Source: Verrucomicrobiia bacterium
GTDB lineage: Bacteria > Verrucomicrobiota > Verrucomicrobiia > Limisphaerales > DASXHY01
DNA length: 64,000 nt
Direction of reading: 5' to 3'
NCBI GenBank assembly: GCA_035765675.1
Contig: DASTXC010000082.1
Location: 9,851 to 73,850 of the forward strand
Shown: piece by piece, positions 1 through 64,000 of the stretch
Position numbering within the stretch: the stretch's first letter is position 1
Layout of the letters: each line of letters starts with the position of its first letter
The notes under the pieces: model-generated
The model's input: only the letters and a program-made list of their open reading frames with translations
The model's database searches: none
What the model was told of the DNA's origin: nothing
Program-made: the position numbers and the translations under genes

Positions 1-1412
1 CCCGGCATTTCCTTTCGCGCATCGTATTCTTCTCCGTCGTATTCGTTGTTGGCAACGATCGGCCCGTTCGTGGTGAGTTTCCAGGAACTGTCGCTGACGA
101 TTTCAGAAACCGAGCCGTCGGTGTGTTCGATGCGCAATTGCAGACGCAGTTTGGGGAAACCGTAACTCGGCATTCCTGCGTAAACCTGGCTGCGCGGTGA
201 ATAGAACCGGCCATTGCCAAGAATGGCGCCGATGGTGTTATCGCCGCGGCGAACCTGTTCCGTCACATCGTAAGTGACGTAGAACACGCGTTTCGGATAT
301 TCCGCCAGCGCGGGCGAAAGCACAGCGTCACCGATCTTGTTTCCATTGAGATACAATTCTGAAACGCCCAGACCCGAAGCGTAAACCGTTGCGCGGCGAA
401 TTCGCTTTTCCAGATTGAAATTTTTTCGCAGCCAGCGCGCGGGCAAACGGCGGCTTTCCGGAGCGCGAATCTGTTTCCACGGATCCATTCCCGCGGGGCC
501 GAGTTTCTTTGCGGCGCGCCAGGCGCCGTCATCGAAATCAATCTGCTGCCAGCCTTCCTCCTCCTGATCGCGGCTGCGCCATTGTTCATCGGTCCGCAAA
601 ATCATCGGCGGGCCTTGATCAAATTGGATCATGATTTTTGCGATCACACCGGCGGGTTTGGAATCGCGTCCGCGATTCGTGCCGAGCAAAGCGATTACAT
701 TTTTTCCGGGTTTCAAGTGCGCCGTGATGTCGGCGTCTTTGGTGGTGCGATAGTTGTCACGCTTTCCGAGATCGTAGCCGTTGATGAATCCACGGCACTC
801 GCTGTCGCCGGTGTAAAACGCCCGCGCGCGCACCACTTCGCGATCTTCCGGGAGTGCGAAGATGCGACGAAAATAACGCTGGCCCAGCGGCGCGGCCAAC
901 TGCGGTTCGCCTTCGGGAAACCAGATCCAATCGGTGCCTGAGAGCCAGTTGGTTCGCGTTTCGCCGTCGAGGCCAATCCATTCCGCGCTCCAGTCCGATT
1001 CATTCAGCAATCCCATCGACCAGCGCGCAGGTTTGCTCCAATGCGCTTTGCCGTTTTGATCCCACACACAAACTTTCCAGAAGTATTCCGCGCCCGAACG
1101 CAATGCCGCGCCGGCGTAAGGAATTTCCACGCATTGATCGGAGAAAACTTCGCCGGTGTCCCAGAGGTCGCCGTGCTCGCGGCGAAGGAGTTTTTCCGAG
1201 CTGGCGACGACGATTCGGTAGCCCACTTGCGAGACACCGCGTTTTTTAGATTCCAGATTCCAGCTCAGCCGCGGATGCAAAGCATCGATGCCCAGCGGTT
1301 CAACACGGCTTTCACAACGAAGATTGGAGATTTCCGGATCGTGCGAAAACCAGGCGAAACCCGTGTTCGACAAAATCAGGCAGAGAACGGCCAGCTTCAA
1401 AAACAAGTGCAT
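1..1412 (-). CDS. alpha-L-rhamnosidase (GH78 family), N-terminal ~470 aa; gene continues past the left window edge
   Basis: Absent from the supplied ORF track because it has no stop inside the window. Hand translation of the reverse strand from the ATG (complement of 1410-1412) stays open to position 1: MHLFLKLAVLCLILSNTGFAWFSHDPEISNLRCESRVEPLGIDALHPRLSWNLES..GDLWDTGEV..EYFWKVCVWDQNGKAHWSKPARWSMGLL..LYLNGNKIGDAVLSPALAEYPKRVFYVTYDVT..NEYDGEEYDARKEMPG. It is co-linear with the complete GH78-like ORF at 23885-26836 (LRCEYLVNPMAIDATHPRLSWIIDS..GDLWDSGKV..CFWKVRSWNQDGKAS..WHMGLL). Confidence 0.9.
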   Translation of the reverse strand, partial: MHLFLKLAVLCLILSNTGFAWFSHDPEISNLRCESRVEPLGIDALHPRLSWNLESKKRGVSQVGYRIVVASSEKLLRREHGDLWDTGEVFSDQCVEIPYAGAALRSGAEYFWKVCVWDQNGKAHWSKPARWSMGLLNESDWSAEWIGLDGETRTNWLSGTDWIWFPEGEPQLAAPLGQRYFRRIFALPEDREVVRARAFYTGDSECRGFINGYDLGKRDNYRTTKDADITAHLKPGKNVIALLGTNRGRDSKPAGVIAKIMIQFDQGPPMILRTDEQWRSRDQEEEGWQQIDFDDGAWRAAKKLGPAGMDPWKQIRAPESRRLPARWLRKNFNLEKRIRRATVYASGLGVSELYLNGNKIGDAVLSPALAEYPKRVFYVTYDVTEQVRRGDNTIGAILGNGRFYSPRSQVYAGMPSYGFPKLRLQLRIEHTDGSVSEIVSDSSWKLTTNGPIVANNEYDGEEYDARKEMP

Positions 1413-1598
1413 CGCGTGCGCGGAAAAAATCGGAAGGCAAAGCCGGCGGTGATAAGAATGACGTAAGTGCATATTACGGTTCGGAATTGTCCGGGCAGAG
1501 TAACGTCAGGACAAATCGAATGCCAAAGGGAATTTGCCCGCGAATTGCCGGCAACCGTTCCGGACGGCGGTGTTGGGCGGATTCGATTTTAGCGGACA

Positions 1599-1699
1599 CA
1601 AAGCGGTGCTGAAGCACGCGCACTCCAAACGCTTCGCGAAATTCAGATGCGAAAAACCACGCGGAGCGTCTGGAGTGCGCGTGCTTCGGCGCCGCTTTT
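1599..1699. repeat. imperfect inverted repeat, ~40-nt arms and 21-nt loop (REP-like palindromic element)
   Basis: Left arm 1599-1638 is caaagcggtgctgaagcacgcgcactccaaacgcttcgcg. The reverse complement of the right arm 1660-1699 is aaaagcggcgccgaagcacgcgcactccagacgctccgcg. That is 35/40 matches, and three of the mismatches are G-U compatible on the + strand. It sits between the stop of the CotH gene (1762) and the start of the GH78 gene (1412), both on the minus strand. Confidence 0.6.
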
Positions 1700-1761
1700 G
1701 AACGATCAATTCGTTCCGCCCCAGAACGCCGCTATTCAAAATCGGCGCAATCCGTGGAATT

Positions 1762-4700
1762 TCAGGGCGCGACCACGACGCGATAGAATCGGGCCGAATT
1801 GGTTTCCGCTGTCGGATCGGTGAACGTGCTCGAATCGGAGGTGGCGGTGAAATTCGTTAACACAAGCCAGTCGGCGTCCGTCAGATTGTCTTTGTATTCC
1901 ACGCGATAATTCAGATTGGGCTGGGTCGTGAACTTCAAAACAAATCCTTCGTTCTGCGCATAACCGGCTTCGGAAACAGTCGGCGTATTCGCCAGATAAC
2001 CCGGCGAACCAATGTCGCCGTTCAATACGGCAACGAATGCGCCGTTCTGGCCGGCCACACTCAAACCGCCAAAGATTCTCGAAGCCGGATCGTAACCAAA
2101 TGAAACACCTTTGGTCGCGTTGCCGAACGTGGCATCGGTCACGGTGTCGTTGATCGACGTGGCAACCGCATTCCACAGATGAATCTCATCACCATCGTTT
2201 CCAAAACCGATTTCTGAATACGGAATGATCTGCAGATTCCGGGGAAGATTCTGCGGCCCCCACCACGCGCGAAAATCGTCGGGTGTCATTTCCTGAACCA
2301 GAACCACGGATTCGCCCGGTGCAATGATCACGGGGGTGGAAATGGTTTGGGCATCATCAAAGGAGTTGTGATTGTCATCAAACCGGTAGCCTTGCAGGTT
2401 CACTGCGAAATTGCCGAGGTTGCTCAATTCCCACCAATCAGAAGTGGAGATCGTCACGCCAGCGCCTTTTTTGGCTTCGTTCGACATGACTTCAGTGACA
2501 ACGAGATTCGGCTTCGGAGTAACGTTCAAGACGAACGAATTTGTCGCGCTGCCAACAACGTTGCTGGCAATGATGGAATACGTTCCAGCCTGATTGGTAT
2601 TCGTGAGCGAAAGCGTCAGTTGCGCGTTGGTCTGGTTGACGAGATCGACGCCGTTGAATTGCCATTGATATGTGGGCGCGGGGACGCCGCTGGCCTGCGC
2701 GGTGAACACGGGTGATTGGCCAGGATACGCCTCCAGGTTGAATGGACTTTGCGTAATCACCGGTGCAATCGCTTCAACATAGGTGCCGCGGGTCAGACCT
2801 GACCACGAACTCGACAAAGGCGGATTGTTGGGCCCGGTCAAATTGTGATGTGCCAGATTCAGGGCGCGGGCGAGGATTGTGACATTGGAGTTCAAAGCGA
2901 GTGGTGAATTGTAAATTCGCGCGCTGGACGAAATGCCGCCGCCGGACAAACGCGGGTCCGTTCCGTTGGTGGTGTAGTAAATCGTCGCGCCGGTTTCAGC
3001 GGTGAGTCCCAAAACAAATCCTGGAACAATCGCGCCATTGGTATCGCTGAACACCGGCTTGGCCACGAAGTTCGTGTCCATGAAATGCAGTCGGTCGGAA
3101 TACCATTTTTTCAGGAAATCGATTTCGCCCTGATACGTTCCCGGGAAACTGTAGCTGTAACCGGAATTGCTGATGAATCCGGAGCGAGGCCGGGTCAGAC
3201 TCGACCAGCGGGCGGCTTCGCGCGGTTGCTGCTGGCGCACCTGATCTGCAAGCGCGTCGATGGTGGCGTAAATGTGGTTCGTTGAAAGCACGGTTTCACG
3301 CAAGTTCTCGTAACGGTCAATCCACGCCTGAAAAAAATCGGTGTCCGTAAACATTCGCGACCACCAGGTGTAATTGAAAAAGTCCGTGCCGCGATCGCCA
3401 ATGGGCGCGCGCCAGTAGAACGGACTGAAATCGCGGCCGTCGGTCGAACCCTGCGAACGGTCGAAGTCCCACACCGGACCGAAAACCATTTTGTTTGTGC
3501 GATCCTTGTAAAAATACGCGCTCAGACGCAGCGCATCCATATTGAATGCGACGACGTTCAGGAGGTGATGATCAATCCAGGAGGGCTCATCGATGTATGC
3601 GCGATAACCGGTCGTTGGGTCTCGGTAATTTATGCCGTTCAATGCCACGCCGAATGCGTTCATGTAAGTTTGCAGATACTGTTTTTGCGGCGCTCGCTGC
3701 GGTGTTTTGATTTCCGCTTCTTTCGGATAATCATAAACAATCGTTTGGCCGGCGCTGTAGAACCCGCTTTCGTTCGGTCCCAGCCGGTCAATCTTCATCA
3801 TGTAACCGCCGCTGAGGTTGGGCTGGGAATTGTCCTTCGGATTCAGATTATCCACGGAACGGATTTTCGTGATGTTCACGCGGTTCTTGTCCCATTTGAT
3901 TTTTTCGGTCAGCACGTAGATGCCGTTGTAATTGGCGGCGGTGACCTTGCCGCCGGAGGTGTTGAGATACACTTCCACAAACCGGGTGCGTGGCGCGTAA
4001 CGCCCGATTTCATTGCTCAACTGGTAAATGAGCGGATTGTGGATCAGCACCGGATCGAAATTGTTTGGCGCGTATAAAACGAAACTCGATTCGGAAGGCA
4101 GCCCGAGCGGAGAATAATTTTCATCGCCGCCGAATTCATCGCTGAAACCGACGGAATATCCCTTTTTGGCAATGTCCGCAGAACTTGAACCGCGGACGTG
4201 AATCGTCGCGCGCGCGGTCAGGGTGGATGGATTGCTCAGCGACGTCACGCCATTCGACGGTTCGTAAATGGAGAGGTTCGCAAATTGATCGTTGTCCTGC
4301 GGCACGCTGCCCGCGCCGAAATTGTAAATCACAATCGCCGGCAGATCGGAGGTCGTGTTGAGCAGACTGGAATCGAGTTGGATATAACTTTCGCTGTGCA
4401 CCGGTCCGGGCATCAGGCCGTGAGCAGTGTCAAATGCCCGCGCTCTCACCTGTCGTGAACCAGTGATGGGAATCGGGCCCGTGTAGATCGCCGAATCGTC
4501 CGTCGGCACACTGCCATCAAGGGTGTAATAAATCACCGCGTCCGCGTCGTCCGTGGAAAGCTGCAGATTGAAGGAGGAAATAAAAGTTCCACCCGCGCGT
4601 GAGAAGTTGATTTCCGAAGTGAAGTTCGCGCTCTTGGTTGAATTTGGTTCACCCGGCGTGGGTTTTGGAAAAAAACCGGTAATGTTCGGGTGAATCACGT

Positions 4701-5688
4701 CACGCCCGTAGGCGACGTCCACCCGTTGCGTCGGATAATTGAAAACCGAAACAACAGTTCCCTGCGGATTCAAAAGCGCGAGATAACCGCCGTCCACCGG
4801 CAGTCGGAAATTCGTATGCAGTTCTCTCGTGTTGATCACGCGATTTTTTCCGGACGCGAATACGACCATGAAATTGTCCGAGCCATTGGCATTCTCGCGG
4901 CAGGGGAGCGTCACGTTGGGAAATTTCCACAGCGCGACGCGATTCGTGTCCGCGGTCAGCGCCCAGCCGTTGAGATTCACATCGCTGCTTGTCGGATTGA
5001 AGATTTCAATCCAGGGCGAAGCGTCGCCGTCTTCGTCCACCACCGTGGTCTGATTCGTGGCCATGAATTCCGAAATGCCCGCGCTTTCCCACATCCCGCT
5101 GGTTGAAGCCGACAGCGTGGCCCAGATCACGAAATCGCTGCTCGAGCTTTTGGAGGAATTGAACGCCTGGATGGCGATGACGTTGGTTCCGTTCACCAGA
5201 TAATTCTGCGGATTGCTCAGAACATAATTCTGCACCGGCACCGGCTCGGACAGAGCGTGAGACGACGAGGCATCGAAAGCGATGTCGCCCGACGGCATGT
5301 TGAACCGCACGACTTCCACGCCGTTGATCCACGCAATGAAGCCGTCATCGCACAAGGCCGTCATTCGCAACTGAGTGATTTGCGAAGCATTCGTTAAGGC
5401 AATTGACTTCCGCATGAAGATGCACGTGTAGCCGTGGAACATATCCGTCAAAGCCGTGTTGCCGGTGAAGGCGTTAGCGCTGCCCGGCTCATTTTCGTAG
5501 TAAAACGGCGCAGTGCCCGTAAGCCATGAGGAATCATTGAATCCAGCACTTCGCCAGGCGGAGCGGGGTGACGATGCTTCCGAAGTGCCTTTGAAATATT
5601 TCCAGGCAGAATTGGTGGAGAACAACGATTCGCCGTGAACGGAAAAGACCATGGCGGCGGCGAGTAGAGCCGAGCGGAGGAACTTCAT
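1762..5688 (-). CDS. secreted LTD / CotH-family multidomain protein (CotH-1)
   Basis: 1308-aa ORF. Signal peptide MKFLRSALLAAAMVFSVHG. Two lamin-tail-domain-like segments (SPWIEIFNPTSSDVNLNGWALTAD; SDWWELSNLGNFAVNLQGYRFDD). CotH core (GYSVGF..LYAPNNFDPVLIHNPLIYQLSNEIGRYAPRTRFVEVYLN..MVFGPVWDFDRSQG). One Ig-like domain (PTYQWQFNGVDLVNQTNAQLTLSLTNTNQAGTYSIIASNVVG). C-terminal ~63-aa domain ending ARFYRVVVAP. Confidence 0.85.
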   Translation of the reverse strand: MKFLRSALLAAAMVFSVHGESLFSTNSAWKYFKGTSEASSPRSAWRSAGFNDSSWLTGTAPFYYENEPGSANAFTGNTALTDMFHGYTCIFMRKSIALTNASQITQLRMTALCDDGFIAWINGVEVVRFNMPSGDIAFDASSSHALSEPVPVQNYVLSNPQNYLVNGTNVIAIQAFNSSKSSSSDFVIWATLSASTSGMWESAGISEFMATNQTTVVDEDGDASPWIEIFNPTSSDVNLNGWALTADTNRVALWKFPNVTLPCRENANGSDNFMVVFASGKNRVINTRELHTNFRLPVDGGYLALLNPQGTVVSVFNYPTQRVDVAYGRDVIHPNITGFFPKPTPGEPNSTKSANFTSEINFSRAGGTFISSFNLQLSTDDADAVIYYTLDGSVPTDDSAIYTGPIPITGSRQVRARAFDTAHGLMPGPVHSESYIQLDSSLLNTTSDLPAIVIYNFGAGSVPQDNDQFANLSIYEPSNGVTSLSNPSTLTARATIHVRGSSSADIAKKGYSVGFSDEFGGDENYSPLGLPSESSFVLYAPNNFDPVLIHNPLIYQLSNEIGRYAPRTRFVEVYLNTSGGKVTAANYNGIYVLTEKIKWDKNRVNITKIRSVDNLNPKDNSQPNLSGGYMMKIDRLGPNESGFYSAGQTIVYDYPKEAEIKTPQRAPQKQYLQTYMNAFGVALNGINYRDPTTGYRAYIDEPSWIDHHLLNVVAFNMDALRLSAYFYKDRTNKMVFGPVWDFDRSQGSTDGRDFSPFYWRAPIGDRGTDFFNYTWWSRMFTDTDFFQAWIDRYENLRETVLSTNHIYATIDALADQVRQQQPREAARWSSLTRPRSGFISNSGYSYSFPGTYQGEIDFLKKWYSDRLHFMDTNFVAKPVFSDTNGAIVPGFVLGLTAETGATIYYTTNGTDPRLSGGGISSSARIYNSPLALNSNVTILARALNLAHHNLTGPNNPPLSSSWSGLTRGTYVEAIAPVITQSPFNLEAYPGQSPVFTAQASGVPAPTYQWQFNGVDLVNQTNAQLTLSLTNTNQAGTYSIIASNVVGSATNSFVLNVTPKPNLVVTEVMSNEAKKGAGVTISTSDWWELSNLGNFAVNLQGYRFDDNHNSFDDAQTISTPVIIAPGESVVLVQEMTPDDFRAWWGPQNLPRNLQIIPYSEIGFGNDGDEIHLWNAVATSINDTVTDATFGNATKGVSFGYDPASRIFGGLSVAGQNGAFVAVLNGDIGSPGYLANTPTVSEAGYAQNEGFVLKFTTQPNLNYRVEYKDNLTDADWLVLTNFTATSDSSTFTDPTAETNSARFYRVVVAP

Positions 5689-5836
5689 TATTTTGAGACG
5701 TTAAACGCCCACGCAAAATGCAGCAATTCCGCAATTGGGCTGAAATGATTTGTAGGGAGTATCACGGAGAAAAGGTGAATCGGCGAATCAGCGCAGGCGC
5801 GCAATTCATCGAAGTGTGAGCGGCGCTGCTTTGGTG

Positions 5837-7519
5837 CTACGTCGAATGCTGATTTTTTGACTCGTTCTCGTTCGGCGTTGCCGCGGGATGCGTTCGCGCC
5901 AGGATCAGACGCGAAACCGATGGCGACGATTCGCCAACGTGAAAACTCAGGACTCGATTTCGAATCGCATGATCCGCCACTGTGAAACGCTCGATTTGCC
6001 GGCGGCGTTCGAGCCAGGATTCCAACACATACGTTTCGAGATAACGCGTTGCGTCAAAAGGATCGCGATACAACGCCCAGCGAATTGCGCCGTCGCGACG
6101 GCGGATGCGTCCGAGTTCATGCGCGGCCTGGACGAATTCTGCCGCGCGTTTCGGATCAATGCGAAACGTAACAGTGATCAGCACCGGGCCTTCCTCCGGC
6201 TGTGGCTCGATCATCACTTGCGGCGCGGATCGACTGAGCGCGTGCGCCAGGCGTCCCGGCGAATGATCCAGCGCGGCGGCGGACATCAAAGGAAATTTCC
6301 GCGCGAACGTCAGAGTTCCCAGCAATCCCACCGCGCCCGCGCTGAGCGCAATTCCCGCGCTCGAATGTTCCGCCACCGTTCCCCAGACCGCGCTGCCGAT
6401 GGCCATGCCTCCTTGAAAAACCATTTGATAAATTCCCAGTGACCGCGCCTGCACCCAGGCTGGAACCGAGAGTTGAACGGCGATATTCAAACATGAAGTG
6501 GTGCTTGTCCACGCCATGCCGCCCAGCAGCAAAGCGAGAATCAGAATCCAGAATTGATGCACCCAGCCAAGCACGAGCAGCGTGACGGTGAACGCCAGTG
6601 CGGCGGCATTGACAATCGTGTCCGCGGAATAGCGCCGTCGCATTTTCGGCAACAGAATCGCACCCGTCACGGCGCCCACACCGATGCACGCGGTGAGAAT
6701 GCCATAGCCCATCGCGCCGCGGCGAACGTGTTGTTTGGCGACGACTGCGAGCAGCGCCCACATTCCGCTCACGCAAAACGTAAGCATAAAGGCGCGCGTC
6801 AGGATTGAGCGCATCGTGGGAGTGAAACGCGTGTAACGCAGGCCCGAACGCATGGACGCCATCAGCCGTTCCGTGGGCAGCGCGCTGGTGAACAGCGGTT
6901 TTCGTTTCCAACGATAAATCACGACCAACACCGCGCCGAACGAAAACGCATTGACCAGAAACACGAGTCCCGCGCCGAACATCACGGAAGCAAAAGCCGC
7001 GACCGCCAGACCGCCGGCTGCGGGACCGACCGCGCGCGCAATGTTGAAAGCGGCGCTGTTGAGTGCGATGGCTTCAGGAAGTTCTTCGCGCGGCACGAGT
7101 TCGGGAACAATCGCCTGCCAGGTCGGACCGTTCATCGCGGAGCCGGCGCTCAGAAAAAAGGTCAGCAACAACAGCCACCATGCGTTGATTAAACCGGCAA
7201 ATGTCAATGCACTGAGAATCGCCGCGGCGAGCAGCATCCAGCCGCTCCACGCCAGCAGCAATCGACGACGATCCAGAATGTCAGCCGTCGCTCCCGCCGG
7301 CAGTCCGAGCAACAGCACGGGGAGACTTGCTGCCGTTTGCATCAGCGCGATCAACAACGGCGAAGTGGTCAGCGCGGTCATCAGCCAGGCGCCTGCGGTG
7401 TCCTGCATCCAGCTGCCCGTGTTGGAAATGACCGACGCGATGAGCCGGTTGCGAAACAGCGGACGACGCAACGGCGACCAGACGGAATGCGAAGCTACCG
7501 GCAAATTGGGTTGAGTCAT
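5837..7519 (-). CDS. MFS transporter (EntS/DUF894-like) with a ~110-aa soluble C-terminal extension
   Basis: 560-aa ORF that is mostly hydrophobic helices. MFS loop motif GLPAGATADILDRRRLLL. The C-terminal tail VLITVTFRIDPKRAAEFVQAAHELGRIRRRDGAIRWALYRDPFDATRYLETYVLESW looks like a small alpha+beta (ABM-like) domain; that assignment is weak. Confidence 0.8.
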   Translation of the reverse strand: MTQPNLPVASHSVWSPLRRPLFRNRLIASVISNTGSWMQDTAGAWLMTALTTSPLLIALMQTAASLPVLLLGLPAGATADILDRRRLLLAWSGWMLLAAAILSALTFAGLINAWWLLLLTFFLSAGSAMNGPTWQAIVPELVPREELPEAIALNSAAFNIARAVGPAAGGLAVAAFASVMFGAGLVFLVNAFSFGAVLVVIYRWKRKPLFTSALPTERLMASMRSGLRYTRFTPTMRSILTRAFMLTFCVSGMWALLAVVAKQHVRRGAMGYGILTACIGVGAVTGAILLPKMRRRYSADTIVNAAALAFTVTLLVLGWVHQFWILILALLLGGMAWTSTTSCLNIAVQLSVPAWVQARSLGIYQMVFQGGMAIGSAVWGTVAEHSSAGIALSAGAVGLLGTLTFARKFPLMSAAALDHSPGRLAHALSRSAPQVMIEPQPEEGPVLITVTFRIDPKRAAEFVQAAHELGRIRRRDGAIRWALYRDPFDATRYLETYVLESWLERRRQIERFTVADHAIRNRVLSFHVGESSPSVSRLILARTHPAATPNENESKNQHST

Positions 7520-7729
7520 GCCGGTCGGAACTTAGCGCGAAGGTTCTGGTGTGAGTAGTAGAAATCCCGGTCGGATTCGCAAAAACAATTCCTACCTCAA
7601 TGGCATTCCTCGCGGCAATCGGCCGGTTCTCTGGATCGCAGGCAAGAAATGGTTGAACTTTTCACTGAAGCGCGGAGGGCCGCTGCCGATACACAAACGA
7701 TGCAATCTTTGTCGGAACTCGATTCGGCG

Positions 7730-9817
7730 ATGACCAAAAGAACACGCCTGAAACCGGCTTTGCGGGTTCTTGTCGCGGCGGCAGTTCTTTTGAATTTTTC
7801 CGTTGTTGTCTCGCGCGGTGACAACACGGATGTCCTGGAATTGAGCAATTTCAGCCTGGAGGAACTGATCAACATGCAGGTCACTTCCGTGGGCAAAAAG
7901 GAAACCCGGTTGTTTCGGTCTCCCGCAGCGATCGCGGTACTGACGGCGGATGATTTGAAACGACTCGGTGCGAACAGCCTTCCGGAAGCGTTGCGTGCCG
8001 TTCCCGGAATCCAAGTCGCGCGGATCAGTGCGAATCGCTGGGCGGTTTCTGCGCGCGGGTTGAATGACGAATACTCCAACAAGCTCTTGGTGCTGGTGGA
8101 TGGCCGCAGCGTTTACACGCCGTTGTTCGGTGGCGTGCATTGGAACGGGCAGGACATTGTGCTGGAGGATCTGGATCGCATCGAAGTCATTCGCGGTCCG
8201 GGCGCGACATTATGGGGCGCGAACGCGGTGAATGGCGTGATCAACATCATCACGAAGAGCGCGAAGGAAACGCAAGGCGGCCTGGTTTCGAGCACCGTCG
8301 GCACGGAGGATCAACCTTCAATCAGCGCGCGTTATGGCGGGCAACTTTCCAGCAATGTTTATTACCGCGTTTACGCAAAATATTTTAATCGCGAAGGTTT
8401 TGAAGACGCGCGCGGGCGCAGCATGTCGGACGATTGGAATGTCGCGCGGGGTGGAATTCGCCTGGACTGGGAAGCGAGCGAGCAGAACACGCTGACGCTG
8501 CTGGCGGATTATTTTGGCGGAACGTTCGGTGAAACGGTGGGAAAAACGGCGATTTATCCGGTTCCCAGAACCCGCGAAATCGATCTCGAATCGGATGTCA
8601 CCAGCGGGAATATTCTCGGGCGTTGGACGAGCAAATTTTCTGAAGAATCAGAACTGAAGCTGCAGGTGTATTACGATCAGAACCGCCGGGAACATCCTTT
8701 TGGCGGCGGTGTGCTGGTGGCTCAACCGGGCGAATTCAGTCCAGATCAGAACAAGCTGGAGGAGCGGCGCGATACCTGGGATGTCGATCTGCAGCATCGC
8801 TTTGCGCTGGGGGAACGTCAGGACGTGGTTTGGGGAATGGGCTATCGGCGTTCGCAGGATCACATTTCCTCGGAGGGGACGGAATTTTTCTGGACGCGTG
8901 AACGTTCGGCAGACGATTTGTACAGCGCGTTTCTGCAGGATGAAATCGCGATTGTTCCGGAGAAACTGGCGTTCACAATCGGATCCAAGCTGGAACACAA
9001 CGACTACACGGGATTTGAAGTTCAGCCCGCCGGACGCATCGCCTGGACACCAAACGATCAGCACACGGTGTGGGGTTCCATCGCGAGAGCCGTGCGCACT
9101 CCGACGCGATTGGAAAGAGATTCGCGCGCCAACATCGCCGCGTATCCGCCCAGCGCCGACATCCCGTTGCCGGTGATTATCACTGCCTATGGCGATCGTA
9201 ATGCGCGATCCGAGGAATCGCTGTCCTATGAACTGGGCTATCGTTATGAACCCACGCGACGATTGTCGTTCGACGTTTCGGCTTATTTCAATGAATACGA
9301 TCTGCTGGCAAACCGGGCTGATCCGGGCCAGGTGATTCTCGATCTGCCGCCGTATTATCTCCAGAGTTTCCGGTATCATAACAACATTCACGGCCACACT
9401 TACGGGACGGAATTGCTCGTGCGATGGCAACCCACGGATTACTGGCGGCTCACCGCGGCCTACACCTGGTGGCGCGGCGATTTCGAAGGCGAACCTTACA
9501 TCGACGTTACGAATCCGGAACATCAGTTCAACGTGCGTTCCAGCGTCGCACTCGGGCACGGTCTGGAATTCAACACGGTTGGATATTTCGTCGATAGCGT
9601 TCGTTCGTTGCGGGAGGGTGACGCGAATCCGATTCAGATTGATTCCTACTTCCGGCTGGATCTTGGCCTGACCTGGGCGCCGTCGGAACGATTCGAGTTT
9701 TCGGTCTGGGCGCAAAATCTGTTGGACGAAGGGCATCCGGAATTCTCGAACTATAAATCGCGGCAGGTCGCAGAAATTCCGCGCTCATTTTTCGGAAAGG
9801 TCACGTGGCGGTTTTGA
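7730..9817 (+). CDS. TonB-dependent outer-membrane receptor
   Basis: Plug domain TSVGKKETRLFRSPAAIAVLTADDLKRLGANSLPEALRAVPGIQVAR..LLVLVDGRSVYTPLFGGVHWNGQDIVLEDLDRIEVIRGPGATLWGANAVNGVINIITK. Beta-barrel with terminal ..GKVTWRF. In-frame ATGs lie at 7649, 7700 and 7730. Only 7730 places a normal signal peptide (MTKRTRLKPALRVLVAAAVLLNFSVVVSRG) at the N-terminus. Confidence 0.85.
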   Translation: MTKRTRLKPALRVLVAAAVLLNFSVVVSRGDNTDVLELSNFSLEELINMQVTSVGKKETRLFRSPAAIAVLTADDLKRLGANSLPEALRAVPGIQVARISANRWAVSARGLNDEYSNKLLVLVDGRSVYTPLFGGVHWNGQDIVLEDLDRIEVIRGPGATLWGANAVNGVINIITKSAKETQGGLVSSTVGTEDQPSISARYGGQLSSNVYYRVYAKYFNREGFEDARGRSMSDDWNVARGGIRLDWEASEQNTLTLLADYFGGTFGETVGKTAIYPVPRTREIDLESDVTSGNILGRWTSKFSEESELKLQVYYDQNRREHPFGGGVLVAQPGEFSPDQNKLEERRDTWDVDLQHRFALGERQDVVWGMGYRRSQDHISSEGTEFFWTRERSADDLYSAFLQDEIAIVPEKLAFTIGSKLEHNDYTGFEVQPAGRIAWTPNDQHTVWGSIARAVRTPTRLERDSRANIAAYPPSADIPLPVIITAYGDRNARSEESLSYELGYRYEPTRRLSFDVSAYFNEYDLLANRADPGQVILDLPPYYLQSFRYHNNIHGHTYGTELLVRWQPTDYWRLTAAYTWWRGDFEGEPYIDVTNPEHQFNVRSSVALGHGLEFNTVGYFVDSVRSLREGDANPIQIDSYFRLDLGLTWAPSERFEFSVWAQNLLDEGHPEFSNYKSRQVAEIPRSFFGKVTWRF

Positions 9818-9911
9818 GCGGTTCACAGTTGAAGAAGTTTCGCAATTGCAGTCGTTCCGAAAAAATCATGTTCGACCGCAACGACTCGCGCCTCGCAGGT
9901 TTGACGCACGA

Positions 9912-10502
9912 ATGAATCCCGATTTTTCCATCCGCACGCTGTGGCCAACGACTCTCCGGAGCCGGGCTTTCGGCTGGCTGGTGCTCGCGATTTGTTTGCT
10001 GGGCGGCGCGTGTTCGCAGGGAGCCGACCTGGTCATGACTGAACCTGAAGTCAAAGCGCTTTGTCTGCTGAACTTCACCAAATATGTCACCTGGCCGGGA
10101 GCCACGTTTCCCGCCAGCGATTCCTCCTTGCGCATCGGCGTCATCAGCCACAGCAAACTGGTTGACGATCTGGAAAAAGTTTCCAAGGGAAAAGTCATCG
10201 CCGGACACGAAATCCGGATCCTCGAATTGAAACCGGATGGCGACTGGAGCAAATGCCAGATCCTGTTCGTGGGCGCGGATGCGAAATCAGAGTTCGCTGA
10301 GATTTTGTCCAAGGCCGGCAAACTGCCGATCCTGACCGTCGGCGAACGAGATGGATTTCTGGAAGCGGGCGGAGTGATCAATTTCGTCAAAAAGGATAAC
10401 AAGGTCCGCTTTGAAGTGGATCTCAATGCCGCGCACCAAGCGGGACTCCAGATCAGTTCCAAACTCCTGTCGCTCGCCGACGCAGTGCACGGAAAACAAT
10501 AG
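9912..10502 (+). CDS. YfiR-family (DUF4154) periplasmic protein
   Basis: EVKALCLLNFTKYVTWP..LRIGVI..CQILFVG..LPILTVGERDGFLEAGGVINFVKKDNKVRFEVDLNAAHQAGLQISSKLLSLA matches my recollection of the DUF4154/YfiR pattern. The ATG at 9912 precedes a signal or lipoprotein-like segment (WLVLAICLLGGACSQG). The track ORF extends to 9846. Confidence 0.75.
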   Translation: MNPDFSIRTLWPTTLRSRAFGWLVLAICLLGGACSQGADLVMTEPEVKALCLLNFTKYVTWPGATFPASDSSLRIGVISHSKLVDDLEKVSKGKVIAGHEIRILELKPDGDWSKCQILFVGADAKSEFAEILSKAGKLPILTVGERDGFLEAGGVINFVKKDNKVRFEVDLNAAHQAGLQISSKLLSLADAVHGKQ

Positions 10503-10509
10503 GCGCGCC

Positions 10510-12915
10510 ATGAACTTTTTTACGAACGCGTCGATCAAGCGCAAACAGGTATTGATCATTCTGCTCACCAGCGCGGCGACGCTGCTGCTCGCGTGTCTGG
10601 CATTCGTGTGGTACGACCTGACCACGTTCCGCAAGGAAATGGTCGTGCAGGCTTCCAGCCTCGCGGAAGTGATCGGGAACAACTGCACGGCGGCTGTGGA
10701 TTTCAATGATTCCCGTTCCGCCGAAGAAACCCTGGGCGCACTGCGCGGCGAAGTAAAAATTGTGGCCGCGATGGTTTACAAACGCGACGGCTCGGTGTTT
10801 GCCAAATATTCGCGGGACCCGCACGGCACGTTGAATTTGATCGCTCCCGCGCAACCGGCTTTCGACAAAAAGTTCACGCGCGATTTCCTGATTCTTTCCC
10901 GGCCGATAATGGAGCAGGACGAACCCATTGGAACGATTACGCTGGTTTACGATCTAAAGGAACTTTCCGTGCGGTTCATGCGTTACCTGATGATTGTGGG
11001 CGTGGTGTTTGGCGCGTCGCTGTTTGTGGCGTTCATTCTTTCCAGCCGGTTGCAGCGCGTCATTTCCGATCCGATTCAAAGCCTCGCCCGGGCGGCGCGC
11101 GCAGTTTCGTTTGAGAAGGATTATTCGGTGCGTGTCACCAAACGCAGCCAGGATGAACTGGGCCAGTTGATTGACGCGTTCAATGAAATGTTGACGCAGA
11201 TTCAACAGCGTGACGCCGCACTGCAGGCCGCGCGGGATCATCTGGAGAATCGTGTTCAGGAACGGACTGAGGCGCTAGCCGGTTCGTTGTCATTGTTGAA
11301 CGCGACGCTGGAATCGACCGCAGACGGAATTCTCGTTGTGGATCGCAATGGCAAGCCTACGAAGTGCAATGCGAAGTTCCTTGAGATCTGGCAGATCGCG
11401 CCAAAGGAATTCGACCATGCGCAGGATGGCGAGGTGCTGAAGCTGAATGCCGCCAAAGTCAAGGACAGCGAGCGTTTTGTAGCCCGCATTTACGAAATCC
11501 TGGAAGCGCCGGACCAGCAAAGCCACGACGTGCTGGAACTGACCGATGGCCGCGTGCTCGAACGCATTTCTCAGCCTCAGCGAGTGGATGGCCAATTCAT
11601 CGGACGCGTCTGGTGTTTTCGAGACATCACGGAACACAAGCGCGCGGAAGAGGCGCTGCGCGAACGGCTCGCATTGCAGGAACGTCTGGCGACCATCGCG
11701 GCGACGGTGCCCGGCGTGATTCATACTTTCAAACGGAGTGCCGATGGCTCGTTCTGCATGCCGTACGCGAGCCCGCGCGTGGAAGAAATCTACGGCGTGA
11801 AACCGGAAGCGCTGGAAGAGGACGCCTCCATCATGAAAGAACTGATTCATCCGGAAGACGTGGGCATGGTTTATCAGTCCATTGAAGAATCGTTCAAAAC
11901 CCGCCAGCCCTGGCGCGCGGAATTTCGCGTGTGCAATCCTGTGCGTGGCGAAATCTGGGTGGAAGGTCATTCCACGCCGGAACCGGATTCCGACGGCAGC
12001 ATGTTGTGGCACGGGTTCCTCAGCAACATTACCGAACGGAAAATGCTGGAAACCAAAATGGCCGGGTTGAACAAGGAATTGATTGAGATTTCGCGGCAGG
12101 CGGGCATGGCGGAAGTTGCAACCGGCGTGCTGCACAACGTCGGCAACGTTTTGAACAGCGTGAATATTTCCGCAACGCTGGTGGCCGACACGTTGAAGAA
12201 AACCAAAGCCGCCAATCTGTCCAAGGTGGTGACGCTGCTGGATCAGAATGCGGCCACGATTGGCGAGTTCATGAACAGCGAACGCGGCAGGCAGCTTCCG
12301 CGTTACCTGCAACAACTGGTGGATCAACTCACGCTCGAACAGCAAAAGAGCATCGGCGAACTCGATCTGCTGCGAAAGAACATCGAACATATCAAAGATA
12401 TTGTGGCGATGCAGCAGAACTACGCGAAGGTCAGCGGCATTTCTGAAACGGTGGATCCGGTCGAATTGGTCGAAGACGCCGTGCAGATGAACATTGGCGC
12501 GTTGAACCGTCACGACGTTCAGGTCGTGCGCGAATTTCAGCCGGTTCCGTTGATCACAGTCGAGAAGCACAAAGTGTTGCAGATTCTCGTCAATCTCATT
12601 CGCAATGCGAAATACGCCTGTGACGATGCGGGACGTTCGGACAAACGCATGACGCTGCGCCTTTTCAAATCCGAGAAAGGCATCAGTATTGCGGTCTCAG
12701 ATAACGGCGTGGGCATTCCCGCCGAGAATATGACACGCATTTTCAATCACGGATTTACCACCCGCAAAACCGGCCACGGTTTCGGACTGCACAGTGGCGC
12801 GCTTGTCGCCAAAGAAATGGGCGGCGTGCTGCGGGTTCACAGCGAAGGCCACGGCAAAGGCGCCACTTTTACTCTCGAACTTCCACTGCAAATCGCGAAA
12901 GGCCGCCATGTCTGA
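10510..12915 (+). CDS. sensor histidine kinase (CHASE8-like N-terminal sensor, HAMP, 2x PAS, kinase core)
   Basis: Start at [100 protein letters not shown], the CHASE8-type pattern as I recall it. HAMP ([25 protein letters not shown]). Two PAS-like segments. H-box region [15 protein letters not shown]. Complete ATP-binding boxes [16 protein letters not shown] and [20 protein letters not shown]. Confidence 0.85.
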
Positions 12916-14137
12916 TTCTCCATTCAATTCACAACGGTTCGAGATCGAATCCGGTTCCAAACTTTCAAACGTGAAAAACAATTTCGAACCGGAAACAGTT
13001 TCGGTTACGCCGAGCGATGCTGGCTTTGGGAAATTTGCCGGTCCTCTCGCGCACGAGTTCAATAACCTGCTCACGGTGATTCGCGGTTACGCCCAGGACT
13101 TGATGACGGACGGTGGATTGGATGGAGCCGCGCGGGAAGCGCTGGAGCAGATTGATCAGGCTGCGAAACGCGCGACGGGTTTGACGGCGCAGATGCTGGC
13201 GTTGAGCCGCACGAAACCGCCGCAGCGGGAATATCTCGACTTGAATGAAGTCGTTGCGCAATTCGGAAAAATTTCACGACCGCCGACTGGCAGGGAAATC
13301 ACGCTCTTGATTCAACATTGCGGCGGCAGTCTGGGCATTCACGCGGATCGCGCGATGATCGAAGAAGTATTGGCGAACCTGGTGAACTTCTTTTCCAACG
13401 AAGCGCGCACGAGTGGGAAGATTTGGATTCGCGCCGAGGAAGTTCGCCTTTCGACGGATGCGCTTCGGAACGATTCAGAAGCGCGCGCCGGGCGCTTTGC
13501 CTGCATCAGCATCAAAGACAACAGCACGGAGCCTTTTTCCAATGCGTTCGAATCCAGACAAAGCGTGATGTTCGCGGCCATTGATCACGTGGTGAAGCAG
13601 CATGAAGGCTGGATGGAAATTGAAACCGAAGCGGGCAGGGGAACGATGTTCCGGATTTTTCTGCCGCTCATTTCCGAAATGTGTTTCGAAGCGAGTCCGC
13701 GCTGGTCGAATCTTCCTCTGACGCACGGCCACGAAACGGTTCTGCTGGTGGAAGGCGAAGACACAGTGCGCAGTCTGGCCGCAGATATCTTGAATCGTCA
13801 CGGATATCAAGTCATCGAAGCGCGTTCGAGCGATGAGGCGATTGCGATGCTGAAAAAGGAAACGCTAAGAGTTGATTTGCTGCTGGCGGACAGAGAATTG
13901 GCCGAGCGGCCGAACGCGAAATTATTTGCGGAACTCCAACGATTGTTTCCAGACCTCAGGACGATTTACACCGGTGGCTGCAACACTGATTCGGTTGAAC
14001 ATAATCGCGCGACAGAATCAAAATTCAGCTTTCTTCAGAAACCCTATTCTCCGCACGATCTGGTGAACGCGGTTCGCCAGCATCTGGATACGCCAAATTC
14101 GACGCGGAAATATCCGTCAGCTTTGTTGTCGAATTGA
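12908..14137 (+). CDS. hybrid histidine-kinase-like protein with receiver domain; ATP-binding G1/G2 boxes degenerate
   Basis: The ATG at 12908 overlaps the upstream stop (ATGTCTGA, 8-nt overlap). H-box LAHEFNNLLTVIRGYAQ is present and the N-box is partly kept (VLANLVNFFSNEA). Where DxGxG and GxGLG are expected, the sequence reads IKDNSTEPFS and SVMFAAIDHV. The C-terminal receiver looks intact (VLLVEGEDTV..DLLLADRE..IYTGG..FLQKPYSP). Confidence 0.8.
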   Translation: MSDSPFNSQRFEIESGSKLSNVKNNFEPETVSVTPSDAGFGKFAGPLAHEFNNLLTVIRGYAQDLMTDGGLDGAAREALEQIDQAAKRATGLTAQMLALSRTKPPQREYLDLNEVVAQFGKISRPPTGREITLLIQHCGGSLGIHADRAMIEEVLANLVNFFSNEARTSGKIWIRAEEVRLSTDALRNDSEARAGRFACISIKDNSTEPFSNAFESRQSVMFAAIDHVVKQHEGWMEIETEAGRGTMFRIFLPLISEMCFEASPRWSNLPLTHGHETVLLVEGEDTVRSLAADILNRHGYQVIEARSSDEAIAMLKKETLRVDLLLADRELAERPNAKLFAELQRLFPDLRTIYTGGCNTDSVEHNRATESKFSFLQKPYSPHDLVNAVRQHLDTPNSTRKYPSALLSN

Positions 14138-14157
14138 GAAAAGAAGGAGCGGGGAAA

Positions 14158-14649
14158 TTATTTTTCCGCCGGAGCGAGCGATGGGCTTTCGTTGAACAGC
14201 ATCCAATACATGCCGACGTTTCCGACGGCTTCCAGGAATTTATCGAAGTCGATGGGTTTGTATAAATAGCTGTTGGCGCCAAGGTCGTAAACGTTGGCCA
14301 GGTCTTCCTCTTCTTTGGAACTCGTCAGCACCACCACTGGCAAACGGCGGGTGCGTGGATTCGAACGGATTTCCCGGAGCACTTCCATGCCGCCGAGTTT
14401 CGGCAGTTTCAAATCCAGCAACACGACCGCGGGCAGCAATTCCGCTTCGCGAGACGTCAGGTGTTTGTGGCCGAAGAGATATTCCAGTGCTTCTTCGCCG
14501 TCACGAGCCACGATGACTTCGTTCATGATGTTGCTCTGGCGCAGCGCGCGGAGCGTGAGTTCCTCGTCATCACGATTGTCTTCCACGAGCAGAATCGTTT
14601 TGCGGGTCAGCGTTCGGTCCTCAACCGGGACGTTTATTTTGATGGCCAT
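14158..14649 (-). CDS. single-domain response regulator (CheY-like receiver)
   Basis: ILLVEDNRDDEELTLRAL..AVVLLDLKLPKLGGMEVLREIR..PVVVLTSSKEEEDL..GANSYLYKPIDFDKF. This is a canonical receiver with no output domain. It is convergent with the hybrid kinase across a 20-nt gap. Confidence 0.9.
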   Translation of the reverse strand: MAIKINVPVEDRTLTRKTILLVEDNRDDEELTLRALRQSNIMNEVIVARDGEEALEYLFGHKHLTSREAELLPAVVLLDLKLPKLGGMEVLREIRSNPRTRRLPVVVLTSSKEEEDLANVYDLGANSYLYKPIDFDKFLEAVGNVGMYWMLFNESPSLAPAEK

Positions 14650-14840
14650 AACCTTTACCTCGAACAGAACTGTAAGGTTGACCCCTCCGCTGCTTCAACC
14701 CGGCGTTCACCCCATTTTTTTAAAGGGATGAATGATCAATCCAGAAGACTATTCCTCATTGATATTTTCCTGAGCCACTCGCATCGCGCACCGATGATTC
14801 GTAATTCATAATCGTCGTGGAGCCCGCTCCAAATAAACAG

Positions 14841-14868
14841 TTGCCTCGACCTTGCATTCTGCTAGTTT
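14841..14868 (+). promoter_or_regulatory. possible sigma-70-like promoter for rpsB-tsf
   Basis: TTGCCT (14841-14846), 16-nt spacer, TAGTTT (14863-14868), about 145 nt upstream of the rpsB start. It is followed by a small hairpin, cctttccg-tcgaaag-cggaaagg (14875-14897). This is a motif match only. Confidence 0.25.
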
Positions 14869-15013
14869 GCTGGGCCTTTCCGTCGAAAGCGGAAAGGAAA
14901 ACGGCCTCAATTCAGCGTTCGTGTGAACGTTGGCGGCCAGAAAAACATCGAAAACAATCCCGTGTTCCGCGGGATGGTTCGCAAAAAAGCGGACTCTCAA
15001 CCAAAGGAAAATT

Positions 15014-15823
15014 GTGATCAGTATTGGCGTTAAGGAATTGTTGGAATCCGGCGTTCATTTTGGACATCAGACCAAACGTTGGAATCCCAAGATGAAGCCC
15101 TTCATCTTCGATGCCCGCAATGGCATCCACATCATCGACCTCAGCAAAACCATCACCCAGCTTGAAGCCGCCTGCGATTTCCTCGCGGCGACCGTTGCGA
15201 AAGGCGAACGCATTCTGTTCGTCGGCACCAAAAAACAGGCGCAACAGGCAGTCAAAGAAACCGCAAAGGAATGCGGACAGTTTTATGTCACGGAACGCTG
15301 GCTCGGCGGCACGTTGACCAATTTCCAGACCATCAAACGCTCCATCGCGCGCATGAAAGCGATTGAGAAAATGGAAGCCGACGGCAGCATCAATAACTAC
15401 GTCAAGCAGGAGCAATCCATGATTCGCCGTGAAGCCGCGCGCCAGGTGAAATACTTCGACGGCATCCGCTCCATGGATAAATTCCCGGGCGTCATGTTCG
15501 TCGTCGATATCAAGCGCGAACACAACGCGATTGCCGAAGCGCGCCGTTTGAAAATTCCGATCGTGGCTATTGTCGATACCAACTGCGATCCCGACCAGGT
15601 GGAATATCCCATCGCCGGCAACGACGATGCGATCCGTTCCGTCCGCGTTATTCTCTCGACCGTTTCCCAGACGATCACTCGCGCCCGCGCCGAATACGAA
15701 GCGAAGTACGGCCGCCGCAAGACAGATCAAGGCGCAGCGACGGAGAAGTTCGATTCCGCTGAAGCGGTGGAAATTGCCGCGGGTGATGATCCCACGACTC
15801 CGGAAAGCTCTCCGGCGGCCTGA
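15014..15823 (+). CDS. rpsB: 30S ribosomal protein S2
   Basis: ..ISIGVKELLESGVHFGHQTKRWNPKMKPFIFDARNGIHIIDL..ILFVGTKKQAQ..YVTERWLGGTLTNF.. is the classic S2 sequence. A GTG at 15014 preceded by aaggaaa (15004-15010) gives the usual N-terminus. The track ORF begins at a TTG at 14930. Confidence 0.95.
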   Translation: MISIGVKELLESGVHFGHQTKRWNPKMKPFIFDARNGIHIIDLSKTITQLEAACDFLAATVAKGERILFVGTKKQAQQAVKETAKECGQFYVTERWLGGTLTNFQTIKRSIARMKAIEKMEADGSINNYVKQEQSMIRREAARQVKYFDGIRSMDKFPGVMFVVDIKREHNAIAEARRLKIPIVAIVDTNCDPDQVEYPIAGNDDAIRSVRVILSTVSQTITRARAEYEAKYGRRKTDQGAATEKFDSAEAVEIAAGDDPTTPESSPAA

Positions 15824-15934
15824 AGAAAGTTTGCGGGCTGCGGGTTTGTTGTTTCGAGTGGAAGCATTCGTAACGCAAACCTGAAGCCTGAATTTCTTTC
15901 TCAAACAACAATCAACTTTTAGCATCAATTTTTT

Positions 15935-16777
15935 ATGGCTGAAATTACTCCTGCTCTTGTAGGCAAGCTGCGTGAAATGACCGGCGCCGGTTTGATGGAT
16001 TGCAAAAAAGCACTCGTGGAAACCAATGGCGATCTGGATGGCGCCGTGGACAGTCTCCGCAAAAAGGGCACCGCCACCGCCGCCAAAAAAGCGGCGCGCG
16101 ACGCCAATGAAGGCATCATTGCCCAATACATTGTTCCTGGCGGAAAACTTGGCGTGCTCGTCGAGATCAATTGCGAAACTGATTTCGTCGCTCGCAACGA
16201 TTCCTTCCGCGCGTTTGGCGATGAAATTGCAAAGAAGATCGCGACCGATGCGAAAGTGGACCTCGAAGCCGACCGTGCGGCGGCGGTAGCGAAAATCGGT
16301 GAGAACATCAAGATCACTCGCAATGCGCGGATGGAAGTCAGCGGCAACGGATTGATCGCCGCTTACATTCATGCCGGCGCGAAAATTGGCGTGCTGGTGG
16401 AAGTTGGCGCCGGCAAAGAAAGCACCGTGGCCAATGACGAATTCAAACAGCTCGTCAAAGACATCACGCTGCAGATCGCTGCGGGACATCCGTTCGCTGT
16501 TTCGCGCGACCAGGTTCCGGCTGACGTCGTTGCCAAGGAACGCGAAATCGCCGCGCAATCCGATCGGCTCAAAGGCAAACCCGCCGCTGCGATGGAAAAA
16601 ATTCTGCAAGGCGTGCTGGACAAATTCTTCCAGAACTACTGCCTCGTGGATCAGGGTTTTGTGAAAAACCCCGATCAGACCATCGCGCAACACGTAGCTG
16701 AAGTCGGCAAGAAGATCGGTGACGAAATCACAATCCGCCGCTTCGTCCGCTTCCAGGTCGGCGAAAGCGTCGCGTAA
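15935..16777 (+). CDS. tsf: translation elongation factor Ts
   Basis: MAEITPALVGKLREMTGAGLMDCKKALVETNGDLDGAVDSLRKKG..EINCETDFVARNDSF.. It sits directly downstream of rpsB, the conserved arrangement. Confidence 0.95.
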   Translation: MAEITPALVGKLREMTGAGLMDCKKALVETNGDLDGAVDSLRKKGTATAAKKAARDANEGIIAQYIVPGGKLGVLVEINCETDFVARNDSFRAFGDEIAKKIATDAKVDLEADRAAAVAKIGENIKITRNARMEVSGNGLIAAYIHAGAKIGVLVEVGAGKESTVANDEFKQLVKDITLQIAAGHPFAVSRDQVPADVVAKEREIAAQSDRLKGKPAAAMEKILQGVLDKFFQNYCLVDQGFVKNPDQTIAQHVAEVGKKIGDEITIRRFVRFQVGESVA

Positions 16778-16802
16778 GCGCACTCAGACATTTCATTGAT
16801 CA

Positions 16803-16831
16803 AAGGCGTTCCGCAAGGAACGCCTTTTTTT
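16803..16831 (+). terminator. rho-independent terminator of rpsB-tsf
   Basis: Perfect 10-bp stem aaggcgttcc / ggaacgcctt with a GCAA tetraloop. It runs into a T-tract (tttttttg) 26 nt after the tsf stop. Confidence 0.85.
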
Positions 16832-17024
16832 GTGCGCCACGATCAGGATCGAAAACGGGCTTACACGAATTGCGCTAATTTCCGCGAATGTCCGAATCAT
16901 GAAAGCAATTCGTGTTCATTCGTGAAATTCGTGTAAACCACTTTCGTCCGTTGCTTCCTGAACGCGCCGGGTTTTTGCTTCTCATCGCAGGTTCGCTGCG
17001 GCATCGTTTGCGCACCTGACCACT

Positions 17025-18152
17025 ATGAGGATTTTGATTGCCACCGTCACCGCTGGAGGAGGGCATCTCGCCGCCGCTGCTGCCCTGGAAGAAGCCTGGA
17101 AAACTGAACGCCGGGAGGATGTCGTCGAGCGCATCGATCTGCTGAAATTCTTTTCGCCGATTCATCGCAAGATTCACGCGGACGGTTACGTCAAGCTGGT
17201 CGAACGCGCACCGGAAATCTGGGGAATGGTTTTCAAGAACACGGACAGTCCCGAAGCCGCACGACGATTGAACCGGCTGAAGCGTTTGTTTCCGAGCAGC
17301 TCGCGAATGCGCTTTGTCCGCTTCGTCAAACAGTTCCAGCCGGACGCCATTGTCTGCACGCATTATCTTCCGCTCGAAATGCTTGGCCAGATGCGCCAGC
17401 GGAATCGCGCATTCGATCCGTTGATTGTCAGCGTCGTTACTGATTTCGAAGCGCACGCGCTCTGGATGGAATCGTGCGTCGATCTTTATTGCGTCGCGGC
17501 GGAGGAAACCCGCATGCGGTTAGTCGCGCGCGGCACGCCGAAGGAAAAAATCATTGCAACAGGTATTCCAATTTCAGCGCGCTTTTCGGCGAAGATCGAT
17601 GCGAAGGCGATTCGGAAAAAACTCGGATTGCGCGATGATCTTCCGACGTTGCTGGTGCTGAGCGGTGGCTTCGGAATGGGGCCGGTGGCGGAAATTCTTT
17701 CCGCGTTGGATCAAGTCAGCCAGCCGTTCCAGACCGTTGTGGTGACGGGACGAAATGAAGAATTGCGACGCGAACTCGCGGCGCAGGATCGTACGCATCC
17801 GACGCACGTTTTCGGTTTCACTTCGAATATGCACGAACTGATGGCGGTGGCGGACCTCGTGATCACCAAACCCGGCGGGCTGACATCGTCCGAGGCCCTG
17901 GCATTGGGAAAGCCGTTGTTCATTTTGAATCCGATTCCCGGTCAGGAAGCGGCGAACAGCGATTTCCTGCTGGAACGCGGCGCGGCGGGAAAAGTGAATC
18001 GCGTGGAAGATTTGTCGTATCGTATCGAGCAATTGATCGGCTCAAAGAAACTGGTTGAAATGGCCAAAGCTGCGAAGGCTTTGGGCCGTCCAAATGCGGC
18101 TGAAGCGATTTGTCAGGCGTGCAGTGAACGAATCGGCAGCGGCGTTTCGTAA
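17025..18152 (+). CDS. MGDG-synthase-like / GT28-family glycosyltransferase (glycolipid synthase-like)
   Basis: MRILIATVTAGGGHLAAAAALEEAW.. N-terminus typical of the MGDG_synth domain. C-terminal half VLSGGFGMGP..ADLVITKPGGLTSSEALALGKPLFILNPIPGQEAANSDFL is the GT28 C-terminal pattern. Confidence 0.8.
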   Translation: MRILIATVTAGGGHLAAAAALEEAWKTERREDVVERIDLLKFFSPIHRKIHADGYVKLVERAPEIWGMVFKNTDSPEAARRLNRLKRLFPSSSRMRFVRFVKQFQPDAIVCTHYLPLEMLGQMRQRNRAFDPLIVSVVTDFEAHALWMESCVDLYCVAAEETRMRLVARGTPKEKIIATGIPISARFSAKIDAKAIRKKLGLRDDLPTLLVLSGGFGMGPVAEILSALDQVSQPFQTVVVTGRNEELRRELAAQDRTHPTHVFGFTSNMHELMAVADLVITKPGGLTSSEALALGKPLFILNPIPGQEAANSDFLLERGAAGKVNRVEDLSYRIEQLIGSKKLVEMAKAAKALGRPNAAEAICQACSERIGSGVS

Positions 18153-18206
18153 CGATGCAGCATTCGTAAACAACAGGCGGCGCTCTTATGAAATGCCGCT
18201 ACGAAG

Positions 18207-19589
18207 ATGAATCACACAATTCTGTATCGATCGATGCGCCGACTGATCGGGCTGGCGCTGGGGTTTTATTTTCGCCGCATCGACCGATTTCATCGCGAGC
18301 GCATTCCGAAATCCGGTCCGGTGCTGTTCACGTCGAACCATCCGAACTCGCTCACCGATTCGTGGATCATTGGTTCTACAGTTCCGCGCAAAGTGAACTT
18401 CGTCGCAACTGTTCAGCTCTTTCGTTTCAAGCCGATGAAATGGTTTCTCACGCGTTGCGGCGTCATTCCGATCAATCGCGTTCGCGACGATCCCAAAGCG
18501 ATGCGCAGCGTGACGGATACGTTTGAAGCTTGTTTTCAGGTGCTGGAACGCGGCGAAGCCATCGGCATTTTTCCTGAAGGCGTGACGTATGATGATTCGC
18601 GAATGCGCGAGGTGAAGAGTGGCGCGGCGCGGATTGCTTTGGAACTGGAGCAGCGTCATAGCGGAAAGCTTGGTTTGAAAATTGTACCGGTCGGATTGAC
18701 CTACTCCGCGAAGGAACTGTATCGAAGCGATGCGCTGGCGAATTTTGGCGAGCCGATTCTGGCGGCGGAATTTCTCGATGGCTACAGCGAGCGCCGCAAA
18801 GAGTGCATCAATCGCTTGACTGCGGAAATCGAGCGGAGGATTCAATCGCTGATTCTGCACATTCCGGAACTGGAACACGCGCGCGTTGTGGAAGGCGTGA
18901 AACGGCTCTATCTCGATCGACTGCGACTCGGCAATCGCGTTGCCTCGGAACCTGTTTCAGAACGCGCCGAAGAATTGTTGCTCGGTCAAAAAATCACCGA
19001 GGCCGTCGAGCATGTTTATCAAACTGAACCGGAACGCGCCGCTGCGTTCACTGCGAAGCTGGATTTTTACGAACGCTGGCTGGCGCGGTTGAACCTTTCC
19101 GACGATGCGCTTGCGCTGTTTCCGGACAAGGAAAAGCTCGCGAGGCAAAGTCTGATCTGGTGCGTGATGGCGATTCTCGGTGCGCCGATTGCCTTGTACG
19201 GCTGGGCGCATCGCGCGTTGCCGCACGCGATCATCAAATGGGCAGTGAACAAATTTCCCGCGCCGGAAAAGCGGAAGGCGCAGACGTCCACAACGAAAAT
19301 CATTGGCGGCATTCTGATTTACACCGGGTGCTTCGGAATTTTTGTGGGGATTATCAGCGAGTTCGCAGGTTGGCCGACAAGTTTCTGGTATGCGCTGTCA
19401 TTGCCGCCGGCGAGTCTGCTGGCATTTTATCATTTGCGGGAGTTGCGGAAATTGAAAGCCAGTGTGCGGAACACGACCGTTCTTTTGCGCGCGCCATTCG
19501 CAGCAAAGCGATTGCTGGCATTGCGGGGCGAACTGATTGCGGAAATTGAATCCGTTCACCAGCAGCGCGTGGCGGTTCAGAATGTTTGA
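18207..19589 (+). CDS. PlsC-family acyltransferase with C-terminal membrane segments
   Basis: Acyltransferase block I NHPNSLTD (HX4D) and block III FPEGVTYDD. The C-terminal part has hydrophobic helices (IWCVMAILGAPIALYGW; GGILIYTGCFGIFVGIISEF). Confidence 0.8.
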   Translation: MNHTILYRSMRRLIGLALGFYFRRIDRFHRERIPKSGPVLFTSNHPNSLTDSWIIGSTVPRKVNFVATVQLFRFKPMKWFLTRCGVIPINRVRDDPKAMRSVTDTFEACFQVLERGEAIGIFPEGVTYDDSRMREVKSGAARIALELEQRHSGKLGLKIVPVGLTYSAKELYRSDALANFGEPILAAEFLDGYSERRKECINRLTAEIERRIQSLILHIPELEHARVVEGVKRLYLDRLRLGNRVASEPVSERAEELLLGQKITEAVEHVYQTEPERAAAFTAKLDFYERWLARLNLSDDALALFPDKEKLARQSLIWCVMAILGAPIALYGWAHRALPHAIIKWAVNKFPAPEKRKAQTSTTKIIGGILIYTGCFGIFVGIISEFAGWPTSFWYALSLPPASLLAFYHLRELRKLKASVRNTTVLLRAPFAAKRLLALRGELIAEIESVHQQRVAVQNV

Positions 19590-19693
19590 TCAGTTGAAGG
19601 AATTTGTGGGGCTCGTGTAACTCGTCCTTCTGAGGAACAAGGATGAGTTCGCGTGATCAAACCTGCCGCGCGGATTGAGCCAATTGGAAAAAG

Positions 19694-20848
19694 TTACTCG
19701 ATTCGCAAAGGCAGGCTGGCGAATCCGCTGGCTGGATAAACTGCGAGCGTCGCGTTCTCTTGCGGAAGGAGGGCGAGACGCGCAGTGTGTGAAAGCAGTT
19801 CTTCCACAAAAATTCGCAGTTCCAATCGCGCGAGCGGCGCGCCGGGACACGCATGAATGCCCGCGCCGTAAAGAAGGTTCTTGGCGGGATCGCGATCCAA
19901 ACGAAATGAATCCGGATCTTTGAAGACCTGTTCGTCGCGATTGGCGGAAATCCAAATGAGCGAGATGCGCTCGCCCGCCGCAATCTTGCGCCCGCCGATT
20001 TCCACCGGACGCGTGGTGACGCGGCGATTCGCCACGAGCGGTCCGTGAATGCGGAGAATTTCCTCAATCGCGGCCGGAATGATTTCCGGCTCCGTGCGTA
20101 ATCGCTGCTGAAGTTCCGGATACGCCGCGAGATACTGGGCGAGAATGCCGGCGGAGGCGGAGATGGTTCCGATTTCACCCACGGTCCAGTTGCGCAGAAT
20201 GCTCGACACTTCTTCGTTGCTCAACGGACGGCCCCACACTTTCTCGTTCATCAAAGCGGCGGTGAGATCGTTGGCGGGATCCGCGCCATCGCGTAAACGC
20301 GTTTCCAGCAAACCATCAATGAGTTCCTCGAATTCACGCGCAATTTCCGACAACGCCTCGCGATCCTGCGCGAGGGTGGCCGCGTGATTCTTGCGAGTCC
20401 AGGCCGCGAGCCGGCTCGCCAATTCCGGCGGCCAGTTGAGGAAAGCACATTGCACCTGTGCGGCAAAGGGAAGTGCGACGTCGGCGATGAATTCCACTTC
20501 TTTGCGCGCAGGCAGATCGCTGACCAGTTTCACCACGATGTTGCGGCAGAGCGGTTCGAACGCGGTCATTTTTTCCGACGCAAAGTAAGGTTCGATGATG
20601 CGGCGATACGGTGTGTGTTCCGGCGCATCCATGCCGTTGGGCACGGAGAGATGCCGCGAAACCGCGTTGCTGAAAGTCTCATGATCAAGCAGCGCGCGCA
20701 TTACGTCTTCATGACGGAACAGTGACCAGCCGAGAAATTCGCTGTAGGCAACGGGGCAACGACGGCGCATGGCGTCGTAGGCCGCGCGCTGATCGTGCCG
20801 GACTTCTTCGGATTTCGGATCCCAATCGGGTGTGGGTTGATTATTCAT
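19694..20848 (-). CDS. cytochrome P450
   Basis: Heme-ligand loop YGAGIHACPGAPLARLEL, EILR (ExxR) in AIEEILRIHGP, and I-helix-like NWTVGEIGT. Confidence 0.85.
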   Translation of the reverse strand: MNNQPTPDWDPKSEEVRHDQRAAYDAMRRRCPVAYSEFLGWSLFRHEDVMRALLDHETFSNAVSRHLSVPNGMDAPEHTPYRRIIEPYFASEKMTAFEPLCRNIVVKLVSDLPARKEVEFIADVALPFAAQVQCAFLNWPPELASRLAAWTRKNHAATLAQDREALSEIAREFEELIDGLLETRLRDGADPANDLTAALMNEKVWGRPLSNEEVSSILRNWTVGEIGTISASAGILAQYLAAYPELQQRLRTEPEIIPAAIEEILRIHGPLVANRRVTTRPVEIGGRKIAAGERISLIWISANRDEQVFKDPDSFRLDRDPAKNLLYGAGIHACPGAPLARLELRIFVEELLSHTARLALLPQENATLAVYPASGFASLPLRIE

Positions 20849-20896
20849 GGCGAAGCTGGTTGTTGCTGAAGGTGCGAAATCAGATGGCGTTAAAGT

Positions 20897-20936
20897 TAAA
20901 AGCCGCGGCGCGGATTTTCAATCCAACGCTGCGGCT
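20897..20936 (-). terminator. candidate intrinsic terminator downstream of gdhA
   Basis: On the minus strand: agccgcagcg - 16-nt loop - cgccgcggct (9 of 10 bp), followed by tttaacttta. It lies 20 nt after the gdhA stop. Confidence 0.4.
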
Positions 20937-20955
20937 GCTAACCCAATTGATCAGT

Positions 20956-22353
<1,398 letters not shown>

Positions 22354-22443
22354 TTAATTCAGTCGAACCGTTTTGACCGCGGTTCAATCGGAACCCTTCA
22401 CCGGGCGGAGTTGCCGCCACGTTTCACCGGTCTTTCGCGTCGA

Positions 22444-23160
22444 TCAGTTATGCGCGGCGGTTTTGGCCAGCGCTTTTGGGAAGAGAACGTTGTTCTCCTG
22501 GTGGACGTGCTGGTGCGTTTGTTTTTCAAGCTGCGCCAAACCGTCGTAAAGCGCGCGGAAGGTATTACAACCCCAAGAAGGCGTGGTGTAATTGTCGGTC
22601 AAAGCTTTGAACCGCTCCAGCGCTGCGCCCGCATTATCGTGTTCCGATTCGAGCTTCGACAACATCGCCGCCAGTCTCGCGGCCACTTCCGTCTGATTGC
22701 CTTTGCCGGATTCCAATTGGCGGATTGCGGGAAAAACTATTTCGTCTTCCTCTTTCGTGTGCGAAAGCATTCCGGCTTGAAATGTTTCGAAGATCTGCCG
22801 GACTTCGAGCAGGCGTTTCTCATCCTGGCCGTGAACCGCAGCGACTTTGCGCGTCATGAAATCCAGGCGCGGCAATTCCTCGCGCAAATAACGATGATGA
22901 ACGGCTTCGATGTGATCGCACAATTCCGACAAGGTCATCGCATCGGCATCGACTGCGGCGGAATCCGAAACGTTGTCCAGCGCGGCCAGCATTGCGACAA
23001 CTGTGGCAGGATCGAGTCCCTTCGCCTGGCAGACTTCCGAAAGTGGTTTCTTGCCGCCGCAGCAATAATCAATGCCGAGGTTTTCGAAAATGCGCGAACG
23101 GGCGGGGACGGTGCGGACAATTTCGCCAACGGAGGTGTCGATGCTTATCGAAGTATTCAT
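22444..23160 (-). CDS. ytfE: iron-sulfur cluster repair di-iron protein (RIC / YtfE / ScdA family)
   Basis: ScdA_N-type N-terminus IFENLGIDYCCGGKKPLSEVCQAKGLD. Hemerythrin-like His/Glu repeats (HHRYLREELP, HTKEEDEIVFP, ESEHDNAG, HQHVHQENNVLFP). The ATG is at 23160; the track start at 23166 is a TTG. Confidence 0.85.
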   Translation of the reverse strand: MNTSISIDTSVGEIVRTVPARSRIFENLGIDYCCGGKKPLSEVCQAKGLDPATVVAMLAALDNVSDSAAVDADAMTLSELCDHIEAVHHRYLREELPRLDFMTRKVAAVHGQDEKRLLEVRQIFETFQAGMLSHTKEEDEIVFPAIRQLESGKGNQTEVAARLAAMLSKLESEHDNAGAALERFKALTDNYTTPSWGCNTFRALYDGLAQLEKQTHQHVHQENNVLFPKALAKTAAHN

Positions 23161-23232
23161 ACGCAAAAGAAAGGTTCAAAACGGTCGGCGTTTTTCAGTC
23201 AGTTCAACGCCCGAAAAATGATTAACACACAA

Positions 23233-23255
23233 AAGATGTATTTCAAGTACAACTT
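23233..23255. promoter_or_regulatory. candidate NsrR operator (11-1-11 inverted repeat)
   Basis: AAGATGTATTT-C-AAGTACAACTT. The half-sites are 9/11 self-complementary and close to the NsrR consensus as I recall it (AAGATGyATTT-n-AAATrCATCTT). It lies 73 nt upstream of the RIC ATG and 45 nt upstream of the Rrf2 regulator ATG. Confidence 0.5.
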
Positions 23256-23299
23256 TGATCTTGCTTCCATTTGCCGTTGCGACCACTTTGTGTTCATCC

Positions 23300-23731
23300 A
23301 TGCAACTCCGCGCTTATTCTGATTATTCCATTCGTGTGCTGATATTTGCCGCTTTGCATCGTCCGGCGCGGGTGACGGTGGATGAGGTGGCCGGGGCGTT
23401 TGGGATTTCGCGGCATCATCTCGTGAAGATTGTGCATCAGCTTGGGGCCGGCGGATACCTGGATACGCATCGTGGAATCGGCGGAGGATTCACGCTGGCC
23501 CGGCCGCCGGAAGAAATTCAATTGGGAGAAATCGTTCGTCTCGGAGAGAAAACCGACACGGTCATTCAGTGTATTGAGGCGAATAACCAAACGTGCCGGC
23601 TTTTTCCCGCCTGTCGTTTGAAAAGCGTGCTCGATGAAGCGGCGGCGGCGTTTTTCCATGTTTTGGACGGATACACTCTGGCCGATCTTATCAAACAGCC
23701 GGAAAAACTGCGCGCAGCGCTTCGCTCCTGA
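23300..23731 (+). CDS. nsrR: Rrf2-family transcriptional regulator, NsrR-like
   Basis: MQLRAYSDYSIRVLIFAALH..VTVDEVAGAFGISRHHLVKIVHQLGAGGYLDTHRGIGGGFTLAR is an Rrf2 wHTH domain. Three Cys in CIEANNQTCRLFPAC could ligate a cluster. It is divergent from the RIC gene with the palindrome between them. Confidence 0.7.
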   Translation: MQLRAYSDYSIRVLIFAALHRPARVTVDEVAGAFGISRHHLVKIVHQLGAGGYLDTHRGIGGGFTLARPPEEIQLGEIVRLGEKTDTVIQCIEANNQTCRLFPACRLKSVLDEAAAAFFHVLDGYTLADLIKQPEKLRAALRS

Positions 23732-23884
23732 AAAGTGTTGCGGGACGAATCTGAAATACGGGAACTCTGCTGCTTCGACCGCTTCTTGATTTCCAATGGA
23801 ATTCCAAAGTATGCCTAGTTTGGGTGACTTGTAACTTGCTCGCGCGCCCGCTAATTCTTTGCGGCCTTTAAGGCTGAATTGTAA

Positions 23885-26836
23885 ATGATTGCGTCAATGA
23901 ATCTGCTTAGACTTGTTTCCCTCACTGGAATCCTCCTGGCTGCTCAGATGTGCTCGGCTTCGGTCGAAAAACTGCGTTGCGAATATCTCGTCAATCCGAT
24001 GGCGATTGATGCGACCCATCCACGTTTGAGCTGGATCATCGATTCCGATCAACGCGGTGAAAAGCAGACGGCGTATCAAATCCTGGTGGCATCCTCCGCG
24101 AAACTTCTGGCTGATGACCAGGGCGATCTTTGGGACAGCGGCAAGGTGACTTCGGATGAAACGACGCAGATTACTTACGCCGGCCGTCCGCTGACTTCGC
24201 GCCAAAGTTGTTTCTGGAAAGTGCGAAGCTGGAATCAGGACGGAAAAGCCAGCGACTGGAGTTCGGTTGCCGAATGGCACATGGGTTTGCTCGAACCGAA
24301 CGACTGGAGCGCCCAATGGATTGTTCCTGAAATTCCTTCCGTGGCGTCGGCGGGAGTTTTGAAAATTCACCAGGCGACCTATGAAAGCGTGGAGAATAAA
24401 GGCGGTATCGATGTGACCGCCGCGTTGCGCAAGCGCGTCAAAAACAACCGGCTTATCATGGAGGTCAGCAACCGCAACCTGGGCGGTGATCCGGCGCGAA
24501 ATTCCGTGAAGCAATTGCGCGTGAATTATGAACTCGGCGGCAAATCGTTCACTAAAGAAATCAGGGAAAACGATACCCTGTCGATCCCGCACATTCCTGA
24601 CGATGTGCGATACCTCCGGAAAGCTTTTGAATTAAAAGCGCCGGTGCAGCGCGCGGTGCTTTACGCGACCGCTCTCGGACTTTACGAAGTGGAATTGAAT
24701 GGCCGCCGCGTTGGAGATCATGTGCTGGCGCCGGATTGGACGGATTATCGGAAGCGTGTTCGTTATCAGGCTTACGATGTTACCGGGATGCTCAAACGCG
24801 GTGACAACGCGATTGGCGCGCAGTTGGCCAATGGCTGGTTCAGCGGCCACATCGGGAATGGCGGCAATCGCTATTTTGGCGACACGCCCGCATTTCTCGC
24901 GCAACTGGAAGTGACTTACACGGATGGCAGCACGGAACGCATTGTGACCGATGTTTCCTGGAAATCGCATCGCGGACCGATTCTCTCCACGGATTTCATG
25001 ATGGGTGAGAGTTACGACGCGCGCCTGGAAATCAAGGATTGGTCCCGGGCTGGCTTGAATGATCGGGATTGGATTCCGGTTACAGTTCGCGATGAATCCG
25101 ACCGTCATCTGGAAACGCAAGTCATGGAGCCGGTGCGAAAATTCACGGAATTGAAAGCGCAGACTGTCACGGAACCGAAACCCGGCACCTGGGTTTTTGA
25201 TCTCGGTCAGAACATGGTCGGCGTGGTGCGATTGAGCATTTCCGCACCGGCGGGAACGAAGGTGAGACTGCGCCATGCGGAAATGCTGAATTCCGACGGA
25301 ACGATCTACACTCAAAATCTGCGCGGCGCGCCTTCGGTGGATCACTACATCTGTAAAGGCGGCGGGCGCGAAGTCTGGGAGCCGACGTTTACGTTTCATG
25401 GATTTCGATATGTGGAAGTCACCGGATTGCCCAAGGCTCCGAAAACCGACGCAATCACCGGAATTGTGATCGCTTCCGATACACCCCAGGCCGGTGAATT
25501 TGCCTGCTCCGATCCGCGCCTCAATCAACTTCAATCCAACATTCAATGGGGCCAGCGCGGCAATTATCTCAGTGTTCCCACTGATTGCCCGCAACGTGAC
25601 GAGCGTCTGGGCTGGATGGGTGACGCGCAGGTATTCATTCGCACTGCGACCTACAATGCGGACGTCGCCGCGTTTTTCACCAAGTGGCTGGTGGATGTCG
25701 ATGACGGGCAAACCGCCGAGGGCGTGTTCAGCGATGTGGCGCCCAGCACGATGAATTTTTACGGTGCGCCGGCCTGGGGCGATGCGGGCGTGATTTGTCC
25801 CTGGACCATTTACCAGGTCTATGGCGACAAACGCCTTCTCGAACAACATTTGCCGGCAATGATCAAATGGGTGGAATATTTGCGGGCGCACAGCACGAAT
25901 CTGATTCGCGACAAAGATCGCGGCAACGATTACGGCGACTGGCTTTCAATCGGTGCGGATACACCCAAGGATTTGATCGGCACCGCTTACTTCGCTTATT
26001 CAACGCACCTGGTGGCAAAGGCCTGCGCAGCGCTGGGGCATGAAGCTGACGCCACGAAATACAATCAGTTGTTCGAAGATATCAAGACCGCTTTCAATCG
26101 GCGCTACGTGACCGCCGATGGACGAATCGAAGGCGATACGCAATGTGCTTACGCGATGGCGCTCAAATTTGATTTGTTGCCCGATGAACTTCGCGATAAA
26201 GCTGCGCAATATCTCGTGGAAGATATTCAGGCCAAGGGCGGTCATCTTTCCACCGGCTTTGTCGGCGTGAGTTATCTGCTGCCGGTATTGACCGAAGCGG
26301 GACGCGCGGATACCGCGTATGCGTTGCTCCTGCAGGACACGTTTCCTTCATGGTTGTTCTCGGTGAAACAGGGAGCGACCACAATCTGGGAACGCTGGGA
26401 CGGCTGGACCCCGAAAAAAGGATTTCAGAATCCGGGCATGAATTCGTTCAATCATTATTCGCTCGGTTCGTGTGGTGAATATCTGTTCGGCGGCATTGGC
26501 GGCATTCAACCCGCGAGTCCGGGATTCAAAACGATTCACATCGAACCGGTCGTTCGTGACGGCTTGACCTGGGCGAAAACCAGCTACGATTCCATCCACG
26601 GAAAAATTGCGACGGTGTGGAAGCGCGATGGCTCGAAATTCAGTTTGGAAGTTGTGGTTCCCGCCAACACGACGGCAACCGTCCGTCTTCCCGCCAACGA
26701 TCTCGCCAGCGTCACTGAGAATGGAAAGCCCGTGGAGAAATCCAAAAGCGTGCAGTTTGTGAGCGCCGGCAACGGCAAAGCGACTTATGAGATTGGCTCA
26801 GGCACTTACCGGTTTGCTTCCCGGATCGTGGACTGA
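23885..26836 (+). CDS. alpha-L-rhamnosidase (GH78 family) with an inserted ~77-aa small domain
   Basis: N-terminal domain (LRCEYLVNPMAIDATHPRLSWII). Bac_rhamnosid_N-like region (LYATALGLYEVELNGRRVGDHVLAPDWTDYRKRVRYQAYDVT). Six-hairpin catalytic region (YLSVPTDCPQRDERLGWMGDAQVF..DYGDWLS..TIWERWDGW). C-terminal beta-sandwich. Confidence 0.9.
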   Translation: MIASMNLLRLVSLTGILLAAQMCSASVEKLRCEYLVNPMAIDATHPRLSWIIDSDQRGEKQTAYQILVASSAKLLADDQGDLWDSGKVTSDETTQITYAGRPLTSRQSCFWKVRSWNQDGKASDWSSVAEWHMGLLEPNDWSAQWIVPEIPSVASAGVLKIHQATYESVENKGGIDVTAALRKRVKNNRLIMEVSNRNLGGDPARNSVKQLRVNYELGGKSFTKEIRENDTLSIPHIPDDVRYLRKAFELKAPVQRAVLYATALGLYEVELNGRRVGDHVLAPDWTDYRKRVRYQAYDVTGMLKRGDNAIGAQLANGWFSGHIGNGGNRYFGDTPAFLAQLEVTYTDGSTERIVTDVSWKSHRGPILSTDFMMGESYDARLEIKDWSRAGLNDRDWIPVTVRDESDRHLETQVMEPVRKFTELKAQTVTEPKPGTWVFDLGQNMVGVVRLSISAPAGTKVRLRHAEMLNSDGTIYTQNLRGAPSVDHYICKGGGREVWEPTFTFHGFRYVEVTGLPKAPKTDAITGIVIASDTPQAGEFACSDPRLNQLQSNIQWGQRGNYLSVPTDCPQRDERLGWMGDAQVFIRTATYNADVAAFFTKWLVDVDDGQTAEGVFSDVAPSTMNFYGAPAWGDAGVICPWTIYQVYGDKRLLEQHLPAMIKWVEYLRAHSTNLIRDKDRGNDYGDWLSIGADTPKDLIGTAYFAYSTHLVAKACAALGHEADATKYNQLFEDIKTAFNRRYVTADGRIEGDTQCAYAMALKFDLLPDELRDKAAQYLVEDIQAKGGHLSTGFVGVSYLLPVLTEAGRADTAYALLLQDTFPSWLFSVKQGATTIWERWDGWTPKKGFQNPGMNSFNHYSLGSCGEYLFGGIGGIQPASPGFKTIHIEPVVRDGLTWAKTSYDSIHGKIATVWKRDGSKFSLEVVVPANTTATVRLPANDLASVTENGKPVEKSKSVQFVSAGNGKATYEIGSGTYRFASRIVD

Positions 26837-26886
26837 AGTTGAAACGCTGAATCGGGAAAACGCCTGAATCGGGATCTTCCGCCGAC

Positions 26887-26993
26887 GGAGTGCGGGTCTA
26901 TGACCCGCAGCAGCGGAATTTTTTAGGAAGCCTTTAATGAATCAAAAGCGCTCTTGGCTTTTGAAGTTGCTGCGAGTCACAGACTCGCGCTCC
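26887..26993. repeat. REP-like element: two inverted 25-nt arms, each itself a 7-bp hairpin
   Basis: Left arm ggagtgcgggtctatgacccgcagc (26887-26911) versus the reverse complement of the right arm (26969-26993), ggagcgcgagtctgtgactcgcagc: 21/25 match. Each arm holds its own hairpin (gcgggtc-tat-gacccgc; gcgagtc-aca-gactcgc). A third hairpin, caaaagc-gctcttg-gcttttg, lies between them. The element sits in the 226-nt convergent gap between GH78 and the response regulator. Confidence 0.5.
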
Positions 26994-27062
26994 GAGGAAA
27001 GACTTTACGCAATGCCTGTAAACCGCTTTTCCTGATCGCATTTCTTTCCGAACGTTTCAGAA

Positions 27063-27794
27063 TTAATCCTCATCCGCATCCGGGCGTTGTTCGGACATTT
27101 TGGAATTGATGTAAAGAATCGCGGCTTCGGTTCGGGAATTAACGTGCAGCTTCTTGAACACGCGTTTCAAGTGCGTGCAGACCGTTTCGTAATTCATTTC
27201 CAGTTTGTCCGCGATCAACTTGTTGGAATGCCCTTTGGAAACCAGTTGAAGAATCTGCTCTTCCCGCGCGGACAGTCGCGTCGATTCATCCCGGGTCTTC
27301 GCGGTTTTTCGAAACGACGCGATCAAGCGCCGGGCGATCTGGCTCGTCATCGGCACGCCGCCGCCCAACACATCCAGCAAGGCTCTTCGCAGTTCCGACG
27401 GTTTCGTTCGTTTCAGCAGATATCCGTCGGCACCGGCTTCCAGCGCCATGAACAACAACTCCTGATTGTCCATCGCGGTCAGCATCACAATCTGGATGTC
27501 AGGCATCCGCGCTTTCAAACGCGCGGTGCATTCGATGCCGGACATGCGCGGCAGGAAAATGTCCATCAACACGACGTCCGGCAATGACTGCGGAATATTC
27601 GTCAACGCTTCCTCCGCGCTGCCGCAGCAACAAACGCATTGAAAGTCCGGAAACGAATTGATCAGTTGCGACCAGTTTTCACGGGTTCTCGGCTGATCTT
27701 CGACGAGGGCGACTTTGATCGGTTGCGCCGAGGCGGGAAGCTCGGGCTGTTTTTTCTTGGCTGACGCGGCGGTTGAATTTTCGATGCGAGTCAT
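27063..27794 (-). CDS. NarL/FixJ-type response regulator (receiver + LuxR HTH)
   Basis: KVALVEDQPRTRE..DVVLMDIFLPRMSGIECT..IVMLTAMD. The HTH is LSAREEQILQLVSKGHSNKLIADKLEMNYETVCTHLKRVFKKLHVNSRTEA. Confidence 0.9.
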   Translation of the reverse strand: MTRIENSTAASAKKKQPELPASAQPIKVALVEDQPRTRENWSQLINSFPDFQCVCCCGSAEEALTNIPQSLPDVVLMDIFLPRMSGIECTARLKARMPDIQIVMLTAMDNQELLFMALEAGADGYLLKRTKPSELRRALLDVLGGGVPMTSQIARRLIASFRKTAKTRDESTRLSAREEQILQLVSKGHSNKLIADKLEMNYETVCTHLKRVFKKLHVNSRTEAAILYINSKMSEQRPDADED

Positions 27795-27851
27795 GGAATC
27801 AGTTTCGGGTTTGGGCTGGAAAAAATTCGCGTGATTGGAAAACGAGTTGGT

Positions 27852-29276
27852 TCAATCGCGGCGAAACCCGGGCAGCGAGAACTTTCTGGGGTTTCTCAGC
27901 GGAATGCAAAATTCAATTCGGCAGCCTTTGCCGGGTTCGCTGGAGATGTTGCACGTGCCGCCCAGTTCACGAATTCGTTTCGCAATATTGCTGACTCCGT
28001 GGCGGCCGGGTTTGATGGCGGACATATCAAAGCCTTTGCCGTTATCCTGAACAACCACCAGCAGATTGTGCCGATGCTGTTTGATCTGCAACAGCAGTTC
28101 GGTGGCTTGCGAGTATTTCACCACGTTGTTCAGCGCTTCTTTGATGGCCATCAACAAACTCCTTCGCAAGGGAAGATCGGCGGCGGCATCCAGGGCCATT
28201 ACATCGAGATCAAATACGCATTCGATGGAGGTGGGCGCGAGGAATCGCTGGGTATAATCACAGACATAATCCGCGAAATCCTGGAGCGTATCCCGCCGTG
28301 GATTCAGCGCCCAAAGAATCTCATCAATGCTGGACAGAACTCCGCGGGCTTCTTCGCAAACCTGTTCCAGCCGCGCGCGGGCATTTGATTCCGCCGGAAC
28401 TTCATCCTTCGCGACCTCGCCATTCAGCACCAGATGCGTCATCCGCGAACCGATGTCATCATGAACATCCATTGCAATCCGCGCGCGTTCGCGTGTGAGC
28501 AGCCAGCGTTCTTTTCGGTGAAGCGCCAGTTGCGCCGCCAGCGAGAAAATGGTGACAGCCAAAACTCCGAGAATGGAAAAAAACACGACCTGAAACCAAA
28601 CCGTCTGCCAGAAATAAATTTTAGCGGGAGAAGGAGTCAGCATCGCATTGACTCTGACGGGTTCGCGCCACCACGGCGGTGTTCCAATCGGCCCCAGCAC
28701 CGTCGCGGGCCGCCAGGTCGCGGAAGGCTGGACCATTTCCCGCCAGCTCCTGGATTCATCGGGAACGATCTTCCAGTTCGCGTCCGACTTGATCTCCAGG
28801 ATTTGTCCATCGGCGAATTCAATTCGCAGACCAAAAAGCATTCCGGCAAATCCGGTCGGATTGAGCGCCATGACCGCGAGAACATGCCGTCCGGGAGAGA
28901 GCAGAAGAGCCAGATTGTAATCGAACAATTCCCGCCACTCCGCTCCATGTCCGATTTCCTGGCCATCGAAAAAAAGTGTGAACTCGTTATCCGCAGTCAC
29001 CAACAGACGCGCGTGGACGATCTTGTTATCGGCCGGAACATCAAACGCGCGCCACAACTGGCACATCTGTCCGTCGATTGTTTTTGAGTCCCAGATCCAG
29101 TCGCCCATGAACGCCGGCACTTTTGAATTTGGATTTTGCGATTCGATCTGAGTGATGTCGCCGCTGGCCGGATCGTCAGCCAATGAAGCGAACACTTTGA
29201 AAATCACACTCAGCATCAGCAGTACGCTGCGGAAGTGTGAACCGTGTTTTTGGAAAAGTGTGCGGCTGCGGATCAT
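27852..29276 (-). CDS. sensor histidine kinase (HisKA_3 / NarX-DesK type) with periplasmic beta-sandwich sensor
   Basis: H-box ERARIAMDVHDDIGSRMTHL. ATPase boxes IKEALNNVVKYS, VQDNGKGF and GKGCRIEF. Two TM segments flank a ~190-aa periplasmic domain (residues ~35-222). The gene lies 57 nt upstream of the NarL-type regulator. Confidence 0.85.
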   Translation of the reverse strand: MIRSRTLFQKHGSHFRSVLLMLSVIFKVFASLADDPASGDITQIESQNPNSKVPAFMGDWIWDSKTIDGQMCQLWRAFDVPADNKIVHARLLVTADNEFTLFFDGQEIGHGAEWRELFDYNLALLLSPGRHVLAVMALNPTGFAGMLFGLRIEFADGQILEIKSDANWKIVPDESRSWREMVQPSATWRPATVLGPIGTPPWWREPVRVNAMLTPSPAKIYFWQTVWFQVVFFSILGVLAVTIFSLAAQLALHRKERWLLTRERARIAMDVHDDIGSRMTHLVLNGEVAKDEVPAESNARARLEQVCEEARGVLSSIDEILWALNPRRDTLQDFADYVCDYTQRFLAPTSIECVFDLDVMALDAAADLPLRRSLLMAIKEALNNVVKYSQATELLLQIKQHRHNLLVVVQDNGKGFDMSAIKPGRHGVSNIAKRIRELGGTCNISSEPGKGCRIEFCIPLRNPRKFSLPGFRRD

Positions 29277-29416
29277 GGCTCGAAAAATTCTGCTGCCGCG
29301 AGTTTTGCCGAAAGCTCCGGCAACTTCATAGCAAAAACTACCTTCTGCGTCGCTGGGGGCCGACTGTAACTAGGTTGGGGGACTTTACGGTATTTCAGCT
29401 TGGTACTAGCGTTCCA

Positions 29417-29437
29417 TGACAGAATGAAAAACTGTCA
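29417..29437. promoter_or_regulatory. perfect palindrome TGACAG-N9-CTGTCA in the divergent control region
   Basis: Read directly: tgacag aatgaaaaa ctgtca. It lies ~115 nt upstream of the first gene of the large array and ~140 nt upstream of the sensor kinase start. A function as a binding site is speculation. Confidence 0.2.
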
Positions 29438-29551
29438 ATGGATTGAATCGCCTGGAGATTGTTCATTCCACAAACGTTTTTTTAAACCCAGTCAGTGTCA
29501 GTCGAAGTTCTCAAATCCAACGCAATCGGAAGCACCCAACCCAACAGCCGT

Positions 29552-32500
29552 ATGAAGAACCTTCTCAAATCAACCTGGAAAAGTTACGCGAGCCTGGCCG
29601 CATTGGCGGTCGCAGGTTTCGCCGGTCCGGCGTCAGCCGCGCTGACGGTCACCCTGGAAAATCAGTCCGGCACGGCGAACACCTGGCCGTTCACACCGGC
29701 GTGGACAGTGAATACAAACAACAGCCTGATCGCGGGGCTCGCGCCGAGCCAGGCATTGGGAGATTTCAGCAAGGAACTCGCGGGGCGAAGCGTCAATTCG
29801 CTGACGCTTAATACGAATCTGACCATCGGAATCGTTCAGCCCAGCACGTCCACGACGACGAATTATGTGACCTGCGGAAATGGCAGCGGCGCGGGATCGC
29901 TGGTGGTTTACACATTGCCGGCTTCTTCGTTTGGTTATGATCTTACGAACATTACCGTTTACGGGGGGTGGGCGAACAGTGGCCGCGACGCGCAGGCTTA
30001 CACGGTTTTATATTCCACCGTCGGAAGTCCGAATGACTTCAAGTATCTGACTTCCGTATCTTACAATCCCACCGTCCCGGCAAACACGCCGAGCTCCAAT
30101 CGTGAAATCATTCGCGACAACGCGGGTGGAGTCATCGCCGCAAATGTGGCGTCCGTGAAATTCGATTTCGATGTGCCGGCAGTTGAAAATGGCTTCGTAG
30201 GATACGCCGCAATCACGGTGGGAGGAACAGCTTCGACGGGTGCCGAAGGTCCGGGCATTTCGATTTCAACCGCCAACCAGAACAGCCCCGCGGCCTTCAC
30301 GCCGAACTGGGTTCTGGAAACGCCCAATCTGATTGCGGGGCTGGCGCCGACTGCGGCGGTCGGCAATTTCAATCAGGAAGATTCGGCTGGAACTTCCGTG
30401 CTGACCGATGGGTTGATCGCTGAATCCGGAAATCATGCCGGGTTTGCAACGGCGGGCGCCACGGGCGGTGGTTCTCTGGTTTACACGCTGCCGGACGGTG
30501 AGAACGGAATCGATGTGACCAACGTCACGCTTTACACCGGCTGGGGCAACGCGGATCGCGATGGGCAATATTTCATTCTTTCCTACGCCACTGTTTCCGC
30601 GCCCACGGCTTACATTCCGATCACAACCGTTTTTTACAATCCCGCGGGAGTGACTGGATTTTCAGCGAACCGCGTTTCCATCAGCATGAACAACGGTCTG
30701 CCGCTGGCCACGGCGGTTTCCAAATTGAAATTTGATTTCGCCGGTCCGGTCGGAGCGAACCAGTTCGATCATGGTTATTCCGGCTATTCCGAAATCGTGG
30801 TGCAAGGAACGGAATCAAGCACGCCGCCCGCGCCGCCGTCTCCGTATCTCACCGAGGACACTTTGCCTTCTTTCATTGAAACTGTGGTCGGCGACCAGGT
30901 GGTCTTCACCGCCGCGTTCAGCAATGCTCCGCCCGCGAACGTTCAATGGGAGTTCATCAATGCTGAAGGCACGCTGACGAACGATGTTCCGGGAGCCACT
31001 TCCGAAACCCTGACACTCAATAACGTGCAGTTGTCAGATGCCGGAAGTTATCGCCTCAAAGCGGTGAATGCGACCAACAATGCGGCAGCACCTTCCTACA
31101 GTCTGGCCCGAACACTTTCTGTTAAACCGACTCCGACGGCAGTGAATGGAATCATTGTAGAAACCGCCAACCATCTGGGGGCTGGCGTAAATGGCATCAG
31201 CACGAACTTCTTTCCCACCTGGTCGGTCGCTACGGACGATGACCTGATCCTGGGCGCAACGCCGATTCCCGGCGATGGCGATTTCAGTGATCCCAGCACC
31301 GGGTTCGATCCGATTCTGCTGACGGATGGCACGTCTGGTTTTCTCAATTACTGGCCGAACGTGGGCGGCAGCGAAACGCTGGTGGTCATGGGCGGCAATC
31401 GCGGCAAGTCCGTCACCTACACACTTCCTCCGTCCACTTATGGTTATGACATTACGAACATTGTGGTTTACGGCGGCTGGGGCGACAGCGGTCGCGATCA
31501 GTCGAAATACCAGATTCTGTATTCCGTCGATGGCAGCATGCCATCGCTCCCGCTCATCACGGTCGATTACAACCCGAGCATTCCGTCCGGCCTGCAATCC
31601 GCGACTCGCACAACCTTGGTTCCCACCTCGCCGGGTGGACTGGTTCGCAATGTGACGGCGCTTACATTCAACTTCGATGTGAACGTAGAGAACGGTTACG
31701 TCGGTGTTTCGGAAATCGTGGTGGGCGGACAACTCTCGCCGCCGATGCCGACGCTGGCTCAGGACATTTCACCTCTCTCTGCGGAAACGGTGACTGGAGA
31801 TCACATCACGCTGACCGCGAGTTTCAATGGCGCGGACAGTTACCAATGGCAGAAAGACGGAACGAACATTTCGGATGGTCCGGATATTTCCGGCGCCACC
31901 ACGACGACGCTGACGTTGAGCCAGCTTCAGACTTCAGACACGGCCACCAACGGCGGCTATCGGCTCGCGGGAATCAATTCCTCGGGCACGGCCTACAGCA
32001 CGCCTTGCGCGCTGGTGGTAAAACCGCTGGCGCCTGCGACCAACAACGTCGTCATTTCCGCGGCGGGTCAGATTTATCTGCATCACGCGACCTACACGCC
32101 GGACTGGATTACGGACACCAGCGCGAACAACCTCATTTATCTGGCGCCTCCGACGGCGACGAATGGCGGCTTCGGACTGGAACCATTTGCGACCACGCGT
32201 GACATCAGTGGGTTTACAGATGGGGGTTCGCTCACGCTCAGTGTCACGGACGACGGCTCTCACAAAACCACCAGCGGAAATTATCTCACCGCGGGCAATG
32301 GCACCGGCCTGGATGGAACCCGTGATGAAAATGGAAATTATCTCCACAGTGACGCCGGACATTTCGTGGTTTATCAACTGCCGGCGTCCGCAAATGGTTA
32401 CGATCTGACCAATATCACCACCTATGGCGGATGGGCGGATGCGGGACGGGATCAACAGGCTTACGTTGTCCTCTATTCCACGGTGGCGAACCCGGGCAAT

Positions 32501-33496
32501 TTCCTGCCGCTCGGAACCGTGAGTTACAATCCCGTGAATCCCGCCGACGGAACCTCGGCAACGCGTGTGACACTGACGCCGGGTTCAGGATCGATGGCGC
32601 AGAACGTCGGGGCGGTGATGTTTGATTTCCGCAGTCCGGGAACGGAAAACGGCTTCGGGGGTTATGCCGAAATCACGATCAACGGCGTTCCTTCCGCCAC
32701 TCCAGAAACACCGCAGCCGGTGGTCACTGCCGAGAATCAGACCAACACGTTCACGTGGACGGTTGAAAGTCCGAACCTGATTGCGAATCGTTTGCCGGAC
32801 AGTTTCGGTCCGGGTCTCTTCACGAACGAAGGTTGTAACATTACCAACCTGACCGACGGCATCATTGGTTTCGGCGCGGGATTCGGAACGAGCCTCGGCG
32901 CGGGCGGCGCTGCGGTTCCATGGATCATCTTCAATTCTCCGAACGGTTGGGATCTGACGAACATCGTGGTTTACTCGCTCTGGCACGATTACGGTCGTGA
33001 CGGACAGTTCTACACCGTCAGCTATTCCACCTTGTCTGATCCTTCCGCGTTCGTGCCGTTGAGCACGGTTTACTTCAACCCGGATGTGCCGCAGGACGGA
33101 ACCGACAGCGGCAATCGCGTGGAGATCTCGCCCATCGTCGGTCAAACCAAACTGGCGAGCAATGTCGCGGCGGTGAAGTTTGATTTCACCATTCAAGGAA
33201 ATCAGGACTTCGCCTGGTCGGGCTATTCAGAAATCGTGTTGCAGGGCGTGAATCTGAATGCGGCCACGCCACCGCTGGTCGAAGGCGTTCGCGTGACCGG
33301 TGGAAATCTGGTGGTCACCGGCACCGGTTCGGCGAACTCGGACTACACGATTCTCACGACGACCAATCTGGCAAAGCCCTTGGCTGAGTGGACGATCAGC
33401 ACCACGGGTGTGATCGATGGCGCCGGCAGCTTCTCGAACGCGATTCCGGTTGACCCGGCCACGCCTGCGCGATTCTTCCGCGTGCGAACTCCTTGA
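29552..33496 (+). CDS. secreted non-catalytic repeat protein (protein A): 5 copies of the unassigned module, 2 Ig-like domains, C-terminal FFRV domain
   Basis: The ATG at 29552 gives the signal peptide [30 protein letters not shown]. The track ORF starts at a GTG at 29495. I recognised no catalytic motif. See the module features and findings. Confidence 0.85.
29642..30226 (+). repeat. unassigned beta-sandwich-like module, copy A1 (subtype Ia)
   Basis: [109 protein letters not shown]. Confidence 0.8.
30257..30808 (+). repeat. unassigned module, copy A2 (subtype II)
   Basis: [102 protein letters not shown]. Confidence 0.8.
31151..31729 (+). repeat. unassigned module, copy A3 (subtype Ib)
   Basis: [113 protein letters not shown]. 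Confidence 0.8.
32042..32686 (+). repeat. unassigned module, copy A4 (subtype Ia with a longer insert)
   Basis: [114 protein letters not shown]. Confidence 0.8.
32720..33247 (+). repeat. unassigned module, copy A5 (subtype II)
   Basis: [98 protein letters not shown]. Confidence 0.75.
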
Positions 33497-33626
33497 AGAA
33501 ATCGGGACGGGTTGTGATTGCCCCGGAACGGTTCGGGTTCCCGGGCAAATCCTCCAGCGAGTGAAATTTGAATCATCAAAACAGCTTGAGCGTCGCGATG
33601 TTTTTCGCGGGCGCGGATCGACTGAA

Positions 33627-34505
33627 ATGAACAAGAGAAATGCTTCCACGGGATTTCGAAAGCACCGGGTTCGCCGTGCTTTCACACTGATTGAATTGCT
33701 GGTCGTGATTGCGATCATTGCGATTCTGGCCGCGATGCTTCTGCCTGCATTATCCAAAGCCAAGCGGAAGGCTCTGGGCACTGCCTGCTCAAACAACATG
33801 AAGCAGCTCACGCTCGCGCTTCATCTTTATGCGCTTGATTACAAGGACAACATCGCGCCCAATCGCGGACAATCGTTGGATTCGTGGGTTCCCGGCGGCA
33901 CGTTCGGGTACGATGTCCGCGGCGGTTCCGGCGTGACCAACCTTGATAACATCCGCTCCGCTTTGCTTTTTCCCTATAACCAATCCCTGGGAATTTATCG
34001 GTGTCCGGGAGACAAAGATTCCGTGATTGATCCAACTCTCGGCAGTCTGGGCCAGCGCGTCAGGACTTACTCGATGAATGGAATGATGGGTGACAATCGA
34101 GGTTTCGGCGGCGGGAATGATCCCGTGCATGCGGACATTCCCGAACATCGCACGCTGAGTTCGGTTCAAAATCCGGGGCCGTCGGACGCGTCTCTGTTCG
34201 TAGATGAGCAAGGCAGTTCAAGCACGGTGGAATCGCAGACCAGCATCGATGACGGGTATTACGCCGTGAACTTCCAGGATCGCGGCCAGACCTGGCGGAA
34301 TGTGCCGGCGAGCCGTCACGGCAACTACGGCCAGTTTTCATTTGCGGATGGTCACGTCGGCAAAATGAAATGGGTGGAACCGAAAACCCAATTCCTCAAA
34401 GGATTGAAAGCAAGTTCTGGAAGGTTCAATGATCAGGATCTGCATCAAATCTGGAACTCGACTTATCCCGAAGGTGGTTATCCCGGCAAGCCGGGACCGT
34501 GGTGA
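33627..34505 (+). CDS. pseudopilin-like protein: prepilin-type N-terminal cleavage/methylation domain plus H-X9-DG motif
   Basis: The ATG at 33627 gives [49 protein letters not shown], a class III signal of the G/A-FTLIEL type. The C-terminal [16 protein letters not shown] is an exact H-X9-DG. The family is massively expanded in Planctomycetes and Verrucomicrobia. Confidence 0.9.
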
Positions 34506-34684
34506 GCCATGGTGAGGGCTGCACCCGTTTTTCACGCTGCAATTTTTTTTGCGAACGCAGTGCGACGCATCGGATTCATTCAATCGCCATTCCTGGATCG
34601 ATTGGCAGAACGCGAATCGTTTAATGCACAATCGATCCAAGTGACCCTCTGATGACTGCCGGACGGCGGTGTAAGAAGTAAAAC

Positions 34685-37600
34685 ATGAAGCAACGCCGAA
34701 TGGTCGAATGCAAAATTACGGGATATCTCGTCGCGTGTCTGGCCTTCGCTGGTTCCGCTTCGGCGGCGTTGTTGATCAACACCACGAATCAAACGGGCAA
34801 TCTTACTTTCCATCCGGATTGGAGTCTCGCATCGAACAGCCTGATCGCTGGGTTGGCACCGAGCAGTTCTTTCGGAAATTTCAGTCTGGAAGCACCGGGG
34901 CGCAATGCTCGGTCACTAACCTCGGGTGGCGATCTTTCAATTGAACAGATCCACGGCACCTCCGGCACGACGGCCAGCACCAATTACGTTACCTGCGGGA
35001 ACGGCAGTGGCGCGGGATCAGTGCTGGTTTATACACTGCCGGATTCAGCGAATGGTTACGATCTCACCAACATTACGGTTTACAGCGGCTGGCAGGACAA
35101 TGGCCGCGATGCGCAATCGTGGACTGTTTCGTATTCCACTGCCGCCAATCCGGAATTTTTTGTTCCGCTCACAACGGTTGCTTACAATCCTCCGGTTCCA
35201 AGCGGCGTTGCCACGGCCAATCGCGTAACACTGATTCATTCCGCAGGCGGACCTTTCGCGACCAACGTGGTTGCCTTGAAATTCGATTTCGCCGCGGCTT
35301 CCGTGGAAAACGGCTACACGGGTTATGGCGCAATCACGGTTCAGGGAATGCCTTCCACCAATGTCGTCATGCCGCTGCCCGTCATGGTTTCCGCCCAAAG
35401 CCAATCCGGCGGCGGATCATTCATTCCCGATTGGATTATTGAAACGGACAGTCTCGTCGCGGACCGGATGCCGAGTTTCACCGGTTCGGGCAATTTCGAA
35501 TTCGAACCGGAAACCGGCGGCTTGCCGATGTTGACGGACGGCGTGTTCGGACTCACCGGAACCACTGCGTCATTTGCCACCTGTGGCAACGATGCGGGAC
35601 GGTCGCTGGCGTATTATCTCGATGGCGCAACGCTGACAAACATTGTGGTTTACAGCGGCTGGGTGAATCCGGATCGCGACGGCCAGTTCTACAACGTTTA
35701 TTATTCCACGCTCTCCGCGCCGAACTCGTTCCTTCCGCTGGCCAGCGTGAACTACAATCCCGTCGCTTCCGGAAACTCGGCGGCTCGCGTTTCCATTGCC
35801 ACCGCGAACGGTACGCCGCTCGCGACAAATGTGGCGTTCGTGAAATTCGATTTCACACCACAGAACCATTCGGTGGATCACGGCTATTCGGGTTACGCGG
35901 AGATCATTCTGCAAGGGTTCGGCGGCGGCTCCGCATCGCAGCCTCCGATCAAAATGCAAACGGATTTTCCCGCGAGCACTTCCGACAGCGCCGATGCCGT
36001 GCTGGTGTTCAATGAGATCATGTATCATCCCGCCGCCAATGAAGCCGGAATGGAATGGATCGAGTTGTACAATCAGCTCGCGGTCGATATCGATGTTTCG
36101 AACTGGCGGATTGCCGGCGACACGGAGTTTACGTTTCCTGCGGGGACCCGAATTGCCGGACGCAGCTTTGTCGTTGTCGCGCGAGATCCGGCGCAGCTTC
36201 AGGCAGCAACGGGTTTGAGCTCGAATGTATTCGGACCTTTCGTCAGTCCGTTGGACAACAAAGGCGGCACTCTCCAATTATTCAACAATGCCGGACGATT
36301 GATGGACGCGGTCGAGTTCGGAACCGAAGGTGAATGGCCGGTTACACCCGATGGCGCGGGGCCTTCGCTGGCCAAGCTGGATCGGGATTGGGGATCCGCC
36401 GCCGCAGCGAACTGGCGCGCGAGTGTTCAAAACGGAGGCACGCCGGGATTTGAAAATTTTCCCACCGCGCCAACGCCGGCGACATTGATTTTCAATGAAG
36501 TTTCCGGTGCGACCAATTCGATGTGGGTTGAACTCAGAAATCGCGGAACGAATTCAATTTCGTTGAGCGATTGCATTCTTCACCACGATGGTGAAACCAA
36601 CACCGATTACATTTTTCCTCCCAATGTCAGTCTCGACGCCGGTGCGTTTTTTGTGCTGTCGAATGATGTGCTCGGTTTTCAGTCTCCGGCTTCGGGTGAA
36701 AAGCTGTTTCTGTTTGGCCCCGATCATTCAACGGCCTACGACGGTTTCGTGTTGAAAAAAACTCCTCGTGCGCGCGCGACGGATGGAACAGAACGCTGGT
36801 TCGTTCCTTCGCCAACCACGCCCGGCACAACGAACCGTTTCGCATTTCAAACCGATATCGTGATCAACGAAATCATGTGTCATCACCAGGCGTTCGCGCC
36901 GGCGGACACCAACGCGATTCCGATTGAGAATCCGGAAGAATGGATTGAACTCTACAATCGCGGGACGAATGTCATCGACCTCACCGGATGGGAAATTGCG
37001 GGCGGAATCGACTTCGCGTTTCCCGTGGGCACAACGCTCGCGCCGGACGCTTACCTGGTGATTGCGAACGACGCGGCCAATTTATCGGCGCTTTATCCAA
37101 GCGCGAATGTGATCGGAAATTTCAACGGACGACTCGGTGGCGATGATCAAATCACGTTAAAGGATGCTTCAGGCAATCCGGCGGATGAAGTGCATTATTA
37201 CACATCCGGACATTGGCCGGAATTTGCCGGCGGCGGAGGTTCCAGTCTGGAATTGCGTGATCCGAACGCGGACAACTCAAAAGCCGAAGCCTGGGCCGCG
37301 AGTGATGAATCCGGAAAATCCTCCTGGCAAACTTACACGTATCAAATGATTGCGCAGCCGAGCGCCACTCCCGCGCCGGACAATCAATGGCGCGATTTCG
37401 TGCTCGGCCTTTTAGGCGATGGCGAATGCTGGGTGGACGATATTCGTGTGATGCAATCGCCCGGTCAGAATCCCACCGATTTGATTTCCAATGGCGATTT
37501 CGAAAATGGACTTAACGGCTGGCGCGTGTTGGGCAATCACGGTCGCAGTCGTGTGGAATCCGATCCCAATAATCCCGGCAATTATGTTCTGCATGTCGTC

Positions 37601-40483
37601 GCGTCAGGTCCGCAGGAGCACATGCACAATCACATTGAAGCGACGTTGGTGGACGGATGCGCGGTGACGAATGGTTTGCTTTACGAAGTTTCTTTTCGCG
37701 CGCGCTGGATTGGCGGAAACAACCGGCTGAACACGCGCCTTTATTTCAATCGCGTGGCACGAACAACGCCGTTGCTCACACCGCGATTGAACGGCACGCC
37801 CGGCGCGGTCAATTCGCAACGCATTTCCAATCTCGGCCCCACCTTCGCGCGATTTCAACATCAGCCGATCGTTCCGCGAGTGAATGAGCCAGTGACTGTT
37901 TTCGTTCAGGCAAGCGATCCGCAGGGCGTAAGTGATTGCACGGTCTGGTGGTCGGTGAATGGCGGTGCGTGGTCCAGCGCGGCGATGTCACTCACGAACG
38001 GCGTCTATTCAGCAACGATTCCCGGATTCGCTGCGAACAGCCTGGTGCAGTTTTATGTCAGCGCGACGGACACTCTGGGCGCGATTGCGACTTTTCCCGC
38101 GCGCGGTCCGGATTCCGGAGCGTTCTATCGTGTTGATGATGGCTTCGCCAGTTTCTCACCTGTTCACAGCCTTCGCATCCTGATGTCGCCAGCAAATGTT
38201 GCGTTACAGAACGCCGTCACGAACCTGATGAGCAACGAGAATCTGCCCTGCACGCTGATCTACGATGAGCGTCAGGTTTATTACGACATTGCCGTTCGCC
38301 TCAAGAGCAGTGAACGCGGACGCGTGGTGGCGGCGCGCATCGGTTTTCATCTGGAATTCAATCCGGATAATTTGTTCCGCGGCGTGCATCCCGTGATGCT
38401 CGTGGATCGATCCGCGGGTGATTTCAGCCTGCCCGGGGAAGAGATGCTGGTGAAACACATGTTGTCCCATGCGGGGTTGCCGAGTGTGAATTCCGATTTC
38501 ACCCGAATCATTGCTCCGCAGAGTGCGCAGAACGGGATGGCAATACTCTCGCCGCGGTACGAAGACAATTTTATCGCGACAGCAATTCCGGATGGAGATG
38601 AAGGCACGTTCTACGAATTCGAGTTGACGTATTTTCCAAAGACCGCCGACGAACACGGTTACAAATTGCCGGAGCCAGACAATGTTCAAGGAGTCGAGAT
38701 CTCCGATCTTGGCGATGACAAGGAACGCTATCGCTACAACTTCATGATCAAGAATCATCGTGCGGCTGATGATTACTCGGCCCTCATGCGCTTTGCCAAA
38801 AGCTGGAGTCTCAACGGAACGGCATTGGACGAGCAGACGGAACTCACCATGGACATGGATGAATGGCTGAACGTCTATGCGATGATCGCGCTGAGTGGTG
38901 TCACCGACATGTACACGTTTGGAGGAAATCATAACCTGATGATGTATGTCCGTCCCGGCGATGGACGGATTTTGTATTTCCCATGGGACATGGATTATGC
39001 GTTTACGCGCGGCGTCACGGATCCGCTGATTGGAGATCAGAACCTCGGAAAAATTGCGAATCGTCCGGCAAATCTGCGCCGCTTCTACGCGCATGTGTTG
39101 AATCATATCAGTAGCACCTTCAACACGGACTATCTGGCGGACTGGGTGAGTCACTATGGGGGACTGTACGGTCAGGATTATTCCTCTGACCTGAGTTACA
39201 TCGCCAACCGCGCGGCATACGCGTTGGGAATGATTGAAGACGCAACTGGCGATGTTCCCTTCACGCTCAACGAAACCAATGTTCTGAACGTTACGAGCAA
39301 TCGGGTGACGTTAAGCGGCACCGCGCCGGTGAACATCACTTCCATTCTGGTGAATGGAAAAACTTTTCCGGTGACGTGGGCTTCGCTTTCCAACTGGATC
39401 GTTCAGGCGACCCTGAACGCGCCGACCAATCATTTGGAGATTCAAGGATTCGACCTGAATGGAAATCTGATCACGAATCTTTCGACGGTCGTGATCTTTG
39501 ACGGTTTCGTGCCCGAGTCCATCACCATTTCCATAAATGAATGGATGGCGGATAACAGTTACACGCTTACGAATCCAGTGGGCGGAAAATTCGATGACTG
39601 GTTCGAATTGTATAACTACGGCACGAACACTGTGGATCTCGGTGGAAATTATTTGACCGGGGATCTGACTGACAAAACCAAATTCCAGATTCCCGACACG
39701 CATCAATACCTTGTTCCGCCGGGAGGATTTTTTGTGGTTTGGGCGGACAATGCCGATGAAGCCAATGCGATTGGTCGTCCTGATCTGCATGTGAATTTCA
39801 AACTGAGCAAGTCGGGCGAGGCCATCGGTTTGTTTACAGCGGATGGCACTTTGATCGACGCGGTCAGTTTTGGTCCGCAAGTCACTGATGTTTCGCAAGG
39901 ACGATTCCCGGATGGCGCGTCGGAAATTTTCTCAATGCCCACGCCCACGCCGGAGACGAACAACATTTTTCCGAACACCGCGCCGGTGTTGGCAGCAATC
40001 GGCGACAAATACATTCACGCTGGCCAGGTGGTGCAATTTCTCGCGCAAGCCAGCGATGCGGAAAATGCCTGGCAGACATTGACGTTCAGCCTGAGCAACG
40101 CGCCTTCCGGCGCAGTCATTCAACCGTTGACCGGCGCATTTTCATGGATGACATCCAGCGCCACGGCACCGGGCACAAATTTCATAACCATCCGCGTAAC
40201 CGACAACGGAACGCCGCCGCTGAGCGATGCAAAAACATTTGCGGTAATCGTTGCGGTATTGCCGCGATTGACGGAAGCCAGCGCGAACGGCGATGGAAGC
40301 GTTCAGTTTTCTTTCCACACGCTGCCCGCTCAGGATTACCAGCTTCAATATAAAAACCGTCTGACTGATGCCGTCTGGATTCCGCTGGGAGAAATTATTT
40401 CCGGCACGGGATCGGATGTGATCGTTCACGACAATGCGGCTGAAAATTCACAGCGGTTTTATCGACTGATGGTTTTGCCATGA
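34685..40483 (+). CDS. giant secreted LTD / CotH-family protein (CotH-2, protein B) with 2 N-terminal copies of the unassigned module
   Basis: 1932 aa. Signal ..YLVACLAFAGSASAA. Modules B1 and B2. Four LTD-like segments (VFNEIMYHP..MEWIELYNQLAVDIDVSNWRIAGD; IFNEVSG..MWVELRNRGTNSISLSDC; VINEIMCHH..EEWIELYNRGTNVIDLTGWEIAGG; INEWMADN..DDWFELYNYGTNTVDLGGNYLTGD). CotH core (..FHLEFNPDNLFRGVHPVMLVDRS..GGNHNLMMYVRPGDGRILYFPWDMDYAF). Cadherin- or Ig-like segment (NTAPVLAAIGDKYIHAGQVVQF..). C-terminal domain ending QRFYRLMVLP. Confidence 0.9.
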   Translation: MKQRRMVECKITGYLVACLAFAGSASAALLINTTNQTGNLTFHPDWSLASNSLIAGLAPSSSFGNFSLEAPGRNARSLTSGGDLSIEQIHGTSGTTASTNYVTCGNGSGAGSVLVYTLPDSANGYDLTNITVYSGWQDNGRDAQSWTVSYSTAANPEFFVPLTTVAYNPPVPSGVATANRVTLIHSAGGPFATNVVALKFDFAAASVENGYTGYGAITVQGMPSTNVVMPLPVMVSAQSQSGGGSFIPDWIIETDSLVADRMPSFTGSGNFEFEPETGGLPMLTDGVFGLTGTTASFATCGNDAGRSLAYYLDGATLTNIVVYSGWVNPDRDGQFYNVYYSTLSAPNSFLPLASVNYNPVASGNSAARVSIATANGTPLATNVAFVKFDFTPQNHSVDHGYSGYAEIILQGFGGGSASQPPIKMQTDFPASTSDSADAVLVFNEIMYHPAANEAGMEWIELYNQLAVDIDVSNWRIAGDTEFTFPAGTRIAGRSFVVVARDPAQLQAATGLSSNVFGPFVSPLDNKGGTLQLFNNAGRLMDAVEFGTEGEWPVTPDGAGPSLAKLDRDWGSAAAANWRASVQNGGTPGFENFPTAPTPATLIFNEVSGATNSMWVELRNRGTNSISLSDCILHHDGETNTDYIFPPNVSLDAGAFFVLSNDVLGFQSPASGEKLFLFGPDHSTAYDGFVLKKTPRARATDGTERWFVPSPTTPGTTNRFAFQTDIVINEIMCHHQAFAPADTNAIPIENPEEWIELYNRGTNVIDLTGWEIAGGIDFAFPVGTTLAPDAYLVIANDAANLSALYPSANVIGNFNGRLGGDDQITLKDASGNPADEVHYYTSGHWPEFAGGGGSSLELRDPNADNSKAEAWAASDESGKSSWQTYTYQMIAQPSATPAPDNQWRDFVLGLLGDGECWVDDIRVMQSPGQNPTDLISNGDFENGLNGWRVLGNHGRSRVESDPNNPGNYVLHVVASGPQEHMHNHIEATLVDGCAVTNGLLYEVSFRARWIGGNNRLNTRLYFNRVARTTPLLTPRLNGTPGAVNSQRISNLGPTFARFQHQPIVPRVNEPVTVFVQASDPQGVSDCTVWWSVNGGAWSSAAMSLTNGVYSATIPGFAANSLVQFYVSATDTLGAIATFPARGPDSGAFYRVDDGFASFSPVHSLRILMSPANVALQNAVTNLMSNENLPCTLIYDERQVYYDIAVRLKSSERGRVVAARIGFHLEFNPDNLFRGVHPVMLVDRSAGDFSLPGEEMLVKHMLSHAGLPSVNSDFTRIIAPQSAQNGMAILSPRYEDNFIATAIPDGDEGTFYEFELTYFPKTADEHGYKLPEPDNVQGVEISDLGDDKERYRYNFMIKNHRAADDYSALMRFAKSWSLNGTALDEQTELTMDMDEWLNVYAMIALSGVTDMYTFGGNHNLMMYVRPGDGRILYFPWDMDYAFTRGVTDPLIGDQNLGKIANRPANLRRFYAHVLNHISSTFNTDYLADWVSHYGGLYGQDYSSDLSYIANRAAYALGMIEDATGDVPFTLNETNVLNVTSNRVTLSGTAPVNITSILVNGKTFPVTWASLSNWIVQATLNAPTNHLEIQGFDLNGNLITNLSTVVIFDGFVPESITISINEWMADNSYTLTNPVGGKFDDWFELYNYGTNTVDLGGNYLTGDLTDKTKFQIPDTHQYLVPPGGFFVVWADNADEANAIGRPDLHVNFKLSKSGEAIGLFTADGTLIDAVSFGPQVTDVSQGRFPDGASEIFSMPTPTPETNNIFPNTAPVLAAIGDKYIHAGQVVQFLAQASDAENAWQTLTFSLSNAPSGAVIQPLTGAFSWMTSSATAPGTNFITIRVTDNGTPPLSDAKTFAVIVAVLPRLTEASANGDGSVQFSFHTLPAQDYQLQYKNRLTDAVWIPLGEIISGTGSDVIVHDNAAENSQRFYRLMVLP
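34769..35347 (+). repeat. unassigned module, copy B1 (subtype Ia)
   Basis: [120 protein letters not shown]. Confidence 0.8.
35381..35917 (+). repeat. unassigned module, copy B2 (subtype II)
   Basis: [113 protein letters not shown]. Confidence 0.8.
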
Positions 40484-40519
40484 ACACACGGGCAATGAAT
40501 TTCTAATGCGACAAACTCA

Positions 40520-43500
40520 ATGACAGTTCGAACTACAATTTTAAGTCTGGCGGTTTGTTTCGTCTTTGCGAGCGCGGACGCTGAGTTGTCGGATTTGCAA
40601 AAGAACTTTGCGACGCCACCGGATGCGACGAAGCCGCGCTGCTATTGGTATTGGATGGATGGCAACGTCACGACGAACGGTATCACCAAAGATTTGGAAG
40701 CGATGCGCCGCGTCGGCATTGGTGAGGCGTACATCGGAATCATCGCCGATCAAAGCCGCTTGGTGCCGGGCAACGTCAAAGCGCTGACTGAACCGTTCTG
40801 GGAAACGATGACGCACGCGATTCGTGAAGGCACCCGGCTGGGCGTGGACATTGGCGTTTTCAATTCACCGGGCTGGAGCCAATCCGGCGGGCCGTGGGTG
40901 AAACCGGAACAGGCGATGCGCTATTTGGTTCTTCCCGAAGTCCGCGTTCATGGTCCGCAAAAATTTTCCGAAAAGCTTCCGCAGCCCGATGGCTTTTTCC
41001 AGGACGTCGCGGTGCTGGCATATCCCGCGCCGAAAGACGATTTAGATTCCGCGGCTTCGTCCGGCGGAACGGTTTCGCGACAGCCCGGTTTCGTGATGAT
41101 TGAGTTTCCGCATTTGTACACCGCGCGCAGTCTGACTGTCGTTCCGTCCAAACGCCTGAATGTCGGCGCTGAACTCGAGGCTTCGAACGATGGCGTCACG
41201 TTCCACTCGATTCGAAAATTCAACATCGATCGGCACAATCTCGGAATCGAAGTCGGCCCCGTGCCGCTTGCTCCAGTGGTGATCGCCTTTCCAGCGACGA
41301 CCGCGCGCGTGTTTCGATTGAAGCTTTCCAGCGATGAAAACATCGGCGAGGTGAAGTTGTCGGGCGCAGCTCGCGTGGACAGCATTGCGGAAAAATCGCT
41401 GGCCAAAGTTTTTCAGGATCCGCTTCCGCCATTCGATTTCTACACCTGGCCGCGACAGGCTGAGCCGGATTCGAAAGACTTCGTGATCGCGCCGGAGTCC
41501 GTGCAAAACCTCAGCCAGCATCTCGGCGCGGACGGTACGCTCGAGTGGGAAGTGCCGGCCGGCGATTGGATCATTCAGCGCATTGGCATGGCTCCGACCG
41601 GAACGAAGAACAGTCCCGCGCCCGTTGAAGCCACGGGATTGGAAATCGATAAGATGAATCGCGACGCGTTGAAGTCACACTTCGACGCGTACATCGGTGA
41701 ATTGCTGAACCGTGTTTCAAAGGCGGAACGCAAATCGTGGAAGCACGTGGTCGCCGACAGTTACGAACGCGGTTCGGAAAACTGGACCGATGGCTTTGCG
41801 GTGCTGTTTCAAAAGCGTTACGGCTACGATCCAATTCCTTATCTTCCCGTGTTGAGCGGGCGAATGGTGGGTGGCGCGGAAAAATCAAATCGCTTCCTTT
41901 GGGACTTGCGTCGGCTAGTGGCGGATCGCGTGGCGATTGATTACGTCGGCGGCCTGCGTGATTTGTGTCACGAACACGGTTTGAAAATGTGGCTGGAGAA
42001 TTACGGTCATTGGGGTTTTCCCAGCGAGTTTCTCCTCTACGGCGGGAACGCCGATGAAGTCAGCGGCGAATTCTGGGAAAGCGGAAGTCTGGGCAGCGTG
42101 GAACTGCGCGACGCCGCTTCCGCGGCTCACATCTACGGCAAGCGCCAGGTGTTCGCGGAAGCCTGGACCGGCGGCCCGATGGATTTGAGCACGCCGTGGA
42201 GTTTGAAGAAACGCGGCGATTGGGCAATGTGCCAGGGCATCAATCAATTCGTGCTGCACGTTTACATTCATCAGCCCTGGGACGATCGGTTGCCGGGAAT
42301 CAATGCCGCGTTCGGAACCGAGTTCAATCGCAACAACACCTGGTTCGAAATGTCGCAAAGCTGGATCGATTATCTGCGTCGATGCAGCGTGCTGTTGCAG
42401 GCGGGAGTTCACGTGGCGGACGTCGCGTATTTCATTGGCGAAGACGCGCCGAAAATGACGGGACTTTGCCAACCGGAACTGCCGCCGGGCTACGATTACG
42501 ATTTCATCAACGCGGATGTCTTGCTTCATCGCGCGAAGGTTGAATCCGGGCGGCTCGTATTGCCTGACGGAATGAGTTATCGGCTCCTGGTTTTGCCGCC
42601 GTCCGAAACGATGCGGCCCGAGACGCTGGCGAAAATCAAATCATTCGTGGATGACGGATTGACCGTGCTTGGGCAGTTGCCGTCGCGTTCGCCCAGTCTG
42701 GAAAATTTTCCCGAATGCGATGCGGCGGTGCGAAAGCTCAGCGCTGAATTGAAAGATCACGTTCGTTCCGATGCTGATATTAAAGCCGCGCTCGGTGTTC
42801 CGCCGGACATTGCTGGAATCAATCCCGCGCAGATTCTCTACATCCATCGGCGCGACGGCGACACCGATCTGTATTTCCTTTCCAATCAAACTGACGCGCC
42901 GGTGCAACTGATGCCGGCGTTTCGCGTCACCGGCAAAGTGGCCGAACTGTGGCATCCGGAAAGCGGTTCCAGCGAACGTGTAATCGGGGAAGCGAGCGGC
43001 GCGGTGACGCGAGTGCCGATGCAATTGGGCGCGCGCGGTTCGGTCTTCGTGGTCTTTCGCGAACCTTCGCGCGGCGATGAATCGATCCTAAGTTTCACGC
43101 GCGATGGCCAATCGGTGATTCCGATTCTGCCGAAACTTCCCGCGATCAAGATCCAGAAAGCGAGCTACGGCGTTCCCGGCGATGCGTCTCGGATCCGCGA
43201 TGTCCGGGCATTGCTGGAGACGCAGGTCAACCAGGGCGCGGTCGATTTTCCGGTCGGCTCGCTGGCATCCAGTGGCGATCCCGCGTACGGCATCATCAAA
43301 ACGCTTTCCGTCAATTACACCGTCGATGGCAAACCCGCCACCATCAGCAGACGCGACACCGATACGATTCATTTTGTGGCGCCCTTCAAGACTGTGAAAT
43401 GCGTCGCGAAACTTCGAAGCGATTCCAATGGACGCTTGAATCTGGTGGCGTTGCAACCGGGGAAATATGAATTGAAAACGGCCAGTGAACAGACGAGTCG

Positions 43501-44053
43501 GGTGGTTGTTTCGACCGTTCCCGTGCCGATGAAAATTTCCGGACCGTGGAGCGTCAGCTTTCCTCTGGGCTGGGGCGCACCGGAGAAAATTACGCTGGAG
43601 AAACTGGTGTCGTTGACTGAATCCACTAATGCGGGAGTGAAATTCTTTTCCGGCACGGCGACCTACACCAAAACGTTTGACTGGCATCCGACCGCGAACA
43701 TCGCAAATCAAAAAACCGAACACTGGCTGGAGTTGGGCGACGTGCAAGTCGTCGCGCGCGTGAAACTGAACGGGCGCGATCTCGGAACTGTCTGGCAACC
43801 GCCGTTCCGCGTCAACGTCAGCGGCGCGTTGAAAGCCGGCGCCAACACACTGGAAATTCAGGTCGCGAATCTCTGGCGCAATCGCATGATCGGCGATGCG
43901 GCGTTGCCCGCCGCGAAGCGATTCACCTGGAGTTCGTCGGCGCAATTTTCGCCGGACACGCCGCTGCCTAAATCTGGTTTGATCGGGCCGGTGACGATTC
44001 ACACGGCGGCCGTTGTTCCCCTGGCTTCCGAAGAATTGAGCCGCGCGCAATGA
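40520..44053 (+). CDS. large glycoside hydrolase, GH106-like (putative alpha-L-rhamnosidase family), paralog 1
   Basis: Signal MTVRTTILSLAVCFVFASADA. N-terminal FATPPDATKPRCYWYWMDGNVTTNGITKDLEAMRRVGIGEAYIG is the pattern I associate with Glyco_hydro_106 / BT0986-like enzymes. C-terminal galactose-binding-like domain YFSGTATYTKTFDW..WLELGDVQVVARVKLNGRDLGTVWQPPFRVNVSGALKAGANTLEIQVANLWRNRMIGD. The family call is from memory. Confidence 0.7.
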   Translation: MTVRTTILSLAVCFVFASADAELSDLQKNFATPPDATKPRCYWYWMDGNVTTNGITKDLEAMRRVGIGEAYIGIIADQSRLVPGNVKALTEPFWETMTHAIREGTRLGVDIGVFNSPGWSQSGGPWVKPEQAMRYLVLPEVRVHGPQKFSEKLPQPDGFFQDVAVLAYPAPKDDLDSAASSGGTVSRQPGFVMIEFPHLYTARSLTVVPSKRLNVGAELEASNDGVTFHSIRKFNIDRHNLGIEVGPVPLAPVVIAFPATTARVFRLKLSSDENIGEVKLSGAARVDSIAEKSLAKVFQDPLPPFDFYTWPRQAEPDSKDFVIAPESVQNLSQHLGADGTLEWEVPAGDWIIQRIGMAPTGTKNSPAPVEATGLEIDKMNRDALKSHFDAYIGELLNRVSKAERKSWKHVVADSYERGSENWTDGFAVLFQKRYGYDPIPYLPVLSGRMVGGAEKSNRFLWDLRRLVADRVAIDYVGGLRDLCHEHGLKMWLENYGHWGFPSEFLLYGGNADEVSGEFWESGSLGSVELRDAASAAHIYGKRQVFAEAWTGGPMDLSTPWSLKKRGDWAMCQGINQFVLHVYIHQPWDDRLPGINAAFGTEFNRNNTWFEMSQSWIDYLRRCSVLLQAGVHVADVAYFIGEDAPKMTGLCQPELPPGYDYDFINADVLLHRAKVESGRLVLPDGMSYRLLVLPPSETMRPETLAKIKSFVDDGLTVLGQLPSRSPSLENFPECDAAVRKLSAELKDHVRSDADIKAALGVPPDIAGINPAQILYIHRRDGDTDLYFLSNQTDAPVQLMPAFRVTGKVAELWHPESGSSERVIGEASGAVTRVPMQLGARGSVFVVFREPSRGDESILSFTRDGQSVIPILPKLPAIKIQKASYGVPGDASRIRDVRALLETQVNQGAVDFPVGSLASSGDPAYGIIKTLSVNYTVDGKPATISRRDTDTIHFVAPFKTVKCVAKLRSDSNGRLNLVALQPGKYELKTASEQTSRVVVSTVPVPMKISGPWSVSFPLGWGAPEKITLEKLVSLTESTNAGVKFFSGTATYTKTFDWHPTANIANQKTEHWLELGDVQVVARVKLNGRDLGTVWQPPFRVNVSGALKAGANTLEIQVANLWRNRMIGDAALPAAKRFTWSSSAQFSPDTPLPKSGLIGPVTIHTAAVVPLASEELSRAQ

Positions 44054-44063
44054 GTTGAAACCG

Positions 44064-47000
44064 ATGGACCACTCCGAAAATTTTCGCCGCGCAAATCGGC
44101 TCGCCAGATTCTCGAGCACACGATGCTTGATGATGTTGCTCGTGGCGTTTTGCTCGGGACGCGTGTTGGCCGTTGATGATCTGGCGAAGCAATTCGTCAA
44201 TCCGCCGGACTCCGCCAAGCCATGGGTTTACTGGTATTTCATGGATGGAAATCTCAACCGCATCGGAATGAAGGCGGATTTGGAAGCCATGAAAAAAGGG
44301 GGAATTGGCGGTGCAATTTTTTTGGAGGTCAACATTGGCGTGCCGCGCGGGCCGGTTGATTTCATGAGTCCGGAATGGGTGGATCTGGTCGCGGACGCGG
44401 TGCATGAAGCGGATCGATTGAACATTCAGATCGCGCTGGGAACCGGGCCCGGCTGGTGTGGCTCCGGCGGGCCGTGGATTACTCCGGAACTCGCGATGCA
44501 GCATCTCGTCAGCAGCGCGACCAACATCGTCGGGCCGCTTAATTTTTCGGCGGAGTTGCCGCAACCCGCTCCCCGCGAGCCCTATTTCGGTGAAGGCACG
44601 TTGACGCCTGCTTTGAAAAAGGAATGGCGAAATTTCTATCGCGATACCGCGGTGCTGGCGTTTCGCACGCCGAAGATCACCAATCGAATTTCCGACGTAA
44701 ATGAGAAGGCGCTTTATTTCCGCGCGCCTTTCACTTCGCATCAGGGTGTTCGGCCATTTTTTCCGACGCGGGTTGATTATCCTGAAACGGCGTCCACCGA
44801 CTGCATCCAAGCGGAGGACATTCTCGATCTCACGAAATATTCGGCGAACGGTCATCTCAATTGGCAAGCGCCGCCGGGCGATTGGACGATCATGCGCTTT
44901 GGCCGCACGCTTACCGGCCAGACCACGCGGCCCGCACCCGATCCGGGTTTGGGATTTGAGAGCGATAAATTTGACCGGGCCGCGCTCAAGGCGCAATGCG
45001 CCGGATACGTGGACAAGTTGCTGGCGAAAATCGGTCCGCGCACCAATTCCCACGGTGGATTGACGATGCTGCATTTCGACAGTTGGGAAATGAGTTCGCA
45101 GAATTGGTCGCCGGGCTTTCGCGAGGAATTTAAAAAACGCCGCGGCTACGATCCGCTGAAATTCCTGCCGGTGTTCTCCGGAAGAATCGTCGGCAGCGAA
45201 GAAATTTCCGAACGCTTTCTTTGGGATTTGCGCCGCACCGCGCAGGAACTCGTGGTGGAGAATCACGTCGGGTATTTCAAGGAATTCGCGCACGCAAATG
45301 GATTGGCATTTTCCGTCGAGCCTTACGACTTGAATCCAGCGGGCGACCTGACGCTCGGCCGCGTGGCCGATGTGCCGCAATGCGAGTTTTGGAATCTTGG
45401 TTTCGACACCGTTTATAGCGTCATCGAAGCGGCCTCGATCGCGCACACCTGCGGCCGCAGCGTCGTCGCGGCGGAAGCGTTCACCAGCAATCCGGGCGAA
45501 GATTGGAAAGCGCATCCGGCGACTTTGAAGGCGCAAGGCGACTGGGCATTTTGCGCGGGCGTGAACCGTTTTGATTTTCATCGCTTCCAGGCGCAACCGT
45601 GGACGAATCGCTGGCCGGGAATGACGATGGCCGCGTATGGCGTTCATTGGGATCGTACGCAGACGTGGTGGGAAATGGTTCCCGCGTATCACGAATATCT
45701 CGCGCGCTGCCAGTTTCTGCTGCAACGCGGCGTCACGGTGGCGGATGTTTGCTTTCTCGCAAGCGAAGGCGCGCCGCAGGTTTTCTGTCCGCCGCCGTCC
45801 GCGATGACCGGCAATCCACCGGATCACGGCGGCTACAACTTTGATGGTTGCGCACCGGAAACGCTGTTGGAACGCGCGGAGGTGAAGGACGGGCAAATCA
45901 TTTTCCCCGGTGGAACGAGCTATCGCGTTCTTGTGTTGCCGGAGCGGCGAACGATGACGCCCGAATTGCTCCAGAAAATCGAATCGCTCGTGCGCGCTGG
46001 CGCCACGGTGTCTGGGCCGCCGCCGAAAAAATCACCGAGCCTGAAGGATTATCCGGAATGTGATTCAACGGTCGGGAAACTGGCGCGCGAAATCTGGGCT
46101 GATTGCGATGGCAAAACTGTTTTCTCGCATGCGTTCGGAAAAGGCCGCGTGATCTGGCGGCAAACTGAAATCGCCCCCGAAGTGGAATACGGAGATTTCG
46201 CGGCGATCACGAATGAGCTGAGTGGAATGGGCGTTGCGCCTGACTTCATGTCGGAGGGGCCGATTCGTTTCACGCATCGTCGCGATGGCGACACAGAAAT
46301 CTATTTCCTCGCGAATCGCGATGCGCGTGTGGTGGAAACGACGTGCGATTTTCGTGTGGCCGATAATCGCCAGCCGGAACTCTGGAATCCCGAGACGGGC
46401 GAAATCACTCCGCTGATTCTTTATACGAAAACAGCGTCGGGAATTTCCGCGCGCCTGCGTTTTGAACCGAACGGTTCGGTGTTCGTGATCTTCAATTCAA
46501 ATGGAAAACGTTTTGATCCGATCGTGAGTTTTGAGCGCGATGGAAAACCGGTGCTGACGCCAACCCAACCGCCGGTTGTGAAAATTCAAAGCGCCACGTT
46601 TGGCGTTCCCGGCGATTCGGCGCGCACATGCGATGTGCAGGCCGAGTTGCAGCGCATGGTGAATCGCGGCGCCACCAGCGTTCAAATCGGCAAATTGGTC
46701 GAGAGCGGCGATCCGGCTTACGGCGTCATCAAAACGCTGACAGTCGCATACACAATTGACGGGCAGCCGTTTCAGATCAGCGGCAGCGAGCCGGAATCAA
46801 TGGATCTGCTGACGCAATTCGTGGTTCCAGATCGCGCGGCGGAGATCCGTTGTGATTCCGCGGGACGGCTCAGTCTCGCGGCTTCGCAGCCGGGGGAATA
46901 CGAATTGAAAACGGCGAGCGGTAAAACGCGTCGTGTTGAAATTGCGAACGTGCCGGCGGCTTTGGAATTGAAGGGAGATTGGGATGTGAGCTTTCCGCCG

Positions 47001-47471
47001 AAGTGGGGCGCGCCGGAGAAAATCACTTTGGAGGAGCTCACGTCGTTGAGTGATTCCACGAATGCCGGAGTGAAATATTTTTCCGGCATTGCGACTTACA
47101 CGAAAATCTTCGACTGGAAACCCGCCGCAGAAACTGCGGGGAACAAATCAGAACACTGGCTTGATCTGGGCGACGTGCAGGTGATGGCGCAGGTGAAATT
47201 GAATGGCCACGACCTGGGCACGTTTTGGAAACGCCCGTTCCGCGTCAATCTTACCGAGGCGCTGAAATCCGGTCGCAACACGCTGGAAGTTCGCGTGGCG
47301 AATCTCTGGCCGAATCGCATGATTGGCGATTCCGCTCTGCCGGAAAGCGAACGGTTCACCTGGAGTTCATATCAACCCTTCACGAAAGATTCGCCGCTGC
47401 CGAAGTCTGGTTTGTTGGGCCCGGTGATAATTCACACCCGGGAAATAGTTCAATTGCCTTTACACGAATGA
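44064..47471 (+). CDS. large glycoside hydrolase, GH106-like, paralog 2
   Basis: FVNPPDSAKPWVYWYFMDGNLNRIGMKADLEAMKKGGIGGAIFLEVN.. It is co-linear with paralog 1 throughout, including the C-terminal ..VKLNGHDLGTFWKRPFRVNLTEALKSGRNTLEVRVANLWPNRMIGD. The ATG at 44064 lies 10 nt after the upstream stop; the track start is a TTG at 44055. Confidence 0.7.
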   Translation: MDHSENFRRANRLARFSSTRCLMMLLVAFCSGRVLAVDDLAKQFVNPPDSAKPWVYWYFMDGNLNRIGMKADLEAMKKGGIGGAIFLEVNIGVPRGPVDFMSPEWVDLVADAVHEADRLNIQIALGTGPGWCGSGGPWITPELAMQHLVSSATNIVGPLNFSAELPQPAPREPYFGEGTLTPALKKEWRNFYRDTAVLAFRTPKITNRISDVNEKALYFRAPFTSHQGVRPFFPTRVDYPETASTDCIQAEDILDLTKYSANGHLNWQAPPGDWTIMRFGRTLTGQTTRPAPDPGLGFESDKFDRAALKAQCAGYVDKLLAKIGPRTNSHGGLTMLHFDSWEMSSQNWSPGFREEFKKRRGYDPLKFLPVFSGRIVGSEEISERFLWDLRRTAQELVVENHVGYFKEFAHANGLAFSVEPYDLNPAGDLTLGRVADVPQCEFWNLGFDTVYSVIEAASIAHTCGRSVVAAEAFTSNPGEDWKAHPATLKAQGDWAFCAGVNRFDFHRFQAQPWTNRWPGMTMAAYGVHWDRTQTWWEMVPAYHEYLARCQFLLQRGVTVADVCFLASEGAPQVFCPPPSAMTGNPPDHGGYNFDGCAPETLLERAEVKDGQIIFPGGTSYRVLVLPERRTMTPELLQKIESLVRAGATVSGPPPKKSPSLKDYPECDSTVGKLAREIWADCDGKTVFSHAFGKGRVIWRQTEIAPEVEYGDFAAITNELSGMGVAPDFMSEGPIRFTHRRDGDTEIYFLANRDARVVETTCDFRVADNRQPELWNPETGEITPLILYTKTASGISARLRFEPNGSVFVIFNSNGKRFDPIVSFERDGKPVLTPTQPPVVKIQSATFGVPGDSARTCDVQAELQRMVNRGATSVQIGKLVESGDPAYGVIKTLTVAYTIDGQPFQISGSEPESMDLLTQFVVPDRAAEIRCDSAGRLSLAASQPGEYELKTASGKTRRVEIANVPAALELKGDWDVSFPPKWGAPEKITLEELTSLSDSTNAGVKYFSGIATYTKIFDWKPAAETAGNKSEHWLDLGDVQVMAQVKLNGHDLGTFWKRPFRVNLTEALKSGRNTLEVRVANLWPNRMIGDSALPESERFTWSSYQPFTKDSPLPKSGLLGPVIIHTREIVQLPLHE

Positions 47472-49534
47472 TCACCGCTCACATATCGGGTTCTGATTCC
47501 ATTGAGCCACAGGCTCAACGCTACACTTGTAATGTCGAGGCTGGGTCTCGACCTCAATCATCTGCCGCAAAACTGTTTTGTCGTGCGCGCTTTGTGCTTT
47601 TTCTGCTCATCGCCCTTGTGATGCCGCGAATCTCGGCGGCCACGACCGCGATGATTTTCTGCAATGGGGATATGGGCAGCGTGAATGGTTTGACGGCGTC
47701 GCAGATCAATGGGTTGAGAGCTTCGGGAATGACAACGATAGTGGTGTTCACAATGGGCGTCGCGGCCAACGGCGATTTCACGTACGGCGGGGTCATTTGC
47801 AGCAATGGTGTTTATGTCGGGCCTTCAAACTGGGGCGCGCTGCTCAATCAATGTCGCGTCAAACCCTCGAGCGTCACGCGCATTGAAATGTGCATTGGCG
47901 CATGGGGTGATTCGAGCTGGACGCATATCAAGGATCGGATCGCGGCGGACGGAACGAACTCCAACACCGTTCTCTACAAAAATCTGCTGGCGTTGAAAAA
48001 CGCGCTGGGAATTGACGCGATCTGCAACGACGACGAATCCGCGTATCACTCCGCGTCCGCCATTCAGTTCGGCAAAATGTGCGGAGCGGTGGGCTTGAAA
48101 CTGACGCTGTGTCCTTACACCCGGCCGACCTACTGGCAGGCGGTCAAAGCGGGCCTGGGCGACATCTGCGACGCGGTTTATCTGCAATGTTACGACGGCG
48201 GCGCGGGGAACAATCCAGCCACCTGGAACACTTACTTCGGCGGTTTGAAAGTCATTCCCGGTTATTGGGATTGGGAACGGGACACAACTTTTCTGACGAA
48301 AATGCAGGCCGGGAAAAACGCCGGTTGCACGGGCGGATTTTATTGGCCGTCCTGCACGGGCTGCAATCCGCCGGCGGATGCCAACGGCATGAAGCAGTAC
48401 GCCGATTGGATCCTCAAGACATTCAATCCTACGGTGACGCCGGCAACGGCTTCAGAGGTTGTGGGTGGCGAGGCGTCTTTCACTGTGGATTTCAGCGGTG
48501 AGGACTGGAGTTATCAATGGAAGGTGGTTCGTGGCGGAATGACGAATGATATTCCTGGCGCGACCACGAACCGGGTGACGCTGGCAAATCTGCAACTGAC
48601 CAACACCGCATCGTATTTTGCGGTGCTTTCGAATGCCACTGGAGTTTCCGTGAGCAGCGCGGGTTCGCTCACCGTTTCCAGTCTGCCGGCCGCGGTGAAC
48701 GGCGTGATTGCTTCCTTTGCAGCGCAAACCGGTTTGGGAAGTGTCGCGACGAATTTTGTTCCCACCTGGAACGTGCGCCCGGGCAGTTTGATCGCAGGCC
48801 AACTGCCGAACACGGTTGGCTCTGGAAATTTTGGTTTTTATGGCGCCAGCGGTGCGCTTTCGGTGCTGACCGATAACAGCTTCGGTTGGTTGAATTTCTG
48901 GCCGAACGTGGGCGGCAGTCCCAGTGAAGTTACCTGCGGCACGGTATCCGGCGGCGCGGGGCAATTCGTGACTTATCACCTCGGCGGTTCGGACAACGGT
49001 TATACTCTGACGAACATTATGGTTTACGGCGGCTGGGGCGATGCGGGCCGGGATCAACAGGCGTTCACGATTTATTATTCCACGGTTACATCGCCCGCGA
49101 CATTCCTGCCGTTGAGAAGTGTGAACTTCAATCCGGCGAATCCGCTCGCCGTGCAATCAGCCACGCGAACGACGCTGATGCGATCCAATGGCGCGCTGGC
49201 CACGAATGTCGTCGCGGTGAAATTCGATTTCACGACGCCGCCCGCGGAAAACGGCTATTGCGGTTATTCGGAAATTGCAATCTACGGTTTTCCAACGCTT
49301 CCGCTCGCATTGCCGACAATGCTGAGCGTAAATTTCCAAAGCGGCGACGATTTCATTGTGAACGTGGAAGGCCTGATTGCCGGACGCGGTTATCTCCTGC
49401 AAAGCCGCACCAATCTTTCTTCCGGCGACTGGATCACAGAATGGGAATTTGTTGCCGCGCAGCCCACGATGTCATTGACCAATTCCCTTAATCATTCCGG
49501 AGAGAAATTTTATCGCATCATCGGATTCCAATGA
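47468..49534 (+). CDS. secreted protein E: Cys-rich TIM-barrel-like head, Ig-like domain, unassigned module, C-terminal FYRI domain
   Basis: The ATG at 47468 overlaps the upstream stop (ATGA). The hydrophobic signal-like segment FVLFLLIALVMPRISAATTA begins only ~40 aa in, so the true start is uncertain. The head (about 47641-48430) shows an alternating beta/alpha pattern with 13 Cys and a strand ending GIDAICNDDES. Confidence 0.75.
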   Translation: MITAHISGSDSIEPQAQRYTCNVEAGSRPQSSAAKLFCRARFVLFLLIALVMPRISAATTAMIFCNGDMGSVNGLTASQINGLRASGMTTIVVFTMGVAANGDFTYGGVICSNGVYVGPSNWGALLNQCRVKPSSVTRIEMCIGAWGDSSWTHIKDRIAADGTNSNTVLYKNLLALKNALGIDAICNDDESAYHSASAIQFGKMCGAVGLKLTLCPYTRPTYWQAVKAGLGDICDAVYLQCYDGGAGNNPATWNTYFGGLKVIPGYWDWERDTTFLTKMQAGKNAGCTGGFYWPSCTGCNPPADANGMKQYADWILKTFNPTVTPATASEVVGGEASFTVDFSGEDWSYQWKVVRGGMTNDIPGATTNRVTLANLQLTNTASYFAVLSNATGVSVSSAGSLTVSSLPAAVNGVIASFAAQTGLGSVATNFVPTWNVRPGSLIAGQLPNTVGSGNFGFYGASGALSVLTDNSFGWLNFWPNVGGSPSEVTCGTVSGGAGQFVTYHLGGSDNGYTLTNIMVYGGWGDAGRDQQAFTIYYSTVTSPATFLPLRSVNFNPANPLAVQSATRTTLMRSNGALATNVVAVKFDFTTPPAENGYCGYSEIAIYGFPTLPLALPTMLSVNFQSGDDFIVNVEGLIAGRGYLLQSRTNLSSGDWITEWEFVAAQPTMSLTNSLNHSGEKFYRIIGFQ
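48704..49288 (+). repeat. unassigned module, copy E (subtype Ib)
   Basis: [128 protein letters not shown]. Confidence 0.8.
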
Positions 49535-52500
49535 AACAACACACGATCACGAACTCCTTCGGTTATTCAATTGTCATCGGCAAAGTGGAAAGAACGTCAC
49601 TTTGCGGAATGATAACAGGGACTCATGTAATTCGCCCTTCCGCAGTGCGAGTGTTTGCGTTGTTTGTCGGATTTATTTTAACCGCGACGCAGTTGTCCGC
49701 TGATGTGATTCCGGTGACGGACAGCAATGTGTTGAATGGATTGACCCGCAATAATTGGGTTCTGCAAAACGACTTCATCAGCACGAGCGTCGGTGGAGCA
49801 TCGCTTCAAGTGGCCTTTGACGGAACAGATCAGGTCACGCTGCAACTCGACGACGCGCACCTGTCCGGAATCACAGCGTCTCGTTGTCCAATCATCGCGT
49901 GGTCCGTGAACGGCGGCCCGATTCAAACGCATCAACTCACGACGGCGGAAAGTTCGATTGCATTGTGCTCGGATGTTCCGAATCCGGAGATCGATCTGTT
50001 CGTGAAGGGAATGTCGCCGTTTGAAAATCGTTATTCAGGTGACGTGCCGCCGAACTCGGTCAAGATCACCGGGTTTATTGTAGATTCCGGAGGTTCAACT
50101 CGCGAGATCGAGCTGCCGCAAAAAGTCTGGTTGAACATCGGTGATTCAATCATGTCCGGCGACGCCGCGGCGTATGCGACGGGGCAGGGACGTCCGGCTG
50201 ATGACAGTTGGGCAGCTTCGGATGATGCGCGAGCGAGTTACGGTTATCTGCTGGCGAAACACTTTGGTTATCGTGAAGCGCGGCTGGCGTTTGGCGGATA
50301 CGATTGGGGCGGCGGTCTCGCCGGCGTGCCTTCGCTCACCACGTTGATTGATCAGAAAACTTCGACGATCAGCCGCTTGAAAAATGGCTTGTTGGATCCG
50401 GTTCCTGAGGTGGTGTTGATCAATCTCGGTGAAAATGGTGCGCCATCTTCAACCGACGTGACGCAGGCGCTGACGCGATTGCGCAGCCGAGTCAATCCTC
50501 GAACAAAGATTATCGTGATGATTCCCGTCGCGGGAACGGCGCGCGTTCAGATCACGCAGGCGTTCAGCAGTTATACGAATGCCACGCCGGATGCGAATGC
50601 GTTTCTCGTCGATTTGGGATCATTGAACTTTTCAACAGCCGACGGACAACATCCCACGGCTGAAGGGCATCAGACGATTTATCAGGCCGCGCTGCCGGTG
50701 CTGGAATCGATTGTCAATCCCGCGCCGTTCCGGATTTGTGCGATGGGCGATTCCATCACCGCGGGTTTCACGGACAATCCCCAATGGACGGTTCCGTTTG
50801 AGTTTGGTTATCGCAGCGGACTTTACACCCGGCTCACCAACAGCGGCATGAGTTTTCAATTCGTCGGCAGCTCACCGCAACCGTGGGATGGAATCGATGG
50901 AACCGTGACCAACACGCCGTTGGTTGATCTGCGCGAAAGTGATCAGGATCATCACGAAGGCTATACCGGCAAGAACACCGCGTTCTTCCTGGCCAACGTG
51001 GCGAACTGGATTGGCGTGGATCGTCCGCACATTCTTCTGCTGCAAATCGGGATCAATGACATTGGCAAAGGCAGCACCGGCGAGCCGACGGGCGCGGAAC
51101 TGAACCTCAGCAATATCATCGCGACGGTCGTGAGCAACAGTCCGCAGACCCATGTGATTGTCGCGCAGATCACGCCTTACAGCAGCTACACCGAGGCGAT
51201 TGTTCGTTACAACAATTACATTAAAGACACGCTTGTTCCTTACTTCGCCGGGCTCGGAAAACGAGTCACGACCGTGAATCAATACACGAACCTGTGCTTT
51301 CCCGGAACAACCACGATCGATGCGTCGCTGTTTGCGAACGGCATTAATCATCCCAACAACATCGCCTACGATCGCATGGCGCAAACGTGGTTTGAAGGAA
51401 TCCAGGCGCTGAATCTCCCGCCTTCGCCGCCAACGCAACTTCCAATCGTAGTCGCGAACACGCAGCCCGCCACAGCGAAGGTGTTTGTCGGTGAGGGCAT
51501 TTCTTTCAATGCCGCTTTCGAAAGCGATCAGCCGATGGTTTATCAATGGCACAGGATTCAAGGCGGAGTGACGAATGCCATTCCGGGCGCGACGAATTCA
51601 ATTCTGACGCTGATGAATCTGCAAACGACGGATAACGGTTCGTACTTTTTGCAGGCGTCGAATGCATTGGGCATTGCGTCCAGCGCGTCGAGTTCGTTGA
51701 CGGTTTCCGATCTTCCAGCGGCGGCGGATAATATCATCACCGCCATCGCGGAGCAGACCGGCCGCGGCATTGGCGTGTTCACGCCGGGATGGATTTTCAC
51801 CACGAACCACAGCCTTATCGCGGGCAAAGCGCCGAGCAGTGCGATTGGAAATTTCAGTCTCGAAGCGCCAGGAAGAAATGTGAATCTGCTGACCTCCGAT
51901 GACGATGGCGCGTTGTCCGTGATTGTCAGCACTTCGGGCGCGACGAGCAGCACGAATTACGTCACGTGTGGAAACGGCAGCGGAGCGGGTTCATCCGTGA
52001 CCTACACGCTGACGGGTTCAACCTACGGATACGATCTGACCAACGTCACGGTGTCTGGCGGCTGGGCGGACAACGGCCGCGATCAGCAGGCTTATACGGT
52101 TTTTTATTCCACGGTGATGGACCCGCAGAATTTCCTTCCGCTGACGACGGTGAACTTCAATCCGGAAGTCGGCAGCGGTCGCCAATCAGCAACACGCGTT
52201 GCAATTCTGCCTGCGACCGGAACGCTGGCGACGAATGTGGCCATGGTGAAATTCGATTTCAGCAGTCCGGCGTCGGAACATGGTTATTGCGGATACAACA
52301 AAATCATCATTGAAGGTTCTGCCGGTGCGCCGGTGACGATTGTGACGAATCCGCCGCTGCCGGTGATGATTGAATCTTCGCAATTTGGCCCGAGTTCCAG
52401 CGCATTTGATGGAGCGATTGCGTCGAACCTGATTCGCGCTGGTCAAAGCTCACTGGCCGGCGTCGTCGTCAGTCACGGTCCTTCCATTTCATCTTTATTC

Positions 52501-53115
52501 ACCACGGCCGGTTTGAATGATGGCAGCGCGGCCAACAACAACAATCGAACGTATTACGGCAATTCCGATCCATCAGGCGGAAATCTGCCGGTGACGATCA
52601 CTTTCAATCTGAACACCAACAGTGCGAGCGGATACGACATCACGCGCATTCAGTCGATCACAGGTTGGTCGGATTCGAATCTGGCGAATCTGCGTTATGA
52701 GCTTCTGTTGTCGTTCAAAGGCGGACCGTTTGTCAGTTATGGAGAATTCAGCAGCGCAACCAATTCGACGGCGTTCAACAATGGAAACAACGCAATCCTG
52801 CAAACTTTGACCAGCGACACGGGTTCGATCGCGCGGGGCGTTACTGCCGTGCGATTTATTTTCTCGAATCCTGGCGGTTCGCAAGGCGGTTCGGGAGGCA
52901 CGTTGATTCGTGAGCTTCAGGTTTTCGGAACGCCGGTGGTCGGGTTGTCTTTTCAAAAGGCGGGCGACAATCTTCTACAATTAAGCTGGCCGCAGGGGAT
53001 TCTGCTGGAGGCGACGAATATTACTGGCCCGTGGATCACCAATGCCAGCGCGACTTCGCCTTACACGAACGACCTTGATGCGCCGGAGAAATATTTCCGC
53101 GTGCAGATTCAGTGA
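49531..53115 (+). CDS. secreted protein F: beta-sandwich + SGNH esterase, second SGNH domain, Ig-like domain, two module copies, C-terminal YFRV domain
   Basis: The ATG at 49531 overlaps the upstream stop (ATGA). An internal ATG at 49609 gives a better-placed signal peptide (MITGTHVIRPSAVRVFALFVGFILTATQLSA). SGNH-1 at ~50125-50709 (NIGDSIMSGD..LINLGENG..DGQHPTAEGH). SGNH-2 at ~50728-51408 (CAMGDSITAGF..LLLQIGINDIG..INHPNNIAYDRMA). Confidence 0.85.
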   Translation: MKQHTITNSFGYSIVIGKVERTSLCGMITGTHVIRPSAVRVFALFVGFILTATQLSADVIPVTDSNVLNGLTRNNWVLQNDFISTSVGGASLQVAFDGTDQVTLQLDDAHLSGITASRCPIIAWSVNGGPIQTHQLTTAESSIALCSDVPNPEIDLFVKGMSPFENRYSGDVPPNSVKITGFIVDSGGSTREIELPQKVWLNIGDSIMSGDAAAYATGQGRPADDSWAASDDARASYGYLLAKHFGYREARLAFGGYDWGGGLAGVPSLTTLIDQKTSTISRLKNGLLDPVPEVVLINLGENGAPSSTDVTQALTRLRSRVNPRTKIIVMIPVAGTARVQITQAFSSYTNATPDANAFLVDLGSLNFSTADGQHPTAEGHQTIYQAALPVLESIVNPAPFRICAMGDSITAGFTDNPQWTVPFEFGYRSGLYTRLTNSGMSFQFVGSSPQPWDGIDGTVTNTPLVDLRESDQDHHEGYTGKNTAFFLANVANWIGVDRPHILLLQIGINDIGKGSTGEPTGAELNLSNIIATVVSNSPQTHVIVAQITPYSSYTEAIVRYNNYIKDTLVPYFAGLGKRVTTVNQYTNLCFPGTTTIDASLFANGINHPNNIAYDRMAQTWFEGIQALNLPPSPPTQLPIVVANTQPATAKVFVGEGISFNAAFESDQPMVYQWHRIQGGVTNAIPGATNSILTLMNLQTTDNGSYFLQASNALGIASSASSSLTVSDLPAAADNIITAIAEQTGRGIGVFTPGWIFTTNHSLIAGKAPSSAIGNFSLEAPGRNVNLLTSDDDGALSVIVSTSGATSSTNYVTCGNGSGAGSSVTYTLTGSTYGYDLTNVTVSGGWADNGRDQQAYTVFYSTVMDPQNFLPLTTVNFNPEVGSGRQSATRVAILPATGTLATNVAMVKFDFSSPASEHGYCGYNKIIIEGSAGAPVTIVTNPPLPVMIESSQFGPSSSAFDGAIASNLIRAGQSSLAGVVVSHGPSISSLFTTAGLNDGSAANNNNRTYYGNSDPSGGNLPVTITFNLNTNSASGYDITRIQSITGWSDSNLANLRYELLLSFKGGPFVSYGEFSSATNSTAFNNGNNAILQTLTSDTGSIARGVTAVRFIFSNPGGSQGGSGGTLIRELQVFGTPVVGLSFQKAGDNLLQLSWPQGILLEATNITGPWITNASATSPYTNDLDAPEKYFRVQIQ
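51730..52317 (+). repeat. unassigned module, copy F1 (subtype Ia)
   Basis: [121 protein letters not shown]. Confidence 0.8.
52363..52929 (+). repeat. divergent discoidin-like module, copy F2 (subtype III)
   Basis: ..LNDGSAANNNNRTYYG..LPVTITFNLNTNSASGYDITRIQSITGWSDSNLANLRYELLLSFKGGPFVSYGEF..GVTAVRFIFSNPGG..GTLIRELQVFG. The strand order matches the other modules, and the ending is typical of F5/8 type C domains. Confidence 0.6.
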
Positions 53116-53139
53116 TTCCTCAGAGCTCGATTATTTCCG

Positions 53140-56100
53140 ATGAAAAATAAAAAAATCCTGTTTGCAGTGTGTTTGTGTCTGTCGGTTGGAATCGGCGTGT
53201 CGTGGTTGCGCCAATCGAAAAGTCGATCAGCCGAACATTCGGCTGCTGTGACTGCGGGGACGAATGCGACGGCGATCATGACCAACGCATTTGCAAATAC
53301 CGCGCCCGTTCCGTCCGCGATTGGCAACACGCAAGGAGTTGTTTCGTCCGAGATGAATCCCTCAATCAATCCGTATGCCGCCGGACTGCGTGAGCCAGGA
53401 AAAGCCAAGCGCGAATGGGATGAGCGTTTCATCGAGAGTTTTCGATCTTCGAATCCCGGTAATGCCGTGCGATTTGAACTGACGGGCGGCGTGGTCGCGA
53501 AAGGCGTTGTGAAAATTATTCAGCGCGACGGCGCGAACGTGAGCTTTGTGTCCGGTGAATTGAGCGAGCCAGAAATCGGCAAATTCTTTTTTCTGACTCC
53601 ACCGGCCGGCGGCAAAGCGGGCAAGGCCGTTGGCGTTGTGGAGTTCCCCGGCAGTCAAATTGCCTATCGCGTGGAACCGACGGGCTCAGGCGGCGAACCG
53701 GAATTGTGGGAGCGGCGGATGGATGAAGTTCTTTGCCTGAGCATGCCGGAAATCAGTGATCCGGTTATGGCCGCCGCCGCGACGAATGAGACCTTGAACA
53801 TTCCACCGCTGCGACCCGATCTCGTGCCCGATTACGTTCCGAGTTACAACAGCAACATTGTTTCGCTTCAGAGTTATCCCGGCTCCTCCGCAGTGCTGCT
53901 GCTGGATTTCTTTGGCGGTTATACCGTTCATTGGGGCGGCGTTGAATACGCGCGTCCGCCGGTAAGCAATGAAACGATCAAGGATATCTGGAAACGCGTC
54001 GCCGAAGACTACATGCCGTTCAACATCAACGTGACCACGGACATCAAGGTTTACCAGGCAGCGCCTGCCGCGAGCCGGCAACGTTGCTGTTACACGACCA
54101 CGCCGGTGACGGCAGCGGGTGTCGCGTATTTTGGCTCGTGGAACTGGGGCAACGATGCGGTGTGCTGGTCGGTTTATTATGTTGGAAAAAATGCGGCGGA
54201 AGTTGGCTCGCATGAAGTTGGACACACGTTGGGATTATCGCACGACGGACGCACAACGCCGGTGGAGGAATATTTTGGCGGGCACGGAAGCGGTGACACA
54301 GGCTGGGCGCCGATCATGGGCGTGGGATATTATCAACCCGTCGCGCAATGGAGCAAAGGTGAATACGCTTCGGCCAATCAACTTCAGGACGATCTCAACA
54401 TCATCACGAGCAACAACAACAATGTGGGTTATCGCGCTGATGACACGGGCAACACACTCGCGACGGCGCGTTATCTCGAAATCTATTCCAACAACACGGC
54501 GTCCGCGGAAGGCGTGATCGAACGCACGGCTGATACGGATGCGTTTCAATTCACGACCAGCGGCGGAATCGTGACGCTCACGGCCAAGCCGGTTGGCGAC
54601 TGGGCTGATCTCGCAGTTTCGGCTACGCTGGCAAACGCGGCGGATACCGTCATTGCGAGCAACAATCCGCAGTCCACTCTTTCGGCGAGCATCACCACCA
54701 ATCTCGCGGCCGGTTCCTACACGTTTCGGGTCACGGGCGCTGGACGGAACAATCCCTTGAACAACGGTTTTTCCAGCTACGCGAGCCTCGGATATTATTC
54801 CGTCACCGGCAGTGTAGCAGGCGCGCGATTGCCGACGCGGCTCAGCGTTGTCGAGCACGCGCCGAACAATTCTGAGGTTGGGGCCGTCCCAGCCATCAAT
54901 CCCAACAGCAGCCCGCTGCTCTATACGATCACGTCCGGCAATTCAGGCGGGACGTTTTCCGTGGACGACTCCGGCGTGGTGCGCGTGGCGGACAACACTT
55001 TGCTGGATTATTCGCGGCTGGCGACCAACACGATGTATGCGGTGCAATTCGAAGTGTTCATGAACATTACCAACGTGAACAATCCGGCATTGACTGAGCT
55101 GAATCGCCGCGTGGTGATTGCGGTGGAAAAATTCTATCCGGTCGTGCCGATGTTGTTAACCGCCACGGCAGGCACAGGTTTGCGAATCAATTTAAACTGG
55201 ATGGGAGCGCAGGACGCGATCAGTTACAACGTGAAACGTTCTACCCTTCACAATGGGCCGTACACGGTTATCGCGAGTCCGACCGACACGAGTTACAGCG
55301 ACCTCGGACTCACCGATGGCGTGAGATATTACTACGTCGTTTCAGCGGTGAACACGAACGGCGAAAGCGCGGATTCGTCGGAAGCGAACGCGCTGGCGCA
55401 ATCTGTGGCAGGTTATGGATTTGAAACGCCGAGCATTGGCTCCGGCAACCATCAGTACAATCCGTCCGGCGGATTCTGGACATTTAATGGCGCGTCCGGA
55501 AATGGTTCGGGAATCGTGGCGAACGGCAGCGCGTTTTCAAATCCGAATGCGCCCGAAGGAAGTCAGGCTGCGTTCGTGCAAAGCTATGGAACCATTTCCC
55601 AGACGCTCTCGGGTTTCACTCCGGGTGTGAACTACACCATTACGTATTCTGCCGCGCAACGGTCCGGTCAGGATCAACACGGCGGCGAATCGTGGAATGT
55701 GGTCGTTGATGGAAACGTGATCAAAAGCAATAACCCCGGTCCGACAAGTTACACGACTTACAATGCGACATTCATCGCCACTGCAACAACACATGCTCTG
55801 GCGTTTGTTGGAACCGATCTGGCCGGCGGTGACAACACGGTTTTCATCGACAATGTGCGCTTCGATCCGCCTTTGCAGCCGGCGCCGGCGACCGTTGCTT
55901 TGACTCAGCCGGCGAACGGAGCCGGTTTCGCGGAGACTGCGCCGATTTATTTGATGGCGACGGTCACGACGAACGGAAATCAAATCGACGGAGTGGAGTT
56001 TTACCTGGATAACATCACGCGTCTGGGCGAAATCACCACCGCACCTTTCAAGTTCGCAATGGCGAATGTGACTCCCGGAAAACACACCGTCTTCGCTCGC

Positions 56101-57750
56101 GTGCTGTTCAACAATGGAAGCGTCGCAGATTCAGCGCCGGTTGACTTTTTCATCATCAGTCCGAACCCAAATCTCAGTTTTGAACTGCCGGCAATTGGAT
56201 CGGGAAATCATGTTTATGGACCTGAAGGGGGAACGTGGATTTTCAACAGCAACAGCGGCGACAATGGTTCGGGAATCGTTGCGAATGGCAGCGCGTTTGG
56301 AAATCCAAACGCGCCGAACGGCACGCAGACGGCGTTTGTTCAAAGCCATGGAAAAATCACTCAGACACTGACCGGCTTTGCGCCCGGCACGAATTACACC
56401 CTCACGTATTCCGCGGCGCAGCGCGGGGGAGGGAATCAACACGGTGGCGAATCCTGGAATGTGATGGTTGATGACGCGGTGATTAAATCCAACACTCCGG
56501 GTCCGACGAGTTACACCACTTACACCGCCAACTTCACCGCGTCGCTGGCGACTCACACTTTGTCGTTTGTCGGAACCGATCTCGCCGGTGGCGACAACAC
56601 GGTGTTCATCGACAACGTGCAGTTCAATCCACCGCTGACGCCGATTCTGATTCCCGAGTTGCGAACGAACACGCTGCCGGTGACGGCGGCGGAGGTTGTC
56701 GGCGGGGAAGTGAAATTTATGGCCGCTTTCAACAGCGCCAATCCCATTCAATATCAATGGCAGAAAATCGTGGACGGTGTTGCGACCGATATCGTGGACG
56801 CGACGAATACCGTTTTGACGCTGACAGATTTGCAACTCAGCGATGCGGGATTGTATCGGCTCCAGGCTTCCAACGCGTTGGGTATTGCCGTGAGTGCTGC
56901 AAGTTCGCTTACAGTTTCCGGCGTGCCAGCGCCAGTTAACAATGTGATCACTTCGTTTGCCGCACAGACGGGGCTTGGAAGCGTGGCTACCAACTTCACT
57001 CCGACCTGGACTCTGGGCTCGGGAAGTTTGATTCAGGGGAAAACGCCGAGCCAGGTGGGCGGCGGCAATTTCACTCGAAGCACCGCTTTATTGACTGATG
57101 GCAGTTTTGGTTGGTTTACCTATTGGCCAAATGTCGGGCTGAGTTCGACTGAAGTGACCTGCGGCACGAGTGCCGGTCAATCAGTCACTTACGCACTCGG
57201 CAATTCCAGCAGCGGCTACAGTATTTCCAACATTGTGATTTATGGAGGCTGGGGTGATGCCGGACGCGATCAACAGGCGTTCACGGTTTCGTATTCCACG
57301 ATCAGTGCGCCGGATCTTTTCGTCCCGCTTGCGAATGTAAATTTCAATCCGGAAAATCCCAGGGCTGTTCAGTCGGCGACGCGTTCAAGTTTGAGATCAT
57401 CGACTGGCGCTCCGCTCGCCACGAATGTTGCGAAGTTGAAATTTGATTTCACCACGCCCGAACCGGAGAATGGCTACTGTGGTTACTCGGAAATTTCCGT
57501 TTTAGGAACGCCGACGCCGATGATTGCGACGACTCCGACCCATATCGCCGTGCAATTCAACAAAGACGTTTTGAATCTAAGCTGGCCCAGCGATCACATC
57601 GGCTGGCGATTGCAGGTGCAGACGAATGATTGGAATTCGGGACTTGGAACAAACTGGGTGGATGTCATCGGATCGACGGCGACGAATCAGATGAATGTTC
57701 CAATCAACACCGTGAACGGCAGCGTCTTCTTCCGATTGGTCTATCCATAA
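53140..57750 (+). CDS. secreted protein G: metzincin-type zinc metalloprotease, PPC-like, cadherin-like, FN3, 2x DUF642/CBM-like, Ig-like domains, unassigned module, C-terminal FFRL domain
   Basis: Signal MKNKKILFAVCLCLSVGIGVSWL. Zinc site HEVGHTLGLSHDG (54211-54243) with the downstream Met-turn candidate WAPIMGVGY. DTDAFQFTTSGGIVTLTAKP (pre-peptidase C-terminal-like). FN3 (ISYNVKRSTLHNGPYTVIA..GVRYYYVVSAVNTNGES). Two ~153-aa repeats at 55411-55869 and 56170-56631. Confidence 0.85.
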   Translation: MKNKKILFAVCLCLSVGIGVSWLRQSKSRSAEHSAAVTAGTNATAIMTNAFANTAPVPSAIGNTQGVVSSEMNPSINPYAAGLREPGKAKREWDERFIESFRSSNPGNAVRFELTGGVVAKGVVKIIQRDGANVSFVSGELSEPEIGKFFFLTPPAGGKAGKAVGVVEFPGSQIAYRVEPTGSGGEPELWERRMDEVLCLSMPEISDPVMAAAATNETLNIPPLRPDLVPDYVPSYNSNIVSLQSYPGSSAVLLLDFFGGYTVHWGGVEYARPPVSNETIKDIWKRVAEDYMPFNINVTTDIKVYQAAPAASRQRCCYTTTPVTAAGVAYFGSWNWGNDAVCWSVYYVGKNAAEVGSHEVGHTLGLSHDGRTTPVEEYFGGHGSGDTGWAPIMGVGYYQPVAQWSKGEYASANQLQDDLNIITSNNNNVGYRADDTGNTLATARYLEIYSNNTASAEGVIERTADTDAFQFTTSGGIVTLTAKPVGDWADLAVSATLANAADTVIASNNPQSTLSASITTNLAAGSYTFRVTGAGRNNPLNNGFSSYASLGYYSVTGSVAGARLPTRLSVVEHAPNNSEVGAVPAINPNSSPLLYTITSGNSGGTFSVDDSGVVRVADNTLLDYSRLATNTMYAVQFEVFMNITNVNNPALTELNRRVVIAVEKFYPVVPMLLTATAGTGLRINLNWMGAQDAISYNVKRSTLHNGPYTVIASPTDTSYSDLGLTDGVRYYYVVSAVNTNGESADSSEANALAQSVAGYGFETPSIGSGNHQYNPSGGFWTFNGASGNGSGIVANGSAFSNPNAPEGSQAAFVQSYGTISQTLSGFTPGVNYTITYSAAQRSGQDQHGGESWNVVVDGNVIKSNNPGPTSYTTYNATFIATATTHALAFVGTDLAGGDNTVFIDNVRFDPPLQPAPATVALTQPANGAGFAETAPIYLMATVTTNGNQIDGVEFYLDNITRLGEITTAPFKFAMANVTPGKHTVFARVLFNNGSVADSAPVDFFIISPNPNLSFELPAIGSGNHVYGPEGGTWIFNSNSGDNGSGIVANGSAFGNPNAPNGTQTAFVQSHGKITQTLTGFAPGTNYTLTYSAAQRGGGNQHGGESWNVMVDDAVIKSNTPGPTSYTTYTANFTASLATHTLSFVGTDLAGGDNTVFIDNVQFNPPLTPILIPELRTNTLPVTAAEVVGGEVKFMAAFNSANPIQYQWQKIVDGVATDIVDATNTVLTLTDLQLSDAGLYRLQASNALGIAVSAASSLTVSGVPAPVNNVITSFAAQTGLGSVATNFTPTWTLGSGSLIQGKTPSQVGGGNFTRSTALLTDGSFGWFTYWPNVGLSSTEVTCGTSAGQSVTYALGNSSSGYSISNIVIYGGWGDAGRDQQAFTVSYSTISAPDLFVPLANVNFNPENPRAVQSATRSSLRSSTGAPLATNVAKLKFDFTTPEPENGYCGYSEISVLGTPTPMIATTPTHIAVQFNKDVLNLSWPSDHIGWRLQVQTNDWNSGLGTNWVDVIGSTATNQMNVPINTVNGSVFFRLVYP
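56941..57507 (+). repeat. unassigned module, copy G (subtype Ib)
   Basis: [129 protein letters not shown]. Confidence 0.8.
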
Positions 57751-57755
57751 ATTTT

Positions 57756-60341
57756 ATGCCGAGAAAATCTGCTGCTGGCTCAATGAATTCCAGACGCGTT
57801 GCCTGTGCCGCCCTGTGGAATCTCATTTTTCTGACCGTGTGGCTCGGAAACGCTGGTTCTCTTTGGGCCAACGAATCAGGAACCATTTCTCAGGATGAAA
57901 AACAGAAATGCATCACACTCACGGACGGGCAGGGGCAATTGACGTTGCGCCTGAATTACGACGGCCGCTGCGTGTTGGACCAGATCGTTGTGCGCGGTCG
58001 TGAAGTCGCTGCTGATTGCGGCGCGGCTACTGGCATTTGCATTAACAATCAATGGAATACGACCGCGACTGGAACGGAATCGCTGCGCATTTCGATTCGG
58101 AAAAATACGCTGACCGTTTCGGGAATTCGCCTTGGCGAAAAGGACAATGCGGTTGAAGAAAGCTGGAAGTTTACGACGCTGGCTGATCGCATTGTTTGGC
58201 GCATCACTCGGAAATATTCCCGCGCGACCACGCTCGATGATGTTGCCTTTCCGGAATGGAACTTCCGCACGATGTCCACGTGGACGGGCGGATTGCTCGA
58301 TAACGGCGGGGTCGTCTGGAACAAATATCTGGAAACGCCGAACGCCACTTACGGAGCGCATGCCGGCGGAGTGACGTTCTGGAATCGCGAGCACGGCGAT
58401 GGTCTGCGCATTGTTCCGAAGCTGGCGGAAGATCAATTCAGCGCCGTCCGTTTTTCGCATCAGACGAATGGCCAGTTTTCCTTTCACTTCAGCGTCAGCC
58501 CGCGCGAGTTGAAACCCAGGCACGATCTGAATCGCTTTTTGCCGAATCGACAGGATTTGTGGGCGCCGTTTTGGGTGGACGCAGGAAAGGTCAACGTTGA
58601 ATTCACGATACAGGCGTTGGATTACAACGTGGCTTACAACCGTGGAACATTTGCGGAATTGAACGGCGACAGCATTCGCGAGCTGCTGAACACGGTGGCG
58701 CGTTACGGTGTGATTGACGCGAAGCTGACCGGTGGCAACGGCTGGCGTTCAGGTTACATCTGTCTGCACGAACAATGGTTCGGACAGATCGGCGCGGCGT
58801 TGGCGGACGCGGATTACATCGCGAATTATTCCAAAACGCTGGACCATTATCGCGACCACGCGATTGAAACGGATGGCCGTGTCAAATCGCGCTGGACGTA
58901 CAATGCCGGCGACGCGCTGCCCGGCTCATTCGACACGAATGGTTTCTATGAAGCGCAGTGGGGTTACCTCCTGGATTCGCAGCCTGACTACGTGCTGAAC
59001 GTGGCGGAGCAATTTGATTTGACGGGTGATCGGGAATGGCTGGCGGGACAAAAGCTCGCTTGCGAAAAGGCCTTGAATTATCTGATGCGCCGGGAAGTCG
59101 GGAACAGCGGATTGGTCGCAATGATGACCGATTCCTGCAAGCAATCCCGCGGCAGTGATTGGATCGACGTCATCTGGGCTTCTTACGAAAACGCGCTGGT
59201 AAATGCGGAGCTGTATCACGCTTTGATTCTCTGGGCGGATGCGGAAGAAACTTTGGGCGACGCGAATCAGGCGACGGTTTACCGCGATTTCGCGGCGCGT
59301 CTGAAAACCACATTCAATAAACCGATCAGCGAAGGCGGTTTCTGGAATCCGACAAATCAATGGTATGTCTATTGGCGCGACAAGGATGGTTCCATTCACG
59401 GCGACAATCTCGTGACGCCGGTGAACTTTACCGCAATTGCCTACGGCCTTTGCGATGACGCCGGGCGGAAGAAAGCAATTCTCGATCGCATGGAAACCGA
59501 GATGCGGAAAGAGAATCTATTTTTCTGGCCGCTCAACTTTTTTCCGTATCAGCCCGAGGAAGGCATGCATCGGAATTTCCCGTTTCCGAACTACGAGAAC
59601 GGCGACTTGTTTTTGTCGTGGGGCGAAGTCGCGGTTCGCGCTTACGCTGCTTACGATCCGAACCTCGCGCTGAAGTACATCAAGAACACACTGGAGCGAT
59701 ACGAAGCCGATGGTTTGTCCTATCAGCGGTACCTTCGAAAGGATCAACGCGGCGAAGGCGATGACATTCTCGCGGGCAACTGCATGCCGATTGTGGGTTT
59801 GTATCGCGACATTTATGGCGTCCAACCGAAACCCAACCGGCTTTATCTGGAGCCACATCTGACGCCGGAACTCAACGGCACGAAACTGCGCTATCCGTTG
59901 CGCGGACAGCTTTATGAAATTGATCTGAGCACCGAGGGTTGCGTCGTGACGGCTGGTGCGTGCACGTTGCGCGATTCAATGCCGTTCGCGATCAACGCGA
60001 CGGAGAACGGTTTGGAATATTTCCCGCGCACGAATAAAAACTGGGCGATGTCAATTTCGCGGCCGGAGGCGAAAGCGTTGACCGTTGAGATTCAGAGCTG
60101 GCCGGACGATCCCGATTTGCCGCGTCGCTGGACGGAAACTTCATCGCAGAGCAAAGGAGCAACGCAGCATATCGTCGCGGGATTGCGTCCTCGGGCGCGT
60201 TACCAATTGAAAGCGAATGGCGAAACGATTGATTCCTTGCGCTCTGACAAAAACGGACGCGTTCGCTTCACGAGCCGACAAAACAACTCTGCAACCCAGA
60301 CGTTCGAACTCAGTCTGACGCCGCTCGATACAAACTCCTGA
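57756..60341 (+). CDS. secreted six-hairpin ((alpha/alpha)6) glycosidase-like protein, family unassigned
   Basis: The ATG at 57756 gives the signal MPRKSAAGSMNSRRVACAALWNLIFLTVWLGNAGSLWA. The central region DWIDVIWASYENALVNAELYHALILWADAEETLGD..ATVYRDFAARLKTTFNK..FWNPTNQWYVYW..VNFTAIAYGLCDD resembles the helical-hairpin catalytic domains of GH78-like or GH63-like enzymes. The fold is inferred by eye only. Confidence 0.6.
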   Translation: MPRKSAAGSMNSRRVACAALWNLIFLTVWLGNAGSLWANESGTISQDEKQKCITLTDGQGQLTLRLNYDGRCVLDQIVVRGREVAADCGAATGICINNQWNTTATGTESLRISIRKNTLTVSGIRLGEKDNAVEESWKFTTLADRIVWRITRKYSRATTLDDVAFPEWNFRTMSTWTGGLLDNGGVVWNKYLETPNATYGAHAGGVTFWNREHGDGLRIVPKLAEDQFSAVRFSHQTNGQFSFHFSVSPRELKPRHDLNRFLPNRQDLWAPFWVDAGKVNVEFTIQALDYNVAYNRGTFAELNGDSIRELLNTVARYGVIDAKLTGGNGWRSGYICLHEQWFGQIGAALADADYIANYSKTLDHYRDHAIETDGRVKSRWTYNAGDALPGSFDTNGFYEAQWGYLLDSQPDYVLNVAEQFDLTGDREWLAGQKLACEKALNYLMRREVGNSGLVAMMTDSCKQSRGSDWIDVIWASYENALVNAELYHALILWADAEETLGDANQATVYRDFAARLKTTFNKPISEGGFWNPTNQWYVYWRDKDGSIHGDNLVTPVNFTAIAYGLCDDAGRKKAILDRMETEMRKENLFFWPLNFFPYQPEEGMHRNFPFPNYENGDLFLSWGEVAVRAYAAYDPNLALKYIKNTLERYEADGLSYQRYLRKDQRGEGDDILAGNCMPIVGLYRDIYGVQPKPNRLYLEPHLTPELNGTKLRYPLRGQLYEIDLSTEGCVVTAGACTLRDSMPFAINATENGLEYFPRTNKNWAMSISRPEAKALTVEIQSWPDDPDLPRRWTETSSQSKGATQHIVAGLRPRARYQLKANGETIDSLRSDKNGRVRFTSRQNNSATQTFELSLTPLDTNS

Positions 60342-60364
60342 ATCGATTTTTTATTCAAATCAAA

Positions 60365-63300
60365 ATGACAAAATTATCCCGCTGCTTATTTGCCTTCACC
60401 GCTCTGTGCGCTGCCCTGGCTTCCGCGACCGCTGCTCCTTTGGAAGACGGATTTTCCAATCCGCCCGACTCCGCCAAACCACAAACCTGGTGGCATTGGA
60501 TGAACGGCAACATTACCAAAGCCGGCATCACCGCTGATTTGGAAGCGATGAAAGAGATCGGTCTCGGAGGCGCGACGATTGTGAATGTGGATTGCGAAAT
60601 TCCGCCCGGCGACGTGCCGTTCATGAGCGCGGAGTGGCGCGAGTGTTTCAAGTTTGCGGTGCAGGAGGCGGATCGCTTGGGACTTAAACTCTCGGTTGAG
60701 AATTGCGCCGGTTGGTCCAGCAGCGGCGGTCCGTGGAACACGCCGGCCAACGCGATGCAACAGTTGACCTCCAGCGAGACTCATTGCCATGGGCCAGCGG
60801 TCTTTGATGCTGTTTTGCCGCAGCCGAAAATGAGGCTCGATTTTTATCGCGACATCGCGGTGCTGGCGTTCAAGTCGCCGGGACCGACTGAAAACATTCC
60901 GGGCGACGCTTCAAGTGCGAAAGGGAAATTGGAAATTCAACGCGCGGTTTACGGTACGGACGGGGGCGGGTGGGCGGATGTAAAAGATCGATTGCTCAAG
61001 ATGATCGAGCGCGGCCAGGAATCCGTCATTGTCAGCAACAGCGAAATGGGCGGCGATCCGGCGCAGGGCATGGTGAAGCAACTGCGGCTTGAATTCACGC
61101 TCAACGGAAAACCCAGCGTGCTGACTGCGGACGAAAATGAAGCGCTCATTTTTCCTGTCAGCGAACGTCAATTGGCCGCAGCGCGATTGATTGAAAAAAC
61201 ATCCGTGAATCGCACCTTCTTCGATCCGCCTCCCGCGAAAGGAAAATCAACCGAGCCCATTCCGCGGGAGGGCGTTCTGGATTTGACTGCGAAACTCAGT
61301 GACGACGGACATCTTCGCTGGGATGTGCCCGCTGGCGATTGGACTGTTCTGCGGATTGGTTACACGCCGATCGGCAGGAACAATCATCCCGCGCCCGTCG
61401 AAGGCACCGGTTTGGAATGCGACAAGATGAGCAAGGAAGCGCTCGACGCGCATTGGGAGGGCTTCATGCAAAAGGTGCTGAATGACATCGGGCCGCTCGC
61501 CGGCAAGGCGCTCGATACATCATTGATCGATAGTTACGAAGTCGGCGGACAGGACTGGACGCCGAAGTTTCGCGAGGAATTTCAAAAGCGGCGCGGCTAC
61601 GATCCGTTGAAATTTCTCCCGACGTTCACGCGGCGAGTCATTGAAAGCCCGGAAGTCACCGAACGCTTTCTTTGGGACATGCGCCGGACAGTTGCCGATT
61701 TGTTTGCTGATAATTACTTCCGCCATTTCGCCGAACTCTGTCGCGAACACGGTTTGCTGAATGCGATAGAACCGTACACCGGGCCATTCGAATCGATGCA
61801 ATCCGGCGCACCCGCGGACGTGGTCATGGGCGAGTTCTGGAGCGGCAGTTCAGGGCATTCATCCATCAAGCTCGCTGCATCCATCGCGCATGTTTACGGC
61901 AAAAGCGTCGTCGCCGCGGAATCATTTACAGCCGCACCGGGACCGCATACCGGACGTTGGCTGGAAGATCCGTATTCGCTGAAACCGCTGGGCGACCTGA
62001 TGTTTTGCCAGGGATTGAATCGCTACATTTTTCATCGTTACGCGATGCAGCCGTGGACGAATCGCTGGCCGGGCATGACGATGGGCCAATGGGGATTTCA
62101 TTTCGAGCGCACCGAGACGTGGTGGGATCAGGGAAAAGCGTGGATCGATTACATTTCGCGCTGCCAGTTTCTCCTGCAACAAGGGCGTGCTGTCGCGGAC
62201 GTCGCTTATTTTACCGGTGAAAGCGCGCCGGTGGAAATGCGCATCGGCCATCCGGAAATTCCGGCAGGTTACGATTACGATGCGGTGAATGCTGACGTTC
62301 TATTGCACGGAGCGACCGTGAAGAATGGCCGGGTGACTCTGGCCAGCGGCGCGAATTACGCCGTGCTGGTGCTGCCGCAAAACGATATCAACATGACGCC
62401 GCCGGTGTTGCAACGCGTGCGCGAGCTCGTTCGTGCTGGAGCCACTGTGGTCGGGCCGCGGCCGCAACATTCTCCGAGCCTCGCCGGTTTTCCGGAGTGC
62501 GACGTTCAGGTGAATGAATTGGCGCAAGAACTCTGGGGCAAATCCAACGGAACGACCGTGCGGGAAAATTCCGTTGGCAAAGGCCGGATTGTCTGGGGCC
62601 AATCGTTGACCAACGTTTTCGCTGCGCAACGGTTGCCGCGTGATTTTGAATTTCCCAACGCCGATCGCGAAACGCGTTTGGCATACACGCATCGCGTCAC
62701 TCAGGACGCGGATATTTACTTTGTTTCAAATCAACGGCGGCAGTTCGATTCCGCTGATTGCACGTTTCGCGTCGCGGGCAAAATTCCGGAACTCTGGCAT
62801 CCCGAGACGGGCGTGATCGAAACTGCGGCGATCTGGAAATCAGAAAACGGTCGCACCACGGTGACGCTGAACTTTGAGCCCGCGGAATCGGTGTTCGTGA
62901 TTTTCCGCAAATCCGCAGCCGATGCCGATCACGTTGTCGCTGCCCATGGACAATTTGTCCGGGAAACTTCGAATTCGCCGAAGCTGAAAATTCAGCGCGC
63001 GATTTACGTCGCGACGGACGGCGCGGGCCAAATGGATGTCACCGCCAAAGTTGCTCAACGACTCGCGGCTGGCGACGCGATCATTGCCGACAATGATTTG
63101 GCGGGACGCGATCCAGCGGAATTTCACACCAAGGAACTGCGGGTTGATTACACATTGGATGGCAAAGCGGGTCACGTGGTCGCGGTTGAAAAATCCAAGC
63201 TCAGATTGCCGACGATGACGACGGTTGGATCCATTCCGAAGTGGGAAGTAGTGACGACTGCGGAAGCGCCGACGGTGAAAACCTGGAGAAACGGAGACGT

Positions 63301-63937
63301 GCAATTGCGAATGGCGAGCGGAAAAACGTTGCACGCAGTGGCGACGAATTTGCCCGCGCCACAGGAAATCCCGGGCGCCTGGGATTTACATTTCCCGCCG
63401 AACTGGGGCGCGCCGAAATTGCTTCGTCTGAACAAGCTGATTTCGTGGAGCGATCATGCGGAATCGGGCGTGCGTTATTTCTCGGGAACTGCGACTTACG
63501 AAAAGGAAATTGAGATTCCTGCCGAACGCTTGAGCTCAGGTCGCGAACTCTGGCTGGACCTGGGCGATGTGAAGAACTTCGCGGAAGTTTCATTGAATGG
63601 AAAAGACCTGGGCGTGCTTTGGAAACCGCCGTTTCAAGTGAACGTTTCTGCCGCAGCGAAACCGGGCGCGAATCGTTTGGTGGTGAAGGTTACGAACCTC
63701 TGGCCGAATCGATTGATTGGCGACGAGCAGTTGCCGCCGGATTGCGAATGGAACGGTTCTGAACTCAAGGCCTGGCCGCAATGGCTGTTGGACGGCAAGC
63801 CGAGTCCGACTGGACGCCTGACATTTACGACGTGGCATCACTGGTCGAAAAATTCGCCATTGCTGGAATCCGGCCTGCTCGGTCCGGTCATGCTGAGAAC
63901 CGCCCAAGTAATCGTTCCTATTCAGGCGAGCCATTGA
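60365..63937 (+). CDS. large glycoside hydrolase, GH106-like, paralog 3 (carries two copies of the small YG..DVT domain)
   Basis: Signal MTKLSRCLFAFTALCAALASATA. FSNPPDSAKPQTWWHWMNGNITKAGITADLEAMKEIGLGGATIVNVD.. C-terminal YFSGTATYEKEIEIP..WLDLGDVKNFAEVSLNGKDLGVLWKPPFQVNVSAAAKPGANRLVVKVTNLWPNRLIGD. Confidence 0.7.
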   Translation: MTKLSRCLFAFTALCAALASATAAPLEDGFSNPPDSAKPQTWWHWMNGNITKAGITADLEAMKEIGLGGATIVNVDCEIPPGDVPFMSAEWRECFKFAVQEADRLGLKLSVENCAGWSSSGGPWNTPANAMQQLTSSETHCHGPAVFDAVLPQPKMRLDFYRDIAVLAFKSPGPTENIPGDASSAKGKLEIQRAVYGTDGGGWADVKDRLLKMIERGQESVIVSNSEMGGDPAQGMVKQLRLEFTLNGKPSVLTADENEALIFPVSERQLAAARLIEKTSVNRTFFDPPPAKGKSTEPIPREGVLDLTAKLSDDGHLRWDVPAGDWTVLRIGYTPIGRNNHPAPVEGTGLECDKMSKEALDAHWEGFMQKVLNDIGPLAGKALDTSLIDSYEVGGQDWTPKFREEFQKRRGYDPLKFLPTFTRRVIESPEVTERFLWDMRRTVADLFADNYFRHFAELCREHGLLNAIEPYTGPFESMQSGAPADVVMGEFWSGSSGHSSIKLAASIAHVYGKSVVAAESFTAAPGPHTGRWLEDPYSLKPLGDLMFCQGLNRYIFHRYAMQPWTNRWPGMTMGQWGFHFERTETWWDQGKAWIDYISRCQFLLQQGRAVADVAYFTGESAPVEMRIGHPEIPAGYDYDAVNADVLLHGATVKNGRVTLASGANYAVLVLPQNDINMTPPVLQRVRELVRAGATVVGPRPQHSPSLAGFPECDVQVNELAQELWGKSNGTTVRENSVGKGRIVWGQSLTNVFAAQRLPRDFEFPNADRETRLAYTHRVTQDADIYFVSNQRRQFDSADCTFRVAGKIPELWHPETGVIETAAIWKSENGRTTVTLNFEPAESVFVIFRKSAADADHVVAAHGQFVRETSNSPKLKIQRAIYVATDGAGQMDVTAKVAQRLAAGDAIIADNDLAGRDPAEFHTKELRVDYTLDGKAGHVVAVEKSKLRLPTMTTVGSIPKWEVVTTAEAPTVKTWRNGDVQLRMASGKTLHAVATNLPAPQEIPGAWDLHFPPNWGAPKLLRLNKLISWSDHAESGVRYFSGTATYEKEIEIPAERLSSGRELWLDLGDVKNFAEVSLNGKDLGVLWKPPFQVNVSAAAKPGANRLVVKVTNLWPNRLIGDEQLPPDCEWNGSELKAWPQWLLDGKPSPTGRLTFTTWHHWSKNSPLLESGLLGPVMLRTAQVIVPIQASH

Positions 63938-64000
63938 ATTGTTTGAAGTCGTTCAATTGCTAAAGCGATAGTACGAATTGGCGAACGTTCATTCGTAACG

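Follow-up and report, generated by a model that had tools for sequence, protein, structure and literature searches.

The window analysed here, a stretch of 64,000 nucleotides from a Limisphaerales/Pedosphaeraceae-like Verrucomicrobiia bacterium of soil or freshwater, carries a run of genes for giant secreted proteins, rhamnosidase-family enzymes and a pseudopilin, and it raises the question of whether these genes form one glycan-degrading system and on which substrate such a system would act. A preliminary description had listed ten co-directional genes. Their coordinates and gaps recompute exactly, and almost all of the accompanying domain calls were reproduced with Pfam, motif and PDB searches. 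The ten ORFs are:

29552..33496, + strand, A, predicted non-catalytic secreted protein, 1314 aa (domain and module HMM searches)
33627..34505, + strand, pseudopilin-like protein, 292 aa (N_methyl E=1.3e-8; SBP_bac_10/DUF1559 E=5.5e-7)
34685..40483, + strand, B, 1932 aa (Pfam and module HMM)
40520..44053, + strand, C, GH106 alpha-L-rhamnosidase family by profile, 1177 aa (PF17132 E=3e-210, positions 2-739 of 743)
44064..47471, + strand, D, GH106 family by profile, 1135 aa (PF17132 E=8e-181)
47468..49534, + strand, E, 688 aa (module HMM; no Pfam match)
49531..53115, + strand, F, 1194 aa (Lipase_GDSL E=3e-13, Lipase_GDSL_2 E=2e-11; PDB 2vpt E=5.5e-11)
53140..57750, + strand, G, 1536 aa (HEVGHTLGLSHD at residue 358; DUF642 E=3e-14, Big_7 E=4e-10)
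57756..60341, + strand, H, conserved uncharacterised protein, 861 aa (weak Bac_rhamnosid6H match, E=0.007)
60365..63937, + strand, I, third GH106-family enzyme by profile, 1190 aa (PF17132 E=3e-213)

From A to I the intergenic gaps are 130, 179, 36, 10, -4, -4, 24, 5 and 23 nt; seven of the nine are either 36 nt or shorter or 4-nt overlaps. The ATG of E at 47468 leaves ∼43 residues before the hydrophobic signal segment, and an alternative ATG of F at 49609 would provide a more typical signal peptide, with an E-F gap of +74. A perfect inverted repeat lies ∼45 nt upstream of the B start:

34594..34639, no strand assigned, 11-nt inverted repeat TGGATCGATTG / CAATCGATCCA, 24-nt spacer

The segment 34580-34684 folds with z = -4.1, and none of 200 shuffled sequences folded as well; the repeat may serve as an operator or form an RNA hairpin. 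Given this strong hairpin before B and the gaps of 130 and 179 nt, there could be three or more transcription units.

The boundary first drawn, 29552-63937, is too narrow. A GH78 gene and a kinase/response regulator pair upstream of A also belong to the locus, which spans at least 23885-63937:

23885..26836, + strand, GH78 alpha-L-rhamnosidase, 983 aa (five GH78 Pfam domains; Bac_rhamnosid6H E=4e-124)
27063..27794, - strand, response regulator, NarL/LuxR type (Response_reg E=5e-24, GerE E=3e-16)
27852..29276, - strand, histidine kinase, 474 aa (TM, periplasmic domain, TM, HisKA_3, HATPase, by Pfam and hydropathy)
28647..29108, - strand, CBM67-like periplasmic sensor domain, kinase residues 57-210 (PDB and profile matches)

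The GH78 enzyme has a signal peptide and lacks both the module and the C-terminal domain shared by the giants; it is 67-69% identical to its orthologues in L085 and L086, which are related loci. The kinase gene runs divergently from gene A, with orthologues in L001, L003, L004, L084, L085 and L086 (38-57% identity), and the regulator has orthologues in L003, L084, L085 and L086 (52-74% identity). CBM67 is a Ca-dependent L-rhamnose-binding module whose definition comes from a rhamnosidase of Streptomyces avermitilis, PDB 3w5m, an entry that the database labels 'Putative rhamnosidase'. A single-sequence PDB search with the kinase sensor returned the lectins 6t0q, 6t1d and 6kbj (E=7e-22) and RhaB 2okx (E=2.9e-5), its profile matched residues 139-293 of 3w5m (E=4e-22), and its alignment with GH78 by hhalign scored 99.7% probability. 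Judged by these matches, the sensor is homologous to CBM67-like lectins.

The plain enzymes C, D, H and I have a signal peptide only. Matches to PF17132 (Glyco_hydro_106) and to solved GH106 structures (for C, 6q2f at E=2e-160 and 5mqm at E=3e-117) place C, D and I in the GH106 family, as had been proposed. The three are divergent, I being 37-41% identical to C and D. Orthologues of C are 73% identical in L001, L004 and L005, and those of D 70-72% identical in L001 and L004. H aligned to the GH78 catalytic region with E=5e-4 and a probability of 31% (hhalign), and is possibly a six-hairpin glycosidase. It has more than 1745 homologues, all unnamed, and an H-type gene adjoins GH106 in L005 and GH92 and GH78 in L083.

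The five giants are built from recurring parts. Protein A consists of a signal peptide, two modules, Ig, a module, Ig, two modules and the C-terminal domain; in agreement with its original designation as a five-module non-catalytic protein, no catalytic domain was found in it. Its orthologues in L003, L004, L084, L085 and L086 are 44-55% identical. The pseudopilin call was likewise borne out by the N_methyl and DUF1559 matches: the protein combines a prepilin leader with DUF1559, its sequence shows an H-X9-DG motif, and its likeness to GspG is confined to the N-terminus. In L004, L084, L085 and L086 its orthologues (52-62% identity) follow immediately 3′ of the A-like gene; the pseudopilin is a conserved partner of that gene.

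B, described earlier as an LTD-CotH giant, comprises a signal peptide, two modules, four LTD domains (E=6e-61), a CBM4_9-like region under the Pfam cut-off, a partial CotH match and the C-terminal domain. A contig search returned 342 LTD-CotH relatives, mostly outside such loci; the N-terminal modules occur only in the closest ones, in L003, L004, L005, L006, L010 and L064. E is composed of a signal peptide, an uncharacterised head domain of ∼280 aa, first called TIM-barrel-like, that gave no match at all in the Pfam search, Ig, a module and the C-terminal domain, and is 61% identical to its orthologues in L001 and L086. The head family counts 111 homologues, whose fusion partners elsewhere are RicinB, F5/8-C, dockerin or a T9SS tail. 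Sequence, profile and structure comparisons confirmed an enzymatic fold for neither this head nor H. F carries a signal peptide, the two SGNH/GDSL domains ascribed to it, which resemble carbohydrate esterases (GDS motifs at residues 204 and 406), Ig, two modules and a short variant of the C-terminal domain. G starts with a signal or anchor segment and continues with a metzincin-type metalloprotease, fn3, two DUF642 domains, Big_7, Ig, a module and the C-terminal domain. Its initial reading as a metzincin with repeats agrees with HEVGHTLGLSHD and with fn3, DUF642 and Big_7; the Reprolysin matches of the protease region are weak and below cut-off, and its PDB metzincin matches are weak.

The module of ∼185 aa is present in 11 copies, far beyond chance (HMM i-Evalues 1e-37 to 7e-84), and is absent from C, D, H, I and the upstream GH78, so that the reported division between module-bearing giants and plain glycosidases holds:

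29684..30253, + strand, module A1 (HMM i-Evalue 1.4e-75)
30290..30835, + strand, module A2 (4.5e-64)
31202..31753, + strand, module A3 (6.4e-69)
32087..32713, + strand, module A4 (3.9e-57)
32738..33274, + strand, module A5 (1.4e-61)
34802..35374, + strand, module B1 (6.9e-77)
35414..35944, + strand, module B2 (1.2e-65)
48749..49315, + strand, module E1, the copy used for modelling (7.1e-84)
51772..52344, + strand, module F1 (2.3e-79)
52423..52953, + strand, module F2, divergent and partial (1.4e-37, HMM positions 51-183)
56989..57537, + strand, module G1 (3.5e-77)

Pfam and PDB sequence searches with the family returned no match, and neither F5/8-C nor CBM67 matched it in profile comparisons. 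The AF2 model of module E1 (pLDDT 92.7) matched CBM32, F-lectin and discoidin folds in Foldseek, weakly (E 1e-4 to 1e-2, TM 0.3-0.5), with the SUN domain, a protein-binding beta-sandwich, also among the matches. This weak fold match suggests a galactose-binding-like beta-sandwich of the carbohydrate-binding type. Relatives of the E head in other phyla bear RicinB/CBM13, F5/8-C or dockerin where E has the module, which argues for a CBM-like role. Among 36 carriers of the module elsewhere, the other domains include GH78 (three cases), GH43, GH76, GxGYxYP, GDSL and SASA. Most likely, the module is a common carbohydrate-binding module that keeps the proteins on one substrate.

The preliminary description had considered that the module and the C-terminal domain might be ubiquitous on unrelated secreted proteins. 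The module is not: the family numbers 1465 of 1.84 billion representatives, and in 1.5 Mb of Verrucomicrobial DNA sampled via B it occurs only in loci with homologues of cluster proteins. The C-terminal domain is: in 1.5 Mb of Verrucomicrobial DNA it was found on 21 or more proteins that have no relation to the locus, and also on an unlinked LTD-CotH protein (1762-5688) 24 kb upstream in the window. It was correctly said to be common to the five giants, with F carrying a shorter variant ending KYFRVQIQ, but being generic it does not define the system:

33287..33493, + strand, C-terminal domain of A, ending RFFRVRTP
40274..40480, + strand, C-terminal domain of B, ending RFYRLMVLP
49325..49531, + strand, C-terminal domain of E, ending KFYRIIGFQ (fn3/Ig-like beta-sandwich in the model)
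57541..57747, + strand, C-terminal domain of G, ending VFFRLVYP

Synteny comparison shows this gene set in mosaic form among relatives:

L001: C-D-HK-RR-E
L003: A-B-HK-RR
L004: A-pil-GH78::module-B-D-C-HK
L005: B-C-?-H
L084, L085, L086: A-pil-GH78::module, HK + RR, extra GH78 or GH106

Gene content varies between relatives. Sampling via the kinase sensor yielded 28 related loci, each of at least 10 kb. The kinase and regulator occur in all 28 and a GH78 or GH106 in 24; the module was found in 16 and the pseudopilin in 11. Each of these 11 also has the module, and in 9-10 of them the pseudopilin gene follows a module-bearing ORF at a distance of no more than ∼120 nt. In loci sampled via the module, a pseudopilin was found within 10 kb in six of six, against a background of 14 such genes per 1.54 Mb. 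Neighbours in the related loci include GH92, GH3, GH31 and GH38 exo-glycosidases. The first reading as a glycan-degrading locus stands, as a conserved, functionally coherent and rhamnosidase-centred one.

We consider it probable that the locus is a rhamnose-sensing, PUL-like system without SusC/SusD for a glycan or glycoconjugate that contains rhamnose and is probably acetylated. The histidine kinase would sense L-rhamnose or rhamno-oligosaccharides in the periplasm through its CBM67-like domain, whose ligand binding is predicted, and would switch on the array through the NarL/LuxR-type regulator. In an outer tier, A, B, E, F and G would be exported and act extracellularly on the polymer: A, with its five modules, as a multivalent non-catalytic glycan binder, F by stripping acetyl or other esters, G by cleaving a protein component, and E through a probably hydrolytic head. 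The C-terminal beta-sandwich ending [FY][FY]R may be a generic Verrucomicrobial export/retention tag, and the pseudopilin probably helps to export, tether or present A. In an inner tier, the three divergent GH106 enzymes, GH78 and H would trim the released oligosaccharides in the periplasm, freeing L-rhamnose. A pure polysaccharide substrate would leave the metzincin and the LTD-CotH protein unexplained.

It is unlikely that the target is instead the rhamnose-rich envelope of microbes or algae, in predation or epibiosis, or the cell's own exopolysaccharide or glycoprotein layer, in remodelling, with the protease, esterases and CotH protein acting there. Such a target would suit an array that joins a metzincin, esterases and rhamnosidases, and a giant protein whose Ig and LTD domains recall an adhesin; it would also suit the search of the whole window, where no transporter, for sugars or otherwise, and no rhamnose-catabolic gene was found. 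However, RhaA (L-rhamnose isomerase), seen only in L085, is contiguous with the locus there, which points to catabolism, and the GH92, GH3, GH31 and GH38 neighbours are typical of nutrient foraging. Moreover, two reports describe GH78/GH106-rich Verrucomicrobia as polysaccharide consumers (PMC5615132, PMC8857213).

Clearly improbable is a cellulosome-like assembly in which the module is a protein-protein domain, the five-copy A scaffolds B, E, F and G, and the pseudopilin or the C-terminal domain anchors the complex. Known assemblies of this type use two complementary modules, cohesin and dockerin; here A is indeed multivalent and non-catalytic and every exported enzyme has at least one module, but scaffold and enzymes bear the same module and the complementary pair is absent. 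A Pfam-type domain search of all ten proteins matched neither SusC/SusD nor dockerin or cohesin, in line with what had been stated from the outset. The module's lack of sequence kinship to any named CBM and the SUN domain among its fold matches would fit protein binding, as would the conserved A-pseudopilin pairing, yet the top fold matches are lectins and CBM32, in other lineages genuine CBMs (CBM13, F5/8-C) take the module's place on the E head, and many proteins outside multi-module contexts have a single copy of the module. That there is no system, and only a chance co-directional run of secreted-protein genes with two common mobile domains, is highly improbable: the C-terminal domain is generic, LTD-CotH giants are common (342 loci) and mostly outside such clusters, and relatives differ in gene content, but the module is rare and in the B-sampled DNA stands only beside homologues of cluster proteins, the A-like gene, pseudopilin, HK + RR, GH78/GH106 and E head recur in independently sampled genomes, and seven of the nine gaps are tight.

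The rhamnose-sensing, PUL-like system resembles several known ones in part. Like CBM32, F5/8 type C and F-type lectins, the module occurs as a tandem appendage of glycoside hydrolases and esterases, and its predicted fold is alike; it differs in size (∼185 against ∼140 aa) and has no sequence or profile similarity to them. The kinase periplasmic domain is clearly homologous to CBM67 (E=7e-22 and 4e-22), but it is here the predicted ligand-binding sensor of a two-component kinase, and elsewhere part of an enzyme or of a lectin such as that of Pleurotus ostreatus (POL), described as CBM67-like and L-Rha-binding (PMC11186620).

With Bacteroidota Sus-like PULs the locus would share a sensor/regulator in one locus, non-catalytic surface glycan binders, surface endo-acting enzymes and periplasmic exo-glycosidases. 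Unlike them, it lacks a SusC/SusD pair, lipoprotein signals and any regulator of the hybrid two-component or ECF/anti-sigma kind, and surface attachment, if any, would be via a different C-terminal domain. In the clostridial cellulosome, scaffoldin cohesins and enzyme dockerins are paired, and some components carry CotH and LTD (PMC6083626). Both systems have a non-catalytic multi-module protein beside enzymes with a common non-catalytic module, and an LTD-CotH protein tied to the polysaccharide-degrading set; the locus differs in its single module type without a cohesin/dockerin pair, its Gram-negative host and the lectin-like fold predicted for the module. A type IV pilin-like protein and PilM belong to MUL1/MUL2, the mucin utilisation loci of Akkermansia (PMC13174399), which are another case of Verrucomicrobial glycan foraging with pilin-like genes tied to glycan acquisition. 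By description, their Amuc_1102-type pilin is set apart from the DUF1559/H-X9-DG pseudopilin, and their substrate is mucin, against the rhamnoglycan proposed here.

Closest are the PUL-like CAZyme clusters of Verrucomicrobiota, rich in GH78, GH106, GH29 and GH95 and without SusC/SusD, given in excerpts of two reports (PMC8857213, PMC5615132). Because such clusters are already described there, calling the system undescribed was too strong. The phylum, the lack of SusC/SusD, rhamnosidases grouped with esterases and peptidases, and inferred targets that are likewise rhamnose- or fucose-containing polysaccharides are common ground; this locus differs in having no sulfatases. What the locus adds to the known cluster type, going by the same excerpts, which report none of the three, is an unnamed, orphan binding module, a non-catalytic multi-module protein with a conserved pilin-like (DUF1559) partner, and a sensor kinase whose CBM67-like domain resembles rhamnose lectins.

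Ten genes on the + strand, at 29552-63937, code in order for A, a pseudopilin, B, C, D, E, F, G, H and I. Recomputation placed all ten reading frames where the preliminary description had put them, and the nine gaps it had listed (130, 179, 36, 10, -4, -4, 24, 5 and 23 nt) were reproduced exactly. Seven of the nine junctions are a 4-nt overlap or a gap of 36 nt or less, and the A-pseudopilin and pseudopilin-B gaps are longer. The start codon is uncertain in two genes: F would gain a more typical signal peptide from an in-frame ATG at 49609, and the sole upstream start of E, at 47468, would put ∼43 residues ahead of the hydrophobic signal segment. The array limits turned out to be too narrow for the locus, since a GH78 gene, a histidine kinase (HK) and a response regulator (RR) upstream of A are also members of it.

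Members of the locus
23885-26836, + strand: GH78 rhamnosidase, upstream of A
27063-29276, - strand: NarL/LuxR response regulator and HisKA_3 histidine kinase, divergent from A
29552-63937, + strand: ten-gene array, from A to I

The G+C content of the window is uniform (0.52-0.59). Scanning the window or locus for Rfam families, tRNAs and tandem repeats returned nothing, consensus promoters and terminators were no more frequent than in shuffled sequence, and the intergenic gaps carried no informative match. A G+C-rich hairpin at 33518-33548 (arms TTGCCCCGGAAC and GTTCCCGGGCAA, 7-nt loop, without a U-run) lies directly 3′ of the A stop codon; the complete A-pseudopilin gap folds no better than its shuffles (z = -0.8). 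The pseudopilin-B gap contains, at 34594-34639 and ∼45 nt 5′ of the B start, a perfect 11-nt inverted repeat, TGGATCGATTG ... CAATCGATCCA, and the 105 nt around it fold far better than shuffled sequences (z = -4.1). The repeat may serve as an operator or form an RNA element. A separate gene group on the + strand, at 7649-14137, codes for a TonB-dependent receptor, a YfiR/HmsC-like protein, a CHASE8-HAMP-PAS histidine kinase and a hybrid kinase/receiver, and appears unrelated to the glycan locus.

C, D and I match PF17132 (Glyco_hydro_106) with 701, 604 and 711 bits (cut-off 29) over nearly its full length (positions ∼2-739 of 743; E ∼1e-181 to 1e-213), and are 37-45% identical to one another across their full length. 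In a PDB sequence search run with C only, the solved GH106 structures 6q2f (E = 2e-160) and 5mqm/5mwk (E ∼1e-117) were retrieved. C, D and I are thus assigned to the GH106 family on sequence grounds. The gene at 23885-26836 matches Ig_Rha78A_N, Bac_rhamnosid_N, Bac_rhamnosid, Bac_rhamnosid6H (E = 4e-124) and Bac_rhamnosid_C, and is classed as GH78 by this complete domain set, which includes the six-hairpin catalytic domain. This GH78 has no cassette of the module and C-terminal domain described below; in relatives, GH78 is fused to both (L004 6455-10801, L085 12191-16591 and L086 6383-10762, all three in long-read assemblies and split by frameshifts). We also observed a ∼90-aa domain common to GH78 (residues ∼150-237), I (178-264 and 874-951) and C (864-986), with 29-39% identity; its Pfam match, DnaJ-like_C11_C, looks spurious.

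BLAST of all proteins against each other, and an HMM derived from window sequences, revealed a module of ∼185 residues in 11 copies, five in A, two each in B and F, and one each in E and G (HMM i-Evalues 1e-37 to 7e-84; pairwise identity 35-52%), in agreement with the earlier claim that these five giant proteins carry one common module. The HMM did not find it in C, D, H, I or the upstream GH78. None of the 11 copies had a Pfam match even at E≤10, NCBIfam gave no match either, and a profile search of PDB sequences was empty. When 1.84 billion representative proteins were searched exhaustively with the profile, 1465 carriers emerged at E≤1e-3, 210 of them at E≤1e-30, which indicates that the module is a real but small, unnamed family. 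AlphaFold modelled residues 415-688 of E, from a 131-sequence alignment, with a pLDDT of 92.7; the model of entire E from a single sequence was unusable (pLDDT 32.5). Foldseek matched the modelled module to 7rga (a nanoCLAMP, a scaffold that goes back to a CBM32 of Clostridium perfringens), the F-type lectin 3cqo, neuropilin b1b2 (2qqi), several CBM32s and SUN domains, and these matches were weak yet consistent (E 1e-4 to 1e-2, TM to target at most ∼0.5). As modelled, the module is a galactose-binding-domain-like beta-sandwich. Comparison by hhalign with the F5/8-C profile gave a probability of 0.1%, so that the likeness to F5/8-C/CBM32 would be one of fold only, and the comparison with the profile of the kinase sensor treated below was also negative. 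Among 36 long carriers the further domains were GH78 (3), GH43, GH76, GxGYxYP, GDSL and SASA esterases, DUF642 and HpiC1-like CBM-type domains, and relatives of the E head bear RicinB/CBM13, F5/8-C, a dockerin or a T9SS tail where E bears the module. The fusion to glycoside hydrolase or esterase domains, and the place held by CBM13 or F5/8-C in the E-head relatives, argue for a carbohydrate-binding role of the module.

Of 54 long carriers of the module, 43 have no more than 11 residues between the last module and the start of the C-terminal domain, hence the two form a common cassette. The C-terminal domain, which is unnamed, has ∼55-70 residues with [FY][FY]R-x(2-4) at its very end, and the model shows it as an fn3/Ig-like sandwich. 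Its HMM detected 100 open reading frames in the 1.54 Mb of Verrucomicrobial DNA sampled through relatives of B, and in 93 of these the domain ended within 5 residues of the stop codon; 64 were LTD-CotH proteins without the module, and 21 were unrelated to any protein of the window. An unlinked second LTD-CotH giant of 1308 aa (1762-5688, - strand; complete CotH match with E = 3e-39, CHB_HEX_C, Fn3_assoc and Ig) also ends with this domain (...ARFYRVVVAP) and lacks the module. The C-terminal domain is therefore a lineage-wide terminal tag, and not a mark of the locus. The preliminary description had taken ubiquity of both module and C-terminal domain as grounds for rejecting a dedicated apparatus; half of this was found, as the C-terminal domain is generic. 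Por_Secre_tail (PF18962) and PEP-CTERM (PF07589) had zero matches in A, B, E, F and G.

A carries Ig domains in addition to its modules and no catalytic domain. The product of 33627-34505 scored 34.5 bits with PF07963 (cut-off 21.2) and 30.5 bits with TIGR02532 (cut-off 16.3), and shows a prepilin N-methylation motif, DUF1559 and an H-X9-DG motif near the C-terminus, which place it by homology in the type IV pilin/T2SS pseudopilin superfamily. The GspG model TIGR01710 was matched below its cut-off (38.5 bits; cut-off 88.85) and over the N-terminal 66 positions only, and an identification as GspG was rejected in favour of the DUF1559/H-X9-DG type. In B, four LTD domains were detected together with a CBM4_9-like stretch and an incomplete CotH match (PF08757, 33.1 bits with a cut-off of 23.8, covering just positions 53-220 of 322). 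In five other loci (L008, L009, L017, L026 and L082), DUF1559-type pseudopilin genes were seen within ∼2 kb of LTD-CotH giants that lack the module, which hints at a wider tie between DUF1559 pseudopilins and proteins with the C-terminal domain.

Nearly all domain calls of the preliminary description were reproduced by Pfam, NCBIfam and PDB-sequence searches; the head of E, which it had called TIM-barrel-like, had no match in any of the three. This head (47618-48460, ∼280 aa) has 111 homologues, from Verrucomicrobiota, Armatimonadota, Myxococcota and Bacteroidota, with the invariant motifs D-x3-DDE, LQCYDGG and GGFxW, and probably represents an undescribed carbohydrate-active enzyme family. 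We take these motifs to recall GH18, a likeness that no tool backed. F contains two SGNH/GDSL domains (Lipase_GDSL 50.6 bits, cut-off 23.6; Lipase_GDSL_2 45.2 bits, cut-off 32.9) with block-I GDS motifs at residues 204 and 406, and the second domain matched the esterase 2vpt (E = 5.5e-11); F is accordingly predicted to belong to the SGNH/GDSL esterase family. G has at residue 358 the sequence HEVGHTLGLSHD, which fits the extended metzincin zinc motif HEXXHXXGXXH, followed downstream by fn3, two DUF642, Big_7 and Ig domains. Its matches to Reprolysin_3 (21.4 bits, cut-off 22.4) and Reprolysin_5 (18.5 bits, cut-off 27) were below the cut-offs, and PDB metzincins were matched with E ∼0.1. H (57756-60341) resembles six-hairpin enzymes only marginally (Bac_rhamnosid6H E = 0.007; hhalign against GH78 E = 5e-4, 31% probability), and beyond that had no match in Pfam, NCBIfam or PDB sequence searches. 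Its highly conserved family counts more than 1745 homologues with 60-73% identity, annotated as "hypothetical" throughout, and they recur (e.g., L083 10001-12631) beside GH106, GH78 and GH92 genes.

The kinase (27852-29276, - strand) has a ∼190-residue periplasmic domain flanked by two hydrophobic segments, to which Pfam is blind. As a single sequence, this sensor (28647-29108, - strand) retrieved the tandem-domain lectins 6t0q, 6t1d and 6kbj, presumably all entries of the Pleurotus lectin, with E = 7e-22, and also, with E = 2.9e-5, the N-domain of 2okx, a rhamnosidase. As a profile, it matched residues 139-293 of rhamnosidase 3w5m, which we take to be the founding CBM67 enzyme, at E = 4e-22, and in hhalign it aligned with an insert of GH78 enzymes in the GH78 alignment with 99.7% probability. 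A T-x-D-N-E-F motif is invariant among the orthologous sensors. A Pleurotus ostreatus lectin has been listed as CBM67-like, with L-rhamnose among the sugars bound (PMC11186620). From the three homology searches and this CBM67-like lectin, the sensor is identified, at the level of sequence, as a CBM67-like lectin domain, and such a sensor suggests that the signal is rhamnose or a rhamnoside.

The synteny search proposed in the preliminary description was run, and revealed an arrangement that is mosaic yet consistent in L001, L003-L005 and L084-L086. The closest relatives are MAGs of Limisphaerales, "subdivision 3" and Pedosphaera.

Gene arrangement in related loci (percentages are identities of orthologues)
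L001: C (73%), D (70%), HK, RR, E (61%)
L003: A (53%), B (62%), HK, RR
L004: A, pseudopilin (52%), GH78 fused to module and C-terminal domain, B (61%), D (72%), C (73%), HK
L005: B, C, ?, H (71%)
L084, L085 and L086: A, pseudopilin, GH78 fused to module; HK and RR; additional GH78, GH106 or GH92

The enzyme payload varies between related loci, and in L085 an L-rhamnose isomerase gene (RhaA) directly follows the regulator. Many public MAG contigs with these Verrucomicrobia-type genes (L002, L003, L006, L012, L020, L039 and others) are filed under Bifidobacterium, Bifidobacteriaceae, Dongiaceae, Acidoferrum or Bacillota, probably through binning or taxonomy errors of the source records. When loci were sampled through the module, a pseudopilin gene lay within 10 kb in 6/6, GH78 was present in 5/6 and the HK-RR pair in 4/6; the background is 14 pseudopilin genes of this type per 1.54 Mb. 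An independent sampling through the sensor gave 32 Verrucomicrobial loci with an orthologous HK sensor (at least 45% identity), and the counts were taken from the 28 of at least 10 kb: kinase core and regulator were found in 28/28, GH78 or GH106 in 24/28, the module in 16/28 and the pseudopilin in 11/28. All 11 pseudopilin loci were module-positive, and in 9-10 of them the pseudopilin gene started within ∼120 nt past a module-bearing reading frame of the same strand. Synteny and both samplings thus define a recurrent core, composed of a two-component system with the CBM67-type sensor, rhamnosidases, module-tagged proteins and a pair formed by an A-like protein and a pseudopilin.

We consider it fairly likely that the locus serves rhamnoglycan utilisation. 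The observation behind the preliminary description is confirmed, and its interpretation as a coordinated surface apparatus is supported in part only. In the working that we propose, the CBM67-like domain of the kinase would sense rhamnose-containing breakdown products in the periplasm, and the regulator would switch on the array. A, B, E, F and G would be exported, and their modules would keep all five on one common glycan, with A acting as a five-fold multivalent, non-catalytic glycan binder. F would de-esterify the substrate, G would cleave its protein moiety, and the E head would act as an uncharacterised hydrolase-type domain. The generic C-terminal domain may mediate export or retention, and the pseudopilin, conserved beside A, would probably have a role in the export or display of A. 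The enzymes that bear only a signal peptide (the three GH106, GH78 and H) would complete oligosaccharide breakdown in the periplasm. The substrate could be a pectic rhamnogalacturonan, an arabinogalactan-protein, or a rhamnan of algal or bacterial origin.

A further proposal, which we regard as rather doubtful, is that A, the DUF1559 pseudopilin and the CBM67-sensor system together mark a separate type of glycan-capture apparatus in Verrucomicrobiota, a functional counterpart of SusC/SusD PULs, in which the pilin-like protein would export or display a multivalent, lectin-like binder of an unrecognised CBM family and the [FY][FY]R sandwich would be the sorting tag of an uncharacterised surface-display pathway in this phylum. 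If true, this would be the first concrete functional context for the huge DUF1559 family. In soils and waters, Verrucomicrobiota have a major part in degrading recalcitrant glycans rich in rhamnose and fucose, and how they capture substrates without SusC/SusD is a question raised, for example, in the outlook of PMC8857213. The module is a candidate new carbohydrate-binding module family with ∼1465 representatives and no Pfam model, and a rhamnose-lectin-type sensor would directly name the inducer. The module, the A-pseudopilin pair, the HK sensor, the E head and H are possible metagenome markers for such loci, and as recombinant proteins they could be put to use in assays of binding and activity.

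Among known systems, a cellulosome was ruled out, as neither cohesin nor dockerin had a Pfam match at E≤0.01 in the ten array proteins, which bears out the earlier reading. A Bacteroidota-type PUL was likewise rejected: as the preliminary description had noted, there is no SusC/SusD pair, and none was found among the genes at 23885-63937. The only TonB-dependent receptor of the window (7649-9817) lies ∼14 kb upstream of the locus, in the other gene group and without a SusD. PUL-like clusters of Verrucomicrobiota with GH78 and GH106 and without SusC/SusD have already been reported (PMC8857213, PMC5615132), and pilin-like genes have been linked with glycan foraging in Akkermansia (PMC13174399). 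The earlier designation of the locus as an undescribed system therefore has to be narrowed, since clusters of its rhamnosidase type are known and the module, the A-pseudopilin pair and the CBM67-like kinase are new. In the open-access literature we found no description of the module family, the A-like/DUF1559 pair, the CBM67-like HK, or the E-head or H families, nor of the C-terminal domain, DUF1559 function, Verrucomicrobial LTD-CotH proteins or this type of locus. What is new comprises the orphan module family, the A-like/DUF1559 pair, the CBM67-like HK, and the families of the E head and of H, both unnamed and candidates for enzymes. The division between proteins with module and C-terminal domain on the one hand and plain enzymes on the other parallels, by analogy, the split between surface and periplasm in the PULs of Bacteroides.

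Follow-up and report, generated by a model that had tools for sequence, protein, structure and literature searches.

From 29.5 kb to the end of the window (the whole stretch of Verrucomicrobiia DNA that was analysed, 64 kb), all genes lie on the + strand, with short or overlapping junctions. The enzymes encoded at the locus include GH78, three GH106 proteins, a six-hairpin protein, a double SGNH esterase, a metzincin, and a GH18-like barrel (Table 1). Five co-directional ORFs on the + strand (A, B, E, F, and G) encode proteins with copies of a module of 170-220 amino acids, and all five products start with signal-peptide-like N-termini on direct reading of the sequence. The ORF A product consists of five modules together with Ig-like domains and is enzyme-free. 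Beyond copies 6 and 7, the ORF B product contains four LTD domains, a CBM_4_9 domain, and a CotH domain (Pfam). The N-terminal barrel of ORF E, for which the top Foldseek matches are the chitinase 3ebv and a xylanase-inhibitor protein, is presumed to be the catalytic partner of copy 8. Pfam places two GDSL/SGNH esterase domains and then an Ig-like domain before copy 9 in ORF F, and a metzincin, an fn3 domain, two DUF642 domains, Big_7, and an Ig-like domain before copy 11 in ORF G. The usual order in the host proteins is an Ig-like domain, the module, and a C-terminal domain of ~75-80 amino acids. This C-terminal domain has no Pfam match; with a local HMM built from six window C-termini, 250 of 295 matches fall at the extreme C-terminus, and proteins that lack the module can have it too, one being the CotH protein encoded at 1762-5688. 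An extra hidden module copy in that same CotH protein was considered and rejected, the region following its Ig domain being an LTD-like segment and not the module.

Table 1. Module copies, accessory domains, and neighboring genes of the locus (positions in the window).
Feature	Position	Strand	Basis or remark
GH78 alpha-L-rhamnosidase	23885..26836	+	Pfam
Copy 1 (A1, type Ia)	29630..30232	+	jackhmmer E 1e-74; directly after ORF A signal peptide
Copy 2 (A2, type II)	30248..30814	+	jackhmmer E 2e-60; tandem pair with copy 1
ORF A Ig-like domain (Ig_3 / I-set), before copy 3	30866..31084	+	Pfam Ig_3 E 1e-13; I-set residues 458-530
Copy 3 (A3, type Ib)	31136..31732	+	jackhmmer E 2e-74
ORF A second Ig-like domain, before copy 4	31781..32008	+	Pfam Ig_2, residues 763-838
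Copy 4 (A4, type Ia, 15-aa insertion)	32033..32692	+	jackhmmer E 8e-58
Copy 5 (A5, type II)	32714..33253	+	jackhmmer E 5e-58
ORF A C-terminal domain (~80 aa), ending FFRVRTP	33248..33493	+	local HMM
Pilin-like gene (N_methyl + DUF1559), between ORFs A and B	33417..34505	+	Pfam
Copy 6 (B1, type Ia)	34754..35353	+	jackhmmer E 3e-75; directly after ORF B signal peptide
Copy 7 (B2, type II)	35375..35923	+	jackhmmer E 7e-65
ORF B C-terminal domain	40241..40480	+	same kind as in ORF A
GH106, first gene	40520..44053	+	Pfam
GH106, second gene	44055..47471	+	Pfam
ORF E N-terminal TIM-barrel (GH18-like)	47645..48430	+	AlphaFold2 pLDDT 94; Foldseek
Copy 8 (E, type Ib; modelled copy)	48689..49294	+	jackhmmer E 2e-97; AlphaFold2, Foldseek
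ORF E C-terminal domain	49292..49531	+	same kind as in ORF A
ORF F Ig-like domain, before copy 9	51457..51705	+	Pfam
Copy 9 (F1, type Ia)	51718..52323	+	jackhmmer E 2e-84
Copy 10 (F2, type III)	52345..52938	+	deep HMM; jackhmmer envelope 52423-52935
ORF F C-terminal domain	52912..53112	+	same kind as in ORF A
ORF G Ig-like domain, before copy 11	56692..56913	+	Pfam
Copy 11 (G, type Ib)	56929..57513	+	jackhmmer E 8e-85
ORF G C-terminal domain	57514..57747	+	same kind as in ORF A
Six-hairpin protein	57630..60341	+	Pfam
GH106, third gene	60365..63937	+	Pfam

The first-pass annotation of this DNA had listed eleven copies of the module in five proteins, and this count was borne out across the 64-kb window by phmmer, jackhmmer, and a deep HMM; its span of 29642-57507 agrees with the computed envelopes (29630-57513). 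A single phmmer pass over the six-frame ORFs of the window, with copy E (copy 8) as the query, identified ten copies at domain E-values of 1e-23 to 1e-134, with F2 (copy 10) the weakest at E 1e-3. Iteration with jackhmmer recovered all eleven, ten at E 1e-58 to 1e-97 and F2 at 2e-32, and the copies thus align significantly, as the repeat claim held. The deep HMM (340 domains, run with --max) returned the same eleven, F2 at E 5e-18, and no twelfth copy anywhere in the window, its next hit already having E > 1. The signature proposed by the annotation serves well as a consensus but not as a strict rule: TCG is present in six of the eleven copies, LTDG is exact in five, and F2 has no GRD. The subtypes Ia, Ib, II, and III are likewise visible as indel and motif signatures, although overall identity separates them only loosely. 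F2, the type III copy, is the most divergent and ends in IRELQVFG. Within the window a type II or III copy always lies directly after a type Ia copy, while the remaining copies, of types Ia and Ib, are preceded by a signal peptide or an Ig-like domain.

Pairwise identity among the copies is 33-67% at the protein level (20-30% for F2 against the others) and 37-66% at the nucleotide level. Identical degenerate amino acids share the same codon in 47% of cases, against 39% expected from codon usage. No long DNA repeats occur among the window copies, and this absence, together with near-saturated synonymous sites, rules out a recent repeat or an assembly artefact. Copies are closer to the same-position copy in orthologous proteins than to the best paralogue in the window, clearly so for nine of them; copy 1, for example, is 74% identical to copy 1 of a five-copy protein (P0121) and at most 54% identical to any window paralogue. 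The exceptions are copy 11, for which the orthologous counterpart and the window paralogue are level (64.6% vs. 64.0%), and copy 4 (48% for the same-position counterpart vs. 45%). Since same-position counterparts in other genomes are closer than window paralogues, the duplications are old, in keeping with the earlier view of old duplicates maintained by purifying selection.

Searches with the window copies themselves find no family. Neither the five full proteins nor the eleven isolated copies give a Pfam match on the module, even at E <= 10, and none reaches the PF00754 (F5/8 type C) gathering threshold of 28.2 bits; NCBIfam is also without a match on the module. Against PDB sequences, an 11-copy profile, a 49-sequence profile, and F2 alone give only chance matches (E > 0.2), and neither of the two profiles shows significant sequence similarity to a characterised CBM32 chain. 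A literature search found no paper describing the module. The bacterial members of PF00754 make up CAZy family CBM32, and the failure of the window copies to match either the PF00754 model or any CBM32 sequence in the PDB counts against the CBM-like reading given below. The annotation could not place the module in a named family, which is accurate for the window copies (Pfam, NCBIfam, and PDB all being blank) but does not extend to isolation, since distant members are recognised by PF00754. In a search of 1.84 billion representatives the 11-copy profile finds one such member, P0255, at E 1.3e-37. This protein scores 60.7 bits on PF00754 over three stretches, against the cut-off of 28.2, and a single copy from it spans positions 5-126 of the 127 in the profile at E 2.8e-5; a second member, P0251, scores 37.8 bits. 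The window profile also matches a PF00754-annotated protein, P0259, at E 4.2e-14 (Z = 1.84e9), and hhalign aligns the window copies with the P0259 subfamily over 147 columns with a probability of 99.3% and E 2e-20. For the profile of this bridging subfamily the best PDB match is YeCBM32 (2jd9), at a marginal E of 0.036, in an alignment that pairs LTDG with ADGD, YS.DG with YSNDG, and the E of the last strand. Distant family members additionally give sub-threshold or supporting matches to PF22633. At the level of sequence comparison, homology to accepted PF00754 members is demonstrable by way of intermediate sequences. Because its distant members are recognised by PF00754, the module is a strongly diverged, N-terminally extended branch of the discoidin / F5/8 type C (CBM32-like) superfamily and not an unrelated new fold. 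Its novelty is for that reason lower than the annotation held, and amounts to a new family of a known kind, with neither a new fold nor a new type of mechanism.

The annotation had also likened the order of conserved strands to a discoidin / F5-8 type C beta-sandwich, and structure prediction agrees. The AlphaFold2 model of copy 8 (pLDDT 87.2, pTM 0.88) is an all-beta sandwich with an eight-stranded core, to which an extra N-terminal segment of ~50 residues (FxPxW, SLIAGxxP, GNF) is added. In a Foldseek comparison with the PDB, CBM32 modules rank first, led by 4lpl (E 2.6e-4) and followed by 4a41, 2j7m, and 2j1e, and several of the CBM32 structures matched carry bound galactose, GalNAc, or LacNAc (4lpl, 4a41, 2j1e, 4lks, 2v72). 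Further matches include the galactose-binding domain of the Micromonospora viridifaciens sialidase, SUN, APC10, allantoicase, and the discoidin domain of muskelin. Foldseek assigns a probability of 1.00 to the match with each of these domains and with CBM32, and for those that superpose best the TM-score normalised to the target is 0.5-0.67. On the other side, TM-scores of only 0.45 (normalised to the query) to 0.61 (normalised to the target), at 10-17% identity, count against the CBM-like reading. The predicted fold is therefore, as modelled, that of the galactose-binding domain-like superfamily (discoidin/CBM32). Eukaryotic discoidin domains that bind membranes, such as factor V/VIII C2 and lactadherin, share this superfamily (PF00754), and the module could by the same token bind lipids and act as an outer-membrane tether. 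We consider this extremely improbable: structurally the closest matches come from bacterial CBM32 modules and not from C2 domains, the bacterial F5/8-C domains found on glycoside hydrolases are glycan binders, and hhalign of the family profile against human factor VIII C2 gives no signal, an uninformative result given the weakness of a single-sequence target. A jackhmmer search started from factor VIII C2, meant to yield a bacterial F5/8-C alignment, had no matches on the related loci fetched from other genomes.

Resemblance to PF00754/CBM32 extends from the beta-sandwich fold class and the habit of being appended to glycoside hydrolases to the order of sequence elements (LTDG/ADG[DN], a strand ending in W, YST..P..F/YS.DG..W, VKFDF/RYVRI, and a last strand ..EI.V.G). 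The module differs from CBM32 in its length (~200 amino acids against 130-150), in a conserved N-terminal extension of ~50 amino acids and a variable insert before TCG, in a hallmark GW-D-GRD-Q loop that is no CBM32 motif, in its fixed heterotypic tandems (Ia-II and Ia-III), usually after an Ig-like domain, and in being almost restricted to Verrucomicrobiota. The best-conserved residues outside the core lie in predicted loops and include W116 (99%), R121 (96%), and Q124 (93%), along with L60/T61/G63 (88-95%) and P149 (89%). Judged from secondary-structure positions, the LTDG, GW-D-GRD-Q, NP, and ENG loops would share one end of the sandwich, where they probably form a metal-stabilised sugar site as in CBM32. 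A mainly structural role, in which the module is a spacer or stalk with no specific ligand and extends catalytic domains from the cell surface, would suit the alternation of copies with Ig-like domains, given that stalks are often built from beta-sandwich and Ig-like repeats in tandem. The strong conservation of the loop motifs, LTDG among them, across ~1,400 clusters and the near-saturated synonymous divergence of copies long kept apart nevertheless fit a functional site better than a mere scaffold, and the stalk role appears very unlikely.

Clustered at 50% identity, the family comprises ~1,400 clusters, and most of these come from Verrucomicrobiota of soil, peat, and freshwater; it is almost confined to this phylum and mainly to subdivision 3 (Pedosphaerales / Limisphaerales). 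Related loci, 60 from 39 assemblies, were gathered with four type Ia/Ib copies and are consequently biased toward these types. A GH78 gene lies within 8 kb of the module in 37 of these 60 Ia/Ib-selected loci; this is a raw count, and the way the loci were selected weakens the GH78 association as support for a glycan role. GH78 and the module are joined in one ORF in 25 of the 60 selected loci, representing 21 of the 39 assemblies, and in these fusions the module shares 59-63% identity with window copies 9 and 8. In such fusions the module sits outside the enzyme body, either after Bac_rhamnosid_C or N-terminal to the enzyme. Among 62 multidomain representatives scanned, GH78 is found in seven, DUF642 in seven, and HpiC1-like domains in ten; other partners are GH43, GH76, GxGYxYP, SASA, GDSL, beta-helix, and Laminin_G_3. 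Some modules belong to proteins for which a part in glycan use is not obvious, of the CotH/LTD, metzincin, PATR-repeat, RCC1, and cadherin-like kinds. Homologues of the ORF E barrel in other lineages carry ricin-B (CBM13-type) or F5_F8_type_C domains in place of the module.

Several other lectin-like domains invite comparison. CBM67 is the calcium-dependent L-rhamnose-binding module of the Streptomyces avermitilis GH78 enzyme SaRha78A, and the two have in common that they are non-catalytic beta-sandwiches joined to GH78 enzymes, the present module lying outside the GH78 body. The profiles find no PDB chain that would indicate similarity to CBM67, and SaRha78A is absent among the best 50 Foldseek matches; the module may be a functional analogue of CBM67, by analogy and not by membership. 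Structures of the NedA-like galactose-binding domain of the Micromonospora sialidase (PF22633, F5_F8_type_C_2; 1eut, 2ber, 2bzd) are among the best Foldseek matches, but PF22633 does not match the window copies, and the two are borne by different enzymes. DUF642 (PF04862) and HpiC1-like (PF22825) domains, both lectin-like beta-sandwiches, co-occur with the module (DUF642 in ORF G), yet Pfam recognises each of them directly as a family of its own, and the module has no match to them.

We regard the module as a non-catalytic lectin-type (CBM-like) domain of the discoidin / F5/8 type C, CBM32-like superfamily, an assignment that is likely though short of certain. The data show the repeat and its age, the fold class, the homology to F5/8 type C, the taxonomic range, and the fusion partners; that the module binds sugar, where on it the site lies, and that the ligand is a rhamnoglycan are inferences, and the likeliest class of ligand may be a rhamnose-bearing glycan, possibly acetylated. 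Verrucomicrobiota join the module to secreted enzymes and, in proteins such as the ORF A product, line up several copies with no enzyme. By binding a polysaccharide or glycoconjugate, the module may anchor the enzymes and multivalent protein A to it, and such anchoring could raise the local substrate concentration for the GH78/GH106 enzymes, the SGNH esterases, the GH18-like barrel, and the metalloprotease. Host proteins without an obvious glycan link and the five-module, enzyme-free protein A count against a glycan role.

The discoidin fold also mediates protein-protein recognition, as in SUN, APC10, and muskelin, and the presence of these domains among the Foldseek matches raises the alternative of a protein-protein or cell-surface attachment domain, serving complex assembly or tethering to the envelope in the manner of cohesin/dockerin or SLH domains. 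All secreted proteins of the locus bear the module, with an Ig-like domain before it and the C-terminal domain after it in a fixed order; protein A, built from modules and Ig-like domains only, has the look of a scaffold; and the DUF1559 pilin-like gene adjoins genes for such five-module proteins elsewhere, with synteny in at least 12 loci. The separate C-terminal domain is, however, the better candidate for sorting or anchoring and occurs without the module in the CotH protein. The closest relatives by both structure and sequence are sugar-binding CBM32 modules, the ORF E barrel of other lineages carries bona fide lectin domains where the module would sit, and being fused directly to GH78, as in 21 assemblies, is what a CBM typically does, all of which makes the attachment role unlikely.

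A domain of ~200 residues that is blank in Pfam, NCBIfam, and PDB-based annotation across ~1,400 clusters would gain a usable label, discoidin/CBM32-like lectin, for many giant proteins now termed hypothetical. With the module, a conserved locus centred on rhamnosidases also becomes easier to define in a bacterial group that is abundant but poorly cultured. To our knowledge few modules have been described that bind rhamnose-containing polysaccharides or glycoproteins, and the frequent fusion to GH78 suggests a possible new CBM family for such ligands. A more ambitious proposal, which we hold only tentatively and judge rather doubtful, is that the module founds a new CBM family for alpha-L-rhamnose-bearing glycans and that a conserved trio, namely a five-module protein like that of ORF A, a DUF1559 pilin-like protein, and a GH78-module fusion, acts as a Verrucomicrobial device for glycan capture. 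The multivalent lectin scaffold and the pseudopilin would together offer the polymer to the rhamnosidase. If true, the device would be the functional counterpart of the SusD/SGBP proteins of Bacteroidetes, and the hugely expanded DUF1559 pilin-like family would receive its first assigned role.

Within the window, a row of long plus-strand open reading frames (ORFs) spans 29.5-57.8 kb, and five secreted proteins encoded there (ORFs A, B, E, F and G) share a module of about 200 amino acids. When all six-frame ORFs of the 64-kb stretch were searched by phmmer with the ORF E copy as query, ten copies came up with domain E-values between 1e-23 and 1e-134, the second copy of ORF F (F2) at 1e-3; jackhmmer converged on exactly 11 copies, ten at E 1e-58 to 1e-97 and F2 at 2e-32. 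The same 11 were returned by a deeper HMM of 340 family domains run without filters, with which no further copy was seen in the 64 kb. The first-pass annotation had counted 11 copies, which both profile searches bear out, and its span for them agrees with the envelope coordinates in the table. Copies other than F2 are 33-67% identical to one another in protein sequence; F2 is 20-30% identical to the others. The signature described earlier is a fair consensus but not a universal one, as TCG occurs in 6 of the 11 copies and F2 lacks GRD, and the proposed subtypes Ia, Ib, II and III are recognisable from motifs and indels. Type II and III copies always stand directly after a type Ia copy, and the remaining Ia and Ib copies are preceded by a signal peptide or an Ig-like domain.

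Features of the module locus and related genes (window coordinates)
Feature	Coordinates	Strand	Remarks
GH78 rhamnosidase	23885-26836	+	Pfam
ORF A module envelopes	29630-30232, 30248-30814, 31136-31732, 32033-32692, 32714-33253	+	profile search
Pilin-like gene	33417-34505	+	N-terminal methylation motif and DUF1559
ORF B, CotH + LTD protein	34685-40483	+	2 modules, 4 LTD, CBM_4_9, CotH
ORF B module envelopes	34754-35353, 35375-35923	+	profile search
GH106 alpha-L-rhamnosidase genes	40520-44053, 44055-47471, 60365-63937	+	three paralogues
ORF E N-terminal domain	47645-48430	+	260 aa, predicted TIM barrel
ORF E module envelope	48689-49294	+	profile search
ORF F			2 SGNH esterases, Ig-like domain, 2 modules
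ORF F module envelopes	51718-52323, about 52345-52938	+	profile search
ORF G			metzincin with HEVGHTLGLSH, fn3, 2 DUF642, Big_7, Ig-like domain, one module
ORF G DUF642 segments	55501-55800, 56263-56562	+	300 nt each
ORF G module envelope	56929-57513	+	profile search
C-terminal domain	33248-33493, 40241-40480, 49292-49531, 52912-53112, 57514-57747	+	ends of five module proteins
CotH + LTD protein	1762-5688	-	without module

Pfam scans of the five proteins detect Ig_3/I-set, LTD, CotH, CBM_4_9, GDSL, metzincin, DUF642, Big_7 and fn3 domains and nothing on the module itself; none of the 11 copies taken singly has a Pfam match at E <= 10, NCBIfam holds no match to the module, and PDB sequences gave only chance matches to profiles of 11 and 49 sequences. 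Searched exhaustively against 1.84 billion representatives, the HMM of the window copies matches 1,404 proteins at E <= 1e-3, of which 720 are at <= 1e-10. Among the more distant members is P0255, matched by the window profile at E 1.3e-37; on PF00754 (cut-off 28.2 bits) it scores 60.7 bits over three stretches coinciding with its three module copies, a single copy covering positions 5-126 of the 127-position model (E 2.8e-5), and a further protein, P0251, reaches 37.8 bits. P0259, 60% identical to P0255, carries a precomputed PF00754 annotation and is matched by the profile of the 11 window copies at E 4.2e-14 (database size set to 1.84e9). By hhalign, the window copies align with the P0255/P0259 subfamily over 147 columns (probability 99.3%, E 2e-20); the best PDB match of this subfamily, YeCBM32 (2jd9), is marginal (E 0.036) and places LTDG over ADGD, with YS.DG and the last strand also in register. 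The earlier statement that the module could not be placed in a named family thus stands for the window copies, but distant members reach PF00754.

The structure predicted for copy 8, that of ORF E, from an alignment of the 11 copies is all-beta with nine to ten strands (pLDDT 87.2, pTM 0.88). Foldseek matches in the PDB are headed by CBM32 modules (4lpl, E 2.6e-4; 4a41, 2j7m, 2j1e, 4lks, 2v72), in keeping with the discoidin / F5-8 type C-like beta-sandwich first proposed, and continue with the galactose-binding domain of a Micromonospora sialidase and then the SUN, APC10, allantoicase and muskelin discoidin domains, all sharing a galactose-binding-domain-like fold. TM-scores range from 0.45 (query-normalised) to 0.61 (target-normalised) at 10-17% identity. 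Because the CBM32 matches and the sequence bridge through P0255 and P0259 agree, the module is, as judged from sequence and model, an F5/8 type C (discoidin, CBM32-like) domain that has diverged strongly, is extended at the N-terminus by about 50 conserved residues and carries a variable insert. No paper describing the family was found in the literature, and source annotations of its proteins read only 'hypothetical protein' or 'Immunoglobulin subtype'. What is new is a sizeable family without annotation; fold, superfamily and presumed role are already well known.

When one genome of each GTDB species was scanned, 60 related loci in 39 assemblies were obtained, nearly all from Verrucomicrobiota (subdivision 3, Pedosphaera and Limisphaerales, with Haloferula and Luteolibacter), one being from a Pontiellaceae genome. 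Six loci (L010, L011, L029, L056, L057, L060) come from MAGs labelled Bifidobacterium, Binatia, Sulfotelmatobacter, Dongiaceae or Tepidisphaeraceae; the proteins on their contigs are typical Verrucomicrobial module proteins, and the implausible labels probably reflect binning contamination, not true spread of the domain. For 9 of the 11 window copies the clear nearest relative is the copy at the equivalent position in a protein from another organism: the first three copies of ORF A are 74%, 55% and 55% identical to copies 1, 2 and 3, respectively, of P0121, a protein with five copies, and the ORF B pair is 87% and 82% identical to P0142, against best in-window identities of 43-58%. The ORF G copy is level (64.6% external, 64.0% in-window) and the fourth copy of ORF A nearly so (48% and 45%). 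Nucleotide identity between copies is 37-66%, a repeat search found only short 60-80% matches over conserved motifs, and codons at shared degenerate amino acids are identical in 47% of cases against 39% expected from the codon usage of the module ORFs themselves. Since positional counterparts elsewhere are closer than paralogues and codons have diverged, the duplications predate the divergence of these genomes and have been retained since, as the first-pass annotation held in calling the copies old duplicates.

The locus runs from GH78 through a divergent two-component system, ORF A, the N_methyl/DUF1559 pilin-like gene and ORF B to two GH106 genes, ORFs E, F and G, a six-hairpin protein and the third GH106. 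All genes from ORF A on point the same way and have short or overlapping junctions, and all five module proteins have a signal-peptide-like N-terminus. ORFs E and F overlap by 4 nt at the ORF E stop (ORF F start 49531), suggesting that their translation is coupled. Four rhamnosidases (GH78 and three GH106) lie within 40 kb; each GH106 gene has a Glyco_hydro_2_N2-like domain at its C-terminal end, and the first two, which are adjacent, are about 70% identical in DNA over their C-terminal parts. Elsewhere, GH78 lies within 8 kb of the module in 37 of the 60 loci and in one ORF with it in 25 (21 assemblies), the module standing straight after Bac_rhamnosid_C or N-terminal to the enzyme; P0196 exemplifies such a fusion (GH78 residues 46-1057, module 1095-1301). 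These fused modules belong to the subtypes of window copies 9 and 8 (59-63% identity). At least 12 loci hold a trio of five-module protein, DUF1559 pilin-like protein and GH78-module fusion, with the pilin-like gene in the middle (loci include L029, L033, L035, L040 and L045, and also L047, L050, L051, L054 and L058); the window has the first two members, then ORF B. The arrangement hints that the expanded DUF1559 family is functionally tied to glycan processing, and the GH78 association is a worthwhile lead for a CAZy specialist, though no surprise. The domains most often joined to the module in 62 multidomain representatives are Ig_3 (30), HpiC1-like (10), PATR (8), GH78 (7) and DUF642 (7), with single cases including GH43, GH76, GxGYxYP, SASA, GDSL and beta-helix.

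An independent argument comes from the N-terminal domain of ORF E, which matches no Pfam family and has 109 homologues. Because those in other lineages carry ricin-B (PF14200/PF00652) or F5_F8_type_C (PF00754 and PF22633) domains at the module's position, the module fills a slot taken elsewhere by genuine lectin domains. The AlphaFold2 model (pLDDT 94) is a TIM barrel with GH18-type chitinases and a xylanase-inhibitor protein as best structural matches and an invariant Glu within an NDDE motif, a candidate new glycoside hydrolase family. In the stretch 47225-47620 (+), ORF E as called mechanically begins 247 nt inside the upstream GH106 gene; translation probably starts at one of two ATGs, 47468 or 47621, which lie shortly ahead of a signal-peptide-like stretch.

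Across 340 domains, conservation peaks in predicted loops of the module, at W116 (99%), R121 (96%), Q124 (93%) and D118 (82%), with L60/T61/G63 (88-95%), G46/F48 (90-93%) and P149 (89%) also conserved. In CBM32, sugar is bound in a pocket built from loops at one end of the sandwich, and a DG motif contributes to a structural calcium site; by analogy, the corresponding loops of the module may form a sugar pocket and its DG motif may contribute to such a calcium site. The module is probably glycan-binding and would tether the secreted enzymes, as well as the multivalent protein A, to a polymeric substrate, for which a rhamnose-bearing glycan is a tentative candidate ligand. Three other readings of the same domain are less likely than glycan binding: attachment to other proteins or to the envelope is improbable, a passive spacer distinctly more so, and lipid binding would be very surprising.

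All five module proteins also share a C-terminal domain of 65-80 aa ending in [FY][FY]R[LVI]xxP, which Pfam does not recognise. Of the 295 ORFs or proteins that a local HMM of this domain picks out in the fetched set, 250 have it at the extreme C-terminus, and one distant relative has a weak Por_Secre_tail match at that position; the domain is a candidate signal for secretion, sorting or anchoring in Verrucomicrobiota. The same domain ends the minus-strand protein without module, one of two large CotH + LTD proteins in the window, the other being ORF B. The two DUF642 segments of ORF G, 72% identical, are an internal duplication separate from the module.

Follow-up and report, generated by a model that had tools for sequence, protein, structure and literature searches.

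Several protein-sorting systems of bacteria, namely T9SS, exosortase and rhombosortase, were discovered through lineage-wide C-terminal domains of the kind described here. The CTDs of the Bacteroidota T9SS (type A, TIGR04183/PF18962; type B, TIGR04131/PF13585) are Ig-like C-terminal beta-sandwiches of about 70-100 amino acids on Sec-exported hosts; they are portable over unrelated enzymes and adhesins, occur in many copies per lineage with few fixed positions and low conservation, and are carried by large surface-type enzymes but not by periplasmic-type ones. To our knowledge, cleavable sorting domains such as these have no internal copies, and we know of no T9SS in the phylum that hosts the domain studied here. 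The PEP-CTERM/exosortase system likewise has a position rule, its signal standing at the C-terminus of secreted proteins and combining, in about 25 amino acids, a PEP motif with a TM helix and a basic cluster. PPC domains (PF04151) are small C-terminal beta-sandwiches that occur in one or two copies on secreted enzymes of diderm bacteria, and are thought to aid secretion before they are removed. Type I dockerins, which are calcium-binding helical repeats of about 70 amino acids, are portable C-terminal modules of many unrelated glycoside hydrolases and work through a common protein partner with no sorting protease.

The Verrucomicrobiota of soil and freshwater (Limisphaerales/Pedosphaerales) break down polysaccharides on a major scale, and we know of no route by which their large enzymes reach the cell surface or stay there. 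We analyzed a 64,000-nt stretch of DNA from this phylum (hereafter, the window) in which six large secreted proteins of one sugar-degradation locus have in common a small fibronectin-like C-terminal domain, which we call the tail. It resembles T9SS CTDs in being a predicted Ig-like beta-sandwich of similar size at the C-terminus of putatively Sec-exported hosts, in its portability over unrelated enzymes and adhesins, in its many copies per lineage, in its low conservation with few fixed positions and in its presence on large surface-type but not periplasmic-type enzymes; it resembles PEP-CTERM in its position rule, PPC in being a small C-terminal beta-sandwich, dockerins in its portability, and the FN3 (PF00041) and Big families in fold class.

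The six tails of the window

The tails stand at the ends of the following ORFs:

1765..1989, minus strand: tail domain of CotH-1 (ORF 1762-5688; B-type)
33263..33493, plus strand: tail domain of A (residues 1260-1336 of the frame segment in the HMM envelope; ORF 29495-33496; A-type)
40259..40480, plus strand: tail domain of B (ORF 34685-40483; B-type)
49307..49531, plus strand: tail domain of E (ORF end 49534; nearest to B-type)
52930..53112, plus strand: tail of F (ORF 49531-53115; short, weakest of the six)
57529..57747, plus strand: tail domain of G (ORF 53140-57750; G-type)

The translations match exactly the C-termini quoted in a preliminary description of the window, both that of A (33278-33493) and the other five, whereas the tail length given there, about 60-72 amino acids, extends to about 62-77 in the HMM envelopes. 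By subtype, the window holds an A-type tail, the B-type tails of CotH-1, B and E, a G-type tail (G-type consensus LSWPxDHxGWRLQxQTN...GLGTNW...NGSVFFRLVYP) and the short F form. Close outside relatives (P0002, P0056, P0086 and P0114) are 51-60% identical to the tail of A. A, E, F and G also have in common a domain of about 190 amino acids just before the tail, and the six tails are therefore not six independent cases.

We built an HMM from the six tails and searched all 878 six-frame segments of the window with it. It matched those six alone, each match ending at a stop codon; no internal copy was found among these segments, and the tail is absent from the GH106, GH78, pseudopilin and other ORFs of the window, as had been stated earlier. 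Since this profile contains its own targets, the search was repeated with profiles made from outside sequences only. The outside B-type profile (A6) retrieved CotH-1 (E = 2e-27), B (7e-19), E (1e-9) and A (4e-6), all at the C-terminus, and the outside G-type profile (A5) retrieved G (2e-34); neither profile had any further match in the window. Five of the six tails were thus recovered, at the extreme C-terminus, by profiles that did not contain them. Leave-one-out profiles within the window recovered CotH-1, B, E and A, and missed G and F.

When compared by hhalign, the G-type and B-type outside profiles correspond in register along the entire domain, with a modest score (E 3e-4, probability 39%), which suggests, with moderate confidence, that the two types are distant subfamilies of one domain. 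F stands further off, with a leave-one-out E of 0.21 and no match from either A5 or A6. Its hhalign matches to the G-type and B-type are partial, an 'LQLSWP' segment being G-type-like and a 'TN..W...YFRV' segment B-type-like; F looks like a short mosaic, with its first strands G-type-like and its last ones B-type-like, and its membership is not statistically secured. With F as a weak member, the results support the earlier proposal of a shared tail, as one homologous domain that is also portable (see below).

Predicted fold and relation to described families

The AlphaFold2 model of the A tail, computed from a 124-sequence alignment, is all-beta with six strands (pLDDT 91.9), and the model of the G tail is likewise all-beta (pLDDT 88.7). 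Foldseek searches against the PDB returned Ig, BIg and FN3 matches only (TM 0.45-0.69, E of at least 4e-3), the best of them being FN3 domains (Tencon, neogenin, DCC) and the BIg of SiiE, with cytokine receptors also present. The tail is predicted from these models to be a six-stranded Ig/FN3-like beta-sandwich of about 70 amino acids. Its conserved segments, G-x-x-[YW]-x-[LV]-[QE], N-L...W and R-[FY]-[FY]-R-[VLI], lie in or beside predicted strands, and the third of these forms the final strand, with the stop codon 0-5 residues on and usually after a Pro. The shared ending [FY][FY]R[VLI] is not a terminal peptide signal; in the models and their structural matches it corresponds to the last beta-strand of the sandwich.

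The tails have no TM helix and no PEP or LPXTG motif, in agreement with the first reading. A pattern scan of the window found no PEP-CTERM, the six tails contain no hydrophobic helix, and an LPXTG-like sortase motif is absent from the six C-terminal sequences. PEP-CTERM signals do occur in the same genomes, with 12 examples in the related loci, all on small proteins of 240-400 amino acids; unlike these, the tail is a folded domain of large proteins. It also differs from dockerins in being all-beta.

We found no model in Pfam or NCBIfam that covers the tail, whether the search was made with the whole proteins, with the isolated tails at a cutoff of E<=10 or with 124 aligned members at E<=1, and PDB sequence searches with the tail gave nothing convincing. 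By sequence, then, the tail appears to be an unnamed domain family that is absent from Pfam, NCBIfam and the PDB. We know of no prior description of it, and none was found by a literature search, although absence there is no proof.

The T9SS CTD models PF18962 (Por_Secre_tail), PF13585 (CHU_C), TIGR04183 and TIGR04131 matched none of the proteins, tails or 124 members, and no T9SS CTD structure was among the top 50 Foldseek PDB matches of the A and G tail models. The tail further differs from T9SS CTDs in the tandem and internal copies of its relatives (see below). PPC (PF04151) gave no HMM match to the proteins, tails or 124 members either; in contrast to PPC, tail hosts extend far beyond peptidases, and a single protein can have an array of as many as 10 matched stretches. 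Since none of these HMMs matches, we regard the tail as neither a T9SS CTD nor a PPC member.

The G-type pattern 'P-T-N-[IL]...L-x-L-S-W-P...Y/W-x-L-Q...F-x-R-L' recalls FN3 strands A, B, C and F. However, the tail is about 15-20 residues shorter, has six strands rather than seven in its model, remains below the Pfam threshold and is strictly C-terminal. In the Pfam search, none of the six tails scored above the gathering threshold of fn3 (PF00041), and 5 of the 124 members had sub-threshold fn3 matches (best E 0.0012); weak matches to fn3 and Ig models were seen in a few of the 124. By hhalign, no sequence relationship was found between the tail and the Pfam fn3 domain of G itself (probability 11%).

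Family size, placement and hosts

When 1.84 billion representative proteins were searched exhaustively with HMMER, 7,598 were retrieved at E<=1e-3, and a pattern scan of one genome per GTDB species confirmed at least 570 stretches of the G-type. All named family members and loci are Verrucomicrobial, mostly from Limisphaerales/subdivision 3. The tail is a real and large domain family of Verrucomicrobiota, unnamed and strongly tied to the C-terminus, and its profile would improve the annotation of thousands of 'hypothetical' C-termini even if its function were modest.

The placement rule holds in three samples. The first consists of the best 78 loci of the G-type scan, from Verrucomicrobiota subdivision 3/Limisphaerales MAGs (1.23 Mb), and is biased to the G-type subtype and its clade because the locus search used G-type sequences only. 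A general profile found 114 copies in these loci, all of them single, and 112 of the 114 end within 3 residues of the stop codon; about 36 of the copies lay in flanking genes that had not been selected. One clear internal G-type copy was seen in this close clade (L053). Of the best 149 of the 7,598 proteins, 141 have no more than 8 residues between the end of the last copy and the C-terminus, and the same holds for 109/109 proteins of a second sample, which was retrieved with the B-type profile. These counts support a placement at the extreme C-terminus far above chance. The terminal tail is also kept in 108 of the best 120 CotH-1 homologues, those without it being mostly fragments or having diverged ...FYRVVxP ends; where these 120 have a plausible organism name, it is Verrucomicrobial.

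The preliminary description had the tail always at the extreme C-terminus and in this it was right for the window, where 6/6 are single terminal copies, and nearly so for the close clade (112/114), but not for the family as a whole. Almost all of the best 149 proteins have 2-9 tandem copies. These array proteins are adhesin-like, with Big_9, cadherin-like, DUF11, fn3 and MBG domains; few are named, and the names are Verrucomicrobiota or Verrucomicrobiae. The 149 proteins contain 306 internal copies, 197 of which carry [FY][FY]R[VLI], and their consensus is that of the terminal copies (G-x-x-Y-x-[LV]-Q...N-L...W...R-F-Y-R-V). The motif therefore belongs to the fold and not to the C-terminus. 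Internal occurrence of the motif had been named beforehand as an observation that would speak against a sorting signal, and in part this is what was found.

Two candidate marks of the terminal copy were rejected. A terminal-only sequence signature was ruled out by a column-by-column comparison, in which the consensus of terminal and internal copies was equal, and the final Pro was ruled out since a Pro also starts the linker after internal copies. In arrays of at least four copies, the identity of the last copy to the middle copies is 34%, as compared to 52% for the first copy and 60% among middle copies (n=28, p=0.003). The divergence of the last copy thus exceeds the edge effect seen for the first, and the terminal copy is therefore not simply a repeat array fraying at its end.

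Tails are found on very different proteins. Among tail pairs that are at least 50% identical, 2,000 of 3,223 are on bodies without BLAST similarity. Nine mutually dissimilar bodies were scanned, of which seven had Pfam matches and two did not; the bodies that bear tails include GH76, glucose/sorbosone dehydrogenase (GSDH), GH28, PATR, BNR, a combination of ricin, discoidin and LamG, and GH97. The G-type tails have a median identity of 56% across unrelated proteins from different MAGs. A comparison of E with G in the window gave 66% identity for the 200 amino acids upstream of the tail and 23% for the tail itself, where the two belong to different subtypes, and we therefore conclude that the tail was exchanged at the linker.

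The hosts appear to be exported proteins. Of 86 complete tail-bearing ORFs, 73 pass a strict signal-peptide heuristic and the remaining 13, whose starts are non-ATG or ambiguous, have hydrophobic stretches at the N-terminus, so that the expected restriction of the tail to signal-peptide proteins was confirmed in this sample. In the window, signal-peptide-like N-termini were seen in all six tail hosts, as well as in the tail-less GH106 (three) and GH78 enzymes. Those of the six hosts are:

5632..5688, minus strand: putative signal-peptide N-terminus of CotH-1, MKFLRSALLAAAMVFSVHG, by eye and a simple heuristic
29552..29644, plus strand: putative signal-peptide N-terminus of A, counted from an internal Met, by eye
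34685..34771, plus strand: putative signal-peptide N-terminus of B, by eye
47588..47647, plus strand: hydrophobic putative signal-peptide stretch of E, FVLFLLIALVMPRISAATT, by eye
49609..49701, plus strand: putative signal-peptide N-terminus of F, from the internal Met of MITGTH..., by eye
53140..53205, plus strand: putative signal-peptide or signal-anchor N-terminus of G, by eye

For E the true start codon is uncertain, as the TTG listed for it, at 47225, would make it overlap gene D.

Possible roles of the tail

The reading that we favor, to which we give a little less than an even chance, is that the tail is a position-dependent export or surface-retention module that is read by a common envelope partner. 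The host proteins would be exported by Sec via their N-terminal signal peptides, and the tail would then be recognized, as a C-terminal module, by this partner. Through this recognition, the large multidomain enzymes and the adhesins would be singled out to pass to the surface or to be retained there, and signal-peptide enzymes that have no tail (the three GH106 and GH78) would remain periplasmic. In its logic such a module would be like a T9SS CTD or a PPC domain, though it is in neither family. In the adhesin-like relatives the domain would also have multiplied into internal arrays, as a structural repeat, with a distinct terminal copy kept. Even if its function were more modest, the tail would be a simple marker in Verrucomicrobial PULs for telling enzymes that are probably extracellular or on the surface from those in the periplasm.

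We favor export or retention because a spacer or an ordinary binding module leaves the near-absolute terminal placement in three independent samples unexplained, because G-type tails are about 56% identical on unrelated proteins, and because tails were swapped at the linker and the terminal copy of arrays is distinct. The internal and tandem copies and the generic structural matches speak against it, and the terminal position could in part reflect the addition of domains at the 3' end of genes for signal-peptide proteins. As to the original suggestion of a 'sorting or anchoring signal', placement, portability and conservation are in its favor and it is from these three that we infer such a role; a signal made of the terminal motif is not supported, as the motif also occurs internally.

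Alternatively, the tail may be a generic Ig/FN3-like spacer or 'end cap' of extracellular proteins with no role in localization, which would be terminal mainly through 3'-end domain addition to signal-peptide genes and through the internal expansion of arrays. The FN3/Ig-like fold with its generic Foldseek matches, the weak fn3 and Ig Pfam matches of a few members, the tandem arrays of adhesin-like proteins that have Big_9, cadherin-like, DUF11 and fn3 domains, and the single consensus for internal and terminal copies are all consistent with this. A spacer, however, would be expected to be scattered along the proteins, as are the Ig_3, LTD and fn3 domains of the same hosts, whereas the tail is terminal in 112/114, 141/149 and 109/109 cases. 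The identity of about 56% between G-type tails on unrelated bodies is also higher than expected for a spacer, and neither the swap of tail subtype at the linker between E and G nor a terminal array copy that is an outlier beyond the first-copy edge effect fits well with this explanation, which we consider rather unlikely.

Similarly improbable, in our estimate, is that the tail is a non-catalytic binding module, for a carbohydrate or non-covalently for the envelope (LPS or an outer-membrane protein), that is neither a secretion signal nor cleaved. Such a module would tether enzymes to their substrate or to the cell, and tandem copies would raise avidity. This would agree with the presence of the tail on polysaccharide-degrading enzymes of PUL-like loci, with tandem arrays like those of many binding repeats, and with a high conservation that fits one common ligand. 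The invariant aromatic residues (W, Y, F) also point in this direction, but they may be mere core residues of the sandwich. In a profile search the tail gave a marginal match, over 50-74 residues, to CBM32 discoidin modules of Paenibacillus chitosanase (E 0.005), but this is in the chance range and covers a common strand-turn motif; the tails had no F5_F8_type_C match in Pfam, and no HMM or profile match extended over the CBM32 jelly-roll of about 130 amino acids. Against a binding module there are also the hosts that are not CAZymes (CotH kinase-like, metallopeptidase-like, GSDH and PATR), and the confinement of the tail to the protein end (112/114 and 109/109), since binding modules are not normally restricted to the last residues of a protein.

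A more specific form of the export or retention reading, and an unlikely one at present, is that the tail is the domain by which Sec-exported enzymes and adhesins are recognized as cargo, or attached, in a surface route specific to Verrucomicrobia. It would do the work of a T9SS CTD while being evolutionarily separate from it, and its partner would perhaps be among the massively expanded H-X9-DG (DUF1559) prepilin-type proteins. If true, such a route would provide a first handle on how giant extracellular proteins of PVC bacteria are placed and on what DUF1559 proteins do; a literature search on T9SS in Verrucomicrobia and on DUF1559 function found nothing relevant. The window contains one gene of this family, between A and B:

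33627..34505 (likely), plus strand: prepilin-type H-X9-DG (DUF1559) pseudopilin gene (Pfam N_methyl, SBP_bac_10; H-X9-DG at aa 301)

This pseudopilin is a possible functional partner of the tail, judging from gene neighborhoods. The H-X9-DG family is the most recurrent neighbor of tail genes, occurring in 35 of the 78 loci; 29 of 114 tail genes have an H-X9-DG gene no more than 1 kb away, where random placement in the same loci gives 19.7 +/- 3.2, and all 29 of these neighbors are on the strand of the tail gene. That the tail serves a pseudopilus or type II-like system made of these proteins, as its element of recognition or attachment, is quite improbable, since the enrichment is modest (about 1.5-fold within the 78 loci), the genes of these loci are co-oriented anyway, and 85 of the 114 tail genes have no adjacent pseudopilin.

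One short sequence in the family, P0061 (101 amino acids, on a 328-kb contig), was considered as a free-standing tail gene; we read it as the remnant of a disrupted gene, because it lies directly 3' of a TraG/TrwB-like gene and 5' of an arabinofuranosidase-like gene. Finally, the window itself presents a two-tier picture, circumstantial as it is, in which the large multidomain proteins carry the tail and the exo-acting GH106 and GH78 enzymes do not.

Genes accompanying the tail

The tail genes of the window lie among regulatory and pseudopilin genes that recur in the related Limisphaerales-type loci (L001-L078; 1.23 Mb, 114 tail copies) found with G-type sequences, the tail subtype of protein G:

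27063-29276, minus strand, histidine kinase (HisKA_3/HATPase_c) and LuxR-type response regulator, just upstream of A
33627-34505, plus strand, prepilin-type H-X9-DG/DUF1559 pseudopilin gene, between tail proteins A and B

The pseudopilin family was the commonest recurring neighbour of tail genes, being found in 35 of the 78 loci. A pseudopilin gene lay within 1 kb of 29 of the 114 tail genes, as compared to ~20 expected, and in all 29 pairs the two genes shared the same strand. Homologous regulator-kinase pairs were also recurrent (regulator in 26/78 loci, kinase in 14/78), and this recurrence suggests that the regulator, the giant secreted proteins and the pseudopilin form a conserved cassette.

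Repeated domain preceding the tail

A repeated domain of ~190-200 aa, which had no Pfam match and ends in '...ENGYCGYSEI.v.G', is common to the large secreted proteins A, B, E, F and G:

A, aa ~35-1251, several copies
B, aa ~16-428
E, aa ~500-697
F, aa ~740-1120
G, aa ~1255-1464

The end of this domain looks discoidin-like. In A, E, F and G the domain is immediately followed by the tail, and these four terminal tails are therefore not independent cases. Over its first half, the G-type tail profile (A4) gave a marginal match (E ~0.005) to CBM32 discoidin modules of a Paenibacillus glucanase/chitosanase (PDB 4zy9, 4zxe, 2rv9, 4zz5 and 2rva), spanning the strand-turn motif 'W...y.iqvS.d....tnW.tv'.

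Tail exceptions, PEP-CTERM and locus labels

Within the close clade, one clear internal G-type copy was found in L053 (frame segment 2-3361, aa 531-604); it reads '...EFFRLIYPPMPPIQ...' and is followed by 516 further residues, in a protein that may be a gene fusion. A TraG/TrwB-type coupling-protein gene immediately precedes a lone G-type tail ORF of 101 aa (P0061; L079, 6001-6306), which looks like what is left of the 3' end of a tail-bearing gene after disruption by a mobile element.

The same genomes also encode small proteins (240-400 aa) with classical PEP-CTERM ends (VPEP, hydrophobic helix and RRxRR; L008, L009, L014, L017, L022, L028, L034, L039, L046, L064, L066 and L068), so that, beside the tail, this clade has one or more established systems of C-terminal sorting. 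Twelve loci with Verrucomicrobia-type G-type tails are titled Bifidobacterium/Bifidobacteriaceae, Sulfotelmatobacter or Acidiferrales (L017, L026, L027, L030, L038, L044, L051, L059, L061, L063, L065 and L078), and are likely mis-binned or mislabelled MAGs.

Gene starts of E and H

The listed TTG start of E (47225) produces a 247-nt overlap with gene D. Since the only signal-peptide-like stretch in the region 47225-47650 lies at ~47588-47647, the gene probably begins around 47468, if not at a neighbouring non-ATG codon. A further ORF encodes protein H, which has no Pfam match and no tail:

57630-60341, plus strand, protein H, 903 aa, with a signal-peptide-like segment

As listed, the H ORF begins before G has ended.
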